This document shows positions 1 to 45,029 of a stretch of 45,029 nt of DNA, one piece after another. The DNA is from Acidobacteriota bacterium (lineage in GTDB: Bacteria > Acidobacteriota > Vicinamibacteria > Vicinamibacterales > CAVVIG01), in the NCBI GenBank assembly GCA_046734915.1, contig JBKPSC010000081.1, positions 1 through 45,029 on the forward strand, written 5' to 3'. A program made the translations under genes and the position numbers. Every line of letters starts with the position of its first letter. Position 1 is the first letter of the stretch. Below the pieces are notes generated by a model, which was given only the letters and a program-made list of their open reading frames with translations, was not told the origin of the DNA and searched no databases.

Positions 1-1
1 C

Positions 2-613
2 CGTCACACAACGATCTCGAGGCAAGCGTTCCTGGCGATGCTCGGTCGCACGATGCCGTCGAACGCCGCGCCCTGGGATGCGCTGTGGTGGCCGCCGCGC
101 ATCCACTTCGCGTTGTTCGTGCACCGCGTCGAGGACGTCGAGCCGGGCCTGTACCTGCTGGCCCGGAGTACATCAGCGGAACCACGACTTCGGTCGTCGA
201 TCACCCATGCATTCGACTGGGCCGCGGCCGATGACGATCTCCCGCTCTGGCGCCTCGAGGCTGGCGATCACCGTCGGCTTGCCCAGCGCGTCAGCTGCGA
301 TCAGGAGATTGCGGCTGACGGCTGCTTCAGCCTCGCGATGCTGGCCGACTTCGACGCCAGCCTGCAGGACCACGGCGCCGCGTTCTATCGGCATCTGTTC
401 TGGGAAACCGGTGTGATTGGCCAGGTTCTCTACCTCGAGGCCGAGGCCGCCGGCATCCGTAGCACCGGCATCGGCTGCTTCTACGACGATGCCGTGCACG
501 ATCTGCTGGGCATCCGCGATCACTCGTTCCAAAGCCTGTATCACTTCACCGTTGGCGGGGCAGTCGACGATGCTCGGCTCACGACGGAGCCGGGGTATGA
601 GTGGGAGCGTTAA
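2..613 (+). CDS. SagB-type dehydrogenase / nitroreductase-fold protein, C-terminal part (5' end lies outside the window)
   Basis: The frame is open from base 2, with no stop before the first ATG at 38. Stop TAA is at 611-613. The C-terminal sequence FYRHLFWETGVIGQVLYLEAEAAGIRSTGIGCFYDD...LYHFTVGG looks like the FMN nitroreductase/SagB-ThcOx fold. Confidence 0.7.
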   Translation, partial: RHTTISRQAFLAMLGRTMPSNAAPWDALWWPPRIHFALFVHRVEDVEPGLYLLARSTSAEPRLRSSITHAFDWAAADDDLPLWRLEAGDHRRLAQRVSCDQEIAADGCFSLAMLADFDASLQDHGAAFYRHLFWETGVIGQVLYLEAEAAGIRSTGIGCFYDDAVHDLLGIRDHSFQSLYHFTVGGAVDDARLTTEPGYEWER

Positions 614-718
614 AGGCAGGGAGGGCAGGGGAGGCGGGGTAGGCAGGAAGGAAGCAAAGTCCCTCCGGCCTTCCCCGTCCTCACCACCTTCCCCGCCTTC
701 CCTGCCCTCCCTGCCTTT
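612..718. repeat. Long imperfect palindrome (element A): G-rich arm aaaggcagggagggcaggggaggcgggg, C-rich arm ccccgccttccctgccctccctgccttt
   Basis: Bases 612-630 are the exact reverse complement of 700-718 (19 nt). This is followed by a G.T position and 8 more complementary bases. The element fills the spacer between two convergent stop codons (611-613 and 723-725). Confidence 0.85.
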
Positions 719-722
719 ACAG

Positions 723-1253
723 TTACCGAGCCTCGCACGACGCGGCGAGCATCTTGATGTGCTCGACGTCGACGCGGCGCACCGACACCGGAGCTTCCTT
801 GTCGTCGTTCTTCCCCGGTACAACCGACAGATTCGGGATGCGAGCCTTGAGCGAGCGGCCGTCCGACTTGACGCTCATCTCCGTCCACGCGTCCTTGCGA
901 TCCAGCTTGATCTCGCCTGGCTTCACCGAACCACTCAGATCGCCCTCGATCTCGACGCGATGGCCCACATGCTGGCGGAGATCGTCATTGCCGGTCAGCC
1001 AATAGAACACGGTTCGATACTCTCCCGTCGTTCCGACGCTGCTCGGCGCCGAACCGCCGGACGACGACACGATAGCCGGCTGTTCAGGCGCGTTCGTGAG
1101 CAGATAGGGATTGCCATCTCCTTCAGCTTTAACCAGGCAGCCCGACAATTTCACGCTTTCCGCGCCGGCGGCAACGCCAGCTGGGGCGCTCGCCAACGCA
1201 CATGTCAGGCCCAGAATTGCCACATTGCGGTAGAGCGCGACTTTCGTGCTCAT
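723..1253 (-). CDS. Secreted hypothetical protein (176 aa)
   Basis: ATG at 1253 is preceded by GGAGGA (revcomp of 1257-1262). The N-terminus MSTKVALYRNVAILGLTCALASAPAGVAAG looks like a signal peptide. No family recognised. The longer ORF to 1304 lacks an SD. Confidence 0.6.
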   Translation of the reverse strand: MSTKVALYRNVAILGLTCALASAPAGVAAGAESVKLSGCLVKAEGDGNPYLLTNAPEQPAIVSSSGGSAPSSVGTTGEYRTVFYWLTGNDDLRQHVGHRVEIEGDLSGSVKPGEIKLDRKDAWTEMSVKSDGRSLKARIPNLSVVPGKNDDKEAPVSVRRVDVEHIKMLAASCEAR

Positions 1254-1393
1254 GTGTTCCTCCGTGTCCATTCCCACGTTTCGTCTCTGTATCCAACCGA
1301 GCAAGTGACGTACCGGTGCCGCGCCGGCAGTTGATCAGGCGCTCCGGTTGCGCTAGCGTCAGCGCACACTCGGAGCAGAGAGGCGGAGTGCAT

Positions 1394-2503
1394 ATGGAAA
1401 ATCGGATACGCGCGGCCGACATCACGAGACGCGACCTCCTGCGGTTCGTGGGCATCGCAGGGACGGGATGGCTCGCGCCGGCGATTGGCAGTCAGGCATC
1501 GGCAGTGGCGGCCCAGGCAGGCCGGTCGAGCGCACCCACGGTCAGCTTCCCGCGCGGCGCAATCATTCGCACGCTGCTCAAGGACATTCCACCGGCCAGC
1601 CTGACCAACGGCGCGACGCTTTTCCACGAGCACTTTTCCATCGACTTGCCGCCGGCAACGCCGAGGCCGTCAGATGCGCCGCCGCTCCCGCCGAACCCGA
1701 CCAAGGATCTTGCGCTCATGGTGGAGGAGGCGAAGGCAGCGATGAAGGACGGCGTCGCCTGCATCGTCGACGGCGGCCACGCCGACATGAACCGTGATCT
1801 GGAATTTCTGAAGCAGATCACCACTCAGTCAAGGCTGCCCGTCGTCGCGAGCGGCGGCTACTACATGGAGCGCGTCTACCCGCCGGACCTTGCGACCCGG
1901 AGCGAAGATCAGATCGCGGAAGCACTCGCGCGCGAGGCGACCGCGAGCCGCTTCGGTGCGTTCGGTGAGATCGGGCAGAATCCGAACCGGCCGATGAGCG
2001 AACTCGAGGCCAAGGTTTTCCGGGCGGTCGGCAAGGCCCATCGCCGGACGAATCTGCCGATCTTCACGCACAACGCCTACGGCACCGGACCCGACGTTCC
2101 GAGAGACGCGGGACTTCACCAGTTGGACGTTCTCGAGTCAGTCGGGGTCAAGCCGGAGCGTGTGGCGGTGGGACACACCTGTTGCCTCGACGATCCGAAA
2201 GCCGAGGTCATCAAGGCCATCGCCAAGCGCGGCGCGTTTGTCGGCTTCGACCGTGTGACCGGCGGGCTGGTCCTCGACGACAAGAAAATCGTGATGGTGC
2301 AGGCGTTTCTCGAGGCCGGCTACGTCGATCACCTGCTCATTTGCTCCGATTTCACCGGACGCCGATCGGCCGCGCGGCCCGGCTACGGCAACAGCCTGAC
2401 GGTGTTCGTGCCGAAGCTGCGACAAGCTGGTGTCGGCGAGGACACCTTGCACAGGATCCTCTACGACAATCCGCGTCGCTTCCTCGCGTTCGTGCCGGCC
2501 TGA
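1394..2503 (+). CDS. Phosphotriesterase-family (Php-like) amidohydrolase with twin-arginine leader
   Basis: ATG at 1394 follows GGAG. The leader ITRRDLLRFVGIAG is Tat-like. Metal ligands in family order are FHEHFS (HxH), GAFGEIGQ (Glu where PTE has the carbamylated Lys, as in E. coli Php), IFTHN, AVGHTC and ICSDF. Confidence 0.85.
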   Translation: MENRIRAADITRRDLLRFVGIAGTGWLAPAIGSQASAVAAQAGRSSAPTVSFPRGAIIRTLLKDIPPASLTNGATLFHEHFSIDLPPATPRPSDAPPLPPNPTKDLALMVEEAKAAMKDGVACIVDGGHADMNRDLEFLKQITTQSRLPVVASGGYYMERVYPPDLATRSEDQIAEALAREATASRFGAFGEIGQNPNRPMSELEAKVFRAVGKAHRRTNLPIFTHNAYGTGPDVPRDAGLHQLDVLESVGVKPERVAVGHTCCLDDPKAEVIKAIAKRGAFVGFDRVTGGLVLDDKKIVMVQAFLEAGYVDHLLICSDFTGRRSAARPGYGNSLTVFVPKLRQAGVGEDTLHRILYDNPRRFLAFVPA

Positions 2504-2523
2504 GCGATCAGATTGGAACGTTG

Positions 2524-3603
2524 ATGGATGCCATGAATCGTCGGGAAGCCATCGAGCGAATCGCGGGCCTCGGCGCCGGCGCGCTGACCGCGCTGTCCGG
2601 CGGGAGCGGCGTGGCAATCCGGGCGCAACAGACGGCCGTTCAGCCCGTGCCGCCGCCATCCAACCCGAGGTTCCCGAATCCGCCGACATGGGAGAAGGAG
2701 CTCCGGGAGCTCGCGCCAAACATCTACGGCTACTTCCAGGGCGGCGGTCCTGGACGGAACAACGTCAGCATCTCCGACGCCGGCGTCATCGTCGGCGACA
2801 GCAGCGTGATGGTCATCGATACAACCACCGCGCCGATGCACGCGAAGGATTTCGTCGCCGCCATCCGCAAGGTGACCGACAAGCCGTTCCGCCATGTGAT
2901 CAACACGCACCACCATGGCGATCACATCAACGGCAATCAGTTCTTCGAAGGGGCCGAGATCGTCGGCCATCCGTACTGCCGCGATGAAGTCCTGAAGGTC
3001 GTCAACGCCGGTGGGCCCGCGCTCTGGGCCAGGCGTGAAGGCTGGGCCGATGGGACGGAGCCACGAAAGATCCTGCCGCCAACCACGACGTTCGATGGCA
3101 AGATGACCTACTACTACGGGAAGACGGTCGTCGAAGTGTTTCCGATGCTTCCGGCGCATACCTACGGCGATCTGGTCGTCTACCTGCCGCAGCACCGCAT
3201 CCTGTTCGCGGGCGACATCGCGTTTTTCTACGTCGCGCCGTTCTGCCAGAACGCGCACCCCAGCAACTGGATCGAGATCTGCGACAAGATTGAACAGCTG
3301 CCGGTCGACCGCATCGTGCCGGGCCACGGTCCGCTCGGTGGCAAGGCGGAGCTCGCGGAGATGCGCGGCTATCTGGCCCTGCTCAAGAGCGAAGCGCGCC
3401 GGAGGTACGACGCCCGGCTGGGCGCGGGCACCGCCGCCGCCGATATCAGCCTGGGCAAGTACGACAACTGGATCGGCCCTGAGCGGATCATCATGGACAC
3501 GCAGCGCTTCTATCTCGAGTTTGCCGGGAAGCTGACGCCAGACGTCGATGCTGAAGGAATCCGGCAGGCGACCGAGGAATACACTGCCGCGCGGCGCCGC
3601 TAA
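2524..3603 (+). CDS. MBL-fold metallo-hydrolase with Tat-like leader
   Basis: ATG at 2524 lies 20 nt after the previous stop. INTHHHGDHINGN is the HxHxDH motif. The N-terminus MNRREAIERIAGLGAGAL is Tat-like. Confidence 0.85.
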   Translation: MDAMNRREAIERIAGLGAGALTALSGGSGVAIRAQQTAVQPVPPPSNPRFPNPPTWEKELRELAPNIYGYFQGGGPGRNNVSISDAGVIVGDSSVMVIDTTTAPMHAKDFVAAIRKVTDKPFRHVINTHHHGDHINGNQFFEGAEIVGHPYCRDEVLKVVNAGGPALWARREGWADGTEPRKILPPTTTFDGKMTYYYGKTVVEVFPMLPAHTYGDLVVYLPQHRILFAGDIAFFYVAPFCQNAHPSNWIEICDKIEQLPVDRIVPGHGPLGGKAELAEMRGYLALLKSEARRRYDARLGAGTAAADISLGKYDNWIGPERIIMDTQRFYLEFAGKLTPDVDAEGIRQATEEYTAARRR

Positions 3604-3605
3604 TC

Positions 3606-3854
3606 TCAGCTCTTCAAACGACCGAGCCAGCGGATCGTGCCCGCATCCCAACACCGCTCCATCGTCTGCTGAACGCCACCGAGCTTGATCAACGCGTGAC
3701 GGCGCGCGGTCGCGGGGTCCATGCCGAGCCGGATGTTCTCAGCTGCGTGCAACTCGACGTGCGCCTCGAGCTCGTCGGCGATGGACCGATCGTATTCGGC
3801 CCGGTTCAGGGAATGCTCAATCTGACGCAGTAAGGCGCGCAGCGCTCGAATCAT
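3606..3854 (-). CDS. Stand-alone ADOP 'permease prefix' domain protein (82 aa)
   Basis: The ATG overlaps the upstream stop (TGATG, revcomp of 3852-3856). MIRALRALL...ADELEAHVELHAAENIRLGMDPATARRHALIKLGG parallels residues 1-75 of the ADOP at 39218. It stops exactly where the permease body (LQD.RFA) would begin. Confidence 0.6.
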   Translation of the reverse strand: MIRALRALLRQIEHSLNRAEYDRSIADELEAHVELHAAENIRLGMDPATARRHALIKLGGVQQTMERCWDAGTIRWLGRLKS

Positions 3855-6283
3855 CACCCATCCCTCAGGGCATCCGCCGGGTCGAGGCGCATCGCCCGTC
3901 GAGCCGGCAGGTAGCATGCGGCGACCGACACCGTCAGCAACAGCATAACGGCTGCAGCAAGCACGCCGGCATCGCGAGGCGTCACGCCCACGAGCTGACT
4001 GCGCAGCAGCTGCCCGAGCGCCAGCGCTCCCGCTCCGCCGAGCGCGATGCCGGCCCCGGCGCGCATTAACCCTTGAGATAACACCAGCGACAGAATCGCG
4101 CGCTGGTCGGCACCAAGCGCCTGCCGGATGCCCAGCTCGCGTCCGCGTTGCGCCACGCCAAACGCCAGGACGCCGTAGGTGCCGACGGCCGCCAGAACCA
4201 GCGCGATGAGGCCGAACGCCGCAAAGAGGACCATCGGGGCGCGTCGGGTTTCGAGCGATTGTGCCATCCAGTCGTCCATGGTGCGAACGTTCGCGATGGG
4301 CTGTTCGGGATCGAGTCGCTGGACGGCACTGCGAACTTGAGCGACGACGGTTTCCGGCTGTACAGCGGTCTTGAGCATCAGCGCCATCGTCGACCGCTGG
4401 ACCTGGGCGATGGGGTAGTAGAGGCGCTCCTTGGTGACGGGCTGACCCAGATCGATCGCGTTGATCGTGCCGACCACGCCGATGATTGTGATCGCTGGAC
4501 TCGTTGGCCCGCCGCGGCGAATCTGGTGTCCAATCGGATCGCTCGTCGGGAAGTAGCGCTTCACGAGGTACTCGTCGATGACAACGACCGGCGGACTGTC
4601 TGGACCGTCGCGCTCATCGAACGTCCGCCCCGCCACGAGGGGAATCTGCATCACCTTGAAGTAGTCGCCGCCGACGGCCTCCTGGCGTCCATGCGGCGCG
4701 GTCTCACCCGGTGCGGGCGTGTAGCCGAGGATCGAGTACGAGCCGGAGCTCACGTTCCCGCTCAGCGGAATGTTCGACGTCAGGCCGGCCGCAGTCACGC
4801 CGGAAATCCGCCGGGCGTCGTCAACCAGGCGGTTCCAGAATGCGGCGCGATCAGTCGGGGTCTGGTAGCGGACCTCGGGGAGCGTCAGGCTCGCGGTCAG
4901 CACGCGGACCGGCGAGAAGCCGGGATCCGTCGCACGCAGACCGGCAAAACTCTTGATCAGCAAGCCGGCGCCGACGAGCAGCGCGAGAGCAACGGCCGTC
5001 TCGGCGACGACCATCGCCGTGTGCGCCCGGGTTGATCGACGCCCGGCCGTTCCCGATTTGCCGCCGTCTTCTTTCAGGAACGCCGCGATGTCGCCGCGCA
5101 TGACGGCCAGAGCCGGGACGATGCCGAAGATGATGCCGGTAGCGAGCCCCAGCGCGATCGTGAAGAGCACCACCGGAGGATGGAGCGACGCGTCGACCGC
5201 TCCAGGAAGTTCGCGCGCCGTCAACGCGAGCAGCGCCCGGACCCCCGCCATACCGAGCGCCAGGCCGACAACCGCGCCGCCCACCGAGAGCACGAGGCTT
5301 TCAAGCAGCAGCAGCCGCGTCAACCGGCCGCTGCCAGCGCCGAGCGTGCTGCGGATGGCCAGCTCTCGCTGCCGGTCGGAGACGCGCATGAGCATCAGGT
5401 TGGCGACGTTCGCGCACGCGATCAGGAGCACCAGCAGCACGCCGGCTTGCAGCAGATAGAGGGGCTCCTGGACGTCGCCGACGAGCTGCTCGCGAATCGG
5501 CACGGCGTAGCCACCGAAGCCAGAGGCCTCGGAAAAGGCCCGCCGTTCGGGAAGGCGTTCGAGATTGCGGGCGACGATGGTCGCCATCTCGGCCTGAACT
5601 CCCGCGAGCGACGCGTGCGGTTTCAGCCGAGCAATCATCTGGCTGCTCTCGTTGCCACGCATGGCGTCCGACCGCTGCACCGGCGTGAAGGAGTACGGCA
5701 CGAGCAGCGCGATGTCTCGTGCCGGCAGCTCGAAATCTGCCGGCAGGATGCCGACGACCTGATACGGTTCGCCGCTCAGCCGGATCTCACGGCCGATGAC
5801 GGCCGGGTCAGCGCCAAAGCGTGAGCGCCACAGCGACGCCGTCAGGATCGCGAACTTGTCCGCGTCGGGCTGCGCATCTGCCTCGCCGAACGCCCGGCCC
5901 CGTTCTGGCTCGCGGTGAAACGTCGTGAAGAACGACGGCGTGACGGCCAGCGCGCGCAGCTGTTCCGGCCGGCCCTCGGACGCGAGGTTGAGACTCCGCA
6001 TCGTGACCAGCGTAGCGTCTTCGATCGACGGCGCCTGTGTCAGGCGATCGAGGTAGTCCGGAATGGAGACGGCGGCTTGCGGCAGGCCCATCCGCGGGTA
6101 GGTGTTCCAGATGAACACCAGACGGTCCGTGTCGGGGTACGGCAGCGGCCGCAGCAGCACCTGGTAGAAGAGGCTGAAGATTGCCGTGTTGCCGCCAATG
6201 CCGATGCCGAGCGTCAGCAGCGCGACGAGCGTGAATATCGGCTGCCGGCGAAAACTGCGGATGGCGAAACGGAGATCCTGCAT
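3854..6283 (-). CDS. ADOP-family ABC transporter permease (MacB-like periplasmic core + FtsX), without prefix domain
   Basis: 809 aa. Starts MQDLRFAIRSFRRQPIFTLVALLTLGIGIG. Contains the FtsX-type motifs LLIACANVANLMLMR and ...GVAQRGRELGIRQALGA. GGAGGG lies upstream of ATG 6283. Confidence 0.9.
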   Translation of the reverse strand: MQDLRFAIRSFRRQPIFTLVALLTLGIGIGGNTAIFSLFYQVLLRPLPYPDTDRLVFIWNTYPRMGLPQAAVSIPDYLDRLTQAPSIEDATLVTMRSLNLASEGRPEQLRALAVTPSFFTTFHREPERGRAFGEADAQPDADKFAILTASLWRSRFGADPAVIGREIRLSGEPYQVVGILPADFELPARDIALLVPYSFTPVQRSDAMRGNESSQMIARLKPHASLAGVQAEMATIVARNLERLPERRAFSEASGFGGYAVPIREQLVGDVQEPLYLLQAGVLLVLLIACANVANLMLMRVSDRQRELAIRSTLGAGSGRLTRLLLLESLVLSVGGAVVGLALGMAGVRALLALTARELPGAVDASLHPPVVLFTIALGLATGIIFGIVPALAVMRGDIAAFLKEDGGKSGTAGRRSTRAHTAMVVAETAVALALLVGAGLLIKSFAGLRATDPGFSPVRVLTASLTLPEVRYQTPTDRAAFWNRLVDDARRISGVTAAGLTSNIPLSGNVSSGSYSILGYTPAPGETAPHGRQEAVGGDYFKVMQIPLVAGRTFDERDGPDSPPVVVIDEYLVKRYFPTSDPIGHQIRRGGPTSPAITIIGVVGTINAIDLGQPVTKERLYYPIAQVQRSTMALMLKTAVQPETVVAQVRSAVQRLDPEQPIANVRTMDDWMAQSLETRRAPMVLFAAFGLIALVLAAVGTYGVLAFGVAQRGRELGIRQALGADQRAILSLVLSQGLMRAGAGIALGGAGALALGQLLRSQLVGVTPRDAGVLAAAVMLLLTVSVAACYLPARRAMRLDPADALRDG

Positions 6284-6374
6284 ACGCAGGCATACCCTCC
6301 GGGAGCGCGAAGGTTACACGGCCGAACAGCGAGTTCTTGATCGCGTCTGCCCAATGCGCGCAGGATATGGCCCC

Positions 6375-7145
6375 ATGAAGAGCTACCTGCACCCGTCCCA
6401 ACGAGTCGCCCTCGCCCTGGCCGCCGTACTCGCCTGGCCGGCCGCGTCCTACGCCCAGGTCAAGGTGATCATCTCGGGCGGCTTTTCAGCCGCCTACCGG
6501 GAGCTGCTCCCGGCCTTCGAAAAAACCGGCACGACTGTAACCACGACGTCCGGCGGTTCGGTCGGCAGCGGCCCCAATACCATCGGCGGCCAGCTCCGCC
6601 GCGGTGTGCCGGCCGATGTCGTGATCCTTGCCAGGGAAGGCCTGAGTGAGCTCATCGCCGAGGGCCGCATCGCCCCGGGAACAGACGTCGACCTGGCCCG
6701 CTCGGTCATCGGCATGGTGGTGCGTGCCGGGGCGCCGAAGCCAGATATCAGCACAGTAGACGGTTTGAAGCAGGTGCTGGTTCGCGCCAAGTCGGTTGCG
6801 ATGTCGAGCAGCACGAGCGGCGTCTACCTCACGACCAAGTTGTTTCCGCGGCTGGGCATCGCCGACGAGATGGCCAAGAAGAGCCTCATGACGGGCGCTG
6901 CCGCGGTGGGCAAGGGAGAAGCGGAGGTCGGGCTGCAACAGGTGAGCGAGCTGCTGCCGATTGAAGGAGTGACATACGTCGGGACGATCCCGGAGGAAGT
7001 TCAGTACGTGACGACGTACGCCGCAGCGGTCGTGGCCGGATCGAGCCAGGTCGAGGCGGGCAGGCGCCTAATCGCGCACCTGTCGGCCGAATCCGCGGGC
7101 CCGGCAATCAAGAAGAGTGGAATGGAACCGGCAAAACGCAAATAG
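6375..7145 (+). CDS. Periplasmic substrate-binding protein, ModA-like (orphan, no adjacent permease)
   Basis: ATG at 6375. Signal peptide MKSYLHPSQRVALALAAVLAWPAASYAQ. The layout VKVIISGGFSAAY...GVPADVVILA resembles a molybdate/anion-binding PBP. Confidence 0.7.
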   Translation: MKSYLHPSQRVALALAAVLAWPAASYAQVKVIISGGFSAAYRELLPAFEKTGTTVTTTSGGSVGSGPNTIGGQLRRGVPADVVILAREGLSELIAEGRIAPGTDVDLARSVIGMVVRAGAPKPDISTVDGLKQVLVRAKSVAMSSSTSGVYLTTKLFPRLGIADEMAKKSLMTGAAAVGKGEAEVGLQQVSELLPIEGVTYVGTIPEEVQYVTTYAAAVVAGSSQVEAGRRLIAHLSAESAGPAIKKSGMEPAKRK

Positions 7146-7151
7146 AACTCT

Positions 7152-7240
7152 GAGGTTCACAGGTTCACGGTGCACTGGTTCACGCTTGCTGCGGGCTCCC
7201 CGAACCCGTGCATCTGTGAACCCGTGCACCTGTGAACCTC
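7152..7240. repeat. Imperfect palindrome (element B) built from GGTTCAC/GGTGCAC units
   Basis: gaggttcacaggt at 7152-7164 is the reverse complement of 7228-7240. Both arms are tandem ggttcac(a/g)/gtgcac units. It lies between convergent stops at 7145 and 7252. Confidence 0.8.
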
Positions 7241-7251
7241 TGGACTCGGAC

Positions 7252-8178
7252 TTACGCGATCGCACCCTTATACAGCGCGAGCAACTTGCTCCACGCTTTA
7301 TCCGCATCGGGCTGGTTGTAGATCGGCGCGCCGGGCGGCGCGGGCATGTCTGACATACACCAGCCGTGCTGCGAGTTGGGATACACCTCGACTTCGGCGG
7401 GAACGTTCGCCGACTGGAAAGCGGCTCTCAGCTTGTCCTTGGCGTCCGGCTGTCGCTGATCGTCGTTTGCTGCGACCGCGAAGTACATCCGCGCGCGGAT
7501 CTTCGGTGCGAGCAGATGCGGACTGTCGGGATTGTCGGTCACGAGACCGCCGCCATGGAATGACGCGCCCGCCCCGATCCGCGCGGGAACGGCCGCGGAC
7601 GTTCGCACGACCAGCGGACCGCCCATGCAGTAACCCTGGGTCCCGACCTTCTTGGCAGTGTTTACTTGTCGCTGCGCGTCGAGGAAGGCGACGAACGCGA
7701 CCGCGTCGCGCTCCGCCGCGCCGGCGGCGCCGATCGATCCCATGAGCGGCGTCAACTTGGCGCGATCGGCCTGGTTCGAGAAGTTGAAGTTCGCCGTGTC
7801 GATGCCCGGGTCGCGTGTGATGCGATAGTAAGGATTCGGCACGAGCACGGTGTAGCCTTCCGCCGCGAGACGCTTGCCCATCTCGCGGAGCGCCGGACGC
7901 AGTCCGAAGGCGTCGGCCCAGATGATCACCGCCGGGTGCGAGCCGCTGGTGGGGTAGATGAACGCGGCGTTGCAGGTGCCATCCGGCGTCTTGACGTCGA
8001 CGTTGTTCTCGACAACGGGCAGGTCAGCGGCGGTCGCGGGCGCTGCCGCCGCGAGCCCTGCCGCGATGGACATCGCGACGAAGTCGCGACGGGTCAAGTC
8101 ACGGGCCGATTCCTCTTTCTGATCCTGGTCGTTCTGGTCGCGCGGTTCATCCATGGCGTGGTCCCCCCGGTTCTTCAC
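7252..8178 (-). CDS. Dienelactone hydrolase family protein with twin-arginine leader
   Basis: LTRRDFVAMSIAAGLAAAAPATA is a Tat leader. GYCMGG is the nucleophile elbow and ...HGW lies near the C-terminus. GTG at 8178 overlaps the upstream stop (GTGA). An alternative ATG is at 8154. Confidence 0.8.
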   Translation of the reverse strand: MKNRGDHAMDEPRDQNDQDQKEESARDLTRRDFVAMSIAAGLAAAAPATAADLPVVENNVDVKTPDGTCNAAFIYPTSGSHPAVIIWADAFGLRPALREMGKRLAAEGYTVLVPNPYYRITRDPGIDTANFNFSNQADRAKLTPLMGSIGAAGAAERDAVAFVAFLDAQRQVNTAKKVGTQGYCMGGPLVVRTSAAVPARIGAGASFHGGGLVTDNPDSPHLLAPKIRARMYFAVAANDDQRQPDAKDKLRAAFQSANVPAEVEVYPNSQHGWCMSDMPAPPGAPIYNQPDADKAWSKLLALYKGAIA

Positions 8179-10160
8179 CCCAATTTCTCGAGCTGTGCGT
8201 CCAGCAGCTTCTTGATTGCCGGCTGCGCGTCGCTGACAATGCGCGACGACACGCTGCTGGCGAGGTAGCGCAACCCGCTCGCGGCCTTGTCGAGCGTGCC
8301 CACCTCGACGTGCCTGAACGCCGAGACGTACTGGTTGACGAGCGACTGGCGGTGCGCGGTCGCCTCGGCCGATGCCACGAACGCCGAGTCCTTGAGGGTC
8401 ACGAGCGCCGTCTTCAGCGCGCCCCAGCCCAGGTCGATGACGATCGGCTTCACTTGCATGAGGTCGCCGGTAATCTGCGTCAGTCCGGCAACCTGTTGAA
8501 CGAAGTAGTCCTTGTCGAATCCGTCCGGGCCGGCTTCGGTGTCGACCTGTGCGTAGGTCTGTGTCCAGCCGCCCGGCCAGTCGCCGGCCAGGCCGATGCC
8601 TGGCAGCTTGAGGGAACGGCCGCGGTTCATCGGGCTCTTCACCGCGCCCATGAAGCCGCCGTTGACGCCAGGTCCGGTGTTCATCCCCGACTTGACGTCG
8701 ACCCTCGGCCAGCGATTGTCGGTCGCCGCCCGCGCGATCGTCTCAATGAGCCAGATGTTGTTGTTGTGCACGTCCATCAGGCTGGTGATGACGCCGCCGT
8801 CCTCGGGCCGCTCGCTCGAATAGACGTACTGATTGCCGCCGGGACCGGTTTCGATCGTCTGTCGGCCGCCCATGTGCTCCATACCGAGCGTCGCCACGAG
8901 CGGCTTCACCCGATCCGGATGGACGTGGTAGTAGTCGAACTCTTCCCAGCTGCCCTCGCCGCCGGGCATGAAGTGCCGGCAATCGAAGTAGCAGGCGAGC
9001 GTGCGCGGCCGCTGCGCGCGCGGGATCTTGTTGAAGTACGCCATGATGCCGAGCAGACCGAACGCGCCGTTCTCCTCGATCATCGACATCGCATCGGTGT
9101 GGGTGGCCAGCAACAGTTGTTCGTCCTGAGGCGTGCCGTAGTTTTTCCCCGGCACGTAGGCGATGAACGCCTTGGCCGAGTCGCGCTGGAAGCGGGCGGT
9201 CAACGTGAGCGTCGCGTTCTTGCCGGCCTTCGCGTCCGCCAGAACCTTCGCGCCGTTGACCCGATCGAGCGTCAGCGTCGGGCAGTTAATGTACTTGGCG
9301 CCGACCCCGGCGCGGCCGTCGGCCGTGTAAACGCTGCGCTGGGTGAGGCCAAAGGCTGCGCCCGGCGAAAGGTCATAGACGATGACGATGCCTGCGGCGC
9401 GTGACTTGAGGCCGATCGACGCGAAGCCGCCCACCTGGCTCCAGACCCAGCGCGATTGGTAAGAGTTGGTGACGTTGGCCGGCGGCGGCGTGAAGAACGG
9501 CGCCCACTTGCCTGGCGATCGCCATTCGTAGTCGGTGAGCGTGTAGTTGTCGAGGAACGAGTTCGAATACGGCGGCGCCGGTTGCGGCGCCGTCTGGAAC
9601 ACCAGAATCTTGCCGGCGATGTCCGCCGCCGCCGGTGGCCGCGCCGGATCGTAGAAGATCATCGGCGCGGTGATCCCCTCGGGCGGCGTCGATCCCGAGG
9701 TCATCCCGTACGACGCGACGACCGGCACCGGCGTCCCGTCGGTGACAAGCTTCTCGACCGCGACTCCCGAGTTGTGGATGTGCGCCTTTCGATCCGGCCA
9801 GTCGTCGACGATGTAGTGGTCATAGGAGATGTCGACCGAGTCGAAATCGACGCCGCCGAATTCGGGAATCTTCGCGATGACGTAATCCGTGAACTTCTTC
9901 CAGCCGGTGCTGCCGGCATAGGTAGGGCCGGCCTGGGCCTTGAACAGATGCCACTCGCGCGCCTGCTGGGGCGTGATCATGAACGCCGGATTGATCCTGG
10001 AAAGCGCGCCGCCGGCGCCGCCGACGGCCGAGCTGCCAGCGCGACTGCTCTGTGCCCAGAGCGGGCGCCGCGTCAGTACCGTGCCAGCCGCAACGCCTGC
10101 CGCCGTCTTGAGAAATGTCCTCCGGGAAGACCTGCCCGAGCCGCTTCGAGATTTGCTCAT
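8175..10160 (-). CDS. Tat-exported 661-aa protein of unknown function (possible PA-domain / M28-like fold)
   Basis: Near-consensus Tat motif SRRTFLKTAAG. It is a long ORF and the only frame here without Arg/Pro-rich shadow composition. LLLATHTDAMSMIEENGAFG loosely recalls the HxD...(D/E)N.SG pattern of M28 peptidases. Confidence 0.75.
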   Translation of the reverse strand: MSKSRSGSGRSSRRTFLKTAAGVAAGTVLTRRPLWAQSSRAGSSAVGGAGGALSRINPAFMITPQQAREWHLFKAQAGPTYAGSTGWKKFTDYVIAKIPEFGGVDFDSVDISYDHYIVDDWPDRKAHIHNSGVAVEKLVTDGTPVPVVASYGMTSGSTPPEGITAPMIFYDPARPPAAADIAGKILVFQTAPQPAPPYSNSFLDNYTLTDYEWRSPGKWAPFFTPPPANVTNSYQSRWVWSQVGGFASIGLKSRAAGIVIVYDLSPGAAFGLTQRSVYTADGRAGVGAKYINCPTLTLDRVNGAKVLADAKAGKNATLTLTARFQRDSAKAFIAYVPGKNYGTPQDEQLLLATHTDAMSMIEENGAFGLLGIMAYFNKIPRAQRPRTLACYFDCRHFMPGGEGSWEEFDYYHVHPDRVKPLVATLGMEHMGGRQTIETGPGGNQYVYSSERPEDGGVITSLMDVHNNNIWLIETIARAATDNRWPRVDVKSGMNTGPGVNGGFMGAVKSPMNRGRSLKLPGIGLAGDWPGGWTQTYAQVDTEAGPDGFDKDYFVQQVAGLTQITGDLMQVKPIVIDLGWGALKTALVTLKDSAFVASAEATAHRQSLVNQYVSAFRHVEVGTLDKAASGLRYLASSVSSRIVSDAQPAIKKLLDAQLEKLG

Positions 10161-10262
10161 GTGACTCCCCTGCTCGTCGCAGGAGGATAGCCCCGAAGGG
10201 CGTCCGGTGCCACCGATTTTCTAGCGCCGGCGCTGTCCAGGGTCAGAGCTCTGCGGCCGGCT

Positions 10263-10580
10263 TCAAACGGGGGCGACCACGACCGCGGTGCCGTAGCAGA
10301 GCACTTCGGTGACGCCGCCCATGACCTCGGTGGCATCGTAGCGGATGCCGATGACCGCGTTGGCCCCGTGCTGTCTGGCGTGGTCGAGCATCAGCTGGAA
10401 GGCGTCTTCTCGAGTGCGCTCGCAGAGCTGGGTGAAGAGCGTGATGTTGCCGCCGACGAGAGTCTGGAGGCCCGCGCCGATCGTGCCGATCACGGAGCGC
10501 GAGCGCACGACGACGCCCCGGACAACGCCTTTCGTTTCGACGATTCGATAACCGTCCAGCGTGAAAGCCGTGGTCGTCAT
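10263..10580 (-). CDS. YbjQ family (UPF0145) protein
   Basis: ATG at 10580. The 105-aa sequence MTTTAFTLDGYRIVETKGVVRGVVVRSRSV...GANAVIGIRYD matches the YbjQ pattern and length. Confidence 0.8.
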   Translation of the reverse strand: MTTTAFTLDGYRIVETKGVVRGVVVRSRSVIGTIGAGLQTLVGGNITLFTQLCERTREDAFQLMLDHARQHGANAVIGIRYDATEVMGGVTEVLCYGTAVVVAPV

Positions 10581-10621
10581 GTCGTGTTTCACGGGGCAGC
10601 TCCCCGGCGCGGTCGCCGCGC

Positions 10622-11290
10622 TCAAAATGTGTAGGCAATCCGGATGATCGGGACCGGAAATACCTCCGTCCCCGCGAATGTCGCGCCCAATGCTAGATCA
10701 ACGGACGCGTTCCGGCGGATGAGCCGAATGCCGCCGTTCACCATGCCACCCCCGGCCGACAAGTAGTTTTCGGTGAGAAGCTTCACTCGTGGGCTCACGC
10801 GTTTTTCGCCGCCGATGAGAACAAGGGCAGCGCCGGTGTGGTCGCCGGCGTGGTAGGTGCGCCCAACGCCCAGGGTGACGGCGCCGTCAGCCGTACCGCG
10901 GGTCATCACGGCGTACGCGATGCCCGAGGCGTCGCCGTGCACTTGAATATGTAGCAGGCCAACGGAAGCCTGGGTCCGCTCGCCGCGGAAGATCTGCGCC
11001 TTCGGCGTCAGCCAGAAGACCTCGCCGGGACTGACTCCCGGAATAATCAGCGGCGTCCCCGCTCCTATGGAGATTCGATCCGTGATGCCGATCTGCACGA
11101 AGGGCACGCTTACGCCAAAGCTGTCGATGTACACCTCTCCCCGATCGAGCGATCGGGCCGTTGGTCCGATGATGAGCCGTGTCGGATTCGGGTCCTCCGG
11201 CCACTCCCCACTGCAACTATCGGGCGGCGCGGCGGCTGCGATGGCCGAGGTGAGGCAGGAGGCGAAGACAAGCAGGGCGATACGCGGCAT
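10622..11290 (-). CDS. Outer-membrane beta-barrel-like hypothetical protein
   Basis: Signal peptide MPRIALLVFASCLTSAIAAAAP. Alternating hydrophobic pattern and C-terminal ...IIRIAYTF (terminal Phe). Confidence 0.6.
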   Translation of the reverse strand: MPRIALLVFASCLTSAIAAAAPPDSCSGEWPEDPNPTRLIIGPTARSLDRGEVYIDSFGVSVPFVQIGITDRISIGAGTPLIIPGVSPGEVFWLTPKAQIFRGERTQASVGLLHIQVHGDASGIAYAVMTRGTADGAVTLGVGRTYHAGDHTGAALVLIGGEKRVSPRVKLLTENYLSAGGGMVNGGIRLIRRNASVDLALGATFAGTEVFPVPIIRIAYTF

Positions 11291-11345
11291 GGCAGGACTC
11301 CTTTCTATTTCGAGGCTACGAGCCCCGCCTTGGAGAGTCCTGACC

Positions 11346-12758
11346 CTAACTCTGAGGAACGCTGATGCCTTTCGGATCGGGGGCCGCGACGGACACGCCT
11401 ATGAAGACCGCGGTTGCGGCGGCGAGGGCAGGAATCCATGACGTGTCTTCGAACCCGCGGACGAAGGAGAGCCCGAAGTTCAGCGGAAAGCCAACGAGAA
11501 TGCTGGCCATCGCGGCCGCGCTAGTGGCGCGTTTCCAATAAAGCCCGCCGATCACCGCCGGCAGCAGGATGCCTGAACCCCACAGTGCCGTCTGGATCAG
11601 GCTGATGATCTGCGGCTGCCAATAGGCGATGACGAGCCCGGCCGCCCCCACGACCCACGTCAACCGTCGGGTCGCCTGTAGAAGGTTTGGGATCCCCTCC
11701 AGATCATCATGATCGGTGTAAAGAATCTCCGTCAGCAGCACCGCCACTGCGACCATGAGCATGGTGTTGGCCGTCGACATGATTGCGGCGAACAGGCCCA
11801 CGATCGCCAGACCGACGAGGCCCGACGGCAGTGACGTCTGAATCAGCCGATAGAGGACGTGATTCGACGGCGTGTCGGCCGGCAACGAGGCCGCTGCCAC
11901 CAGGCCGAGGACGACCGTCCCGGCAAAGAACAGCGCGTTGAGCACGCCCGAAAGGAGGAACGCCCGCTGTGCCGCCGGTGTGTCGATTGCAGCGTCAACG
12001 CGCTGCCAGTTCTCCATGGCCGGGAGGCCCAGCAACGCCCCGGTGCCGATCCCGAGCCACACGAAGGTCGGACCCGCGAACGTGTAGGGATTCGTGAGCG
12101 AGTCCCACCGACCTTGTGCCTGCAGCGCCTGAACGATGCCGCCGAACCCGCCGCTCCGGTAGACCTCGATGACGACGCCGGCGACGATCGTCACGACCAT
12201 CGCCCAGAAGTGCATGACGTCGGTGTACATGTCGCTGCGAATCCCCGCTCCGGCGGTCATCCAGATCACGAGCACTGCGGCGACGAGGCCGGCGAGACGC
12301 GCATCCCATCCGCCCCACACTTCGAGGATGCCGCCGAGTGCCTTGAACTGAGCAGCGAGATAGAAGAAATACAGAAAGGCGATCGCCGCGCCCACGGCGA
12401 TAGCCACGCTCCGCGAATAGCGACGGCGGAAGAACTCGGAGAACGACGATCGATCGCCTGACGGCGCAATTGATCGCACCCGGGCGGTGATGGCGGCCAT
12501 GACCGCGAACCCAATCATGACGCCCACGCCGTAGGTCAGGCCCAGGCCTATGCCCGAGTGCATGGTCGCTCCCGCGGTGCCAACGATGGTGCCGGCGCCG
12601 ACGTTGGTCGACACGACGGTGAACACCAGGAAGCCGAGACCGATGCTGTTCTTGGAGGTCAGCCAACCGGAGAGGTCCACGCGGCCGGCCCAGTACCGGT
12701 TGACGACCACGACACCCAGCAGATACGCGGCGATGACCGTTACGTCGAGCAGCGTCAC
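11346..12758 (-). CDS. Sodium:solute symporter (SSS) family transporter
   Basis: GTG at 12758. 470 aa and polytopic. AGAGIRSDMYTDVMHF resembles the SSS signature region. It lies 9 nt downstream of the ABC permease gene. Confidence 0.8.
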   Translation of the reverse strand: MTLLDVTVIAAYLLGVVVVNRYWAGRVDLSGWLTSKNSIGLGFLVFTVVSTNVGAGTIVGTAGATMHSGIGLGLTYGVGVMIGFAVMAAITARVRSIAPSGDRSSFSEFFRRRYSRSVAIAVGAAIAFLYFFYLAAQFKALGGILEVWGGWDARLAGLVAAVLVIWMTAGAGIRSDMYTDVMHFWAMVVTIVAGVVIEVYRSGGFGGIVQALQAQGRWDSLTNPYTFAGPTFVWLGIGTGALLGLPAMENWQRVDAAIDTPAAQRAFLLSGVLNALFFAGTVVLGLVAAASLPADTPSNHVLYRLIQTSLPSGLVGLAIVGLFAAIMSTANTMLMVAVAVLLTEILYTDHDDLEGIPNLLQATRRLTWVVGAAGLVIAYWQPQIISLIQTALWGSGILLPAVIGGLYWKRATSAAAMASILVGFPLNFGLSFVRGFEDTSWIPALAAATAVFIGVSVAAPDPKGISVPQS

Positions 12759-12767
12759 GTGGATCCT

Positions 12768-14327
12768 TTACTGAGTCCGCTCACTTACCTGCGGGAGATC
12801 GGGCACGTTCGCGTTCAGGAAGTCTCGCGCCGCGGCCGCCGGATCTTTCTCGCGCCCATCGACTGCCGCGTTCATCGCCTGCATGTCTCGGGCGGAGATG
12901 CGGCCAGCCAGTTTGAGGATGGCTTCTCGAACCTCCGGGTAACGCAACAGCGTATCGCTGCGGGCGACAGGAACCGCATCGTACGGAGGAAAGTAGAGCC
13001 GATTGTCGTCGAGTTGAACGAGGTCGAGGCTGTGAATCAGGCCAGCCGTGGCATCGCCGGCGATCAAGTCCACCTGGCCCGAAGCCAGAGCGCGGTAGGT
13101 GAGCGTCAGATCCATCGCGCGGGGCGGCTCGGCGAAACGGAGCCCGTAGGTGCGGGCGAGCCCGTCATAACCGTCCGGCCGCTGAAGGAACTCGTAGCCG
13201 AATCCGGCATGCCAGCGCGGTGCCTCGCGCGCCGCGTCCTCGATGGTGCGCAGGTTTCGCGCGCGGGCATCCTGGCCGCGGACGAGGATCGCGAAGGAGT
13301 TGTTGAATCCGAGCGCCGGTAAGAGCGATCGGCTGGTCCGCGCGTATTCGTCACGGACCGTATCGAGCGCCTGCTTCGGGTCCGTGACGACGGGCTTGCC
13401 GAAGATGGCGGTGAGCGCCGTGCCGGTGTACTCCACATAGACATCGATATCGCCCGTGGCCAGTGCCCGATCGCAGATGAGTGTCCCGCCGAGGTTCAGG
13501 CGCCGGTCGACGATAAAGCCTGTAGAACGCTCGATGGTTTGTGCCAGGAGCTCACCAAGGATGATCTGTTCGGTCGTGTTCTTCGAGCCAACGGTGATTC
13601 TCGAACCGGAACGAATCGCAAAGACCCCGCCGCCGAGGAGCGCGGTGATGAGCAGCGCGGCCACCAGGGCGGGAACGAACCGGGATCGCGCCTGACGGCG
13701 CGGCGCGAGCCACCGCCCGACCCACCACAGACCGCCGTCCACGGCGAGCGCCAGACACGAGGCTGGGATCGCACCGGCGAGGATGACGGTGGAATCGACC
13801 ATCGACAGACCGCGATAGATGAACTCGCCGAGCCCGCCGGCGCCAATTGCGGCGGCAATCGTCGCCGAGCCGACTCCGGTGACGGCCGCAACGCGAATCC
13901 CGGCGACGATCGACGGCATGGCGAGCGGCAGGTCGATGTCGCGCAGCAGCTCGTAAGAGCTCATTCCCATCGCCGTGGCCGCTTCGCGCACCGAAGCGTC
14001 GATGCCGGCGAAGCCTGCGATCGTCGTGCGCACGATCGGCAGCAGGCCGTAAAGGATGAGCGCGGTGACCGCCGCCTTGGCGCCGACACCGCCGACGAGC
14101 GGCAGCGGCAGCAGGAAGCCGAACATCGCCAGGCTGGGAACAGTCTGGAACACGCTGGCGATCGACACGAGCGGTGCGCTGATGCGCGGCCGTCTGGCGG
14201 CGAGAATACCAATCGAGACGCCGACGATGGTGGCCGCGGCCGTGGCGGCCGCGACCAGCAGCACGTGTACGATCAGGGCCTGCCCGACCTCGAACCGGTG
14301 CGCTGCCCAGAACCTGATGACCGACAT
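12768..14327 (-). CDS. Osmoprotectant (glycine betaine/choline type) ABC transporter, fused permease + substrate-binding protein
   Basis: The N-terminal half has a BPD-type permease EAA region (ASVREAATAMGMSSYELLRDIDLPLAMP). The C-terminal half, ITVGSKNTTEQIILGELLAQ...DIDVYVEYTGTAL, is typical of OpuBC/OpuCC/YehZ binding proteins. Confidence 0.85.
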   Translation of the reverse strand: MSVIRFWAAHRFEVGQALIVHVLLVAAATAAATIVGVSIGILAARRPRISAPLVSIASVFQTVPSLAMFGFLLPLPLVGGVGAKAAVTALILYGLLPIVRTTIAGFAGIDASVREAATAMGMSSYELLRDIDLPLAMPSIVAGIRVAAVTGVGSATIAAAIGAGGLGEFIYRGLSMVDSTVILAGAIPASCLALAVDGGLWWVGRWLAPRRQARSRFVPALVAALLITALLGGGVFAIRSGSRITVGSKNTTEQIILGELLAQTIERSTGFIVDRRLNLGGTLICDRALATGDIDVYVEYTGTALTAIFGKPVVTDPKQALDTVRDEYARTSRSLLPALGFNNSFAILVRGQDARARNLRTIEDAAREAPRWHAGFGYEFLQRPDGYDGLARTYGLRFAEPPRAMDLTLTYRALASGQVDLIAGDATAGLIHSLDLVQLDDNRLYFPPYDAVPVARSDTLLRYPEVREAILKLAGRISARDMQAMNAAVDGREKDPAAAARDFLNANVPDLPQVSERTQ

Positions 14328-14328
14328 G

Positions 14329-15087
14329 TCAGTGGATGAGCGGCCCTGGCGAGCTCACACGATGCAAGCTCTTGAGCAGGCGGCGTACGTCCTCCGAGGC
14401 GTCGTCGAGAATGCGTTCCGGTGGTCCGAAAGCCACTGCCCGTCCCGCCTCGAGCACAGCCATCTGGTCGGCAAACGCCGCCGCCTCGGGGATATCGTGC
14501 GACACGAGGATGATCGTCTTGCGGAGCCGCCGCTGAATGTTCCGCAGCTCGTCCTGGAGCTCGGCGCGCGTCAGCGGATCGAGCGCGCCGAATGGCTCGT
14601 CCATCAGGAGGATCGGCGGATCGACCGCCAGCGCTCTGGCGATGCCGACGCGTTGACGCTGTCCGCCCGAGAGCTCATGAGGCCAGCGGTCGCCGAAGCG
14701 GCCGCGCGAAAGTCCGATCAGATCGAACAGCTCATCTACACGTGCGTCGACGCGCGCCCGTTCCCAACCTTCCAGACGTGGCACTGTCGCCATGTTGTCC
14801 GCCACCGTGCGATGGGGAAAGAGTCCACCTTCCTGGATGACGTAGCCAGCGGATCGACGAAGCCGTATCAGATCCCATTCGCGGACATCGCGGCCGCCGA
14901 CGAGCACCGAGCCAGACACCGCGTCGAGCAGACGATTGACCAACTTCAGCGCCGTGGTCTTCCCGGCGCCGCTTCGGCCGACCAGCGCGAGACACTGGCC
15001 AGCGGCGACGGCGATTGTCAGGCCGTCGAGGACGGGCGTCTTGCCATCTCGGGTGTAGGAAACCCCGCGGAACTCGATTGAGGCCAT
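14329..15087 (-). CDS. ABC transporter ATP-binding protein (osmoprotectant system)
   Basis: Walker A GRSGAGKTT, signature LSGGQRQRVGIARAL, Walker B ILLMDEP. The stop lies 1 nt before the permease ATG. ATG at 15087 is preferred over TTG at 15099. Confidence 0.9.
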   Translation of the reverse strand: MASIEFRGVSYTRDGKTPVLDGLTIAVAAGQCLALVGRSGAGKTTALKLVNRLLDAVSGSVLVGGRDVREWDLIRLRRSAGYVIQEGGLFPHRTVADNMATVPRLEGWERARVDARVDELFDLIGLSRGRFGDRWPHELSGGQRQRVGIARALAVDPPILLMDEPFGALDPLTRAELQDELRNIQRRLRKTIILVSHDIPEAAAFADQMAVLEAGRAVAFGPPERILDDASEDVRRLLKSLHRVSSPGPLIH

Positions 15088-15171
15088 CAGCTCTCGCAAG
15101 ACTAGCCCAGCGCGGCCGTGTTGTCTCGCGTAGCATTGGTGAGACGACCGCGTCGCGTGTGAGGCCGCGCC

Positions 15172-16851
15172 ATGCCCGAGACCAACCCTGTGCTACCGCC
15201 GGTGACTCCGTCACACACGGCGCTGATGTTCCCGACGTTAACGCCGGCACAAGTCGCGCGAATCGCCGGGCACGGACGGGAACGGCGGATCGGGCAGGGC
15301 GAAATTCTCGTTGACGCCGGCGATCCGGTCGTGCCGTTTTTCGTTGTGACGGCAGGGCAACTCGAGGTGATCCGCCCGGGTGCATCCCTCGAGACGATGG
15401 TCGCCGTGCACGGACCCGGGCAGTTCACCGGCGAAGTCAACATGCTGCTCGGCCGGCGGGCTTTGATGCGCACCCGCGTGAGCCAGGACGGCACGGTGGT
15501 GGAGTTGCCGCGCGAGCGGCTGCTCGGCCTGATTCAAACGGACACGGAAATCAGCGAGATCCTGATGCGCGCCTTCATCTACCGGCGCATCGAGCTCATC
15601 GCCCACGGGATCGGCGACGTCGTCCTCGTCGGTTCGATGCATTCGGCCGCGACGCTCAGGGTCAAGGAGTTTCTGACCAGGAACGGTCATCCGTTCGCCT
15701 ACATCGATCTCGATCGCGACGCTGACGTCCAGGCCCTGCTCGATCGATTTCAGATCGCCGCCGCCGAGGTGCCGGTGCTCATCTGCGGCGACAGCATGGT
15801 GCTGCGCAACCCGACGAACGAAAACATCGCCGAATGCCTCGGGTTCAATGCGTCAGTCGACCGCACGCACGTCCGCGATGTGCTGGTGATCGGCGCCGGA
15901 CCGTCAGGACTGGCGGCGGCGGTCTACGCCGCGTCCGAGGGTCTGGACGTTCTCGTGCTCGAGTCGAACGCACCCGGAGGGCAGGCTGGTGCGAGCTCGC
16001 GAATCGAGAACTATCTCGGGTTCCCCACGGGCGTTTCGGGCCAGGACCTCGCCGGGCGTGCGTTGACGCAGGCGCAGAAATTCGGCGCCGAGATCATGGT
16101 TGCCGCGGGGGCGACCGCACTTGCCTGCGATCGGAAGCCGTACCGCGTGCGCGTCGGCGACGGACAGTCGATTCCGGCACGGACGGTCGTAATCGCGACG
16201 GGCGCCGAATACCGCCGGCCGGCGATCGACGACCTGGCGAGGTTCGAGGGAGCCGGCGTGTACTACGGCGCGACGTTTCTCGAAGCCCAGTTGTGCAGCG
16301 GTGAGGACGTGATCATCGTCGGAGGCGGGAACTCGGCCGGACAAGCCGCGGTCTTCCTGTCTCAGACCGCCCGTCACGTTCACATACTGGTGAGGTCGGC
16401 GGGCCTGGCTGAGAGCATGTCGCGATATCTCATCCGGAGAATCGAGGAAAGCCCGGCGATCGAGTTGAAGACGTGCACCGAGATTATCCGCCTCGACGGC
16501 GAGGTCCATCTGGAGCGGGTGACGTGGCGTGACAATCGGACCGGCACCGTCGACGCCCGTGACGTCCGCCACGTCTTCATGATGACGGGCGCCGTGCCGA
16601 ACACCTCGTGGGTCCGTGACTGCCTCGCGCTCGACGCCAATGGATTCGTCAAGACCGGATTCGACCTCACGCGAGACGAACTGACGCGCGCGCACTGGCC
16701 GCTGATTCGGCCGCCTCACCTCCTCGAAACGAGCCTGCCTGGCGTGTTTGCGGTCGGGGACGTGAGGGGCGGCAACGTGAAGCGCGTCGCATCAGCGGTC
16801 GGTGAAGGCTCGATCGCGATTTCGTTCGTGCATCGCGTGCTGACGGAGTAA
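15172..16851 (+). CDS. Cyclic-nucleotide-binding domain / glutaredoxin-like domain / thioredoxin-reductase-like FAD oxidoreductase fusion
   Basis: The N-terminal domain is CNB-like (GQFTGEVNMLLGRRALMRT). VLVIGAGPSGLAAA and VIIVGGGNSAGQAA are GxGxxG motifs. GVFAVGDV is present near the C-terminus. The TrxR CATC position reads ATFL. Confidence 0.85.
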   Translation: MPETNPVLPPVTPSHTALMFPTLTPAQVARIAGHGRERRIGQGEILVDAGDPVVPFFVVTAGQLEVIRPGASLETMVAVHGPGQFTGEVNMLLGRRALMRTRVSQDGTVVELPRERLLGLIQTDTEISEILMRAFIYRRIELIAHGIGDVVLVGSMHSAATLRVKEFLTRNGHPFAYIDLDRDADVQALLDRFQIAAAEVPVLICGDSMVLRNPTNENIAECLGFNASVDRTHVRDVLVIGAGPSGLAAAVYAASEGLDVLVLESNAPGGQAGASSRIENYLGFPTGVSGQDLAGRALTQAQKFGAEIMVAAGATALACDRKPYRVRVGDGQSIPARTVVIATGAEYRRPAIDDLARFEGAGVYYGATFLEAQLCSGEDVIIVGGGNSAGQAAVFLSQTARHVHILVRSAGLAESMSRYLIRRIEESPAIELKTCTEIIRLDGEVHLERVTWRDNRTGTVDARDVRHVFMMTGAVPNTSWVRDCLALDANGFVKTGFDLTRDELTRAHWPLIRPPHLLETSLPGVFAVGDVRGGNVKRVASAVGEGSIAISFVHRVLTE

Positions 16852-16853
16852 CC

Positions 16854-17132
16854 ATGAAGACCACGACGCCAACGAACTGCAAACACATCGCGGCGCTGCC
16901 GGCGGTCAAGCCACCGCATCAGCACGTCTGCGACGAGTGCATCAAGATTCACGCCCGATGGGTCCATCTCCGGACGTGCCAGGAATGTGGCGCCACGCTC
17001 TGCTGCGACAGCTCACCCAATCGGCACGCGTCGAAGCACGCGCGAGCGAGCGGGCACCCGGTGATTGCGTCGGCAGAGCCCGGCGAACGCTGGGTCTTCT
17101 GCTTCTCCGACGACGAGTTCGCGGAATACTGA
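16854..17132 (+). CDS. UBP-type zinc-finger domain protein
   Basis: 92 aa. The Cys/His pattern is CKH...CDEC...HLRTCQECGATLCCDSSPNRHASKHARASGH. It starts 2 nt after the previous stop. Confidence 0.8.
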   Translation: MKTTTPTNCKHIAALPAVKPPHQHVCDECIKIHARWVHLRTCQECGATLCCDSSPNRHASKHARASGHPVIASAEPGERWVFCFSDDEFAEY

Positions 17133-17153
17133 CATCACTGAAGGCAGGTTGCC

Positions 17154-18677
17154 ATGAGTGACGCGGATGCGGCGAAGGTGGATTTGTCCAAAGGCGTCGA
17201 TGTGTCGTCGCTGCACGACGGCGGATCCATGCTCGGTCGTGTCGGGGAGGACGAGGTCGTGATCGCGCGATCGGGCGACGAGATCTTCGCCGTCGGCGCG
17301 CACTGCACGCATTATCACGGCCCGCTTGCCGACGGGCTGATCGTGGGAGACACGGTGCGGTGCCCGTGGCATCACGCCTGCTTCAGCCTTCGCACCGGCG
17401 AGGCGCTGCGCGCGCCGGCGCTCGATCCGGTCGCCTGCTGGCGCGTCGAACGTCAGGGGTCGAAGGTGTTCGTTCGACAGAAACAACCGGATGTGGTCCG
17501 GCCGGCCACCCGTGCGACGGCCGACGCCCCATCGTCGGTCGTCATCGTCGGCGGAGGCGGCGCCGGGGCGGCGGCGGCGGAGATGCTGCGGCGCGAGGGC
17601 TATGACGGTCCAATCACGATGATCAGCGCCGACGCCGACCCGCCGAGCGATCGACCCAACCTGTCCAAGGATTATCTCGCTGGTACGGCGCAGGATGACT
17701 GGATTCCGCTCAGGCCGGCTGAGTTCTACACCGAGAATCGCATCGAGCTCCTGCTCCAATCACCGGTGGCGAGCATCGATCTGGCAGCGCGCCAGGTGGT
17801 GCTTGGCGATGGCACGCGCCGGCCGTTCGGCGCACTGCTCCTGGCGACCGGCGCCGATCCCGTTCGCCTGCCAATCCCTGGCGCGGACGCGCCGCACGTT
17901 CACTACTTGCGGTCGTTCGGCGACAGCCGCGCGATTGTCAAAGCCGCGGGCTCCGCCTCGCGAGCGGTCGTCGTCGGCGGGAGCTTCATCGGTCTCGAGG
18001 TCGCCGCGTCGCTGCGAGCCCGCAACATCCCGGTGGACGTCGTGGCGCCGGAGCACGTGCCGCTCGAACGCATCATGGGCCTCGAGGTCGGCCGCTTCAT
18101 CCAGAGTCTTCACGAAAGCCGCGGCGTTGTCTTCCATCTTGGCGAGACGGTGACGAACATCGACAGGCGGTCCGTGAAACTGAGCGGCGGGCAGACACTG
18201 GATGCCGACGTCGTCGTCATGGGGGTGGGCGTCCGTCCGGCGACGACGCTCGCCGAGCGGGCCGGTCTCACCGTCGATCGTGGCATCCTCGTCAACGAGT
18301 GGCTCGAGACGAGTGCGCCGGGAATCTATGCGGCCGGCGACGTCGCGCGCTATCCGGACGCCCGCTCCGGCGAGCGGATCCGAATCGAGCACTGGGTGGT
18401 GGCGGAACGACAGGGACAAACCGCCGCGCGCAACATGCTCGGCCGGCGAGAGCGGTTCGACGCGGTCCCCTTCTTCTGGAGCCAGCACTATGACGTCACG
18501 ATCAACTACGTCGGGCACGCCGAACGCTGGGATGCGACCACGATGAGCGGTTCGCTCGAAGATCGCGACTGCTCGATCCGATTCTTGAACGGCGGTCGGC
18601 AGTCAGCCGTCGTGACCGTCTTCCGCGATCGCGAAAGCCTCGAAGCCGAAGTCGCGATGGAACGTGAAACTCCGTAG
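17154..18677 (+). CDS. Rieske [2Fe-2S] domain fused to FAD/NAD(P)-dependent pyridine-nucleotide-disulfide-family reductase (AIF/ferredoxin-reductase-like)
   Basis: CTHYHG...CPWHHACF is the Rieske motif. VVIVGGGGAGAAAA and VVVGGSFIGLEVAA are dinucleotide folds. GIYAAGDV is present. Confidence 0.9.
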   Translation: MSDADAAKVDLSKGVDVSSLHDGGSMLGRVGEDEVVIARSGDEIFAVGAHCTHYHGPLADGLIVGDTVRCPWHHACFSLRTGEALRAPALDPVACWRVERQGSKVFVRQKQPDVVRPATRATADAPSSVVIVGGGGAGAAAAEMLRREGYDGPITMISADADPPSDRPNLSKDYLAGTAQDDWIPLRPAEFYTENRIELLLQSPVASIDLAARQVVLGDGTRRPFGALLLATGADPVRLPIPGADAPHVHYLRSFGDSRAIVKAAGSASRAVVVGGSFIGLEVAASLRARNIPVDVVAPEHVPLERIMGLEVGRFIQSLHESRGVVFHLGETVTNIDRRSVKLSGGQTLDADVVVMGVGVRPATTLAERAGLTVDRGILVNEWLETSAPGIYAAGDVARYPDARSGERIRIEHWVVAERQGQTAARNMLGRRERFDAVPFFWSQHYDVTINYVGHAERWDATTMSGSLEDRDCSIRFLNGGRQSAVVTVFRDRESLEAEVAMERETP

Positions 18678-18692
18678 CGGCGACGGCGGAGC

Positions 18693-19958
18693 TCAGCGCG
18701 GCTTCCGGCGATCGGGGTCCAGATCGGGCAGGAAGGCCGCCAGCAGTCCGATCGCCGGCAGGAACGCACACAGTCCGTAGACCGCCTCGATGCCAATCCG
18801 GTCAGCGAGCTCTCCGAGGGCGGCCGCGCCCAAGCCGCCCATCCCGAACGCGAACCCAAAGAACACGCCCGAGATCAGGCCGACCCGTCCCGGAACGAGT
18901 TCCTGCGCATAGACGACGATGGCCGAGAAGGCGGAGGCGAGGATCAGTCCGATGACCGCCGCCAGGACCGCGGTCCAGAAGAGATTCGCGTGCGGCAGCA
19001 GCAGCGAGAAGGGCAGGACGCCGAGAATCGATCCCCAGATGACCGGCTTTCTGCCGATGCGATCGCCAATGGGTCCGCCGAGAATGGTGCCCGCCGCGAC
19101 TGCCGCGAGGAACAGGAAGAGGTGCAGCTGGGCGCGTTGAACGGAAACGTCGAATTTTTCGATCAGGTAGAACGTGAAATAGCTGCTCAGGCTCGCCAGG
19201 TAGAAGTACTTCGAGAAGATGAGCGCGGCGAGAATCGAAATCGACCAGAAGACGCGCCGCGTCGACACTGGTAACGGACGGGCGCCGACGGCCTTCGCCG
19301 CGTGCTGCCGGAGATGCAAGGCGTGCGTGGCGTACCACCTTCCGATGCGGACGGCCAGCACCATGCCTGCCACCGCGACAAGCGAACACCACACGAGACT
19401 CGACTGGCCGAATGGTGCAACGAGAAACGCGGCCAGCACCGGACCAAGCGACGATCCGATGTTTCCACCGACCTGAAAGACGGACTGGGCAAGGCCGTGG
19501 CGTCCGCCCGACGCCATCCGCGCCACGCGCGACGATTCGGGATGAAAGACCGACGAGCCCACTCCGACGAGGCCGGCGGCCAGCAGGAGCAACGGGTAGG
19601 TCCACGCTATCGACAGCAGCAGCAGGCCCGCGAGCGAGAACCCCATTCCCACGACCAGCGCATAAGGAGCCGGCCGCCGGTCGGTGAGGAATCCAACGAC
19701 CGGCTGCAGCAGTGATGCGGTGAGCATGAGCGCCAGGGTCATGTAGCCGATCTGAGAAAAGCTCAGCGCAAAGGACGCTTTCAGCAGCGGATAGATTGCC
19801 GGGAGCAGCGACTGGATGGTGTCGTTGAGCAGGTGAGACACGCTCACCGCCGCGAGGACCGCGACCGCCGTCGATTCGCGCGATGGGCGGTCGTCGACTG
19901 GTGCGACCGTGGAAACGGTGGCTGCTGCGGGCGAAGTGGACATGACGTGCGTGCCCAT
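18693..19958 (-). CDS. MFS transporter (Fsr-like)
   Basis: 421 aa and polytopic. HLLNDTIQSLLPAIYPLL plus the FHPESSR region resemble the FSR subfamily of MFS. Confidence 0.8.
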   Translation of the reverse strand: MGTHVMSTSPAAATVSTVAPVDDRPSRESTAVAVLAAVSVSHLLNDTIQSLLPAIYPLLKASFALSFSQIGYMTLALMLTASLLQPVVGFLTDRRPAPYALVVGMGFSLAGLLLLSIAWTYPLLLLAAGLVGVGSSVFHPESSRVARMASGGRHGLAQSVFQVGGNIGSSLGPVLAAFLVAPFGQSSLVWCSLVAVAGMVLAVRIGRWYATHALHLRQHAAKAVGARPLPVSTRRVFWSISILAALIFSKYFYLASLSSYFTFYLIEKFDVSVQRAQLHLFLFLAAVAAGTILGGPIGDRIGRKPVIWGSILGVLPFSLLLPHANLFWTAVLAAVIGLILASAFSAIVVYAQELVPGRVGLISGVFFGFAFGMGGLGAAALGELADRIGIEAVYGLCAFLPAIGLLAAFLPDLDPDRRKPR

Positions 19959-20011
19959 TGTACTAACCAGCGTCGTTCTGCCGGTGCATGGCCGGCTTGT
20001 GCAGGGGCTTC

Positions 20012-21124
20012 CTAGCTTGTCTGCGGTTTCGCCGCGCCAACACCCAGGAACAGGCGCATGCGGTCGAGCTCGGAATCGAGCTCTCGGACAAACGCGGGAT
20101 CGTTTGGCAGGTGGTCGACGTAGTTGATGTCGGAATGGAGCCGGCCTTCACGCACTGATACATTGGCCCAACCGATCACCCGGTCGCACCAGAGCAGCGG
20201 CAGTGCGTAGTAGCCGAATTGTCTCTTCGGCGCCGGTGTGTACGCTTCGAACCGATAGGTCCATCCCCACAGAAGCTGAAACCGCCGCCGATCCCAGACG
20301 ACCGGATCGAACGGCGCGAGCAGCCGAACCACTCGTTCTACGCGCCGCGGCACCGAATCGTCTTGCGGCCAATACCAGTCGACGCCCTCGAAGCGCGCAT
20401 GCGCGAGCCGGCGCTTCGCTCGTGCGAGCGCCAACCTGAGGTGCGCCGTCCACTGCGGCGTCGCGTAGCGCAGGCGGTTCACCAGCCAGGCGAGCGTGCC
20501 CTGAGGCAGCGGCGCATACACTCCCACGACGACGTCAATGAGCGCGTCGAGGCGCGATTCGCGCTCGCGGGTGCCGGAAGCGGCTGGCCCGTGGTCGATG
20601 GGGCCATAGAGCCGGACGCCGGCGTCACGCCATACGACCCGTAGCAGTCCGCGGTAATGCATGTCTTCGAGCAGGTGCGTCGTCGCGCTCGACGATCCGC
20701 CCCAGTAGTTGGTGACGGTCCCGTGGGCGAAGTGCGCATCGACGTCGCGAGGGTGGACAGTGCCTTTCTCGCGCACGAAGGTCAGCAGCTCGTCGGTTCG
20801 CCGCCGTTGCGCCGCTGACCGCGAGACCCCGCGTGAACGCGGGTGCATGAGCTTCTGGACGCGATGGCTGACGAAGCCGTAGTTGACGAGGACATCTTCT
20901 TCGACGTCGAGCGTGCGATAGCGGCGCTCGAGATCGCCGGCCCGATACCCCCTGACGCGGTGACGGAGGACGAGGTCCTGGGCCCGCGCCGGCGCGCGAA
21001 TCGGATCGGCCTGGACGAAGCCCAGGCGATGGAGCGCCCGTCCGAGCGTCGTCGGACGGAAGAGGCTGCGCGCCACGGCGTGGCGACGCAAGCGGTCGAG
21101 GGTCAACGTCGGACCGGGGCTCAC
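20012..21124 (-). CDS. Winged-helix DNA glycosylase-like protein, YcaQ/AlkZ (DUF1006) family
   Basis: Contains GFVQADPI, NYWGGSS and FGYYALPLLW, which are family-typical. The longest ORF reaches 21199 but then overlaps the divergent gene. GTG at 21124 gives an N-terminus VSPGPTLTLDRLRRHAV. Confidence 0.75.
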   Translation of the reverse strand: MSPGPTLTLDRLRRHAVARSLFRPTTLGRALHRLGFVQADPIRAPARAQDLVLRHRVRGYRAGDLERRYRTLDVEEDVLVNYGFVSHRVQKLMHPRSRGVSRSAAQRRRTDELLTFVREKGTVHPRDVDAHFAHGTVTNYWGGSSSATTHLLEDMHYRGLLRVVWRDAGVRLYGPIDHGPAASGTRERESRLDALIDVVVGVYAPLPQGTLAWLVNRLRYATPQWTAHLRLALARAKRRLAHARFEGVDWYWPQDDSVPRRVERVVRLLAPFDPVVWDRRRFQLLWGWTYRFEAYTPAPKRQFGYYALPLLWCDRVIGWANVSVREGRLHSDINYVDHLPNDPAFVRELDSELDRMRLFLGVGAAKPQTS

Positions 21125-21188
21125 GCTACAATCGTCCGGTATGGCCGTTCGCTCGACGTCGCGGCTGTCATTCCTCCCCGGGTCCTCG

Positions 21189-21518
21189 ATGCTTCGCACG
21201 CTCGCGGCACACGTGCGCCTGACGCTCCGGTTGCTGCGCGAGCCGGCGGTGCCACTGCTGACGAAAGTCCTGCCCGTGGCCGCCGCACTTTATCTCATCT
21301 CGCCGCTCGACTTCGTGCCTGACGTCCTGCCAATCCTCGGACAGCTCGACGATGCCGGCGTGATGCTGCTCGCCCTCGAGTCCTTCCTCAAGCTCTGTCC
21401 GGACGCGGTCGTCGCTTATCACCGCGAGGCCATGACGGCGGGTCGGCCCTATTCGGCGATGCCGGCGAGCGGCATGGTGATCGACGCTGAGTTCCGGCGG
21501 CACGACGACGTTTCGTAG
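21189..21518 (+). CDS. DUF1232 (YkvA-like) membrane protein
   Basis: ATG at 21189. LYLISPLDFVPDVLPILGQLDDAGV is the DUF1232 core motif. Confidence 0.75.
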   Translation: MLRTLAAHVRLTLRLLREPAVPLLTKVLPVAAALYLISPLDFVPDVLPILGQLDDAGVMLLALESFLKLCPDAVVAYHREAMTAGRPYSAMPASGMVIDAEFRRHDDVS

Positions 21519-21528
21519 ACCGTCGCGC

Positions 21529-22218
21529 CTACCACGACGCGCGGAACGCCACGCCGGGTCGAATGCTGAGACCGTTGTCGAAACCGATGGCCCTGACCTG
21601 GGGTACGACGGAAAACCGCCGGCCCAGCGCGATGTCGACATCCAATCCTGCTTCCGCGGTCACGCCGTAGCTCGTGGCGTCGGTCTCGAGCGTTCGAACA
21701 GGCACCGTCAAGCCGATCGCGAGCAGGTCAGCCGCCGGCAGGAACACCGGAAACTGACTCATCGACTTGAAGTGCATCTGGCTGAAGACGAACGCCGCGC
21801 CGCCAAGATATCCGAGCTGAATGCCGTGCCGCCGTTCCGTGTGATATCCGATGAGCGCGCTGGCGGTCCGCAGCCGCTCGGACGCTTCGACGGTCTCCGT
21901 GTAGGTCAAGGTTTGATTGGCTGCAATCCTGATGACGTCGCTGGACTGATTCGAGTAGCTGACCGAGTCTGGCAGCGACACTTCGAGCCGAACCGTCACG
22001 TGCGGCGTGAGCCACGTACCCACGCCGAAGCCGCCGCCGGCCACCGTGCCGTTCAAGTCCAGGGGCCCTGGAGCGGCGCTGTCAGACTCGACGATCTCGG
22101 TGTGCGTTCTCCGTTCGATGCCGGCAAATGCGGTCCCTTCCACGAATACTGACTGCGCTGCGGCGGGCGCCGTGCAGACGCTCAGACCGAGTGCAAATGC
22201 TGCCAGCAATCTGTTCAT
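21529..22218 (-). CDS. Outer-membrane beta-barrel protein (OmpA-beta/OmpW-like)
   Basis: Signal peptide MNRLLAAFALGLSVCTAPAAAQ. Alternating beta-strand pattern and C-terminal aromatic ...VAFRASW. Confidence 0.65.
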   Translation of the reverse strand: MNRLLAAFALGLSVCTAPAAAQSVFVEGTAFAGIERRTHTEIVESDSAAPGPLDLNGTVAGGGFGVGTWLTPHVTVRLEVSLPDSVSYSNQSSDVIRIAANQTLTYTETVEASERLRTASALIGYHTERRHGIQLGYLGGAAFVFSQMHFKSMSQFPVFLPAADLLAIGLTVPVRTLETDATSYGVTAEAGLDVDIALGRRFSVVPQVRAIGFDNGLSIRPGVAFRASW

Positions 22219-22259
22219 AGCGAGCTACTTTAGTCGACGTCTGGCGGGAAGGGGAAGGA

Positions 22260-22691
22260 CTACGCGCGTTCTTGTGCGCGCACGAGCAGGACTGGAATCT
22301 TGACGAGATGACGGAGGCGATCGACGGTCGTGCCCTTGACGACGTCAGCCAGGAAGCGGTGCCCGTGAGTGGCCATGGCGATGAGGTCCGAGCTTTCGGC
22401 GCTGGCGACGCGGACTAATTCCGTCGCCGGATCGCCCTTGGCGAGCAGGGTGCGAACCGAGAAGCCTTCACCGCGCAGCGTGACCTCGAGCCTGGCCAGG
22501 TACTCGCGGTCGTCGCGCATCTCTTCCGACTCGCGCAGCTGCAGATCGTCGAAGTGCCGCGCCGCCCATCCGTCCGCAACGTGCACGAGAAGCAGCTCGC
22601 CGCCAGTCAGACGCGCGAGATCGCGAACGTGCTTCAAGATTGTGCCGTCCGCGTCCGAATTTTCTATGGCGACCAAGATGCGTTTGTACAT
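22260..22691 (-). CDS. Universal stress protein (UspA family)
   Basis: ATG at 22691 gives MYKRILVAIENSD.... Also LLLVHV and ...IAMATHGH...GTTVDRLRHLVKIPVLLV. The longer ORF would overlap the end of mntH. Confidence 0.85.
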   Translation of the reverse strand: MYKRILVAIENSDADGTILKHVRDLARLTGGELLLVHVADGWAARHFDDLQLRESEEMRDDREYLARLEVTLRGEGFSVRTLLAKGDPATELVRVASAESSDLIAMATHGHRFLADVVKGTTVDRLRHLVKIPVLLVRAQERA

Positions 22692-22723
22692 TCGGACCGG
22701 GCTCGGTGGCTCAGTATATCCAG

Positions 22724-24082
22724 CTACGCGACCAAGTCGGCGATGGTCTGGTAGAGCAGCCACGCGTTCAGCGCGGCGATGACGATGGCCACTGACCAGG
22801 CCAGCAGCTTGACCCAGCCTGGGTTGCTGAACTCGCCCATCTTGGCCTTCTCGCTCGTGAACTGCACGAGCGGGAATACCGCGAACGGAAGCTGAAGGCT
22901 CAGGATCACCTGGCTGAGGATGAGCAGCGGGCCGGTCCCACTTTCGCCGTACAACGAAATCACGATGATCGCCGGGACGATGGCGATGAGACGGGTGATC
23001 AGGCGACGCAGCCAGGGCCGCAGGCGCAGACTGATGAAGCCCTCCATCACAATCTGGCCGGCGAGCGTGCCGGTCAAGGTTGCGTTCTGTCCCGAGAACA
23101 GCAGCGCGAGCGCGAAGACCGTACTCGCCATCGTCGTGCCGAGGAGCGGCGAGAGCAGTTTATAGGCGTCGCCGATGTCAGCGACGTCTTCATATTGCGT
23201 TCCGTGAAACGTCGCGGCGGCCATGACCAGGATGGCGCCGTTGATGAACAGCGCCGACATGAGCGCCACCGACGAATCAATGGTGGAGAAGCGAATCGCC
23301 TCTCGCTTGCTCTCCACATCGTCTCGATACTTCCGCGTCTGCACGATCGACGAGTGCAGGTAGAGGTTGTGCGGCATCACGGTCGCGCCGAGGATGCCGA
23401 TGGCGATGTAGAGCATCTCATGATTGCGGAGGATGTCGGCCTGGGGGATGAACCCGTGCACGACTCCGATCGGATCGGGCCGCGACAGCCAGATCTCAAT
23501 CGCGAACGACCCCGCGATGAGGAGGATGAGCGTGACTACGAGCGCTTCGACGTACCGGAACCCCCGGTTCTGGAGATACAAGACGATCAGTACGTCGAGC
23601 GCGGTGAGACAAACGCCCCAGATGAGCGGCAGACCCACGAGCAGGTTGAGCGCGATGGCGGCGCCGAGCACTTCGGCGAGGTCGCAGGCGGCGATGGCGA
23701 TTTCACACAGGATCCACAAGGCTAACGTCGTGGCCCGGGAGTAGTGGTCGCGGCAGGCCTGCGCGAGATCGCGGCCGCTGGCGATGCCGAGTCTCGCGGC
23801 CAGCGCCTGCAGCAGGATCGCCATCAGATTGGAAATCATGATGACGCTGAGGAGCGTGTAACCGAAGCGGGCGCCGCCAGCGATGTCGGTGGCCCAGTTG
23901 CCCGGGTCCATGTAGCCGACGGCGACGAGATAGCCTGGGCCGGCGAAGGCGAGGAGCTTTCTCCAGAATCCGGCCGAATGGGGGATCTCGACCGAGCCGT
24001 GAACTTCCGGCAGGCTGACCTCGCTCGCGGGCAGCCGCCAGCCTCGCTCAACGGTCTCGCCGTTTCTGGTGCTCGCATCCAT
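22724..24082 (-). CDS. mntH: Nramp-family divalent metal (Mn2+/Fe2+) transporter
   Basis: [20 protein letters not shown] is the Nramp signature. 452 aa and polytopic. Confidence 0.92.
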
Positions 24083-24084
24083 GA

Positions 24085-24100
24085 TTTTGACTAATCAAAA
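24085..24100. promoter_or_regulatory. 6-4-6 inverted repeat TTTTGA-CTAA-TCAAAA abutting the mntH start codon, inside an AT-rich island; candidate metalloregulator operator
   Basis: The inverted repeat is read directly. It begins 3 nt upstream of the mntH ATG (24082-24080). The surrounding 24083-24120 is conspicuously AT-rich and also holds TAGAAT (minus strand) and TTGACT-16-TAGTGT (plus strand). Confidence 0.4.
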
Positions 24101-24162
24101 ACCAATTCTAGTGTAGCACAGCCGGGTTAGGGGCGCTCGCCCAAACTGCACGATCGTTCCGA

Positions 24163-24188
24163 CTCGGGTAGCTGTTACCCGGGTTTTT
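24163..24188 (+). terminator. Intrinsic-terminator-like hairpin plus T5 on the plus strand
   Basis: The stem ctcgggta / tacccggg is 8 bp including one G.U, with loop gctgt, followed by ttttt at 24184-24188. There is no plus-strand gene upstream. Confidence 0.4.
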
Positions 24189-24247
24189 CGGTCAGTGCGC
24201 GGGAATTCTTGGCAAAAGACAGGTCGGGCCTCGCGAAGCGGCCTGGA

Positions 24248-24502
24248 ATGGAAGCTGCCCTGGTCGGAGTCATGGCCAAAGAAGAGGACGAGCAGGCACC
24301 CGCGCGCACGTTGCTGATCGAACAGGCGGCGGCAGTGATGGGAGTTTCGAGGCGCACGGTGTACTACCGAATCCGGGAGGGCCGGCTGGCGACGATCCGC
24401 ACACGCTGCGGGTCGCGCCGCGTGGTTTTCCGATCGCTGGAATCGCTGATACGTGAGGGTGAGCGGAAAATGCCGTTCAGAGACCGAAGCGCTGGCGCTT
24501 GA
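24248..24502 (+). CDS. Small excisionase/MerR-type helix-turn-helix (HTH_17-like) DNA-binding protein
   Basis: LLIEQAAAVMGVSRRTVYYRIREGRLATIR...RVVFRSLESLI matches the Xis/AlpA-type HTH pattern. The start is ambiguous (TTG 24209, ATG 24248, ATG 24272). The 3' end overlaps the convergent activator gene by 26 nt. Confidence 0.6.
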   Translation: MEAALVGVMAKEEDEQAPARTLLIEQAAAVMGVSRRTVYYRIREGRLATIRTRCGSRRVVFRSLESLIREGERKMPFRDRSAGA

Positions 24503-27206
24503 GATACAGGCCCTTTCGCGAGATCCCCAGCGCTTTGGCGGTAACGTCGACGCGTCCATGATGTTTCTGCAGGGCCGCCCCGACCAACTGGCGCTCGATT
24601 CTTGCCAACGCGGCTGGGAGCGACTCCTCCAGGGCCATGCCCTGTGTATCGGTGGCAACGCGCGGCATGGCCCGCAAGGCCCCGCGGATGTCGGGCGAGA
24701 GCGCGTCTGGCGTGAGTGTGTCATCCGCTTCTGCCATCGCGACGATACGCCGCAACTCGTTGTTCAGCTGTCGGATGTTGCCCGGCCACCCGAATAGCGA
24801 CAGCAACTCCATCAGCTCGTTGTCGACTCGCAAGTGCCCCTTGCCGAATTCGGCTGCCGCCCGGGCGACAAACTGGCGGACGAAATGCGGAATCTCGTCG
24901 CGGCGCTCTCTGAGCGGCGGCACCTCCAATGGAAAGACCTTCAGCCGGTAGTAGAGGTCGGCGCGAAAGCGGCCCTCGCGGACCAGGTGCTCGAGGTTCG
25001 CGTTCGTCGCCGCGACCACGCGCGCGTTCACTGTAATGACCTCAGCCTCGCCGAGCGGAGTGATCTCGCCGGACTCGAGGAATCGAAGCAGCTTGGGCTG
25101 CAGCTCGAGTCCGAGCTCGCCGACTTCGTCGAGAAACAGGGTGCCGTCTTTCGCGGCGCGGATGAGGCCGGGATGGTCGCGTTCGGCACCGGTGAACGCC
25201 CCACGGCGGTAGCCGAACAGCTGGCTTTCGAGCAGGTCGCGCGGAACCGCCGTGCAGTTGAACGGGACGAACGGCCGTCCGTTCCGGTTCGAGAACCGGT
25301 GGATGGCTCGCGCCACGATCTCCTTGCCCGTGCCGCTCTCGCCGGTGATGAGGACGCTGACGTTGTTCGGCGCGACCTTCCGCGCCGTGCGCATTACGTC
25401 TCGCATGGCGCCCGCGATGACGGCGCCGTCGCCCTCTTCCGGCAGCTCTTCGATCGGCCACAGGTCCAGTCGCTCCTCGCGTTCCGTCCGCGCCGTCTCG
25501 AGATCGCGGACCACTTCGAGAATCGCGCACACGGCATTCAGCGTCGCAACCGACGTCACGTCGTCGCGAGGGATGCAAGACACCTCGATGGTCCTTCGGC
25601 GAGCCTGGCCGAGGGAGTACGTGCGCTCGGCCAATCCGGTGTCGCTGTCGGATGTCGCCGCCGCGTAGGCGGCCAGCGACTCCAGTTCGCCGTCCTCGTG
25701 CCGTGCCGTCGCCGCAGCCCGCAGCACACAGTCAGCGTCAGCCATGACAGCCACCAGATCGCGGGCCAGCAGGTCGGGCCGCCCGGCGTGCATCAGCAGA
25801 GCGCTCACGTCCTGGACGACGGTGGCCGCCGATTCTGGCCGCGGATCGACGCATGGCAACGCTGGCGCGTCGTTCGCGGAGAGCCGACGGGCCGCGGCCA
25901 TCCAGGTCCGCTCAAGCTGTATCGCGCCGGCGCGATGTCCCAGCCCGTCGAAGAGACGCGAGGCACGGCCACCGTAGGGACGATCGCTGCGATTGCCGGC
26001 ACTCGACAGCGCGCAGGCAATGATCCGATCGTAATGCCCCAGCAGTTCGACCGGCAGCGTCGGCAGAATCGCTCCGAGCGAGTCGAGCTGCCGGATGAAC
26101 TCGGCGAACTGACCGTCGGTCGCGAGGATTTCCGCCCGCGCCAATTGGCACAAGTCCCGGAGCAGCCGATCGCCGGATCTATCCGCGAGCTCCAATGCCG
26201 CCGCCGTCTGATCCAGCGCCTCGCGGTACCGGCCTTCGGCGTTCAACACGAGCGCGCGCGTCAGCTGTGAATGGCGATGCGAATACAAGGTCCGGTCCGC
26301 GTTCGTGTGGAGTCCGCTGTCGATCGTGTCGAGGCCTTCGCGGGCCGCGTCGAGACGGCCCTCGAGCAGGTCGAGGCGCGCCTGGCTCTCGAGGACGGCA
26401 TTGTTGTATTCACCCTCCGCGTGCAACTCGGTCGCGGCACGACGGTAGCACTCGCGGGCTTGATCGAACGCGCCCTGCATCACGTGCAGGATGCCGAGGT
26501 TGCCGAGACAGGCGCGGCGAACGGTCATCGCGCCGCTCAACTCGGCGGCCGCCGACGCGGCGAGTGCGTGCTGAAGGCCCGACTCGACGTCGCTCTCAAT
26601 GATGGCGATCGCGACGAGGCAGTTCTCGGCGAGCGCCTCCAGCCATGCATTCGGGGTCGCCTGCAGCAGGTTCAATCCGAGCCGCGTGAGTCGGCGACCG
26701 GTCTCGAGCACGCCGTGGCGGACGGCGATTTCCCCGACGAAGACGTGCAATGCGGCCGACGCGGTGGGCACGCCGAGTCGCGTCACCTCCTGCCGCGTTT
26801 GCGAGATCCACGACGCGGCGGCCGCCGGCGACACACGACCGCACTGAACGACCATCAGGCGCAATTGAATCCAGCAGGCGCGCTCGGCGTCGCCGGCCAT
26901 GCGCGCCAGATCGCGGGCGCGCTGGAACTGCTCGAGCGCCCGGTCGAACCGGCCCTCGTCCCAGTCGATGAGACCTTGCACGAAGCGGCAGTCGCTCTGG
27001 TAGGCGGGCGGCAAGCCTTTGCTGCGGAGCGCCTTCTCCGCGAGAAATCGGCTGCGGGAGTAGTGACCGAGTCGTTCGAGGAGGCTGACCCGGAGGATGT
27101 CGGCCCCCTGCTTCTCCGCCGTCGTGGCCGCGCCGCCATCCAATGTCCGGAGCGCGTCTACGAATCGTCCAGCCCGGGCGAATCCGAGAGCTTCGGTCAA
27201 CAGCAT
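24477..27206 (-). CDS. Sigma-54-dependent transcriptional activator with a long TPR-like plus GAF-like N-terminal region and a C-terminal Fis-type HTH
   Basis: Walker A ITGESGTGKE, GAFTGA (YRRGAFTGAE), Walker B LFLDEV, and RADLYYRL. The C-terminus ALGISRKGLYLKRQRFGL is Fis-type. About 560 aa of helical-repeat sequence precede the AAA+ core. Confidence 0.9.
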   Translation of the reverse strand: MLLTEALGFARAGRFVDALRTLDGGAATTAEKQGADILRVSLLERLGHYSRSRFLAEKALRSKGLPPAYQSDCRFVQGLIDWDEGRFDRALEQFQRARDLARMAGDAERACWIQLRLMVVQCGRVSPAAAASWISQTRQEVTRLGVPTASAALHVFVGEIAVRHGVLETGRRLTRLGLNLLQATPNAWLEALAENCLVAIAIIESDVESGLQHALAASAAAELSGAMTVRRACLGNLGILHVMQGAFDQARECYRRAATELHAEGEYNNAVLESQARLDLLEGRLDAAREGLDTIDSGLHTNADRTLYSHRHSQLTRALVLNAEGRYREALDQTAAALELADRSGDRLLRDLCQLARAEILATDGQFAEFIRQLDSLGAILPTLPVELLGHYDRIIACALSSAGNRSDRPYGGRASRLFDGLGHRAGAIQLERTWMAAARRLSANDAPALPCVDPRPESAATVVQDVSALLMHAGRPDLLARDLVAVMADADCVLRAAATARHEDGELESLAAYAAATSDSDTGLAERTYSLGQARRRTIEVSCIPRDDVTSVATLNAVCAILEVVRDLETARTEREERLDLWPIEELPEEGDGAVIAGAMRDVMRTARKVAPNNVSVLITGESGTGKEIVARAIHRFSNRNGRPFVPFNCTAVPRDLLESQLFGYRRGAFTGAERDHPGLIRAAKDGTLFLDEVGELGLELQPKLLRFLESGEITPLGEAEVITVNARVVAATNANLEHLVREGRFRADLYYRLKVFPLEVPPLRERRDEIPHFVRQFVARAAAEFGKGHLRVDNELMELLSLFGWPGNIRQLNNELRRIVAMAEADDTLTPDALSPDIRGALRAMPRVATDTQGMALEESLPAALARIERQLVGAALQKHHGRVDVTAKALGISRKGLYLKRQRFGL

Positions 27207-27303
27207 TCCTGCGCCTCGTCGTCGCGGATCATTGTCAGCGAATCGGCCGGCCCGATCGGAATCGATCGCCTGGATCCACCCGTTTTCGTGCAGAACCCTG
27301 GGT

Positions 27304-28437
27304 TCAGGGCACGCGGTCTTCCTGCCGACTGAGCTCCGCCGCGTGGGGTTGGCCGACGACGCGCGCGTACACCGCCGCCGTCTCGGCGACCATCTGCTCC
27401 ACCGTGAAATGCCGCTGCACGCGCGCGAAGCCCTCCATGGCCATGCGCCGGCGTTGCGGCTCGTCGTTCAGCAGGGTCACGATCGCGTTCGCCAGCGCCG
27501 GTGCGTCCCTGGGGGGCACGATGAGGCCGGTGCTGCCGTCGTCGACGACTTCCGGAATGCCGCCCGCCCGAGTCGCCACGATCGCCTTCGAGCAGGCCAT
27601 GGCGTCGAGCAGCGAGGTGCCAAGACCCTCGGTTACCGAGCTCATCACGAAGAGATCGCAACCCTTGATGCAGCCCAGGATATCGATGCGGAATCCCGGC
27701 AGGAGCACGTGCTTCTCGAGGCGGTGATCGTGAATGAGCCGCTCGAGGTGCTCGCGAAGATCGCCTTCGCCGAAGATCACGAATCTGGCGTCGGGCATCT
27801 CGCGGATGACCAGGTGCGCCGCCTCGATGAGATAGCGTTGACCTTTGTGGGGAACGAGCGCGGCCACGTTGCACACGAGCGGCGCGTGATGCGGCAGCCA
27901 CAGCGTTTCGTGCACGTTCACGGGTGGGGCCGCCAGCACGTGCTCGACGTCGATGCCCTCGTGAACCGTGACGGCGCGCTCCTCGGACACGCCGTCGGCA
28001 ACGACCATGTCGCGAATCGCATTCGACGCGCAGATGAAGCAGTCGACCTGCCGGTGCTTCCAGCGCGAGAGCGAGTTGGCCTTGAGGTGGAAGTCCACGC
28101 GCCGCGAAGCGACCAGCGCCGGCGAGTTGCCCGAGGCGCTCATCGACAGCGCCAGCGCCGCCATGGCGACGCCGTGCGGATCGTGCGCGTGCACCACGTC
28201 GGGCCGCAGCCGGCGCACGACCCGCGCCAGGCGCCAGGCGGCCGACAGGTCCATCTCCGTTCGTGGCGCGAGCGGGACGAGATCCAATCCCTCGGCCGCT
28301 CGCTTGCGCAACTCGCCATCGGGGTGCGCGACGAGCGCCGTCCGATGGCCCAGCGCGCGGAGACCGTTGACCGTCAGGAGCACCTGGCTCTGTCCGCCGC
28401 GCCAGGTCCGCGCTGTGTCGATGTGAAGGGAGAACAC
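27304..28437 (-). CDS. Glycosyltransferase family 4 (GT-B, group 1)
   Basis: The N-terminus carries ...WRGGQSQV. The C-terminal FVMSSVTEGLGTSLLDAMACSKAIVATRAGGIPEVV is an E-x7-E type motif. GTG start. Confidence 0.85.
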   Translation of the reverse strand: MFSLHIDTARTWRGGQSQVLLTVNGLRALGHRTALVAHPDGELRKRAAEGLDLVPLAPRTEMDLSAAWRLARVVRRLRPDVVHAHDPHGVAMAALALSMSASGNSPALVASRRVDFHLKANSLSRWKHRQVDCFICASNAIRDMVVADGVSEERAVTVHEGIDVEHVLAAPPVNVHETLWLPHHAPLVCNVAALVPHKGQRYLIEAAHLVIREMPDARFVIFGEGDLREHLERLIHDHRLEKHVLLPGFRIDILGCIKGCDLFVMSSVTEGLGTSLLDAMACSKAIVATRAGGIPEVVDDGSTGLIVPPRDAPALANAIVTLLNDEPQRRRMAMEGFARVQRHFTVEQMVAETAAVYARVVGQPHAAELSRQEDRVP

Positions 28438-28461
28438 TGGCGTTCTAGGGTGCCGTGACCA

Positions 28462-29217
28462 TCACGACCGTTCGCTCCGCTGCAGCTCCCACAGTTTCGC
28501 CAACTTGAGAAAGACGTAGTAGGCGTTCATCACCGAGATGACAAATCCGGCCTGGCCATCGCGGAAGCCGCCGCGTGCCACGTAGTTGCGGAAGAAGGCG
28601 AGCGGCGGGTGGCCGGCGAGCTGCAGCCATCCGGCCGTGCGGCCGGCCTCACGCATCTGCCGCGCCGCGAGCGACGTGTAGCGATCGATCGTCTCGAGGT
28701 GATCCGAGAGGTTCCGGTACGCGTAGTGCTGGATCTCCTGCGTGAGGGTGCCGATGGCGCCGTCGACGTGCACGGCCTCGTGGACATACGCGCCGGACCA
28801 CCGGGCTCGTGTCCGATCGTAGAGGCGCAGCTGGTGATCGGGGTACCAGTCGGTGCTGCGGATCCAGCGACCCAGGTGCCACGTGACGCGCGGCACTTCA
28901 TACGCCGCCGCCCCTGGAGTGCCGGCGAGCAGCCGGCCAATCTCCGCGGCGAGGGACGGCGTAATCCGCTCGTCGGCGTCGAGCGACAGAATCCAGTCGT
29001 TCGACGCCATCGCCGCGGCGACGTTCTTCTGCGCGCCGTAGCCAGGCCACTCGCGGACGATCACCCGGTTCGTGAACCGGCGCGCGATGCCGACGGTGTC
29101 GTCGGTGCTGCCGGAATCGACGACGACGATCTCATCCGCCCAGAGCGCCGACTCGAGCGCCGGACCAATGTCGGCGGCCTCGTTGTAGGTGATGACTGTG
29201 ACCGAGAGCTTCGGCAC
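28462..29217 (-). CDS. Glycosyltransferase family 2
   Basis: LSVTVITYNEA...IVVVDSGSTDDT...LSLDADE contains DxD. Confidence 0.85.
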   Translation of the reverse strand: MPKLSVTVITYNEAADIGPALESALWADEIVVVDSGSTDDTVGIARRFTNRVIVREWPGYGAQKNVAAAMASNDWILSLDADERITPSLAAEIGRLLAGTPGAAAYEVPRVTWHLGRWIRSTDWYPDHQLRLYDRTRARWSGAYVHEAVHVDGAIGTLTQEIQHYAYRNLSDHLETIDRYTSLAARQMREAGRTAGWLQLAGHPPLAFFRNYVARGGFRDGQAGFVISVMNAYYVFLKLAKLWELQRSERS

Positions 29218-29245
29218 ACCGGGAGTCTAGCAGACGAAAACTTTC

Positions 29246-29412
29246 AAATGAGGATTGAGGGATTGAGGGATTGAGGAGTCGGAAAATGAGGGAATCCAGG
29301 AAATGAGTTGGGGGGTTGGGGACAGGACTAAGGTTAGTCTTAACCCAATCCCTCGATCCTTCATTCCCCGCAATTTCTCATTCCCTCATTCCCTGAATCC
29401 CTCATTCCAAAT
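29246..29412. repeat. Long imperfect palindrome (element C) built from (A/T)TTGAGGG / AATGAGGG octamers
   Basis: The left arm is aaatgaggattgagggattgagggattgagga...aatgagggaat. The right arm is attccccgcaatttctcattccctcattccctgaatccctcatt. A central small hairpin gacta-aggt-tagtc is present. The element fills the tolC-GT2 spacer. Confidence 0.8.
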
Positions 29413-31080
29413 TCACTGAGTCGTGGTGGTGGTGGTGGTTAGCTGCTGTGGCGATCGCAGTGGGACTTCCTGGACTGCCTCGTAGTCGACCTGTGACTTG
29501 TTGTAATCGAGGACAGCTTTGACTTCGTTGGTCCGCGCCTGCGCGAGGTCGCGCTGCGCCTGAAAGACGAAGAAGGTGGTCTGGATGCCGGCCGCCATTT
29601 TCTTCTCTTCAGCCTCGAGGCGGCGCTCCGCCAGCTCGCGGGCGGCTCTCGACGTGTCGACGCGTTGACGGTTGGTCTGCACCTGACGCGCCGCATCTCT
29701 GACTTGTGCCGCGACCTGGAGTTCCACATTGCGCAGTGAGGCCTGCGACTGCTGGTACTGCAGCCGCGCCTTCGCGAGGTTCGCTTCGGACGAACTGGTG
29801 CCGATGGGGTATCCGATGTTCACGCCAAACGACCAGGCCGGATAAGCGTTCGTGAAGACGTCGTTGATGACCGATCCAAACCCACGCTGCGAGAGGACGT
29901 TCCGTGCCGGGATCGACCCGCCGCTCAGCGAGGACAACGACAGCGGCTCGAGCCGTGTGCCACCCACGCCCACCAGGCCGTAGGACGCAACGGCGTTCAC
30001 CTCGGGCAGGACCTGATTGCGCAGGTAGCGGATGGTGATGTCGTCCTGCTGCAACCCGTTCTTCGCCTGGCGGACCTCGGAGCGGTTGGCCATCGCGCGC
30101 TGCACGGCGGCGTCGACGTCGAGCGCGACATCGGCGAAAGGCGCGGCGTCGCTCGGCTCGAGTGTCGTGGTCCAGAAGTCAGGCATGCTCGGGTCGAAGA
30201 TGAGCACGCGGAGCCGGTCTTCGGCCTGCTTGATGGCGGACTCGGCCACGATGACGGTCTCCTGATTGCGCGCCACTTCCGATTGCGCTTCGACGATGTC
30301 GATCGGCGCCATGGTGCCGATCTGGACGCGTTTCTCGTTGTCGCCGAGCAGCCGCCGGGCGAGATCGAGCGACTGACGCTGGACGGTCAGGTTGTCGATG
30401 GCGAACGCCAGGTCCCAGTACGCGTTCTTGACGTTGCGCGTGGTTTCCACTGTCGCCGCGCGCAAGTTGACGTCCGAGATCTCGCGAATCTTCTGGTTGA
30501 TCTGGAGCTCCTGTCTGACGTCATCGATCTTCCAGTTTCTCAGCAGCGGCTGGGTAACGTTGAGCGCCAGGTTCGATCGCAGCTGGGGATCGTAGTTGTT
30601 GAAGAAGTTCGTCGACGTCGATCGGTTGCCGTTCCACGACACGTTGTAGTTCGCGCCGGTCGGCAACCGCTGCTCGACGCCCAACCCGGTCTGGAAGAGT
30701 CCGTCGGTGACCTTCGTCTGGCCGCCGGAGAACGTGCTGGTGGCCGGGTTGGCGGTCGACGTGTTGAGAAGGCTGCTCGTGAGCGTGGGCGCCCAGGCCG
30801 CCCGCGTCTGCGCGATGCTCATGTCGTCAATCTGCGGGTTGAATCGCTCGATCTGGATGCCCAGGTTCTGCTCGAGCGCCAGCGCCACGGCGTCGTTGAC
30901 GGACAGGCGGCGGACCGGAGCAGATGTCTGCGAAGACTGCTGCTCGGCCGCGGCCGTCAGTTGAAGCGGTGCAATCGACGATGGGGTTTGGGCCGGCGCC
31001 GTGCGCGCGGTCAGGGTCAAGGCGGCGACAAGCGACAGTCGGGCCAGCACAGTCGAGTAACGCATTGCCAAGCGCTCCAT
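29413..31080 (-). CDS. TolC-family outer membrane efflux protein
   Basis: ATG at 31080 (or 31065) precedes the signal peptide MRYSTVLARLSLVAALTLTARTAPAQ. It has two repeated coiled-coil/beta-barrel halves with motifs such as LSVNDAVALALEQN. The longer ORF to 31236 approaches pyrE. Confidence 0.85.
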   Translation of the reverse strand: MERLAMRYSTVLARLSLVAALTLTARTAPAQTPSSIAPLQLTAAAEQQSSQTSAPVRRLSVNDAVALALEQNLGIQIERFNPQIDDMSIAQTRAAWAPTLTSSLLNTSTANPATSTFSGGQTKVTDGLFQTGLGVEQRLPTGANYNVSWNGNRSTSTNFFNNYDPQLRSNLALNVTQPLLRNWKIDDVRQELQINQKIREISDVNLRAATVETTRNVKNAYWDLAFAIDNLTVQRQSLDLARRLLGDNEKRVQIGTMAPIDIVEAQSEVARNQETVIVAESAIKQAEDRLRVLIFDPSMPDFWTTTLEPSDAAPFADVALDVDAAVQRAMANRSEVRQAKNGLQQDDITIRYLRNQVLPEVNAVASYGLVGVGGTRLEPLSLSSLSGGSIPARNVLSQRGFGSVINDVFTNAYPAWSFGVNIGYPIGTSSSEANLAKARLQYQQSQASLRNVELQVAAQVRDAARQVQTNRQRVDTSRAARELAERRLEAEEKKMAAGIQTTFFVFQAQRDLAQARTNEVKAVLDYNKSQVDYEAVQEVPLRSPQQLTTTTTTTQ

Positions 31081-31176
31081 CACAAAGATCCGGTGGTTAG
31101 TCTGTGTAGTAGACGGCCGGACGGCCAGATCGGTTCGGGTGTCGTCTAGGTATACTACCCAACTGCTTACGGTGAC

Positions 31177-31752
31177 ATGACCCGCGACGAATGGCTCGAC
31201 CTTTTCCGGCGCTCGGGCGCGCTGCTCGAAGGCCATTTCCTGTTGTCATCAGGCTTGCACAGCAGCGGCTATCTCCAATGTGCCCTGGTGCTCTCGCATC
31301 CGGCACACGCCGAGACGCTGGGGCGGGCCATTGCCGCCCGACTGCGCGGCCTGCGGCCGACGGTCATCCTCTCCCCGGCACTTGGCGGCGTCGTCATCGG
31401 CCACGAGGTCGCGCGGGCGCTCGGCGTGCGCGCGTTGTTCGCTGAGCGCCAGGATGGCGTCCTCACCCTGAGGCGCGGGTTCACCCTCAGCGAATCGGAC
31501 CGTGTGGTGGTGATCGAGGACGTGCTGACAACCGGGCGATCGACACGCGAAACAATGCAGGTCGCGAGCGCCGCGGGCGGCACCGTGGTCGGCGTTGGAT
31601 CAATCGTCGACCGGAGTAGCGGGGAGGCGAACCTGGGCGTGCCGTTCGTTTCGCTGTTCGACATGGCGTTGCCCACTTTCGAGCCTGGGGACTGCCCGCT
31701 CTGCCGGCAAGGCTCGGTCGCGATCAAGCCTGGATCACGGGGCGACGCCTGA
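31177..31752 (+). CDS. pyrE: Orotate phosphoribosyltransferase
   Basis: GHFLLSSGLHSSGYLQC and the PRPP loop VVVIEDVLTTGRST. Confidence 0.9.
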   Translation: MTRDEWLDLFRRSGALLEGHFLLSSGLHSSGYLQCALVLSHPAHAETLGRAIAARLRGLRPTVILSPALGGVVIGHEVARALGVRALFAERQDGVLTLRRGFTLSESDRVVVIEDVLTTGRSTRETMQVASAAGGTVVGVGSIVDRSSGEANLGVPFVSLFDMALPTFEPGDCPLCRQGSVAIKPGSRGDA

Positions 31753-31878
31753 AAATTGCGGAACGGCAGAATTGCAGGATTGCAGGAAGGAAAGGAAGGA
31801 AGGACGGATGGCGTGCTGCTGCAGTACCTTTCCACAATAGCCTTTCTGTAATCCTGCAATTCTGCAATCCTGCAATTT
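31753..31878. repeat. Long imperfect palindrome (element D) built from AATTGCAGG/ATTGCAGG units
   Basis: Arms 31753-31790 and 31841-31878 are complementary at 32 of 38 positions by my count. The loop contains a GGAA-rich run. The element starts right after the pyrE stop and ends 1 nt before the truA ATG. Confidence 0.85.
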
Positions 31879-31879
31879 G

Positions 31880-32701
31880 ATGCGTAAGTTCCGATTGACG
31901 CTGGCCTACGATGGTAGCGGGCTGGTCGGCTGGCAACGTCAGGCATCGGGCACGTCGGTGCAGGCCCTTCTGGAAGACGTCCTCGCCGTGCTTGACGGAC
32001 AGCCGGTTGCCGTCGAAGGCGCCGGACGGACCGATGCTGGTGTGCACGCGCTCGGTCAGGTCGCAAGCTTCAGCCTTGCGCGCGACATCGACCCGTCGAC
32101 GCTCGTTCGGGCGCTCAACTTTCACCTGCCTGACTCGGTGCGGGCCGTCGATGTGGTACCGGTCGACGAGGCTTTTCACGCCCGCTTCAGCGCGCGCGGC
32201 AAGCACTACCGGTATCACCTCTGGAACGGCGGTGCCGTGCCGCCGATGCTCAAGCGTTACGTGTGGCACGTGCCGCTGCCGGCACTCGATGAGTCCGCGA
32301 TGAACGAAGCCGCGCGGCTGCTCGAGGGCGACCACGACTTCGCCGCATTTCAGTCCGTCGGCACCGACGTGCCGACGACCAGGCGCGTGATCGCCGCATC
32401 GACCGTGCGCACGATCGCCGGTCCCGAGGCCGGCCTCATCGCCGGTCTCGAGGCGACGGCCGGTGCGCTCGTCGTCTACGACGTCAACGGCGATGGGTTT
32501 CTCCGCCACATGGTTCGATCGATCGTCGGGACCCTGGTCGAGATCGGTCAGGGGCGTCGCCCGCCGGACTGGATGAGGGCCGTACTGGAGTCAGGAGACC
32601 GGGCTCAGGCCGGACGCACCGCGCCGCCTGAAGGGCTCTTTCTCGTCGCCGTGCGCTACGAACCGCCGGCCGGAACGCTCACAGACCGCATGGTACAATA
32701 G
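31880..32701 (+). CDS. truA: tRNA pseudouridine(38-40) synthase
   Basis: LTLAYDGSGLVGWQRQ and GAGRTDAGVHALGQV (catalytic Asp motif). Confidence 0.9.
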   Translation: MRKFRLTLAYDGSGLVGWQRQASGTSVQALLEDVLAVLDGQPVAVEGAGRTDAGVHALGQVASFSLARDIDPSTLVRALNFHLPDSVRAVDVVPVDEAFHARFSARGKHYRYHLWNGGAVPPMLKRYVWHVPLPALDESAMNEAARLLEGDHDFAAFQSVGTDVPTTRRVIAASTVRTIAGPEAGLIAGLEATAGALVVYDVNGDGFLRHMVRSIVGTLVEIGQGRRPPDWMRAVLESGDRAQAGRTAPPEGLFLVAVRYEPPAGTLTDRMVQ

Positions 32702-32730
32702 CCGTTTTTCAGCGAGGGACGGCACAGAGC

Positions 32731-33522
32731 ATGTCGCTTGAGGAGCTGTTGGCGTTCATCCCGGCCGGATCTCCGGACGAGGCACTGGCGCGACAGGTCA
32801 ACTTCGAGCAGCTTCCGGCCCATGTCGCCATCATCATGGATGGCAACGGACGGTGGGCCGCGCGGCGGCATCTGCCCCGCGTCGAAGGACACCGTGCCGG
32901 CATCGACGCCGTGCGCGACGTCGTCGAGACCTCGGCCCGGCTCGGCATCGGGGTGCTGACGCTGTATGCGTTTTCAGTCGAGAACTGGAAGCGGCCGCCG
33001 GCTGAAGTCAACACGCTGATGCTGCTCCTGAAGCGCTACATCCGCTCCGAGCTGGACACACTCGATCGCAACAACATCCGTTTCCAGGTAATCGGCCGTC
33101 CCGACGCCCTGGCGCGCGACGTGCAGCGGGAGCTTGAAATCGGTATCGAGCGAACGGCCTCGAACACGGGAATGCTGTTCAACATCGCGCTGAACTACGG
33201 CGGAAGAACCGAGATCGTGGACGCCGTCCGGCGGGCGATGGCGTCCGGTCTGGCGCCGGCCGACCTCGATGAGCGCGCGTTCTCGAATCTGCTCTATACC
33301 GCCGGTCAGCCGGATCCCGATCTGCTCATCCGCACCAGCGGCGAGATGCGCGTCAGCAATTTCCTGCTGTGGCAGATTGCCTACGCCGAAATCTGGGTGA
33401 CCGAGACGCTGTGGCCAGACTTCCGGCGTCGCGATCTGCTGAACGCCGTCCTGGCGTATCAGAAGCGCGATCGCCGCTACGGCGGCATCAAGCCGTCGCC
33501 TGTGGCGCTCGGCGCCAAGTGA
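32731..33522 (+). CDS. uppS: Isoprenyl transferase (undecaprenyl diphosphate synthase)
   Basis: HVAIIMDGNGRWA, LTLYAFSVENWKRP and IRTSGEMRVSNFLLWQ. Confidence 0.92.
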   Translation: MSLEELLAFIPAGSPDEALARQVNFEQLPAHVAIIMDGNGRWAARRHLPRVEGHRAGIDAVRDVVETSARLGIGVLTLYAFSVENWKRPPAEVNTLMLLLKRYIRSELDTLDRNNIRFQVIGRPDALARDVQRELEIGIERTASNTGMLFNIALNYGGRTEIVDAVRRAMASGLAPADLDERAFSNLLYTAGQPDPDLLIRTSGEMRVSNFLLWQIAYAEIWVTETLWPDFRRRDLLNAVLAYQKRDRRYGGIKPSPVALGAK

Positions 33523-33547
33523 CTCGGACGCTGGGGACAGGCCGTCG

Positions 33548-34351
33548 ATGACGCGGGTGCTGAGCGGCGCCGCGCTGGTCCTCATCGCAGTCGCCGCCGT
33601 CTTCTTCGCGCCGCCCTGGCTGTTCTTGCTCATCGCCGAAGCCATCGTCGTGCTGTCGATCCGTGAATATCGAACACTGGCTTCCGGGCTAGGCGTGTCG
33701 GCTCCCTGGGCTCTGGCCGGCGGCGTGGCAATGTTGGTGTGCTTTGTCGTCGCAACGGAGCCGATGGACGGACCCTCGATGATCGTGCCGCTCCTCATGA
33801 CCGCGGTCGTGGCTTTTGGCATCCTGACCGTCGCGCAGTGGCAGGGGCAATCGAACCCACTCCCGGCGATCGCCGTTGCGCTGTTTCCCGCGCTCTACAT
33901 CGGGCTGCCGCTTGGCGCGCTCGTGGCGATCCGTCAGCGGCACGGGACCGAGGCGCTCTTCCTGCTGATGTTCACGATCATGGTCAGCGATACCTCGCAG
34001 TACTACACGGGCCGGTTGTTCGGCCGGATCCCGCTCGCGGCCGCCGTCTCGCCGAAGAAGACTGTCGAAGGCGCGGTCGGAGGCCTGATGATTGGAACGG
34101 CGGCGCTGGTCATCGCCGGACACTGGTGGCTCGTGCAACCCGTGCCCGTGGACCCGCTCACTCGCCTGTCTATCGGCATTATGGTGGTGATAGCTGGTAT
34201 TGCTGGCGACCTCTTCGAGTCGCTCTTGAAGCGTAGCGCGGGGGTCAAGGACAGCTCGACACTCATCCCTGGGCATGGGGGCGTCCTCGACCGGATTGAC
34301 GCGCTGCTGTTCGCGGCACCTGTATATTTCGTGGCGTTGAGATTCCTGTGA
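33548..34351 (+). CDS. cdsA: Phosphatidate cytidylyltransferase
   Basis: SPKKTVEGAVGG and GDLFESLLKRSAGVKDSSTLIPGHGGVLDRIDALLF. Confidence 0.9.
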   Translation: MTRVLSGAALVLIAVAAVFFAPPWLFLLIAEAIVVLSIREYRTLASGLGVSAPWALAGGVAMLVCFVVATEPMDGPSMIVPLLMTAVVAFGILTVAQWQGQSNPLPAIAVALFPALYIGLPLGALVAIRQRHGTEALFLLMFTIMVSDTSQYYTGRLFGRIPLAAAVSPKKTVEGAVGGLMIGTAALVIAGHWWLVQPVPVDPLTRLSIGIMVVIAGIAGDLFESLLKRSAGVKDSSTLIPGHGGVLDRIDALLFAAPVYFVALRFL

Positions 34352-35517
34352 AGCGCATCGCCATCGTCGGCGCGACGGGGTCGATCGGTCAGAGCGCGCT
34401 CGCCGTCGTCGATGCGCACGCCGATCGGCTGCAGGTCGTGGCCATGGCCGCTGGAGAGAACGTCGATCGGTTTGCCGATCAGGTGTCGCGGCATCGCCCG
34501 AGGCTGGCGGTAATGGGAACGGACGCCGCCCTCGCGCGTCTCAAGACACAGGGGGTTCCGGTGGCGACAGCTCTTGGCGCTCCCGGACGTGAGGGACTGG
34601 TTCAGGTGGCCTCGCACCCCGATGCCGAAGTAGTCCTGTTTGCGTCGTCCGGTACGGATGGGCTCGAGGCCGTTGCCGCGGCCATCGACTCGGGCAAGAC
34701 CATCGCCCTTGCCAACAAGGAAATCCTCGTCATGGCCGGCGGCATCGTCACCGAGGCCGCTCGCCGCCGTGGCGTTGCGGTGCTGCCGGTGGACAGCGAG
34801 CACAACGCGATTCATCAGTGCCTGGATGGCCGTCCGGCGAAGCACGTGAAGCGGTTGGTGCTGACCGCCTCGGGCGGACCCTTCCGCGGCCGTACTGCGG
34901 CGGAACTCGCGACCGTGACCGCCGACGATGCCCTGCGGCATCCGACGTGGCGGATGGGTCGCAAAATCACGATCGACTCGGCGACTCTGATGAACAAAGG
35001 GCTGGAAGTGATCGAAGCGCGATGGCTCTTCGACGTGGCCCCAGACCAGATCGACGTCGTCATCCACCCGCAGTCCGTCGTGCACTCGTTCATCGAGCTC
35101 GTCGACGGATCGGTCATCGCTCAGCTCGGCATCACGGACATGCGCCTGCCGATTCAGTACGCCCTTTCTTACCCTGAGCGCTGGCCGGCGCCGCTGCCGT
35201 CGCTCGATCTCGCGCGCGCCGGCACGCTCGAGTTCCATGCTCCGGACGCGGCGGCCTTTCCATGCCTGAGCCTGGGGTATCGCGCGCTACGCGGCGCGCC
35301 CAGCGAACCGGTCGTGCTCAATGCGGCGAACGAAATCGCCGTGGCGTTGTTCCTCGAGGGTCGTCTCGGATTCGGTGCCATCCCGCAGGTCATCGCGCAG
35401 ACCCTGGACGCGCATGCGACGGCGGCGGTGACGACGCTGGCAGAAGTGCGCACAGTCGATGCGTGGGCGCGGCAGTATGCCCGCGAGGTCTCCAGGGGAG
35501 TAGAATTGAAGGTCTGA
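34348..35517 (+). CDS. dxr: 1-deoxy-D-xylulose-5-phosphate reductoisomerase
   Basis: IAIVGATGSIGQSAL, LANKEILV, PVDSEHNAI and NKGLEVIEA. The GTG start overlaps the cdsA stop (GTGA). Confidence 0.92.
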   Translation: MKRIAIVGATGSIGQSALAVVDAHADRLQVVAMAAGENVDRFADQVSRHRPRLAVMGTDAALARLKTQGVPVATALGAPGREGLVQVASHPDAEVVLFASSGTDGLEAVAAAIDSGKTIALANKEILVMAGGIVTEAARRRGVAVLPVDSEHNAIHQCLDGRPAKHVKRLVLTASGGPFRGRTAAELATVTADDALRHPTWRMGRKITIDSATLMNKGLEVIEARWLFDVAPDQIDVVIHPQSVVHSFIELVDGSVIAQLGITDMRLPIQYALSYPERWPAPLPSLDLARAGTLEFHAPDAAAFPCLSLGYRALRGAPSEPVVLNAANEIAVALFLEGRLGFGAIPQVIAQTLDAHATAAVTTLAEVRTVDAWARQYAREVSRGVELKV

Positions 35518-35527
35518 GGATCCGCTT

Positions 35528-36850
35528 GTGACGACACTGCTTTCCTTTGCGTTCGTTCTCGGCGTTCTCGTCTTCATCCACGAGCTTGGCCATTTTCTCG
35601 CCGCCAAGCGGATCGGCATCAAGGTCCTCAAGTTCCAACTGGGCTTCAATCCCACCATCCTGAGCTTCAAGCGCGGCGACACTGAATACGGCATCGGGGC
35701 GCTGCCGCTCGGCGGTTACGTCAAGATGGCGGGTGAGAATCCTGACGAAGCGCGCAGCGGCCGATCGGACGAATTCCTGTCGCGGTCGAAGTGGGAGCGA
35801 TTCCAGGTGCTCTTCATGGGCCCGGCTATGAACCTGGCGCTGGCCTTCGTGCTCACCGCCGTCGTGTTGTATCAGGGCGCGCAGGTTCCCGTCTTCGAGG
35901 ATCAGCCCGTCGTTATCGGGTCCATCGCCGAGGGATCGCCGGCAGCGAAAGTGGACCTCCGCCGCGGCGATCGTATCGTGTCGGTGGCGCAGCGGTCGGT
36001 CGACACCTGGGAGCAGTTCTATCTCGAGGTCGCGACAAAGGTAAACCGCAGCATCGACCTGGGCGTGGTCCGCGATGGCGTCGAGCGCGCCATTAACGTG
36101 ACTCCCGTGCCCGCCAAGGACACGCGGTTTGAAGTCGGCGACGTTGGCGTGCTGCCTGACGTCCACCCGCACGTGCCGACGGTCAACCCCGGCGAGCCGG
36201 CCGATCGAGCCGGCGTCAAGCCAGGCGACGTGGTCGTGGCCGTAGACGGCAAGACGATCACCTTCCGCACGCAGCTGCGCGAGGCTATCGCCTCGCATCC
36301 GGGCCGCGAGATCACCTTGTCGGTGCTGCGCGACGGCAAGCCTTTGGACATCCGCGTGACGCCTGACAAGCGCGGCGACATCGGTTGGCTCGGCATCGGG
36401 CTGTCTGACGCGACCAAGAGCGTCAAGCCGGGTGTGGTCGAGGCCGTCCGCCTCAGTGTCGAGAAGAACGTTCAGTACGCCGGATTGATCTTTGAGACCG
36501 TCTGGGGACTGGTGACGCGGGAAACCAGTCCCAAGCAGTTGATGGGCCCGGTCGCCATCGCCCAGCTCTCGGGCGAATCGGCGCAGCTCGGATGGATTGC
36601 TCTTTTCAGCCTGATGGCATCAATCAGCCTGAACCTCGGCCTCCTGAATCTGCTTCCAATCCCCGTCCTCGACGGGGGACACATCCTCATCATGGCGCTC
36701 GAGGGCCTCGCCCGCCGCGACTTCAGCAGCCGAGTCAAGGAGAAGATGCTCGTCGCCGGCTTCGTCGTCCTGATGATGCTGATGGTCACCGTGATCTACA
36801 ACGATCTCACCCGAATCAGCTGGATCGAGCGGCTGATGCCCTGGCGCTGA
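35528..36850 (+). CDS. rseP: RIP (site-2) zinc metalloprotease
   Basis: HELGHFLAAK (HExxH), a PDZ region, and NLLPIPVLDGGH. Confidence 0.9.
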   Translation: MTTLLSFAFVLGVLVFIHELGHFLAAKRIGIKVLKFQLGFNPTILSFKRGDTEYGIGALPLGGYVKMAGENPDEARSGRSDEFLSRSKWERFQVLFMGPAMNLALAFVLTAVVLYQGAQVPVFEDQPVVIGSIAEGSPAAKVDLRRGDRIVSVAQRSVDTWEQFYLEVATKVNRSIDLGVVRDGVERAINVTPVPAKDTRFEVGDVGVLPDVHPHVPTVNPGEPADRAGVKPGDVVVAVDGKTITFRTQLREAIASHPGREITLSVLRDGKPLDIRVTPDKRGDIGWLGIGLSDATKSVKPGVVEAVRLSVEKNVQYAGLIFETVWGLVTRETSPKQLMGPVAIAQLSGESAQLGWIALFSLMASISLNLGLLNLLPIPVLDGGHILIMALEGLARRDFSSRVKEKMLVAGFVVLMMLMVTVIYNDLTRISWIERLMPWR

Positions 36851-36908
36851 CGGCACCTCGCACGCCCCGGTTTCTCGCGGCCTCCCTCTTCCAAAACGCC
36901 GCCGTCGC

Positions 36909-36926
36909 CTGGCGTTCTATTTGCAC
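36909..36926 (+). promoter_or_regulatory. Candidate sigma-54 (-24/-12) promoter CTGGCGT-TCTAT-TTGCAC
   Basis: GG at 36911-36912 and GC at 36923-36924 are separated by exactly 10 nt. The match to TGGCAC-N5-TTGCW is TGGC.. plus a full TTGCA. It lies about 25 nt upstream of the GTG at 36950, with GGAGG at 36941-36945. Confidence 0.45.
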
Positions 36927-36949
36927 GATGTTAATTTGTGGAGGTTGAA

Positions 36950-37819
36950 GTGAAACTCATCCGACTGACGGGTGTGCTTGGGCTGGTCCTTATTCTGGCG
37001 GCATCGGGCCCTGCCGCTGCGATCGCACAGACGCAGGCCGCCACGATGAGCGCATCCGACGTGCAGCGACTCGAAGATGCGATCGCCGACGCTCAGCGCG
37101 ACGTGGCCCAGGCGCCGACGCGCGATCTCGCGTCCCAACTGGAAGCGTCGCTCAACGACGCCCGCGACGATACGACATTTCTCAAGGTAAAAATCCGGCG
37201 CGGTGAAACGGTACCGCGCAGCGAGTATTTCGACCTCCGCGACCGCATCGACGACATTCGCACCAAGGCGCATGGAACCTCGACGACTCCCGCCGCCGGT
37301 TCGTCAACGTCAACCCGACACCACGGCGATGTGCCGGTGGGCACCGAATTCGACGTCAGGATCGTTAGCAGTCTCAGCTCTGGTACAGCGCAGGTCGAGG
37401 ACCGGTTCGAGGCGACGACGATGGTTGATTTGACAGAGGGCGAACGCGTCCTCGTGCCGGCTGGTTCGACGATGCGTGGCGTGATCAGCTCGGTCAACAA
37501 GGCTGGCCGAATCAATCGAAAGGGCAGTTTGACGCTGGCCTTCGACCAGATCACGGTGAACGGCAAGGATGCCCCGCTGAAGGCGACCGTGACGCAGGCT
37601 CTCGAGAGCGAAGGCGTCCGCGGTGAAGTCGGCAAGATCGGCGCCGGCGCGGGCGTCGGCGCGATCATCGGCGGGATCCTCGGCGGCTTCAAGGGGGCGA
37701 TGGCCGGCATCCTGATTGGTGGCGGCGGGACCATCGCGGCCACCGAAGGCAAGGACGTCGAATTGCCTGCTGGAACCGTGCTGCGAGTCAGGTTGGATTC
37801 GGCGCTCGATCTGAAGTAA
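36950..37819 (+). CDS. Secreted hypothetical protein with C-terminal glycine-zipper segment
   Basis: GTG at 36950 lies 4 nt after GGAGG. Signal peptide VKLIRLTGVLGLVLILAASGPAAAIAQ. The C-terminus GAGAGVGAIIGGILGGFKGAMAGILIGGGG is a glycine zipper. Confidence 0.7.
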   Translation: MKLIRLTGVLGLVLILAASGPAAAIAQTQAATMSASDVQRLEDAIADAQRDVAQAPTRDLASQLEASLNDARDDTTFLKVKIRRGETVPRSEYFDLRDRIDDIRTKAHGTSTTPAAGSSTSTRHHGDVPVGTEFDVRIVSSLSSGTAQVEDRFEATTMVDLTEGERVLVPAGSTMRGVISSVNKAGRINRKGSLTLAFDQITVNGKDAPLKATVTQALESEGVRGEVGKIGAGAGVGAIIGGILGGFKGAMAGILIGGGGTIAATEGKDVELPAGTVLRVRLDSALDLK

Positions 37820-37823
37820 GGGC

Positions 37824-37895
37824 GGGTAGGGCAGGTAAGGAGGCACGCCGTTGGTCGGCGTGCCTCTTTTTTGTGCTTCAGCCCTACCTGCCCTA
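37824..37895. repeat. Nested palindrome (element E): outer TAGGGCAGGTA / TACCTGCCCTA stem around an inner terminator
   Basis: 37827-37837 is the reverse complement of 37885-37895. The right arm overlaps the stop codon of the convergent TonB_C gene. Confidence 0.8.
37840..37872 (+). terminator. Canonical rho-independent terminator
   Basis: 11-bp GC-rich stem gaggcacgccg / cggcgtgcctc, loop ttggt, then tttttt at 37867-37872. Confidence 0.85.
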
Positions 37896-38771
37896 TTTCC
37901 GCAGGGTGAAGCTCACGGTCACCCTCATCCGAACCGGTACAGCCTGTCCGTTCACGATCGTGGGTTGGTAACGCCAGTTCGTGACGGCGGCGAGCGCGGC
38001 TTCGTCCAGCATTGGAATCGATCGCACGATCTTCGCCGCCGTGACTTGGCCGCTCGCGTCGATGACAACCTCGGCGGCGACCGCACCATTGACTCCCGCA
38101 GCTTGTGCCTCGGGCGGGTATTGTGGGACGTCGACGCGCGACGGCGGACTGATGCCGCCACCGACCGTATAGATACCCTCCGCATCTGGCTCGCCAGGGC
38201 CGCTGGACGGCGTCGTCGCAGTCTTCTTCTGTTCGTCGGTATGCAGAGCTGTTGCCCGGCGAGCGTAGAACTGCGCGAGCAGCTTGTAGGGCTCGGCCGC
38301 GTCTGGGTGCTGCCTGCGGGCGTCGAGCAGCGTGGCGTCGGCGGTCTCGAGCAGGCCCTGTTCCTCCTGTAATGCCGCCAATTGCGAGACCGGTCCGAGG
38401 TCCTCGGGCGCGATCCGAATCAGATCGGCCAGCGCCTCTGCCCGTCGGCCTGGATCCTTCAGATGTTGAGCGTCGAAGGACTGGGCCAGCAGACGAAGAG
38501 CCAGTTTGTGGGCGTCACCGATCGAGCCCACCGACGCCGCGCGCCGGTAATGCCTGGCGGCGGCCTCCAGCTGGCGCGTCCGTTCGGAGCTCTCTCTCGT
38601 TGCGGCCGCCAGCTTGTCTGCGTCTTCACCAGCGCAGATGGCGGCGACCGACGGGTCTGCACCCCAGTGCAGAGCCTGGGCGCAGGGCGATACGGGAGGA
38701 GGGGTCTTGGCCGGGGCTGCCGGCGCCTGGCCGGCCATCGTGAGGAGACCGATCACGAACGGGATGGTCAT
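37893..38771 (-). CDS. TonB C-terminal domain protein with TPR-like middle region
   Basis: The C-terminus PQYPPEAQAAGVNGAVAAEVVIDASGQVTAAKIVRSIPMLDEAALAAVTNWRYQP is typical of TonB_C. Confidence 0.8.
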   Translation of the reverse strand: MTIPFVIGLLTMAGQAPAAPAKTPPPVSPCAQALHWGADPSVAAICAGEDADKLAAATRESSERTRQLEAAARHYRRAASVGSIGDAHKLALRLLAQSFDAQHLKDPGRRAEALADLIRIAPEDLGPVSQLAALQEEQGLLETADATLLDARRQHPDAAEPYKLLAQFYARRATALHTDEQKKTATTPSSGPGEPDAEGIYTVGGGISPPSRVDVPQYPPEAQAAGVNGAVAAEVVIDASGQVTAAKIVRSIPMLDEAALAAVTNWRYQPTIVNGQAVPVRMRVTVSFTLRK

Positions 38772-38831
38772 GGCGCTGCTCCTGGGGGCTTAGACACCGC
38801 GGACGCGAATTCGTGTCGGACGCCGGTCACA

Positions 38832-38860
38832 TTGACAGCCTCGCCACAGTTTGCCATTCT
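38832..38860 (+). promoter_or_regulatory. Sigma-70-like promoter TTGACA-17-CATTCT upstream of padR
   Basis: The hexamers and 17-nt spacer are read directly. The predicted start site falls a few nt before the ATG at 38875. Confidence 0.4.
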
Positions 38861-38879
38861 CCCATCGACAAACGATGGG
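38861..38879. promoter_or_regulatory. 7-5-7 inverted repeat CCCATCG-ACAAA-CGATGGG spanning the padR start codon; candidate PadR operator or start-codon-sequestering hairpin
   Basis: This is a perfect inverted repeat, and the ATG at 38875-38877 lies inside the right arm. Confidence 0.4.
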
Positions 38880-39210
38880 AAAGCCGGAGCCGCCGGACCT
38901 GCTGCCAGGGACGCTCGACCTGCTCATTCTGAAATTGCTCACCGCAGGTCCGCAGCACGGTTACGGTCTCGCCGTGCGGTTGAAGTCCATCTCGGACGAG
39001 GTGCTGCAGGTCGGCGAGAGCTCCCTCTACCCGTCGCTGCAGCGGCTACTGCTCAATGGGTGGGTCAAAGCGGAATGGGGCGCTTCCGAAAACAACCGGC
39101 GCGCCCGCTACTACGCGCTCACGCCGGCCGGCCGCAGACAACTGGCCTCCGAGCGGCAGGCATTCGACCGGATGATTCTCGCCATTCACAAGGTCCTCAC
39201 CGCCACCTAG
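38875..39210 (+). CDS. PadR family transcriptional regulator
   Basis: LDLLILKLLTAGPQHGYGL...SLYPSLQRLLLNGWV...RRARYYALTPAGRRQL. Confidence 0.9.
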   Translation: MGKPEPPDLLPGTLDLLILKLLTAGPQHGYGLAVRLKSISDEVLQVGESSLYPSLQRLLLNGWVKAEWGASENNRRARYYALTPAGRRQLASERQAFDRMILAIHKVLTAT

Positions 39211-39217
39211 GAGCGCC

Positions 39218-41869
39218 ATGCGCCTCATTCGCCTGTTGCGCTATCTCACGGATCGAAAACAGGCCGAGATCGATCTCACGGAAGAGATGGCCGCTCATCA
39301 GGCGATGCATCAGCGAGATCTGGAGAACGAGGGCGCAGCACCTTCCGATGCCGCGCGCTCCGCCAGGCGGGCATTTGGCAGCAGAGCGCTGACGGCGAAC
39401 CGCGCTCGCGACGTGTGGGTCTGGCCGTGGCTCCAGGATGTGACGGACGACTTCCGCTTCGCGATGCGACTGCTGGTCAAGGACCGCGGATTCACGACTG
39501 TGATGATCCTGGTACTCGGCCTGGGCATCGGCATCGCGCACTTGCAGTTGGTGTTGATCGATGCGATCTGCATACGCGGCCTGCCGATCCCGGCCGTGGA
39601 TCGAGTGCTGTTTCTGGGCGCGCGAGACTCGAACGGCCGCGATCTCCCGGTCTCGTATCAGGAATTCGAGCATTTGCGCGCGGCCACGGCCGGTACGAGC
39701 GCGATGGCTGCCTTTGCCAGTGCGCCAGGCGTGCTTGGCGACGAAGGCCGGGCGCCGGATCGCGTGCTGGTCACTTATGCGGCAACGCCGCTGTTTCGCG
39801 TGCTGGCAGAGCAGCCGATGATTGGCCGCGACTTCGACGACCGCGACGATGTCCCGGGCGCGGAGGCGGTGGCGATTCTGACAGCGAGGATCTGGCGCAC
39901 GCGCTATGGGGCGGACCCGTCGATTGTCGGTCGCGTCATCCGCGTCAATGGCACGCCGACGGCAGTGATAGGTGTCATGCGTGAGCCTCTCAGGTTTCCG
40001 AACGTTGCGGACGTCTGGTGTCCGCTCACGGCCATGCAAGGCCTGGCGGGCGATCGTCGCGCTGGCCGCACATTGAACGTCGCAGCTCGACTCGCCGACG
40101 GAGCGAGCCTGGCCGGCGTGAGGGCATCGCTCGCGACGCAAGCGGTCGAACTGACCCGTCGGTATCCAACCGAAAACGCGGGCATCACGCTGACCGTACA
40201 ACCCATCAACGATCGTTACAATGGCAAGCTCACTGATGGCGTGTGGATCGCGTTTGGCGGTGTCGCCGTTGTGGTATTGCTCATCGCCTGCTTCAACGCG
40301 GCGAACCTGCTACTCGTTCGCGCCGCGAAACGCGGGCACGAGATCGCCGTGCGCGCCTCGATTGGCGCCTCTCGCGCCCGAATCGTGCGACAGCTCGTCG
40401 TCGAGAGCGCCGTTCTGGCGATCGCCAGCGGCGTCGCGGCCGCAGGCGTTTCCGCGGCGGGGCTCTATTTCATCAATGCCGTTATCCCTGAGAATACGCT
40501 CGCCTACTGGATGACGTACCGGATCGACGGGCGGGCCCTGGCCGTGCTGCTGACGATTTGCCTGGCCACGGTGCTCGTGTTCGGGCTGGCGCCGGCGGTC
40601 CACATCGCCCGCACCGACGTTCACACGATCATGAAATCTGGCGGGAGTGCTGGGCTCGGAGCGCGGCGCGGGCGTCGATGGATGCTCGTGTTCATGAGCC
40701 TCGAATGCGGCCTGACCATGGTGCTGCTGAACGCGATCGTCGTTGGGGTGCGCACCGCACGCGAGTCGGGCCGACGATTCGTGGCGGTCGACACGGCGAA
40801 CGTGTTGACCACCTGGGTCACGCTGCCCGCGGATCGCTATCAAACCCCCGACTCCCGTCGCTCGTTCTACGCGGCCGCCAGTGAGAGGATCGCGGCCCTC
40901 CGCGGCGTATCGACTCTCGCGCTCGCGACTGCCTTGCCGCTCGGCGGCGCGGCGGCGAAGGCGCTCCACCTCGAGGGCCAACCCCCGATCCCGAATCAGG
41001 CTCCTGCCACGGTGTGGACGATCACAGTCAGCGAGAGGTACTTCGAGGCGATCGGTGTGGGCCTCGTGCGAGGGCGCGAGTTCGAGCGCCGCGACGGCCT
41101 GGCTGGGCGCGAGGCGGTCATCGTCAACCAGCGATTTGCGGATCGGTTTCTGAGCGGGCGCGATCCGATCGGGCAGCGGCTGCAGCTCTCCGATCCCGGC
41201 GCAGCGGCGCGGTCTCCGATGATGACCGTCGTGGGCGTCTCGCCCAACGTCCGCCAACGATCGCAGTCGGCCGAGGTCGACCCGCTCGTCTACCTTCCGC
41301 TCACCGGCGCCCCTCCGGTGTCGTCGGTCCTCTTTCTTCGCGGTGAGCCTGGTGCGGCGACGCTGGCGCCGGCGCTGCGAGAGAGCATTCGAGCGATCGA
41401 TTCCGAGCTGCCGCTCTATCGGACCTTGCCGATGGAGCAAGCGCTCGACGCATCCAACTGGAACGGCCGTGTTTCCGAAGCCCTTCTGAACGGCATTGCC
41501 TTCGTCGCGATATGCCTGGCCGGTATCGGTCTCTACACGGTGATGGCGCACGCGGTGGTCCATCGAACCCGCGAGATTGGCATTCGCGTCGCGCTCGGAG
41601 CGTGCCGAAGCCGCTTGGTGGCGATGATGGCCAAATCCGCCGCGGGTTACCTCGCGCTCGGCGTGCTGGCCGGCAGCGGATGCGTCGTGGTGTTTGCCTG
41701 GTTGATCGAGCGGGGAGCCGGGTCGGGTTCAGCGCCGTTCCGGCTGAACGATCCGCTGACCTTTGGCGGCGGCATCTTTCTGCTGGCATTGATCACCGCT
41801 GCCGCGGCGATCGTGCCCACGTGGCGAGTCGTGCGAATCGAGCCGGCCCGGGTGTTGCGGGAAAGCTAA
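39218..41869 (+). CDS. ADOP-family ABC transporter permease with N-terminal permease-prefix domain
   Basis: AGGAG precedes the ATG. Prefix residues 1-75 are followed by LQDVTDDFRFAMRLLVKDRGFT. FtsX motifs are LLIACFNAANLLLVR and REIGIRVALGA. Confidence 0.9.
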   Translation: MRLIRLLRYLTDRKQAEIDLTEEMAAHQAMHQRDLENEGAAPSDAARSARRAFGSRALTANRARDVWVWPWLQDVTDDFRFAMRLLVKDRGFTTVMILVLGLGIGIAHLQLVLIDAICIRGLPIPAVDRVLFLGARDSNGRDLPVSYQEFEHLRAATAGTSAMAAFASAPGVLGDEGRAPDRVLVTYAATPLFRVLAEQPMIGRDFDDRDDVPGAEAVAILTARIWRTRYGADPSIVGRVIRVNGTPTAVIGVMREPLRFPNVADVWCPLTAMQGLAGDRRAGRTLNVAARLADGASLAGVRASLATQAVELTRRYPTENAGITLTVQPINDRYNGKLTDGVWIAFGGVAVVVLLIACFNAANLLLVRAAKRGHEIAVRASIGASRARIVRQLVVESAVLAIASGVAAAGVSAAGLYFINAVIPENTLAYWMTYRIDGRALAVLLTICLATVLVFGLAPAVHIARTDVHTIMKSGGSAGLGARRGRRWMLVFMSLECGLTMVLLNAIVVGVRTARESGRRFVAVDTANVLTTWVTLPADRYQTPDSRRSFYAAASERIAALRGVSTLALATALPLGGAAAKALHLEGQPPIPNQAPATVWTITVSERYFEAIGVGLVRGREFERRDGLAGREAVIVNQRFADRFLSGRDPIGQRLQLSDPGAAARSPMMTVVGVSPNVRQRSQSAEVDPLVYLPLTGAPPVSSVLFLRGEPGAATLAPALRESIRAIDSELPLYRTLPMEQALDASNWNGRVSEALLNGIAFVAICLAGIGLYTVMAHAVVHRTREIGIRVALGACRSRLVAMMAKSAAGYLALGVLAGSGCVVVFAWLIERGAGSGSAPFRLNDPLTFGGGIFLLALITAAAAIVPTWRVVRIEPARVLRES

Positions 41870-41934
41870 GGCAGGTAGGGCAGGTGGGGCAGGGAGGCGG
41901 GGAGGGCGGGGCGGAGACGACCTTTCTGCCCTAC
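41870..41934. repeat. G-rich repeat arm (element F) of (A/G)GGGCAGG(T/G) units with a local 9-bp stem
   Basis: The sequence is ggcaggtagggcaggtggggcagggaggcggggagggcggggcgg. gtagggcag (41875-41883) pairs with ctgccctac (41926-41934). It starts right after the ADOP stop. Confidence 0.8.
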
Positions 41935-42310
41935 TGGCCCGCGGCCATCACCGCGAAGCGCGAAGTAGTCCACTACGGAAGCGCCAACCTTCCGATCCGA
42001 TCCTCATGCTCCGGATACGGTGCCGTATTGGCGGCGCTGAAGAATGACAGGACGATAGCCTTCCCTCGCGCTGTTCGATGAGGATTCGCTTCATCTCGGC
42101 GGATGCCGGCTTCGATATGAGCGCGCCGTTTTCAATCCTCTCGAGCGCTGGAGGCGGGCGCCGGCTTCGGAGCGGCCGCCCGCCCGACGCTCGTTGATTT
42201 CGTACGGGCTGAGCTAGTACGCGAAGACCTGCTCCGCTGGTGCCGCGATGAAGGCCATCCCGAGCGCACGAATCATGGCTGTGTCGTTTCGTTAACGGAA
42301 TACCTAACTG

Positions 42311-42347
42311 GCCTCCCTGCCCACCCCGCCCGTCCTGCCCTCCCCGC
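42311..42347. repeat. C-rich repeat arm (element G), reverse complement of part of element F
   Basis: The reverse complement of gcctccctgcccaccccgcccgtcctgccctccccgc contains ggtgggcagggaggc, compared with gtggggcagggaggc in F. It ends 8 nt before the convergent stop codon. Confidence 0.75.
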
Positions 42348-42355
42348 GCGTCAGT

Positions 42356-42763
42356 TCATTTCCACCCCGTCGGCTTCCGGGTGAATCGCGCCGGGAGTGC
42401 CGGCTTGCGTTCTGGCGTGGCCTGTGCCTCCCCGGCAGCCAGGCTAATCTCCCGTTCGAGCTCTTCTTCGTTGGGCAGACCGGCGAGTTGATCGACGAAG
42501 AGCAGTGAGTGCTGCGACGGGATCTCGAATTTCTTGCCGCACGTCTTGCACACGACCTCGTCATCGAGGCGCAACAAGTAGTCCCGGAGCTTGGCGAACT
42601 TCGCGCGGTCGGCGTCATCGGTTCCCGGCGGCAGGCGATCTTTCTTCGACCGCCGCACCCAGCGGATGCTGTAGTCGCCGGTTCGATGACATCTCGGACA
42701 CTGGTAGCGTCCCTGACGCGTCTCCGGTCTGTCGGTGAAGAAGGCTCGTTCGTCGAGACTCAT
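42356..42763 (-). CDS. Hypothetical zinc-ribbon protein (135 aa)
   Basis: ATG at 42763. The paired motifs CPRC (YQCPRCHRTG) and CKTC (VVCKTCGKKF) suggest a 4-Cys zinc ribbon. No family recognised. Confidence 0.55.
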   Translation of the reverse strand: MSLDERAFFTDRPETRQGRYQCPRCHRTGDYSIRWVRRSKKDRLPPGTDDADRAKFAKLRDYLLRLDDEVVCKTCGKKFEIPSQHSLLFVDQLAGLPNEEELEREISLAAGEAQATPERKPALPARFTRKPTGWK

Positions 42764-42792
42764 GCACCACAAGATAGCAACGACGGCGGCGT

Positions 42793-43938
42793 TTGGCGAG
42801 TCGTTCAGGTGCGCTACACTGCGATCCACTTAGGAGATCACTCGCCCTCATTTTTGGCCTCAGAGCACTCGAGTTCGCGACCGCAACCCCGCAGGCTCAG
42901 CAGCCCGCCGCGGTACCCACACCAACGGACGTCAAGCCAGGCAGCATCACTTGCGAAGACGTACCGTATCCCTATCCCGTCTCGTACCTGCCGCTCACGC
43001 TCTACGGGCAGGACGTGCGCATGGCCTATATGGACGCGGCCCCCATCGGCCAGCCCAACGGCCACATGGTGATGCTCTTCCACGGCAACAACTTCGCCGG
43101 CTTCTACTTCGGCGGCCCGATCGACGCCCTGCGCCGCGCCGGCTTCCGTGTCATCTCCCCCGATCAGATTGGCTACGGTCGCTCGTCGAAACCGATCATT
43201 CCCTACAACTTCCACGACATGGCCCGGAACAGCCGCGCGATCTTGCAGAGCCTGGCGATCGACAAGGCGATGATCGTCGGGCATTCGATGGGCGGTATGC
43301 TCGCGGCGAGGTTCGCGACACAGTATCCCGACGTCACCGAGCGGCTGGTGCTCTACAACCCGATCGGGCTGAACGATCCCCGATACGACCGGCCCTGGGA
43401 CAGCACCGACGAAGCCTACAAGCGCACGCTGGCCGGCACCTATCAGTCCATTCGTGCCGGCATCCAGCGGTACGTCGCCCACAATCCGGCGGCGTGGACG
43501 CCAGAGTTCGAGAACTACACGACGATTCGCTATTCGTGGACGCTCGGCGCTGACTGGCCGCGGCTGGCGATGGTACAGACGCTTCTGAGCCAGGTTCAGT
43601 ACCTGGATCAAGTCATCTACGACTGGCCGCACATCAAGGCGCCGACGCTCGTCTTCGGCGGCGCCGACGATTTTCTCGCCGGGACGCCAGCGGTCTTCCA
43701 GGAACGAATGAAGTACATCTCGCAGACCATCCCGAACGGCAAAGCCCGTTTGCTGCTCCTGCCGGGCCTCGGCCACGTGCCGCACCTCGAGGCGCCGGAA
43801 AAGACGCTCCCGCCGCTCGTAGCGTTTCTGAAGGAGGGATCTGACTTACCGCAACCGAATGGCTCGCGGGCTGACCCGCCTTACGCGTGCACGTCTGCGA
43901 ACGCGCCACGCGCCGCCGCAATTGTGGCGTCGACGTGA
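42793..43938 (+). CDS. Alpha/beta hydrolase
   Basis: HGNNF (oxyanion region), the GHSMGG nucleophile elbow, and LGHVPHLE. The only in-frame start before the fold is TTG at 42793. The last 58 nt overlap the 3' end of hemL. Confidence 0.8.
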   Translation: MASRSGALHCDPLRRSLALIFGLRALEFATATPQAQQPAAVPTPTDVKPGSITCEDVPYPYPVSYLPLTLYGQDVRMAYMDAAPIGQPNGHMVMLFHGNNFAGFYFGGPIDALRRAGFRVISPDQIGYGRSSKPIIPYNFHDMARNSRAILQSLAIDKAMIVGHSMGGMLAARFATQYPDVTERLVLYNPIGLNDPRYDRPWDSTDEAYKRTLAGTYQSIRAGIQRYVAHNPAAWTPEFENYTTIRYSWTLGADWPRLAMVQTLLSQVQYLDQVIYDWPHIKAPTLVFGGADDFLAGTPAVFQERMKYISQTIPNGKARLLLLPGLGHVPHLEAPEKTLPPLVAFLKEGSDLPQPNGSRADPPYACTSANAPRAAAIVAST

Positions 43939-45029
43939 CGCCGTGTGTGCGCCGCTGAGAGAAACCACGCCTCGAATTGTGACGGAGGCAGGTAGATGCC
44001 CCGTGAGAGCATGCCTCGAAAAAACCGCGCGTAGGCCTGCGTGTCGGCGCTCGTCGCCGAACGATAGTCGCGCACGGGCTCGGTCGTGAAGAACGGCGTG
44101 AGCAGCGACCCGAACGCATTGATCTGTACGTTGACGCCAGCGTCGCGAGCCGCGTCAGCCAGACCGGCGGCGAGTCTCGTCGTCAGCGCCGCCAGCGATC
44201 TGTACAGCGAGGGTTTCAACTGCGACAGGCACCACAGCCCCGCGGTCATCGCCAGAGGATTCCCCGACAAGGTGCCTGCCTGGTAGACGGGGCCTTCGGG
44301 CGAGACGAGCGCCATCAGATCGGCCCGGCCGCCATATGCGCCCACCGGAAGTCCGCCCCCGATGATCTTCCCAAGGCAGGTCAGATCAGGGCGAACGCCG
44401 GCGAGCGCCTGCGCGCCTCCGGGCCCCGCCCTGAATCCAGAAATGACTTCGTCGAAGACGAGCAGAGTGCCGTGCGCGTCACACAGCTCGCGCAGCCCGC
44501 GCAGAAAGCCCGCCGCCGGCGGAACCAGTCCCATGTTGCCGGCGATCGGCTCGACGATGACCGCGGCCACGTCACCGCGATTCGCCGCCAGCATGCGCTC
44601 GACTGACCCGAGATCGTTGTAGCTGGCGATCAGCGTGTCGTTGGCCGCGCCGCGCGTCACGCCCGGGCTCGTCGGCACGCCGAACGTCAGCGCGCCCGAG
44701 CCTGCCTGCACGAGGAACCCGTCGGCGTGGCCGTGATAACAGCCCTCGAACTTGATGAGCTTCTCGCGCTTCATCGCCGCGCGCGCGACGCGCACGGCGC
44801 TCATGGTCGCTTCCGTGCCCGAGCTGACGAAGCGGACGCGCTCGAGCGACGGCATCAACTGACGCACTTTCTCGGCGAGCTGGACTTCGAGCGGACTGGG
44901 CGCGCCATAGCTGGTACCGAGGCGTGTCGCGTCGGCAAGCGCCTTCACGAGTCCCCGCGGCGCGTGGCCGTGGATGAGCGGTCCCCACGACATGACGTAG
45001 TCGATATAGGTGTTGCCGTCGACGTCCCG
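43881..45029 (-). CDS. hemL: Glutamate-1-semialdehyde 2,1-aminomutase (5' end outside the window)
   Basis: SWGPLIHGH, VSSGTEATMSAVRVARA, FDEVISGFR and LGKIIGGGLPVGAYGG (PLP Lys). The frame stays open to the window edge. Confidence 0.92.
   Translation of the reverse strand, partial: RDVDGNTYIDYVMSWGPLIHGHAPRGLVKALADATRLGTSYGAPSPLEVQLAEKVRQLMPSLERVRFVSSGTEATMSAVRVARAAMKREKLIKFEGCYHGHADGFLVQAGSGALTFGVPTSPGVTRGAANDTLIASYNDLGSVERMLAANRGDVAAVIVEPIAGNMGLVPPAAGFLRGLRELCDAHGTLLVFDEVISGFRAGPGGAQALAGVRPDLTCLGKIIGGGLPVGAYGGRADLMALVSPEGPVYQAGTLSGNPLAMTAGLWCLSQLKPSLYRSLAALTTRLAAGLADAARDAGVNVQINAFGSLLTPFFTTEPVRDYRSATSADTQAYARFFRGMLSRGIYLPPSQFEAWFLSAAHTRRHVDATIAAARGAFADVHA

Follow-up and report, generated by a model that had tools for sequence, protein, structure and literature searches.

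Six spacers of the "window," which is the complete 45,029-nt stretch of DNA analyzed here, are occupied by long palindromes, the arms of which are tandem repeats of a short unit. How can this architecture be present at one gene junction after another while the sequence differs, and what would it be used for? A preliminary description had listed six palindromic spacers of this kind, and all of them were found at their places, five as single long hairpins and the sixth in a split form. Every arm in the window is a tandem array of 7- to 9-nt units, in line with the 8 to 9 nt reported before; this unit length holds for the window, but the most common length in the relatives is 7 nt.

Element 1 (positions 611 to 719) is located between two convergent genes, a nitroreductase-like gene (stop codon at 611 to 613) and a gene with a weak match to DUF5818 (stop codon at 723 to 725). 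Its arms, 611 to 652 and 678 to 719, consist of 9-nt units of the GGGCAGG(N2) type, and TRF reported arrays with a period of 9 at 614 to 647 and 668 to 717. The stem includes the TAA stop codon, the G-rich strand of each arm carries a G-quadruplex (G4) motif, and folding with RNAfold yielded −81 kcal/mol (z −8.4). Element 2 (7152 to 7240), between the convergent genes for a solute-binding protein and a dienelactone hydrolase, combines about four GGTTCAC(N) units in the left arm (7152 to 7184) with 2.3 copies of the 16-nt GAACCCGTGCACCTGT in the right arm (7202 to 7240), with −54 kcal/mol and z −7.4. Two elements are situated between codirectional genes. Element 3 (29247 to 29413) lies on the minus strand between the gene for an outer-membrane efflux protein (OEP, stop codon at 29413 to 29415) and that for a GT2 glycosyltransferase, with the 8-nt units GGATTGAG and CTCATTCC in its outer arms (29247 to 29276 and 29384 to 29413) and a nested inner hairpin (−87.6 kcal/mol, z −7.2). 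Element 4 (31753 to 31878) lies on the plus strand between the stop codon of a phosphoribosyltransferase (PRTase) gene at 31750 to 31752 and the start of truA at 31880; its arms, 31753 to 31790 and 31841 to 31878, are made of 8-nt ATTGCAGG units (−65.9 kcal/mol, z −9.8). Element 5 (37819 to 37895) again separates convergent genes, an unnamed gene with its stop codon at 37817 to 37819 and a TonB-like gene with its stop codon at 37893 to 37895. Two GGGCAGGTA units in each of the outer arms (37819 to 37840 and 37879 to 37895) surround a classical terminator hairpin at 37837 to 37869, which is followed by T6 (z −8.9).

Element 6 is a split or long-loop variant. Its left part (41870 to 41940) begins with a G-rich GGCAGG(N3) array at 41870 to 41911, immediately 3' of the stop codon of a plus-strand gene encoding 883 aa; its right part (42311 to 42347) is a C-rich array, G-rich on the minus strand, near the stop codon (42356 to 42358) of a minus-strand gene. 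Pairing of 41870 to 41934 with 42311 to 42347 had been proposed, and the right array is indeed complementary to 41870 to 41898 over 29 nt with 83%, but the two are separated by 376 nt and the left array possesses its own short local partner at about 41921 to 41940. The z score was −3.4 for the whole locus as well as for the left array plus the short partner (41878 to 41940). Six-frame translation of the 376-nt interior revealed no recognizable gene. An analogue of this split element exists in the relative L056 at 3078 to 3471.

When all spacers of the window were folded, z scores of −7 or below, in the range of −7 to −10, appeared only at the five compact loci. The ranking of 188 inverted repeats in the window contained the elements as I1, I2, I4, I5, and I24, with element 1 being I1, element 4 I2, element 3 I4, element 2 I24, and element 6 I5 together with I9. 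TRF identified arrays with a period of 8 to 9 (or 16) in both arms of every locus except locus 5, where only the left arm contained one. Together, the elements account for about one quarter, if not more, of the intergenic DNA in the window. The gene context, with a Pfam scan of ten genes flanking five of the loci, agreed with four convergent and two codirectional cases. That each locus uses a different unit was an overstatement because loci 1, 5, and 6 have GGGCAGG(N2) in common; nevertheless, four unit types remain. A comparison of the window to Rfam 15 at the gathering score gave no match.

Is the architecture a peculiarity of this window? For the census, arrays identified by TRF were paired in 516 kb of DNA, comprising the window and nonredundant relatives. 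Two earlier detectors had been dropped, since one for exact periodicity recovered only one of the six window loci and a hairpin-first one flagged few as tandem. Arrays with periods of 6 to 11 that were at most 450 nt apart formed 45 inverted pairs and one direct pair, and no pair was obtained in any of five dinucleotide shuffles, so that the elements are indeed more frequent than in shuffled sequence. Intergenic arrays are almost always accompanied by an inverted partner. The architecture is thus lineage-wide and common in this Vicinamibacterales-like acidobacterial lineage. Stems range from 25 to 90 bp, and the relatives L013 and L022 contain four unit types each. Unlike REP/BIME or MITE families, and as stated before, the elements do not represent copies of a single sequence; conservation of the architecture and of the position, next to a stop codon and occupying the whole spacer, but not of the sequence was confirmed in about 45 relatives at one spacer. 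The unit types GGGCAGG, CAGGTTC, and CACnGAGG reappear at loci and in clades that are not related to one another; this recurrence could be the result of a sequence preference or of a function. Nothing specific on such repeats in Acidobacteria or Vicinamibacteria was retrieved from the literature.

All elements adjoin at least one stop codon, typically at a distance of about 0 to 13 nt. Among about 25 distinct spacer positions, no truly divergent spacer contained an element once the gene calls had been rechecked. Gene calls outside the window were crude and based on GC3; they indicated six "intragenic" and three "divergent" elements, most of which were on inspection artifacts of ORF extension or missed genes (rechecked at L005 5299, L005 8437, L006 5052, and L022 3949). 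True in-frame elements inside coding sequences were those in truA of L022/L023 and in L009. The genes around the elements are syntenic housekeeping genes such as truA and uppS-cdsA-dxr-rseP. Some elements separate translationally coupled genes. For gene pairs such as cdsA/dxr and PRTase/truA, an element in one genome contrasts with a 4-nt overlap or directly adjoining genes in another. Immediately downstream of the end of the element between the OEP and GT2 genes, there is a conserved TAnAnT (−10-like) box, located 6 to 8 nt before the GTG start codon, which places the element between two probable transcription units. An exact-sequence look-up of the OEP protein gave no match, probably due to a differently called start codon. 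Of 47 elements, 37 had a G-rich 5' arm, with more G than C (p about 1e-4). This rule and the lack of elements in divergent spacers are not obviously predicted by a purely neutral process.

Orthologous spacers indicated where the elements come from. The PRTase-truA spacer is empty in L002, carries a single 9-bp stem, CATCACGAA/TTCGTGATG, in L014, and contains four CACGAAGG units per arm in L012. At one convergent spacer, the site reads GAGGTGA in L002, is a single 8-bp stem, TCAGAAGT/ACTTCTGA, in L014, and is expanded to four to five GAAGTGA units per arm in L012; the GAAGTGA unit matches the preexisting local sequence of the empty site. Locus 5 of the window is part of a third series, with a single 9-bp stem, GAGGGCAGG/CCTGCCCTC, in L070, two units per arm in the window, two to three in L068, four in L071, and five and four in L069. 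The unit length equals that of the single-copy stem in both 9-nt series, PRTase-truA and locus 5. Alignments of empty with filled sites contained no target-site duplication, and the three GGGCAGG-type loci of the window share no common loop sequence. Because the orthologous series run from an empty site or a single stem to tandem arms, the elements originate locally and are not mobile. The direction of the series, growth or decay, rests on parsimony with one outgroup each. Amplification of the stem from a small hairpin present at the site, the main result of this analysis, had not been foreseen in the preliminary description.

The elements turn over quickly and can be dispensed with. Their presence and unit number vary between genomes that are 86% to 99% identical, and L022 and L023 (98.9% identical) differ by +2 units in the left and +1 unit in the right arm. 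The left arm of locus 4 has four units in the window and two in a 92%-identical relative, and the center of locus 3 (about 105 nt) is missing in a 92%-identical relative, which represents a symmetric deletion or insertion at the apex. In 44 relatives, the OEP-GT2 spacer is 9 to 238 nt long with a hairpin that is absent, simple, or composed of tandem units; many relatives do not have the element there, leaving a spacer of 9 to 12 nt. Arms may also change in concert on one side only. All 3' units of locus 3 are CTCAATCC in the window and CTCATTCC in L015, so that one pair is broken per unit, and in L013, (GATCGGG)13 faces (CCTGATC)10 with one G·T per unit. Among close relatives, however, the two arms of an element tend to vary jointly, which would require that pairing is selected for or that some putative mechanism couples the arms.

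With a probability of about 65%, the elements are hypervariable palindromic long-unit simple-sequence repeats, or "stem-amplified hairpins." At the start, there would be a short inverted repeat (stem of about 7 to 9 bp), newly arisen or preexisting, just 3' of a stop codon, and the stem segment would then be duplicated in tandem on both arms. As soon as two or more units are present, replication slippage inside an arm may alter the number of units and homogenize their sequence, out-of-register pairing or repair may occur between complementary arms and keep both arrays roughly matched, and a deletion at the tip of the hairpin may remove the center. Since this process would be local and not transpositional, each spacer would acquire its own unit. 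The elements would persist where an insertion is tolerated, which is 3' of stop codons, and come to constitute much of such spacers. Given this history of amplification, the tandem-unit architecture should be a mutational signature and not a designed feature. Growth from short hairpins behind stop codons would make the elements a fast-evolving repeat class akin to that of Xanthomonas instead of a new machine. Any function might be that of a generic stable hairpin at a gene end, either as partial terminator or insulator or in protection of RNA 3' ends. We infer this mechanism of slippage and templating, and any such function, from the comparison of sequences.

Roles as terminators, insulators, or 3'-end stabilizers had been suggested from the beginning and are possible. 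A stricter version of this idea, in which the elements are selected as U-tract-free bidirectional terminators/insulators or RNA 3'-end protectors, with the long stem being the function and amplification of units tuning its strength, appears rather unlikely. A stop codon beside every element, truly divergent spacers without elements, occupation of all four convergent window spacers longer than 15 nt, the position of the OEP-GT2 element between two probable transcription units, and the 5'-G-rich polarity as a directional feature would all agree with it. So would the near absence of canonical terminators from the window, in which the T-run hairpin at 37837 to 37869 is the sole convincing one in 45 kb and, as had been noticed before, the only part of any element that qualifies as an intrinsic terminator. 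Moreover, in Xanthomonas, repeats capable of forming G4 coincide with transcript starts or stops more frequently than control repeats do. A typical intrinsic terminator, however, has a stem of 5 to 14 bp, a loop of 3 to 8 nt, and a U-tract, although U-tract-poor terminator hairpins have been proposed for high-GC bacteria. The elements resemble these as stable GC-rich hairpins directly 3' of a stop codon, with a true terminator inside locus 5, but their stems of 25 to 90 bp with tandem-repeat arms do not have a U-tract, the same spacer is without an element in many relatives, and some elements are inside operons. A strong terminator would be harmful between cdsA and dxr or between PRTase and truA, which overlap or abut elsewhere. 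The inner terminator of locus 5 would stop a plus-strand transcript before the right outer arm. Selection on the RNA is also difficult to reconcile with the pair-breaking concerted changes and with the sense strand, which was the more stable strand 15 times and the less stable one 13 times (Wilcoxon p = 0.97) and exhibited no G·U bias (78 G·U on the sense versus 93 on the antisense strand).

Formation of G4/i-motif pairs in DNA or RNA, or arrays of binding sites for a repeat-recognizing protein, is very improbable. Loci 1 and 6 contain in their arms four of the five G4 motifs present in the 45 kb of the window, G4 formation in vitro is known for GGGAATC repeats (PMC4692102), and a regular spacing of 7 to 9 nt would suit a multimeric binding protein. 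As a general account, G4 formation nevertheless fails: among the six loci, only 1 and 6 contain such motifs, G4 cannot be formed by the units at the other four or by most of those in relatives (e.g., TTCAGAG, CAAGTCT, or ATTCTTG), and a duplex with the complementary arm would compete. Arrays for one binding protein fail in the same way, since several unrelated units coexist in one genome and there is no single recognition sequence. The reading as nonautonomous mobile elements of the MITE, REP, or REPIN type, with terminal inverted repeats that happen to be tandem arrays, is largely refuted and has hardly any probability left. REPs are spread by the RAYT transposase, and a mobile origin could account for whole elements being present or absent between 86%-identical genomes, for in-frame copies in coding sequences that recall the Rickettsia palindromic elements, and for the recurrence of some unit types in different genomes. 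On the other hand, the unit matches the sequence of the empty site, single-stem intermediates occupy the same sites, units differ between loci of one genome, and loci with a common unit have unrelated loops. Without target-site duplications and with a locally derived unit, assignment to MITEs was rejected.

Integron attC sites have a conserved GTTRRRY core and occur in arrays of co-oriented mobile cassettes. They were ruled out because reading of the sequences revealed no core motif, the flanking housekeeping genes are syntenic, and four loci are convergent. CRISPR, retron, and DNA uptake sequences were rejected on the basis of their anatomy, as neither a conserved core nor unique spacers nor a genome-wide consensus was present. 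The closest known case is that of the GGGAATC heptamers of Xanthomonas, which form arrays of 2 to 26 tandem 7-nt units (Rehm et al. 2015, PLoS One, PMC4692102). They are 89% to 93% intergenic, very near to or overlapping the upstream stop codon, with 70 to 75 convergent pairs per genome, mostly as two opposite-strand arrays with the G-rich strand first; they are rare in divergent spacers, differ at a given spacer in length and sequence from one close species to another, and have no known function (PMC4692102). Both systems use tandem units of 5 to 11 nt in at least two copies (here with periods of 8 to 9 in the window and 7 to 9 in relatives), have two neighboring arrays on opposite strands, the G-rich strand being first (here 45 inverted pairs versus one direct pair), and are intergenic at the stop codon with unit numbers varying at one spacer between close relatives. 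In contrast to the single genome-wide consensus unit of Xanthomonas, several unrelated units of 7, 8, or 9 nt occur per genome here, many of them not G-rich, and the series from single to amplified stem has not been described for GGGAATC.

The wider group of long simple-sequence repeats with 5- to 11-nt units includes the cyanobacterial STRR heptamers, GGGGA(T/C)T of Nostoc, and TAACTGA of Beggiatoaceae, as summarized in PMC4679880 and PMC4692102, together with the attribution of heptamer-repeat excess to polymerase slippage (Mrazek, Guo and Shah 2007). The group shares short-unit tandem arrays mostly in noncoding DNA, a patchy phylogenetic distribution, and tolerance of multiple-of-three units in coding sequences, comparable to the 9-nt in-frame cases here. 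Its arrays are, however, mostly direct and solitary, with few paired repeats in Nostoc and TAACTGA arrays upstream of start codons in Beggiatoaceae, whereas an inverted partner is nearly always present here. REPs are copies of one 20- to 40-nt sequence with a conserved GTAG or CGTC tag, with proposed roles that include transcription termination and mRNA stabilization (PMC3733652). REP/BIME/REPIN sequences are similar in being palindromic, extragenic, and located at the 3' ends of genes as well as between convergent ones, but the elements here arise in place and have neither a sequence nor a tag in common among the six loci.

Found repeatedly at the same junctions between genes across a major soil phylum that has been little studied, the elements illustrate how long perfect hairpins may be built in place, without a mobile element, by amplification of the stem of a small hairpin, and this provides a concrete origin story for the still-unexplained paired heptamer repeats of Xanthomonas. 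They may serve as hypervariable strain markers and are likely trouble spots in assembly and PCR. Gene callers can be misled because open reading frames run into elements and some are in frame inside genes. If the elements terminate or insulate transcription, they would offer a natural graded series of hairpins for testing transcript ends in high-GC bacteria without U-tract terminators.

A replication or repair regime specific to this lineage, or else a dedicated factor, might turn short hairpins behind stop codons into long tandem-unit palindromes that are used as tunable, U-tract-independent two-way terminators/insulators, with the 5'-G-rich polarity resulting from selection during transcription. 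This proposal is improbable as a whole; were it true, the cell would use such tunable hairpins in a genome almost without classical terminators. The propensity for amplification looks genome-specific, with L012 amplified versus single stems in its sister L014 at two separate spacers, and L013 harbors four very long arrays.

The six intergenic palindromes of the preliminary description, at positions 611–719, 7152–7240, 29247–29413, 31753–31878, 37819–37895, and 41870–41940 paired with 42311–42347 (loci 1 to 6), were seen on direct reading of the window. They supplied I1, I2, I4, I5/I9, I14 to I16, and I24 of its 188 inverted repeats (≤600 nt). Tandem Repeats Finder (TRF) gave arrays with a period of 8 to 9 (or 16) in both arms of loci 1 to 4 and 6; at locus 5, such an array was reported for the left arm. 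Five loci folded in silico into single long hairpins, with −54 to −88 kcal/mol and z-scores of −7.2 to −9.8 compared to dinucleotide shuffles, and z ≤ −7 was found only in these five when every spacer of the window was folded. Locus 6 folded as a whole gave z = −3.4; its complementary arrays are present, but they are split, with 376 nt between them, and a short partner of its own accompanies the left array. No recognizable gene was found in this 376-nt interior (41935–42310), with the longest open reading frame being ≤48 aa. A long-loop element analogous to locus 6 in a contig of a relative (L056, 3078–3471), which is absent from L049, has a Ser/Thr protein kinase gene fragment inside it (...DIYSLGLVLYEMATG...).

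Units that differ at every locus, as stated before, are not present throughout: loci 1, 5, and 6 have one common type, GGGCAGG plus two bases. The flanking genes, checked with Pfam and the ORF list, are convergent at loci 1, 2, 5, and 6 and co-directional at loci 3 and 4, in agreement with the first assignment. A classical U-tract had been assigned to a single locus, and the sole convincing terminator of the 45 kb is indeed inside locus 5 (37837–37869). Essentially no sigma-70-type promoter matches were present in the window, and the counts of terminators and of these promoters were both at or below shuffle expectation. The G-quadruplex option, raised for the G-rich versions, may apply to loci 1 and 6, the only ones with G4 motifs, but most units elsewhere cannot form this structure.

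Relatives of the window (GC content, 65%) were gathered by a search with the outer-membrane efflux protein (OEP) encoded at 29413–31236, which gave 14 loci in genome collections and 53 in metagenomes. The named relatives were mostly Acidobacteriota, chiefly Vicinamibacterales; the closest genome relative had 60% protein identity, and the metagenome contigs L015 and L016 had about 92% DNA identity to window positions 28374–36163. When TRF arrays with a period of 6 to 11 and ≤450 nt apart were paired, 580 kb contained 56 inverted array pairs and 1 direct pair. The nonredundant 516 kb had 45 inverted pairs and 1 direct pair, compared to none in any of five dinucleotide shuffles, which is an excess over shuffled sequence; the finding is real and clearly nonrandom. 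Several contigs come from independent long-read assemblies, and the architecture is therefore not an assembly artifact. The commonest unit length in the relatives was 7 nt, and the units were very diverse, including AAAGTGG, AATTAGG, CAACTCC, CAAGTCT, TTCAGAG, GATCGGG, TCGTTCGGA, and CACGAAGGA.

The pair of the OEP gene and a glycosyltransferase (GT2) gene was kept in synteny in most relatives, with a spacer of 9 to 238 nt in the 44 relatives compared. Some genomes have no hairpin there (9 to 12 nt), some a simple hairpin (28 to 44 nt), and many a hairpin of tandem units that are specific to the clade, such as GGAATGAG, GGCAGGNNN, AGAGGGC, ATGGCTG, GGCTGGT, AGGAATC, CAACTCC, TTGGTCC, AATTAGG, or GATCGGG. 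Position and architecture thus recur at this junction while the sequence differs, as the preliminary description had it, and the element is dispensable. A TAnAnT-like box is located just 3′ of the element in 34 of the 44 spacers (TAGACT at 29224–29229 on the window's minus strand, same position in the relatives' loci L001 to L066). In most of these spacers, its end is 6 to 8 nt ahead of the GT2 gene's GTG start codon, and no Shine-Dalgarno sequence is present at this start. The box resembles a −10 element such as a leaderless transcript would have, in which case the element would separate two transcription units.

Three orthologous series link sites that are empty or single copy with hairpins of tandem units. 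In the spacer between a phosphoribosyltransferase (PRTase) gene and truA, the orthologue of locus 4, the genome L002 is empty, its relative L014 has a single 9-bp stem (CATCACGAA...TTCGTGATG), and in each arm of L012, which is sister to L014, CACGAAGG occurs four times. In a convergent spacer, GAGGTGA is present at the junction in L002, a single 8-bp stem (TCAGAAGT/ACTTCTGA) in L014, and GAAGTGA four to five times per arm in L012, so that the unit of L012 copies preexisting sequence, including the stop codon. Locus 5 is a single stem (GAGGGCAGG...CCTGCCCTC) in L070, with a flanking protein 75% identical to that of the window, has GGGCAGGTA twice per arm in the window, two to three units in L068, four per arm in L071 (protein 97% identical), and five and four in L069. 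The unit length equals that of the single-copy stem in both 9-nt series, no target-site duplications appear in these comparisons, and the loops of the window's three GGGCAGG-type loci are unrelated. Transposition was therefore rejected. A weaker hint of a local origin of locus 4 is that PRTase and truA abut as ...CCATTGCTTGATG in L070 and the window unit begins with ATTGC. The tendency to amplify looks genome specific: L012 has amplified arms (1849–1914, 6904–6991) where L014 keeps single 8- to 9-bp stems, and the relative L013 has, in 21 kb, four arrays that are very long, with as many as 13 units (1375–1603, 8264–8445, 9220–9329, and 11570–11795).

The best explanation of the elements is a palindromic long-unit repeat that is generated locally and evolves fast, with the architecture probably (probability of about 0.65) being a mutational signature. 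Variation in unit number among relatives, one of the two alternatives considered before, was found between L022 and L023, which are 98.9% identical, with a difference of two units in the left arm and one in the right; locus 4 has four left-arm units in the window versus two in the relative. At locus 3, the hairpin apex of the window is longer than that of L015/L016 by a symmetric ~105 nt, and all three 3′-arm units read CTCAATCC in the window versus CTCATTCC there, a change that is concerted within one arm and breaks one pair per unit. In L013, (GATCGGG)13 is opposite (CCTGATC)10 with G·T in every unit, and L025 and L061 have arms of unequal length, with the C-rich one two to three times longer. 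These patterns agree with slippage and homogenization within arms, plus some interarm coupling, and do not fit the pair-by-pair compensatory evolution that had been considered. In contrast, the classical terminator inside locus 5 has one A-T to G-C compensatory change between the window and L069.

According to crude, GC3-based gene calls, an element typically starts about 0 to 13 nt past the upstream stop codon and ends 0 to 35 nt short of the next gene. “Intragenic” and “divergent” placements were mostly gene-calling artifacts on recheck. After correction, 0 of about 25 distinct spacer positions were truly divergent, compared to about 19% of all spacers, and all four convergent window spacers of >15 nt carry an element. 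Of 47 elements, 37 have the G-rich arm as their 5′ arm, whichever strand is read (p about 1e−4), and this arm consequently comes usually after each adjoining stop codon; the purine-rich arm is the 5′ arm in 32 elements versus 14. This polarity, the strict tie to stop codons, the near absence of ordinary terminators, and the placement of the OEP-GT2 element ahead of a probable promoter argue for some role at the ends of genes. A selected role as terminator or insulator is unlikely. Elements occur at junctions that overlap or abut elsewhere, where a strong terminator would do harm: cdsA/dxr (L022, 3949–4044) overlaps or abuts in other genomes, another spacer with an element (L050, 3267–3370) is 0 nt in eight relatives, and PRTase/truA reads TGATG in L070. 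When the folding energies of the transcribed and the other strand were compared in co-directional spacers, the sense strand was the more stable one 15 times and the less stable one 13 times, with 78 sense versus 93 antisense G·U pairs and no sense-strand bias (Wilcoxon p = 0.97); there is thus no tuning of the pairing to the RNA actually made. The gene order truA, uppS, cdsA, dxr, rseP, and an unnamed gene for a 293-aa protein (75% identical) is common to window positions 31880–37819 and L070 4938–10867; several neighbors overlap by 4 nt, and tandem-unit hairpins arose there in some lineages.

The elements did not qualify as REP/BIME, MITE, attC, classical terminators, or Rfam families when tested. 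Paired long-unit repeat arrays are a known, little-studied kind, and the closest described case is that of the GGGAATC heptamer in Xanthomonas, with about 185 arrays per genome, 89 to 93% of them intergenic, a strong bias to sites beside or over the upstream stop codon, 70 to 75 convergent pairs per genome, few in divergent spacers, and different length and sequence in the same spacers of two close species (Rehm et al. 2015, PMC4692102). The acidobacterial elements share the defining features of this class except one, a single genome-wide unit. As far as Mrazek 2007 is cited in PMC4679880, simple-sequence repeats of 5 to 11 nt, especially 7 nt, are in excess in scattered bacterial groups, which includes the cyanobacterial heptamer repeats and is ascribed to polymerase slippage. 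No published description of such elements in Acidobacteria was found in the literature searched. What is new is that the units are diverse within one genome, that the series from single to amplified stem shows an origin in place, that the elements recur at identical gene junctions across a phylum, and that rare copies are in frame inside genes.

One of these copies, a 9-nt-unit hairpin of the GACACGGAG type in the truA coding sequence (L022 6045–6121, equal to L023 3195–3271), adds about 22 to 27 residues (TTVDTEDTGEEE...) compared to the window TruA, and a similar in-frame hairpin is inside a 790-aa ORF (L009, 5113–5248); both recall the in-frame palindromic elements of Rickettsia. Directly beside element 3, a perfect (GTG)5.7 trinucleotide repeat (29423–29439), ACC in coding-strand reading, gives OEP a poly-Thr tail at its C terminus. 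The end of the OEP gene has in this repeat one more slippage-prone tract, with a shorter, different version in the 92% relative L015.

Follow-up and report, generated by a model that had tools for sequence, protein, structure and literature searches.

A CxxC-less thioredoxin-reductase-like flavoprotein paired with a UBP-type zinc-finger protein, beside a Rieske-reductase fusion, in an Acidobacteriota genome

The window, that is, the whole 45,029-nucleotide stretch of Acidobacteriota DNA analysed here, carries three plus-strand open reading frames (Table 1) separated by gaps of 2 nt (genes 1 and 2) and 21 nt (genes 2 and 3), as the first-pass annotation had it. No convincing candidate for an internal terminator was found in the three-gene stretch, and because of this and the tight spacing the three genes, gene 3 included, are probably co-expressed here. 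The ATPase gene of a quaternary-amine ABC transporter is divergent from gene 1 and occupies the same divergent place in an 86%-identical relative; the binding domain of the transporter is nearer to OpuBC/OpuCC (6e-56, 1.7e-46) than to EgtU (6.6e-39, 1.8e-33). All domains originally assigned to the three genes were confirmed, by Pfam matches above the curated cut-offs or, for the glutaredoxin fold, by other evidence.

Table 1. Features of the three-gene stretch and its transporter context, in window coordinates
Feature	Position	Strand	Length	Assignment and basis
Fused permease and OpuAC binding domain	12768-14327	-		Quaternary-amine ABC transporter; Pfam; context only
ABC-transporter ATPase	14329-15099	-		Divergent from gene 1; Pfam; context only
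Gene 1	15172..16851	+	559 aa	Sensor/glutaredoxin-like/CxxC-less TrxR-like flavoprotein; ORF and Pfam
cNMP_binding (CNB) domain	15283..15543	+	residues 38-124	Pfam, 1.1e-11, 44.9 bits (cut-off 27.5)
Glutaredoxin-fold domain	15565..15867	+	residues 132-232	No active-site cysteine; profile, Pfam, AF2
S158-A-A-T161	15643..15654	+		Glutaredoxin CxxC position; profile alignment
Low-Mr TrxR fold	15877..16848	+	residues 236-559	FAD and NAD(P)H motifs intact; alignment, Foldseek
G366-A-T-F-L370	16267..16281	+		TrxR redox-active CATC position; alignment to D. radiodurans TrxR
GGAG	16845-16848	+		5 nt 5' of the gene-2 ATG
Gene 2	16854..17132	+	92 aa	Single UBP-type zinc-finger domain; Pfam zf-UBP
GAAGG	17140-17144	+		9 nt 5' of the gene-3 ATG
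Gene 3	17154..18677	+	507 aa	Rieske [2Fe-2S] ferredoxin, FAD/NAD(P)H ferredoxin reductase and Reductase_C; Pfam

Gene 1 belongs to a family present in at least 594 species and annotated only as "FAD-dependent oxidoreductase" or under another database name (one PGAP name is thioredoxin reductase). Our search found no literature on the family and no characterised function, in agreement with the first-pass annotation. The 120 homologues listed share its architecture, at 69-86% identity and lengths of 541-577 aa. A full-length AF2 model is of only moderate confidence (pLDDT 77.6), with values of 51-65 for the glutaredoxin-like region in that context. The nearest solved relative of the N-terminal CNB domain is that of a diguanylate cyclase (5h5o, 3.4e-8). 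Its phosphate-binding cassette keeps the Gly-Glu pair (family conservation is 98% for G87 and 94% for E88), but the canonical Arg-[Ser/Thr]-Ala is absent at the usual spacing; arginines 95, 96, 100 and 102 are 61-88% conserved, none of them at the canonical spacing. Judged from these residues the cassette is non-canonical. The proposal that the unit is second-messenger-gated thus has the Gly-Glu pair in its favour and, with the arginine motif missing, was overstated.

The middle segment does have a glutaredoxin fold, on three lines of evidence. Of 42 family members, 32 are hit by the Pfam Glutaredoxin model (the segment of the window protein, at 20.1 bits, falls just short of the 22.9 cut-off), the family profile matches mycoredoxin 2lqo (3.7e-5), and an AF2 model of the segment (pLDDT 80.7; order beta-alpha-beta-alpha-beta-beta-alpha) superposes on clostridial Grx1 with TM scores of 0.88-0.92 and an rmsd of 1.3-1.6 Å. 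SMHS had been read in place of CxxC, and the window protein indeed has no cysteine there, but the register was wrong: profile alignment to cGrx1 (7c10/7c12) sets 'TCPHC/S' opposite 'HSaet', which makes S158-A-A-T161 the CxxC equivalent and leaves SMHS at 155-158. The conserved motif is G154-S155-x-H157-[S/C]158-x-x-T161-L-R163, and P201, the cis-Pro equivalent, is invariant. Position 158 is Ser in 183 of 270 relatives and Cys in 62, and the latter have a monothiol-like CxxT.

The C-terminal region (Pyr_redox_2, residues 236-546, 120.5 bits) has the two-domain FAD/NADPH fold of low-Mr thioredoxin reductases (TrxB, TIGR01292; PDB 2q7v, 1tde, 1f6m). These are its best sequence (2.6e-38) and structural matches, with Foldseek TM scores of 0.77-0.84 for TrxRs in the FR conformation and ~0.6 in the FO conformation, and their GxGxxG, GGQ, GGGNSA and GD motifs all recur in gene 1. 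Within the family, GAGPSGLAAAVYAA, GGQ, GGGNSAGQAA, R408 and GDVR show little or no variation. That the flavin and NAD(P)H motifs stay invariant in relatives as distant as 39% identity speaks for a functional flavoenzyme and against a decayed one. Gene 1 differs from low-Mr TrxRs in its two extra N-terminal domains, in V-R408-S where HRR lies in the NADPH 2'-phosphate region, in a TIGR01292 score of 204.5 bits that is far under the family cut-off of 343.45, and in lacking the CATC disulfide. Because D. radiodurans TrxR aligns with 'GKGVSTCAT-CDG' opposite 'GAGVYYGATFLEA', we place CATC at G366-A-T-(F)-L370; the ATFL reported for this position is what an ungapped alignment gives. No cysteine occurs at 366-370 in 135-140 relatives, and all relatives examined lack a CxxC in both redox modules, so the canonical redox cysteines are missing, as claimed. 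The further claim that the protein cannot do dithiol chemistry holds for the classical sites but goes too far, since the family retains five other cysteines at 87-98% conservation. The CATC-equivalent segment has the consensus Y364-Y365-[S/G]-A-T-F-[M/V/L]-E371-x-Q-L-C375, is 92-98% conserved except at 366 and 370 and, by that conservation, is under strong selection. In the alignment E371 occupies the place of Asp139, the acid catalyst of E. coli TrxR. C375 is 98% conserved in the family and missing in a Rieske-linked subgroup.

Could gene 1 nevertheless be a true thioredoxin reductase with a non-canonical cysteine pair? Its best matches, the five conserved cysteines and the Glu at the Asp139 position would suit such an enzyme, as would Rhodococcus plasmids with the order dnaK-grpE-dnaJ-cbpM-clpB-trxA-zfUBP-gene 1, where trxA lies immediately upstream of the zfUBP-gene 1 pair. 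We regard this as very improbable, however, given the family-wide absence of CxxC at the TrxR site, the low TIGR01292 score, and an alignment in which the conserved cysteines appear scattered over the fold.

Other relatives of the fold offer partial analogies. In AhpF and thioredoxin-glutathione reductase, as in gene 1, a Trx/Grx-fold domain is N-terminal of a TrxR-type reductase; AhpF aligns with the gene-1 model over 398-441 columns, and a Foldseek comparison of the glutaredoxin-like model picks up, among others, the Grx domain of human TrxR3. Gene 1 departs from both in its extra CNB domain and in two redox centres without cysteines, whereas AhpF has two Trx folds with CxxC. YumC-type ferredoxin-NADP+ reductases (3lzw, 3ab1) and YpdA/Bdr (TIGR04018) do share with gene 1 a TrxR fold that lacks the redox disulfide, and adjacent genes for small metalloproteins are common to gene 1 and such CxxC-less enzymes. 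We also take the 'G-x-G-V-Y-Y' stretch of gene 1 to resemble that of TrxR-type ferredoxin-NADP reductases. However, gene 1 is far less similar to them (1e-12 to 1e-14) than to TrxR (1e-38), it lacks the YumC C-terminal extension (the alignment ends at 307/332 of YumC and 550/559 of gene 1), and the YumC/YpdA-type enzymes have no sensor or Grx domains.

Gene 2 matches Pfam zf-UBP above the curated cut-off (1.4e-10, 41.7 bits), and the homologues scored number at least 7,999. Residues 8-88 align with RPA1320 of Rhodopseudomonas palustris, a bacterial UBP-type zinc finger (PDB 2ida, 2.1e-23), and have the same Cys/His pattern, its CC-D motif included. Unlike the ZnF-UBP domains of eukaryotic USP5/HDAC6, gene 2 has Ala47 in the HMMER alignment at the position of their Arg, which binds the ubiquitin C-terminus.

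Among 80 species loci, 19 have a homologue of gene 2 within ~4 kb of gene 1, usually right beside it (≤300 nt in 14/80); Acidobacteriota, Gemmatirosa, Rhodococcus/Nocardia and Rhizobium are among the carriers. The pairing also holds in at least 12 of the best 40 plasmid/chromid records, from Gemmatirosa, Rhodococcus and Rhizobium in either gene order and from Phyllobacterium, where zf-UBP is ~0.9 kb from gene 1 on the opposite strand. The two genes overlap in Rhodococcus, and look-ups anchored on zf-UBP returned gene 1 in 3/7 cases. Genes 1 and 2 form a conserved two-component unit that recurs across many bacterial phyla, and zf-UBP alone recurs as a specific neighbour of gene 1. Since about three quarters of the gene-1 loci lack a zf-UBP in their surroundings, the pairing may be facultative. 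The zinc finger also pairs with DUF5996 and, in Deinococcus ficus, is fused to a cation:proton antiporter, so it may be a general regulatory module instead of a dedicated partner of gene 1.

A regulatory role, also suggested by zf-UBP as the cytosolic tail of that antiporter, would fit gene 1 as a catalytically silent redox/nucleotide sensor, a pseudo-TrxR that would act on a partner via zf-UBP according to its N-terminal ligand and its flavin/NAD(P)H state. Catalytic cysteines are missing from both redox domains, and the input domains are of signalling type. One locus (L183) has the order gene 1, zf-UBP, paralogue, the last of these being 45% identical over its final 360 residues, without CxxC and with 190 unrelated N-terminal residues. 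Two others (L165/L166) carry natural deletions of the CNB and glutaredoxin-like domains, and from these cases the input domain would seem to be exchangeable in paralogues. We think a silent sensor decidedly unlikely, as it has no recognisable output domain and the very strong cofactor-motif conservation is expected equally of an enzyme.

Gene 3, by its motifs and matches, joins a Rieske ferredoxin to a flavoenzyme of putidaredoxin-reductase type (Pfam Rieske 18-96, Pyr_redox_2 128-421, Reductase_C 440-504). The Rieske ligands read from the sequence are complete (C51-x-H53, C70-x-x-H73). The closest PDB entries are 3lxd (5.4e-60) and putidaredoxin reductase 1q1r (6.7e-59), and NCBIfam models rate it HcaD/AndAa-like (2.8e-81) with an HcaC/AndAb-like N-terminus, all under the equivalog cut-offs. 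It thus holds in one chain both components of the putidaredoxin/rubredoxin/ferredoxin reductase and Rieske ferredoxin systems of ring-hydroxylating oxygenases (HcaD/HcaC), as eukaryotic AIFM3-type fusions do, but the window encodes no oxygenase or P450 partner for it.

The three genes had been proposed as one module, and this did not hold: none of the 84 gene-1 loci examined has gene 3 alongside, nor does gene 1 appear in any of the 80 closest gene-3 loci. Beyond the window the triad was seen only in a near-identical strain (97-100% identity). Gene 3 is complete in itself as a ferredoxin/reductase fusion and has variable neighbourhoods of its own. The counts, together with this lack of conserved neighbours, suggest a local add-on or co-transcribed passenger in this lineage, not an obligatory component. 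The first-pass annotation had named a lack of co-conservation of the three genes as grounds for rejecting the module, and for the triad such a lack is what the counts show.

A local functional tie of gene 3 to genes 1 and 2 may nonetheless exist. The genes could form one cNMP-gated electron-transfer chain from NAD(P)H to the FAD and Rieske centre of gene 3 and/or the FAD of gene 1, with zf-UBP as a bridging metalloprotein, in line with their co-directional layout, short spacers, ribosome-binding sites and lack of a terminator. In L088, the only one of the 80 closest gene-3 loci with a zf-UBP, the zf-UBP gene is directly upstream of the gene-3 homologue without gene 1, small Rieske ferredoxins directly precede gene-1 homologues in two loci (L014, L018), and L183 again has zf-UBP between two flavoproteins. 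We hold such a chain to be quite unlikely: besides the absence of the triad elsewhere, gene 3 has its own reductase and ferredoxin and so needs no donor, and zf-UBP homologues are zinc proteins by family assignment and are not known to carry a redox-active metal.

So, what might the pair do? With modest confidence, we lean towards a signal-gated NAD(P)H flavoenzyme that acts with zf-UBP in thiol/oxidative-stress metabolism, gene 3 being a co-transcribed passenger. Gene 1 would be an active NAD(P)H-dependent flavoenzyme whose N-terminal input domain, seemingly exchangeable in paralogues, gates its activity and whose flavin, by analogy with CxxC-less TrxR-type ferredoxin-NADP reductase and YpdA/Bdr, would pass reducing equivalents straight to an external acceptor. 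The zf-UBP protein would be its dedicated partner, as adaptor, regulator or acceptor. A contribution of the pair to thiol or oxidative-stress homeostasis is suggested by the Rhodococcus chaperone/trxA context and by the adjacency of the ergothioneine-synthesis genes egtB-egtD, which directly flank gene 1 and/or zf-UBP in six loci (L015, L027, L034, L036, L165 and L167), with five different orders of the genes.

That adjacency would also suit a more specific role for gene 1, as a low-molecular-weight-thiol reductase tied to ergothioneine and analogous to the CxxC-less YpdA/Bdr, with zf-UBP as helper; it might, for example, reduce ergothioneine disulfide or a biosynthetic sulfenic intermediate, or keep the EgtB iron reduced. 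The TIGR04018 (YpdA) match (8.3e-17), the conservation of C375 and the occurrence of the family in ergothioneine producers or egtBD carriers (actinomycetes, Acidobacteriota, Nitrososphaeraceae) are consistent with this, and egtBD are present in ammonia-oxidising archaea (PMC7554672). We consider it unlikely, because the link is confined to Acidobacteriota and to 4/80 gene-1 species loci, the window has neither egtB nor egtD, its transporter is not assignable as ergothioneine-specific, C375 is missing in the Rieske-linked subgroup, and our literature search found no precedent for a bacterial ergothioneine reductase. None of the 80 gene-3 loci has egtB. The adjacency of egtB-egtD to gene 1 or zf-UBP in Acidobacteriota is a new lead.

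The three genes of the window lie on the plus strand at exactly the coordinates proposed in the first-pass annotation, with spacers of 2 and 21 nt (see table). The domain anatomy it described is also correct: cNMP_binding and Pyr_redox_2 in gene 1, zf-UBP in gene 2, and Rieske, Pyr_redox_2 and Reductase_C in gene 3 were all matched above the curated Pfam thresholds. Given the tight gaps, the GGAG 5 nt ahead of the gene 2 start, the GAAGG 9 nt ahead of the gene 3 start, and no credible terminator found between the genes, the three are likely co-transcribed in this organism. A scan of 14900-19000 for sigma-70-like promoters returned no site and is uninformative for this high-GC organism.

Coordinates of the genes in and beside the redox locus, and of the Pfam domains of gene 1
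Feature	Position	Strand	Description
Sodium:solute symporter, fused permease/OpuAC binding protein, ABC ATPase	11346-15099	-	Divergent from gene 1
Gene 1	15172-16851	+	ORF, 559 aa
Gene 2	16854-17132	+	ORF, 92 aa
Gene 3	17154-18677	+	ORF, 507 aa
cNMP_binding (PF00027)	gene 1 residues 38-124	+	Pfam, 44.9 bits against a gathering threshold of 27.5
Pyr_redox_2	gene 1 residues 236-546	+	Pfam, above curated threshold

Do the three genes form one module? One genome per species was scanned with a full-length alignment of the gene 1 family, which returned relatives in at least 594 species, and we examined the neighbourhoods of the 80 best of these species loci together with four further contigs. Carriers among the best 80 include Acidobacteriota, Gemmatimonadota, Verrucomicrobiota, Nitrospirota, Rokubacteria, Myxococcota, Planctomycetota, Actinomycetota, Alpha-, Beta- and Gammaproteobacteria, and Nitrososphaeraceae archaea. 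A gene 3 homologue occurs within 8 kb of gene 1 in 0 of the 84 loci. Conversely, gene 1 is near gene 3 in 0 of the 80 closest metagenomic relatives of gene 3 (60-74% identity), where the neighbours of gene 3 itself are not conserved; a zf-UBP gene lies directly upstream of the gene 3 homologue in one of them (L088). Outside the window, the triad was found only in L181, a strain 97-100% identical. The three-gene module proposed initially is thus not upheld, and the censuses from both sides rule out the triad as a conserved operon. A rival reading, in which electrons pass along a chain made of the full triad, would be in keeping with co-transcription here, and these same counts weigh against it.

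We infer that the Rieske-ferredoxin/reductase fusion encoded by gene 3 is autonomous: it is co-transcribed with genes 1 and 2 here but stands outside the conserved unit. Pfam assigns it Rieske, Pyr_redox_2 and Reductase_C domains, and the cluster ligands can be read from the sequence as C51-x-H53 and C70-x-x-H73. The reductase is of the putidaredoxin-reductase type (3lxd, 5.4e-60; 1q1r, 6.7e-59) and the Rieske part is HcaC/AndAb-like; the match to an HcaD-like model (2.8e-81) falls under its cut-off. No oxygenase or P450 partner for gene 3 was found within the window.

The conserved unit is gene 1 plus zf-UBP. Of the 80 species loci, 19 carry a zf-UBP gene no farther than ~4 kb from gene 1, and in 14 the distance is at most 300 nt; the gene is mostly immediately downstream and at times upstream. 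The pair recurs in cultured Gemmatirosa kalamazoonensis (64% and 68% identity, same gene order), in Rhizobium leguminosarum beside hut genes, and on Rhodococcus and Nocardia plasmids, where the two genes overlap and the order is dnaK-grpE-dnaJ-cbpM-clpB-trxA-zfUBP-gene1-DUF1931. Seven look-ups from the zf-UBP side found an adjacent gene 1 relative in three cases, DUF5996 in three and PspC in one. The neighbourhood census yielded no other specific recurrent neighbour of gene 1; an apparent cluster of large kinase genes near it in 13 loci was discarded as an artefact of shared kinase/HATPase domains, with no single orthologous partner. On the Rhodococcus plasmids of L175 and L179, a chaperone operon has zf-UBP and gene 1 at its tail, with Hsp20 nearby in L175. 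The second gene that recurs beside zf-UBP is DUF5996 (L172, L173, L182, L184-L186, L088 and L032), which overlaps the zf-UBP gene in L184-L186.

Gene 2 scores 41.7 bits against zf-UBP (PF02148; cut-off 22.7), a family for which at least 7,999 homologues were scored. It is homologous to RPA1320 (PDB 2ida; 2.1e-23), a structural-genomics zinc finger that was never given a role, and has the same Cys/His zinc-ligand pattern. A HMMER alignment with USP5, at an E-value of just 0.008, sets ‘CGRRYF’ opposite ‘CGATLC’ of gene 2, replacing Arg by Ala47; in the same weak alignment the Trp is kept as W36 and Tyr-x-Tyr becomes Phe-x-Phe. In USP5, Arg221 and the aromatic residues form the pocket for a free C-terminal Gly-Gly. 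On Deinococcus ficus pDFI2 (L178:3216-5252), an annotated cation:proton antiporter carries zf-UBP as a C-terminal fusion, which suggests a regulatory or adaptor role for the zinc finger. At another related locus (L080), a probable cation:proton antiporter, judged by its N-terminal sequence only, is encoded beside gene 1, with zf-UBP ~3 kb away.

The C-terminal 325 residues of gene 1 have the fold of low-Mr thioredoxin reductase (TrxR). The top PDB matches are all TrxRs (2.6e-38 and weaker), Foldseek aligns the two-domain fold to TrxRs with TM up to 0.84, and its FAD and NAD(P)H motifs do not vary, even in relatives of just 39-50% identity. The full-length AF2 model (pLDDT 77.6) fits TrxRs in the FR conformation (1f6m, 5mh4; TM 0.78-0.83) better than those in the FO conformation (~0.6), and its longest structural alignment is to AhpF (398-441 columns). 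Aligned with D. radiodurans TrxR, the CATC disulfide falls on G366-A-T-(F)-L370 of gene 1. None of 135-140 relatives has a Cys at positions 366-370, which bears out the first reading that the CATC has been lost. The consensus of these relatives at the equivalent segment, Y-Y-[S/G]-A-T-F-[M/V/L]-E-x-Q-L-C, is 92-98% conserved except at the two bracketed positions.

Databases already know the gene 1 architecture, as the RefSeq names for the family, ‘FAD-dependent oxidoreductase’ and ‘cyclic nucleotide-binding domain-containing thioredoxin-disulfide reductase’, make clear. The latter is probably misleading, because the defining cysteines occur in no member examined; gene 1 also scores 204.5 bits against TIGR01292 (low-Mr thioredoxin-disulfide reductase), below the cut-off of 343.45. 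Could gene 1 nonetheless be a true TrxR of a non-canonical kind? The earlier statement that it cannot do dithiol chemistry stands for the classical sites and goes too far beyond them, since five cysteines elsewhere in the protein (C205, C222, C319, C375 and C484) are 87-98% conserved. These residues would be the natural candidates for a non-canonical disulfide, against which stand the failed TIGR01292 match and the family-wide loss of CATC. Most likely, gene 1 encodes a flavoenzyme dependent on NAD(P)H, whose flavin would pass electrons straight to an external acceptor. TrxR-type FNR and YpdA/Bdr, which are also CxxC-less TrxR folds, transfer electrons in this direct way. Unlike YumC-type ferredoxin-NADP+ reductase, gene 1 has no C-terminal flavin-covering extension; the 3lzw alignment stops at chain residue 307 of 332, and gene 1 ends 9 residues past the aligned block.

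The middle 100 residues of gene 1 form a glutaredoxin fold according to Pfam, profile comparison and the AF2 model. Pfam Glutaredoxin (PF00462) matches 32 of 42 diverse family members, with the copy in the window just below the cut-off (20.1 versus 22.9 bits), and the family profile finds mycoredoxin (3.7e-5) and glutaredoxins (1e-3) in the PDB. Modelled alone (pLDDT 80.7), the domain has the canonical glutaredoxin strand-helix order and superimposes on clostridial Grx1 (cGrx1) with TM 0.88-0.92 and rmsd 1.3-1.6 A. P201 of the cis-Pro loop is invariant in the family. The first-pass annotation had read SMHS in place of CxxC. The window protein indeed has no Cys at this site, but the register was wrong: profile alignment places the true equivalent three residues downstream, at S158-A-A-T161, which is neither CxxC nor CxxS. 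Cys158 is present in 62 of 270 relatives. Because the surrounding motif, G-S-x-H-[S/C]-x-x-T-L-R, is strongly conserved, the cysteine-less position looks like a functional site rather than a decayed one.

The phosphate-binding cassette of the cyclic-nucleotide-binding (CNB) domain keeps the conserved Gly-Glu as G87-E88. It has no canonically spaced Arg-[Ser/Thr]-Ala (the R-S-A of 5h5o falls on L98-M99-R100), and four conserved arginines stand nearby, at 95, 96, 100 and 102; cyclic-nucleotide binding is at most plausible. We suggest that the input domain may gate the activity of gene 1. A rival reading has gene 1 as a silent sensor; the absence of both CxxC motifs could be accommodated by it, and the invariant FAD and NAD(P)H motifs would be equally expected of a working flavoenzyme.

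Judged by sequence, the input domain appears to be exchangeable. In L183:2310-6176, gene 1 is followed by zf-UBP and then by a 566-aa gene 1 paralogue that shares 45% identity across the final 360 residues, lacks CxxC and has an unrelated N-terminal 190 aa. For the N-terminal 233 aa of this paralogue, Pfam gives no match even at E = 10; the protein starts ‘VLLAIDDDP’ and looks receiver-like. As a paralogue of gene 1, it was rejected as a candidate homologue of gene 3. A natural variant of gene 1, encoded between egtD and zf-UBP in two independent samples (L165:2837-3990 and L166:909-2062), has residues 60-234, the CNB and glutaredoxin-like domains, deleted, with a change of frame. In two further loci, small Rieske ferredoxins (CTH...CPWH and CPLH) are encoded directly upstream of a gene 1 homologue (L014:~500-832 and L018:~7650-7993); in these homologues C375, otherwise 98% conserved, is replaced and GGGNSA reads GGANSA.

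Five different gene orders, every one of them from Acidobacteriota, place the ergothioneine-synthesis genes egtB and egtD immediately next to gene 1, zf-UBP or both. These include gene 1-egtB-egtD on one strand (L015, L027), egtB-egtD divergent from gene 1-zf-UBP (L034, L036), egtB-egtD followed by the gene 1 derivative without CNB and glutaredoxin domains and by zf-UBP (L165/L166), and gene 1 divergent from zf-UBP-DinB-egtB-egtD (L167-169). It is very unlikely that chance alone placed these genes side by side in several independent arrangements, and egtB is near gene 3 in 0 of the 80 gene 3 loci. The adjacency is a minority pattern, and neither egtB nor egtD occurs in the window. Gene 1 might accordingly be viewed as an ergothioneine-linked reductase, a rival for which the repeated adjacency speaks and its rarity does not. 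In a bolder form, which we consider improbable, the gene 1/zf-UBP pair would be a missing enzymatic partner of ergothioneine metabolism, with a ligand-gated, CxxC-less TrxR-fold flavoenzyme and a zinc-finger helper recycling oxidised ergothioneine or completing or supporting its biosynthesis. This would explain both the wiring of the pair to egtB-egtD in several independent orders in Acidobacteriota and its occurrence in ergothioneine-producing lineages, and, if true, would bear on how cells handle oxidised ergothioneine. More generally, the direct flavin-to-acceptor enzyme that we favour may cooperate with zf-UBP in thiol or oxidative-stress metabolism.

The quaternary-amine ABC transporter divergent from gene 1 has an EgtUV-like architecture, and its ATPase position is kept in an 86% relative. 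As an ergothioneine importer it was rejected, because its binding domain is nearer to OpuBC-derived binders (6e-56) and OpuCC (1.7e-46) than to EgtU (H. pylori EgtU, 6.6e-39; S. pneumoniae EgtUC, 1.8e-33). The fused transporter of L165 has the opposite domain order to that in the window, and its permease is just 46% identical.

All three proteins belong to known superfamilies, and the gene 1 family is annotated but uncharacterised. Searches of a full-text library on the fusion, its pairing with zf-UBP, bacterial zf-UBP proteins, and ergothioneine with TrxR-like genes returned nothing on the gene 1 family, in agreement with the first-pass view that it has no characterised function. The family is large: its members, in at least 594 species, occur in Acidobacteriota and Actinomycetota as well as in Pseudomonadota and soil Thaumarchaeota. 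Gene 1 makes a clean experimental target: its signal-input domain is swappable, it has a conserved zinc-finger partner, and there are cultured carriers (Rhodococcus, Rhizobium leguminosarum, Gemmatirosa and Cupriavidus metallidurans). The pairing may give a first functional handle on bacterial zf-UBP proteins. Experimental proof of either the ergothioneine link or the zf-UBP partnership would make the finding considerably more significant.

Downstream of the three genes, 18693-24082 encodes a convergent MFS transporter, an AlkZ-like DNA glycosylase, a DUF1232 protein, an outer-membrane beta-barrel protein and an Nramp metal transporter, which have no evident tie to genes 1-3. The best homologues indicate a Vicinamibacteria-like member of the Acidobacteriota as the source. 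The housekeeping cluster uppS-cdsA-dxr-rseP (32731-36850) and, elsewhere in the window, MacB/FtsX permeases and a sigma-54 activator are suggestive of an ordinary stretch of chromosome.
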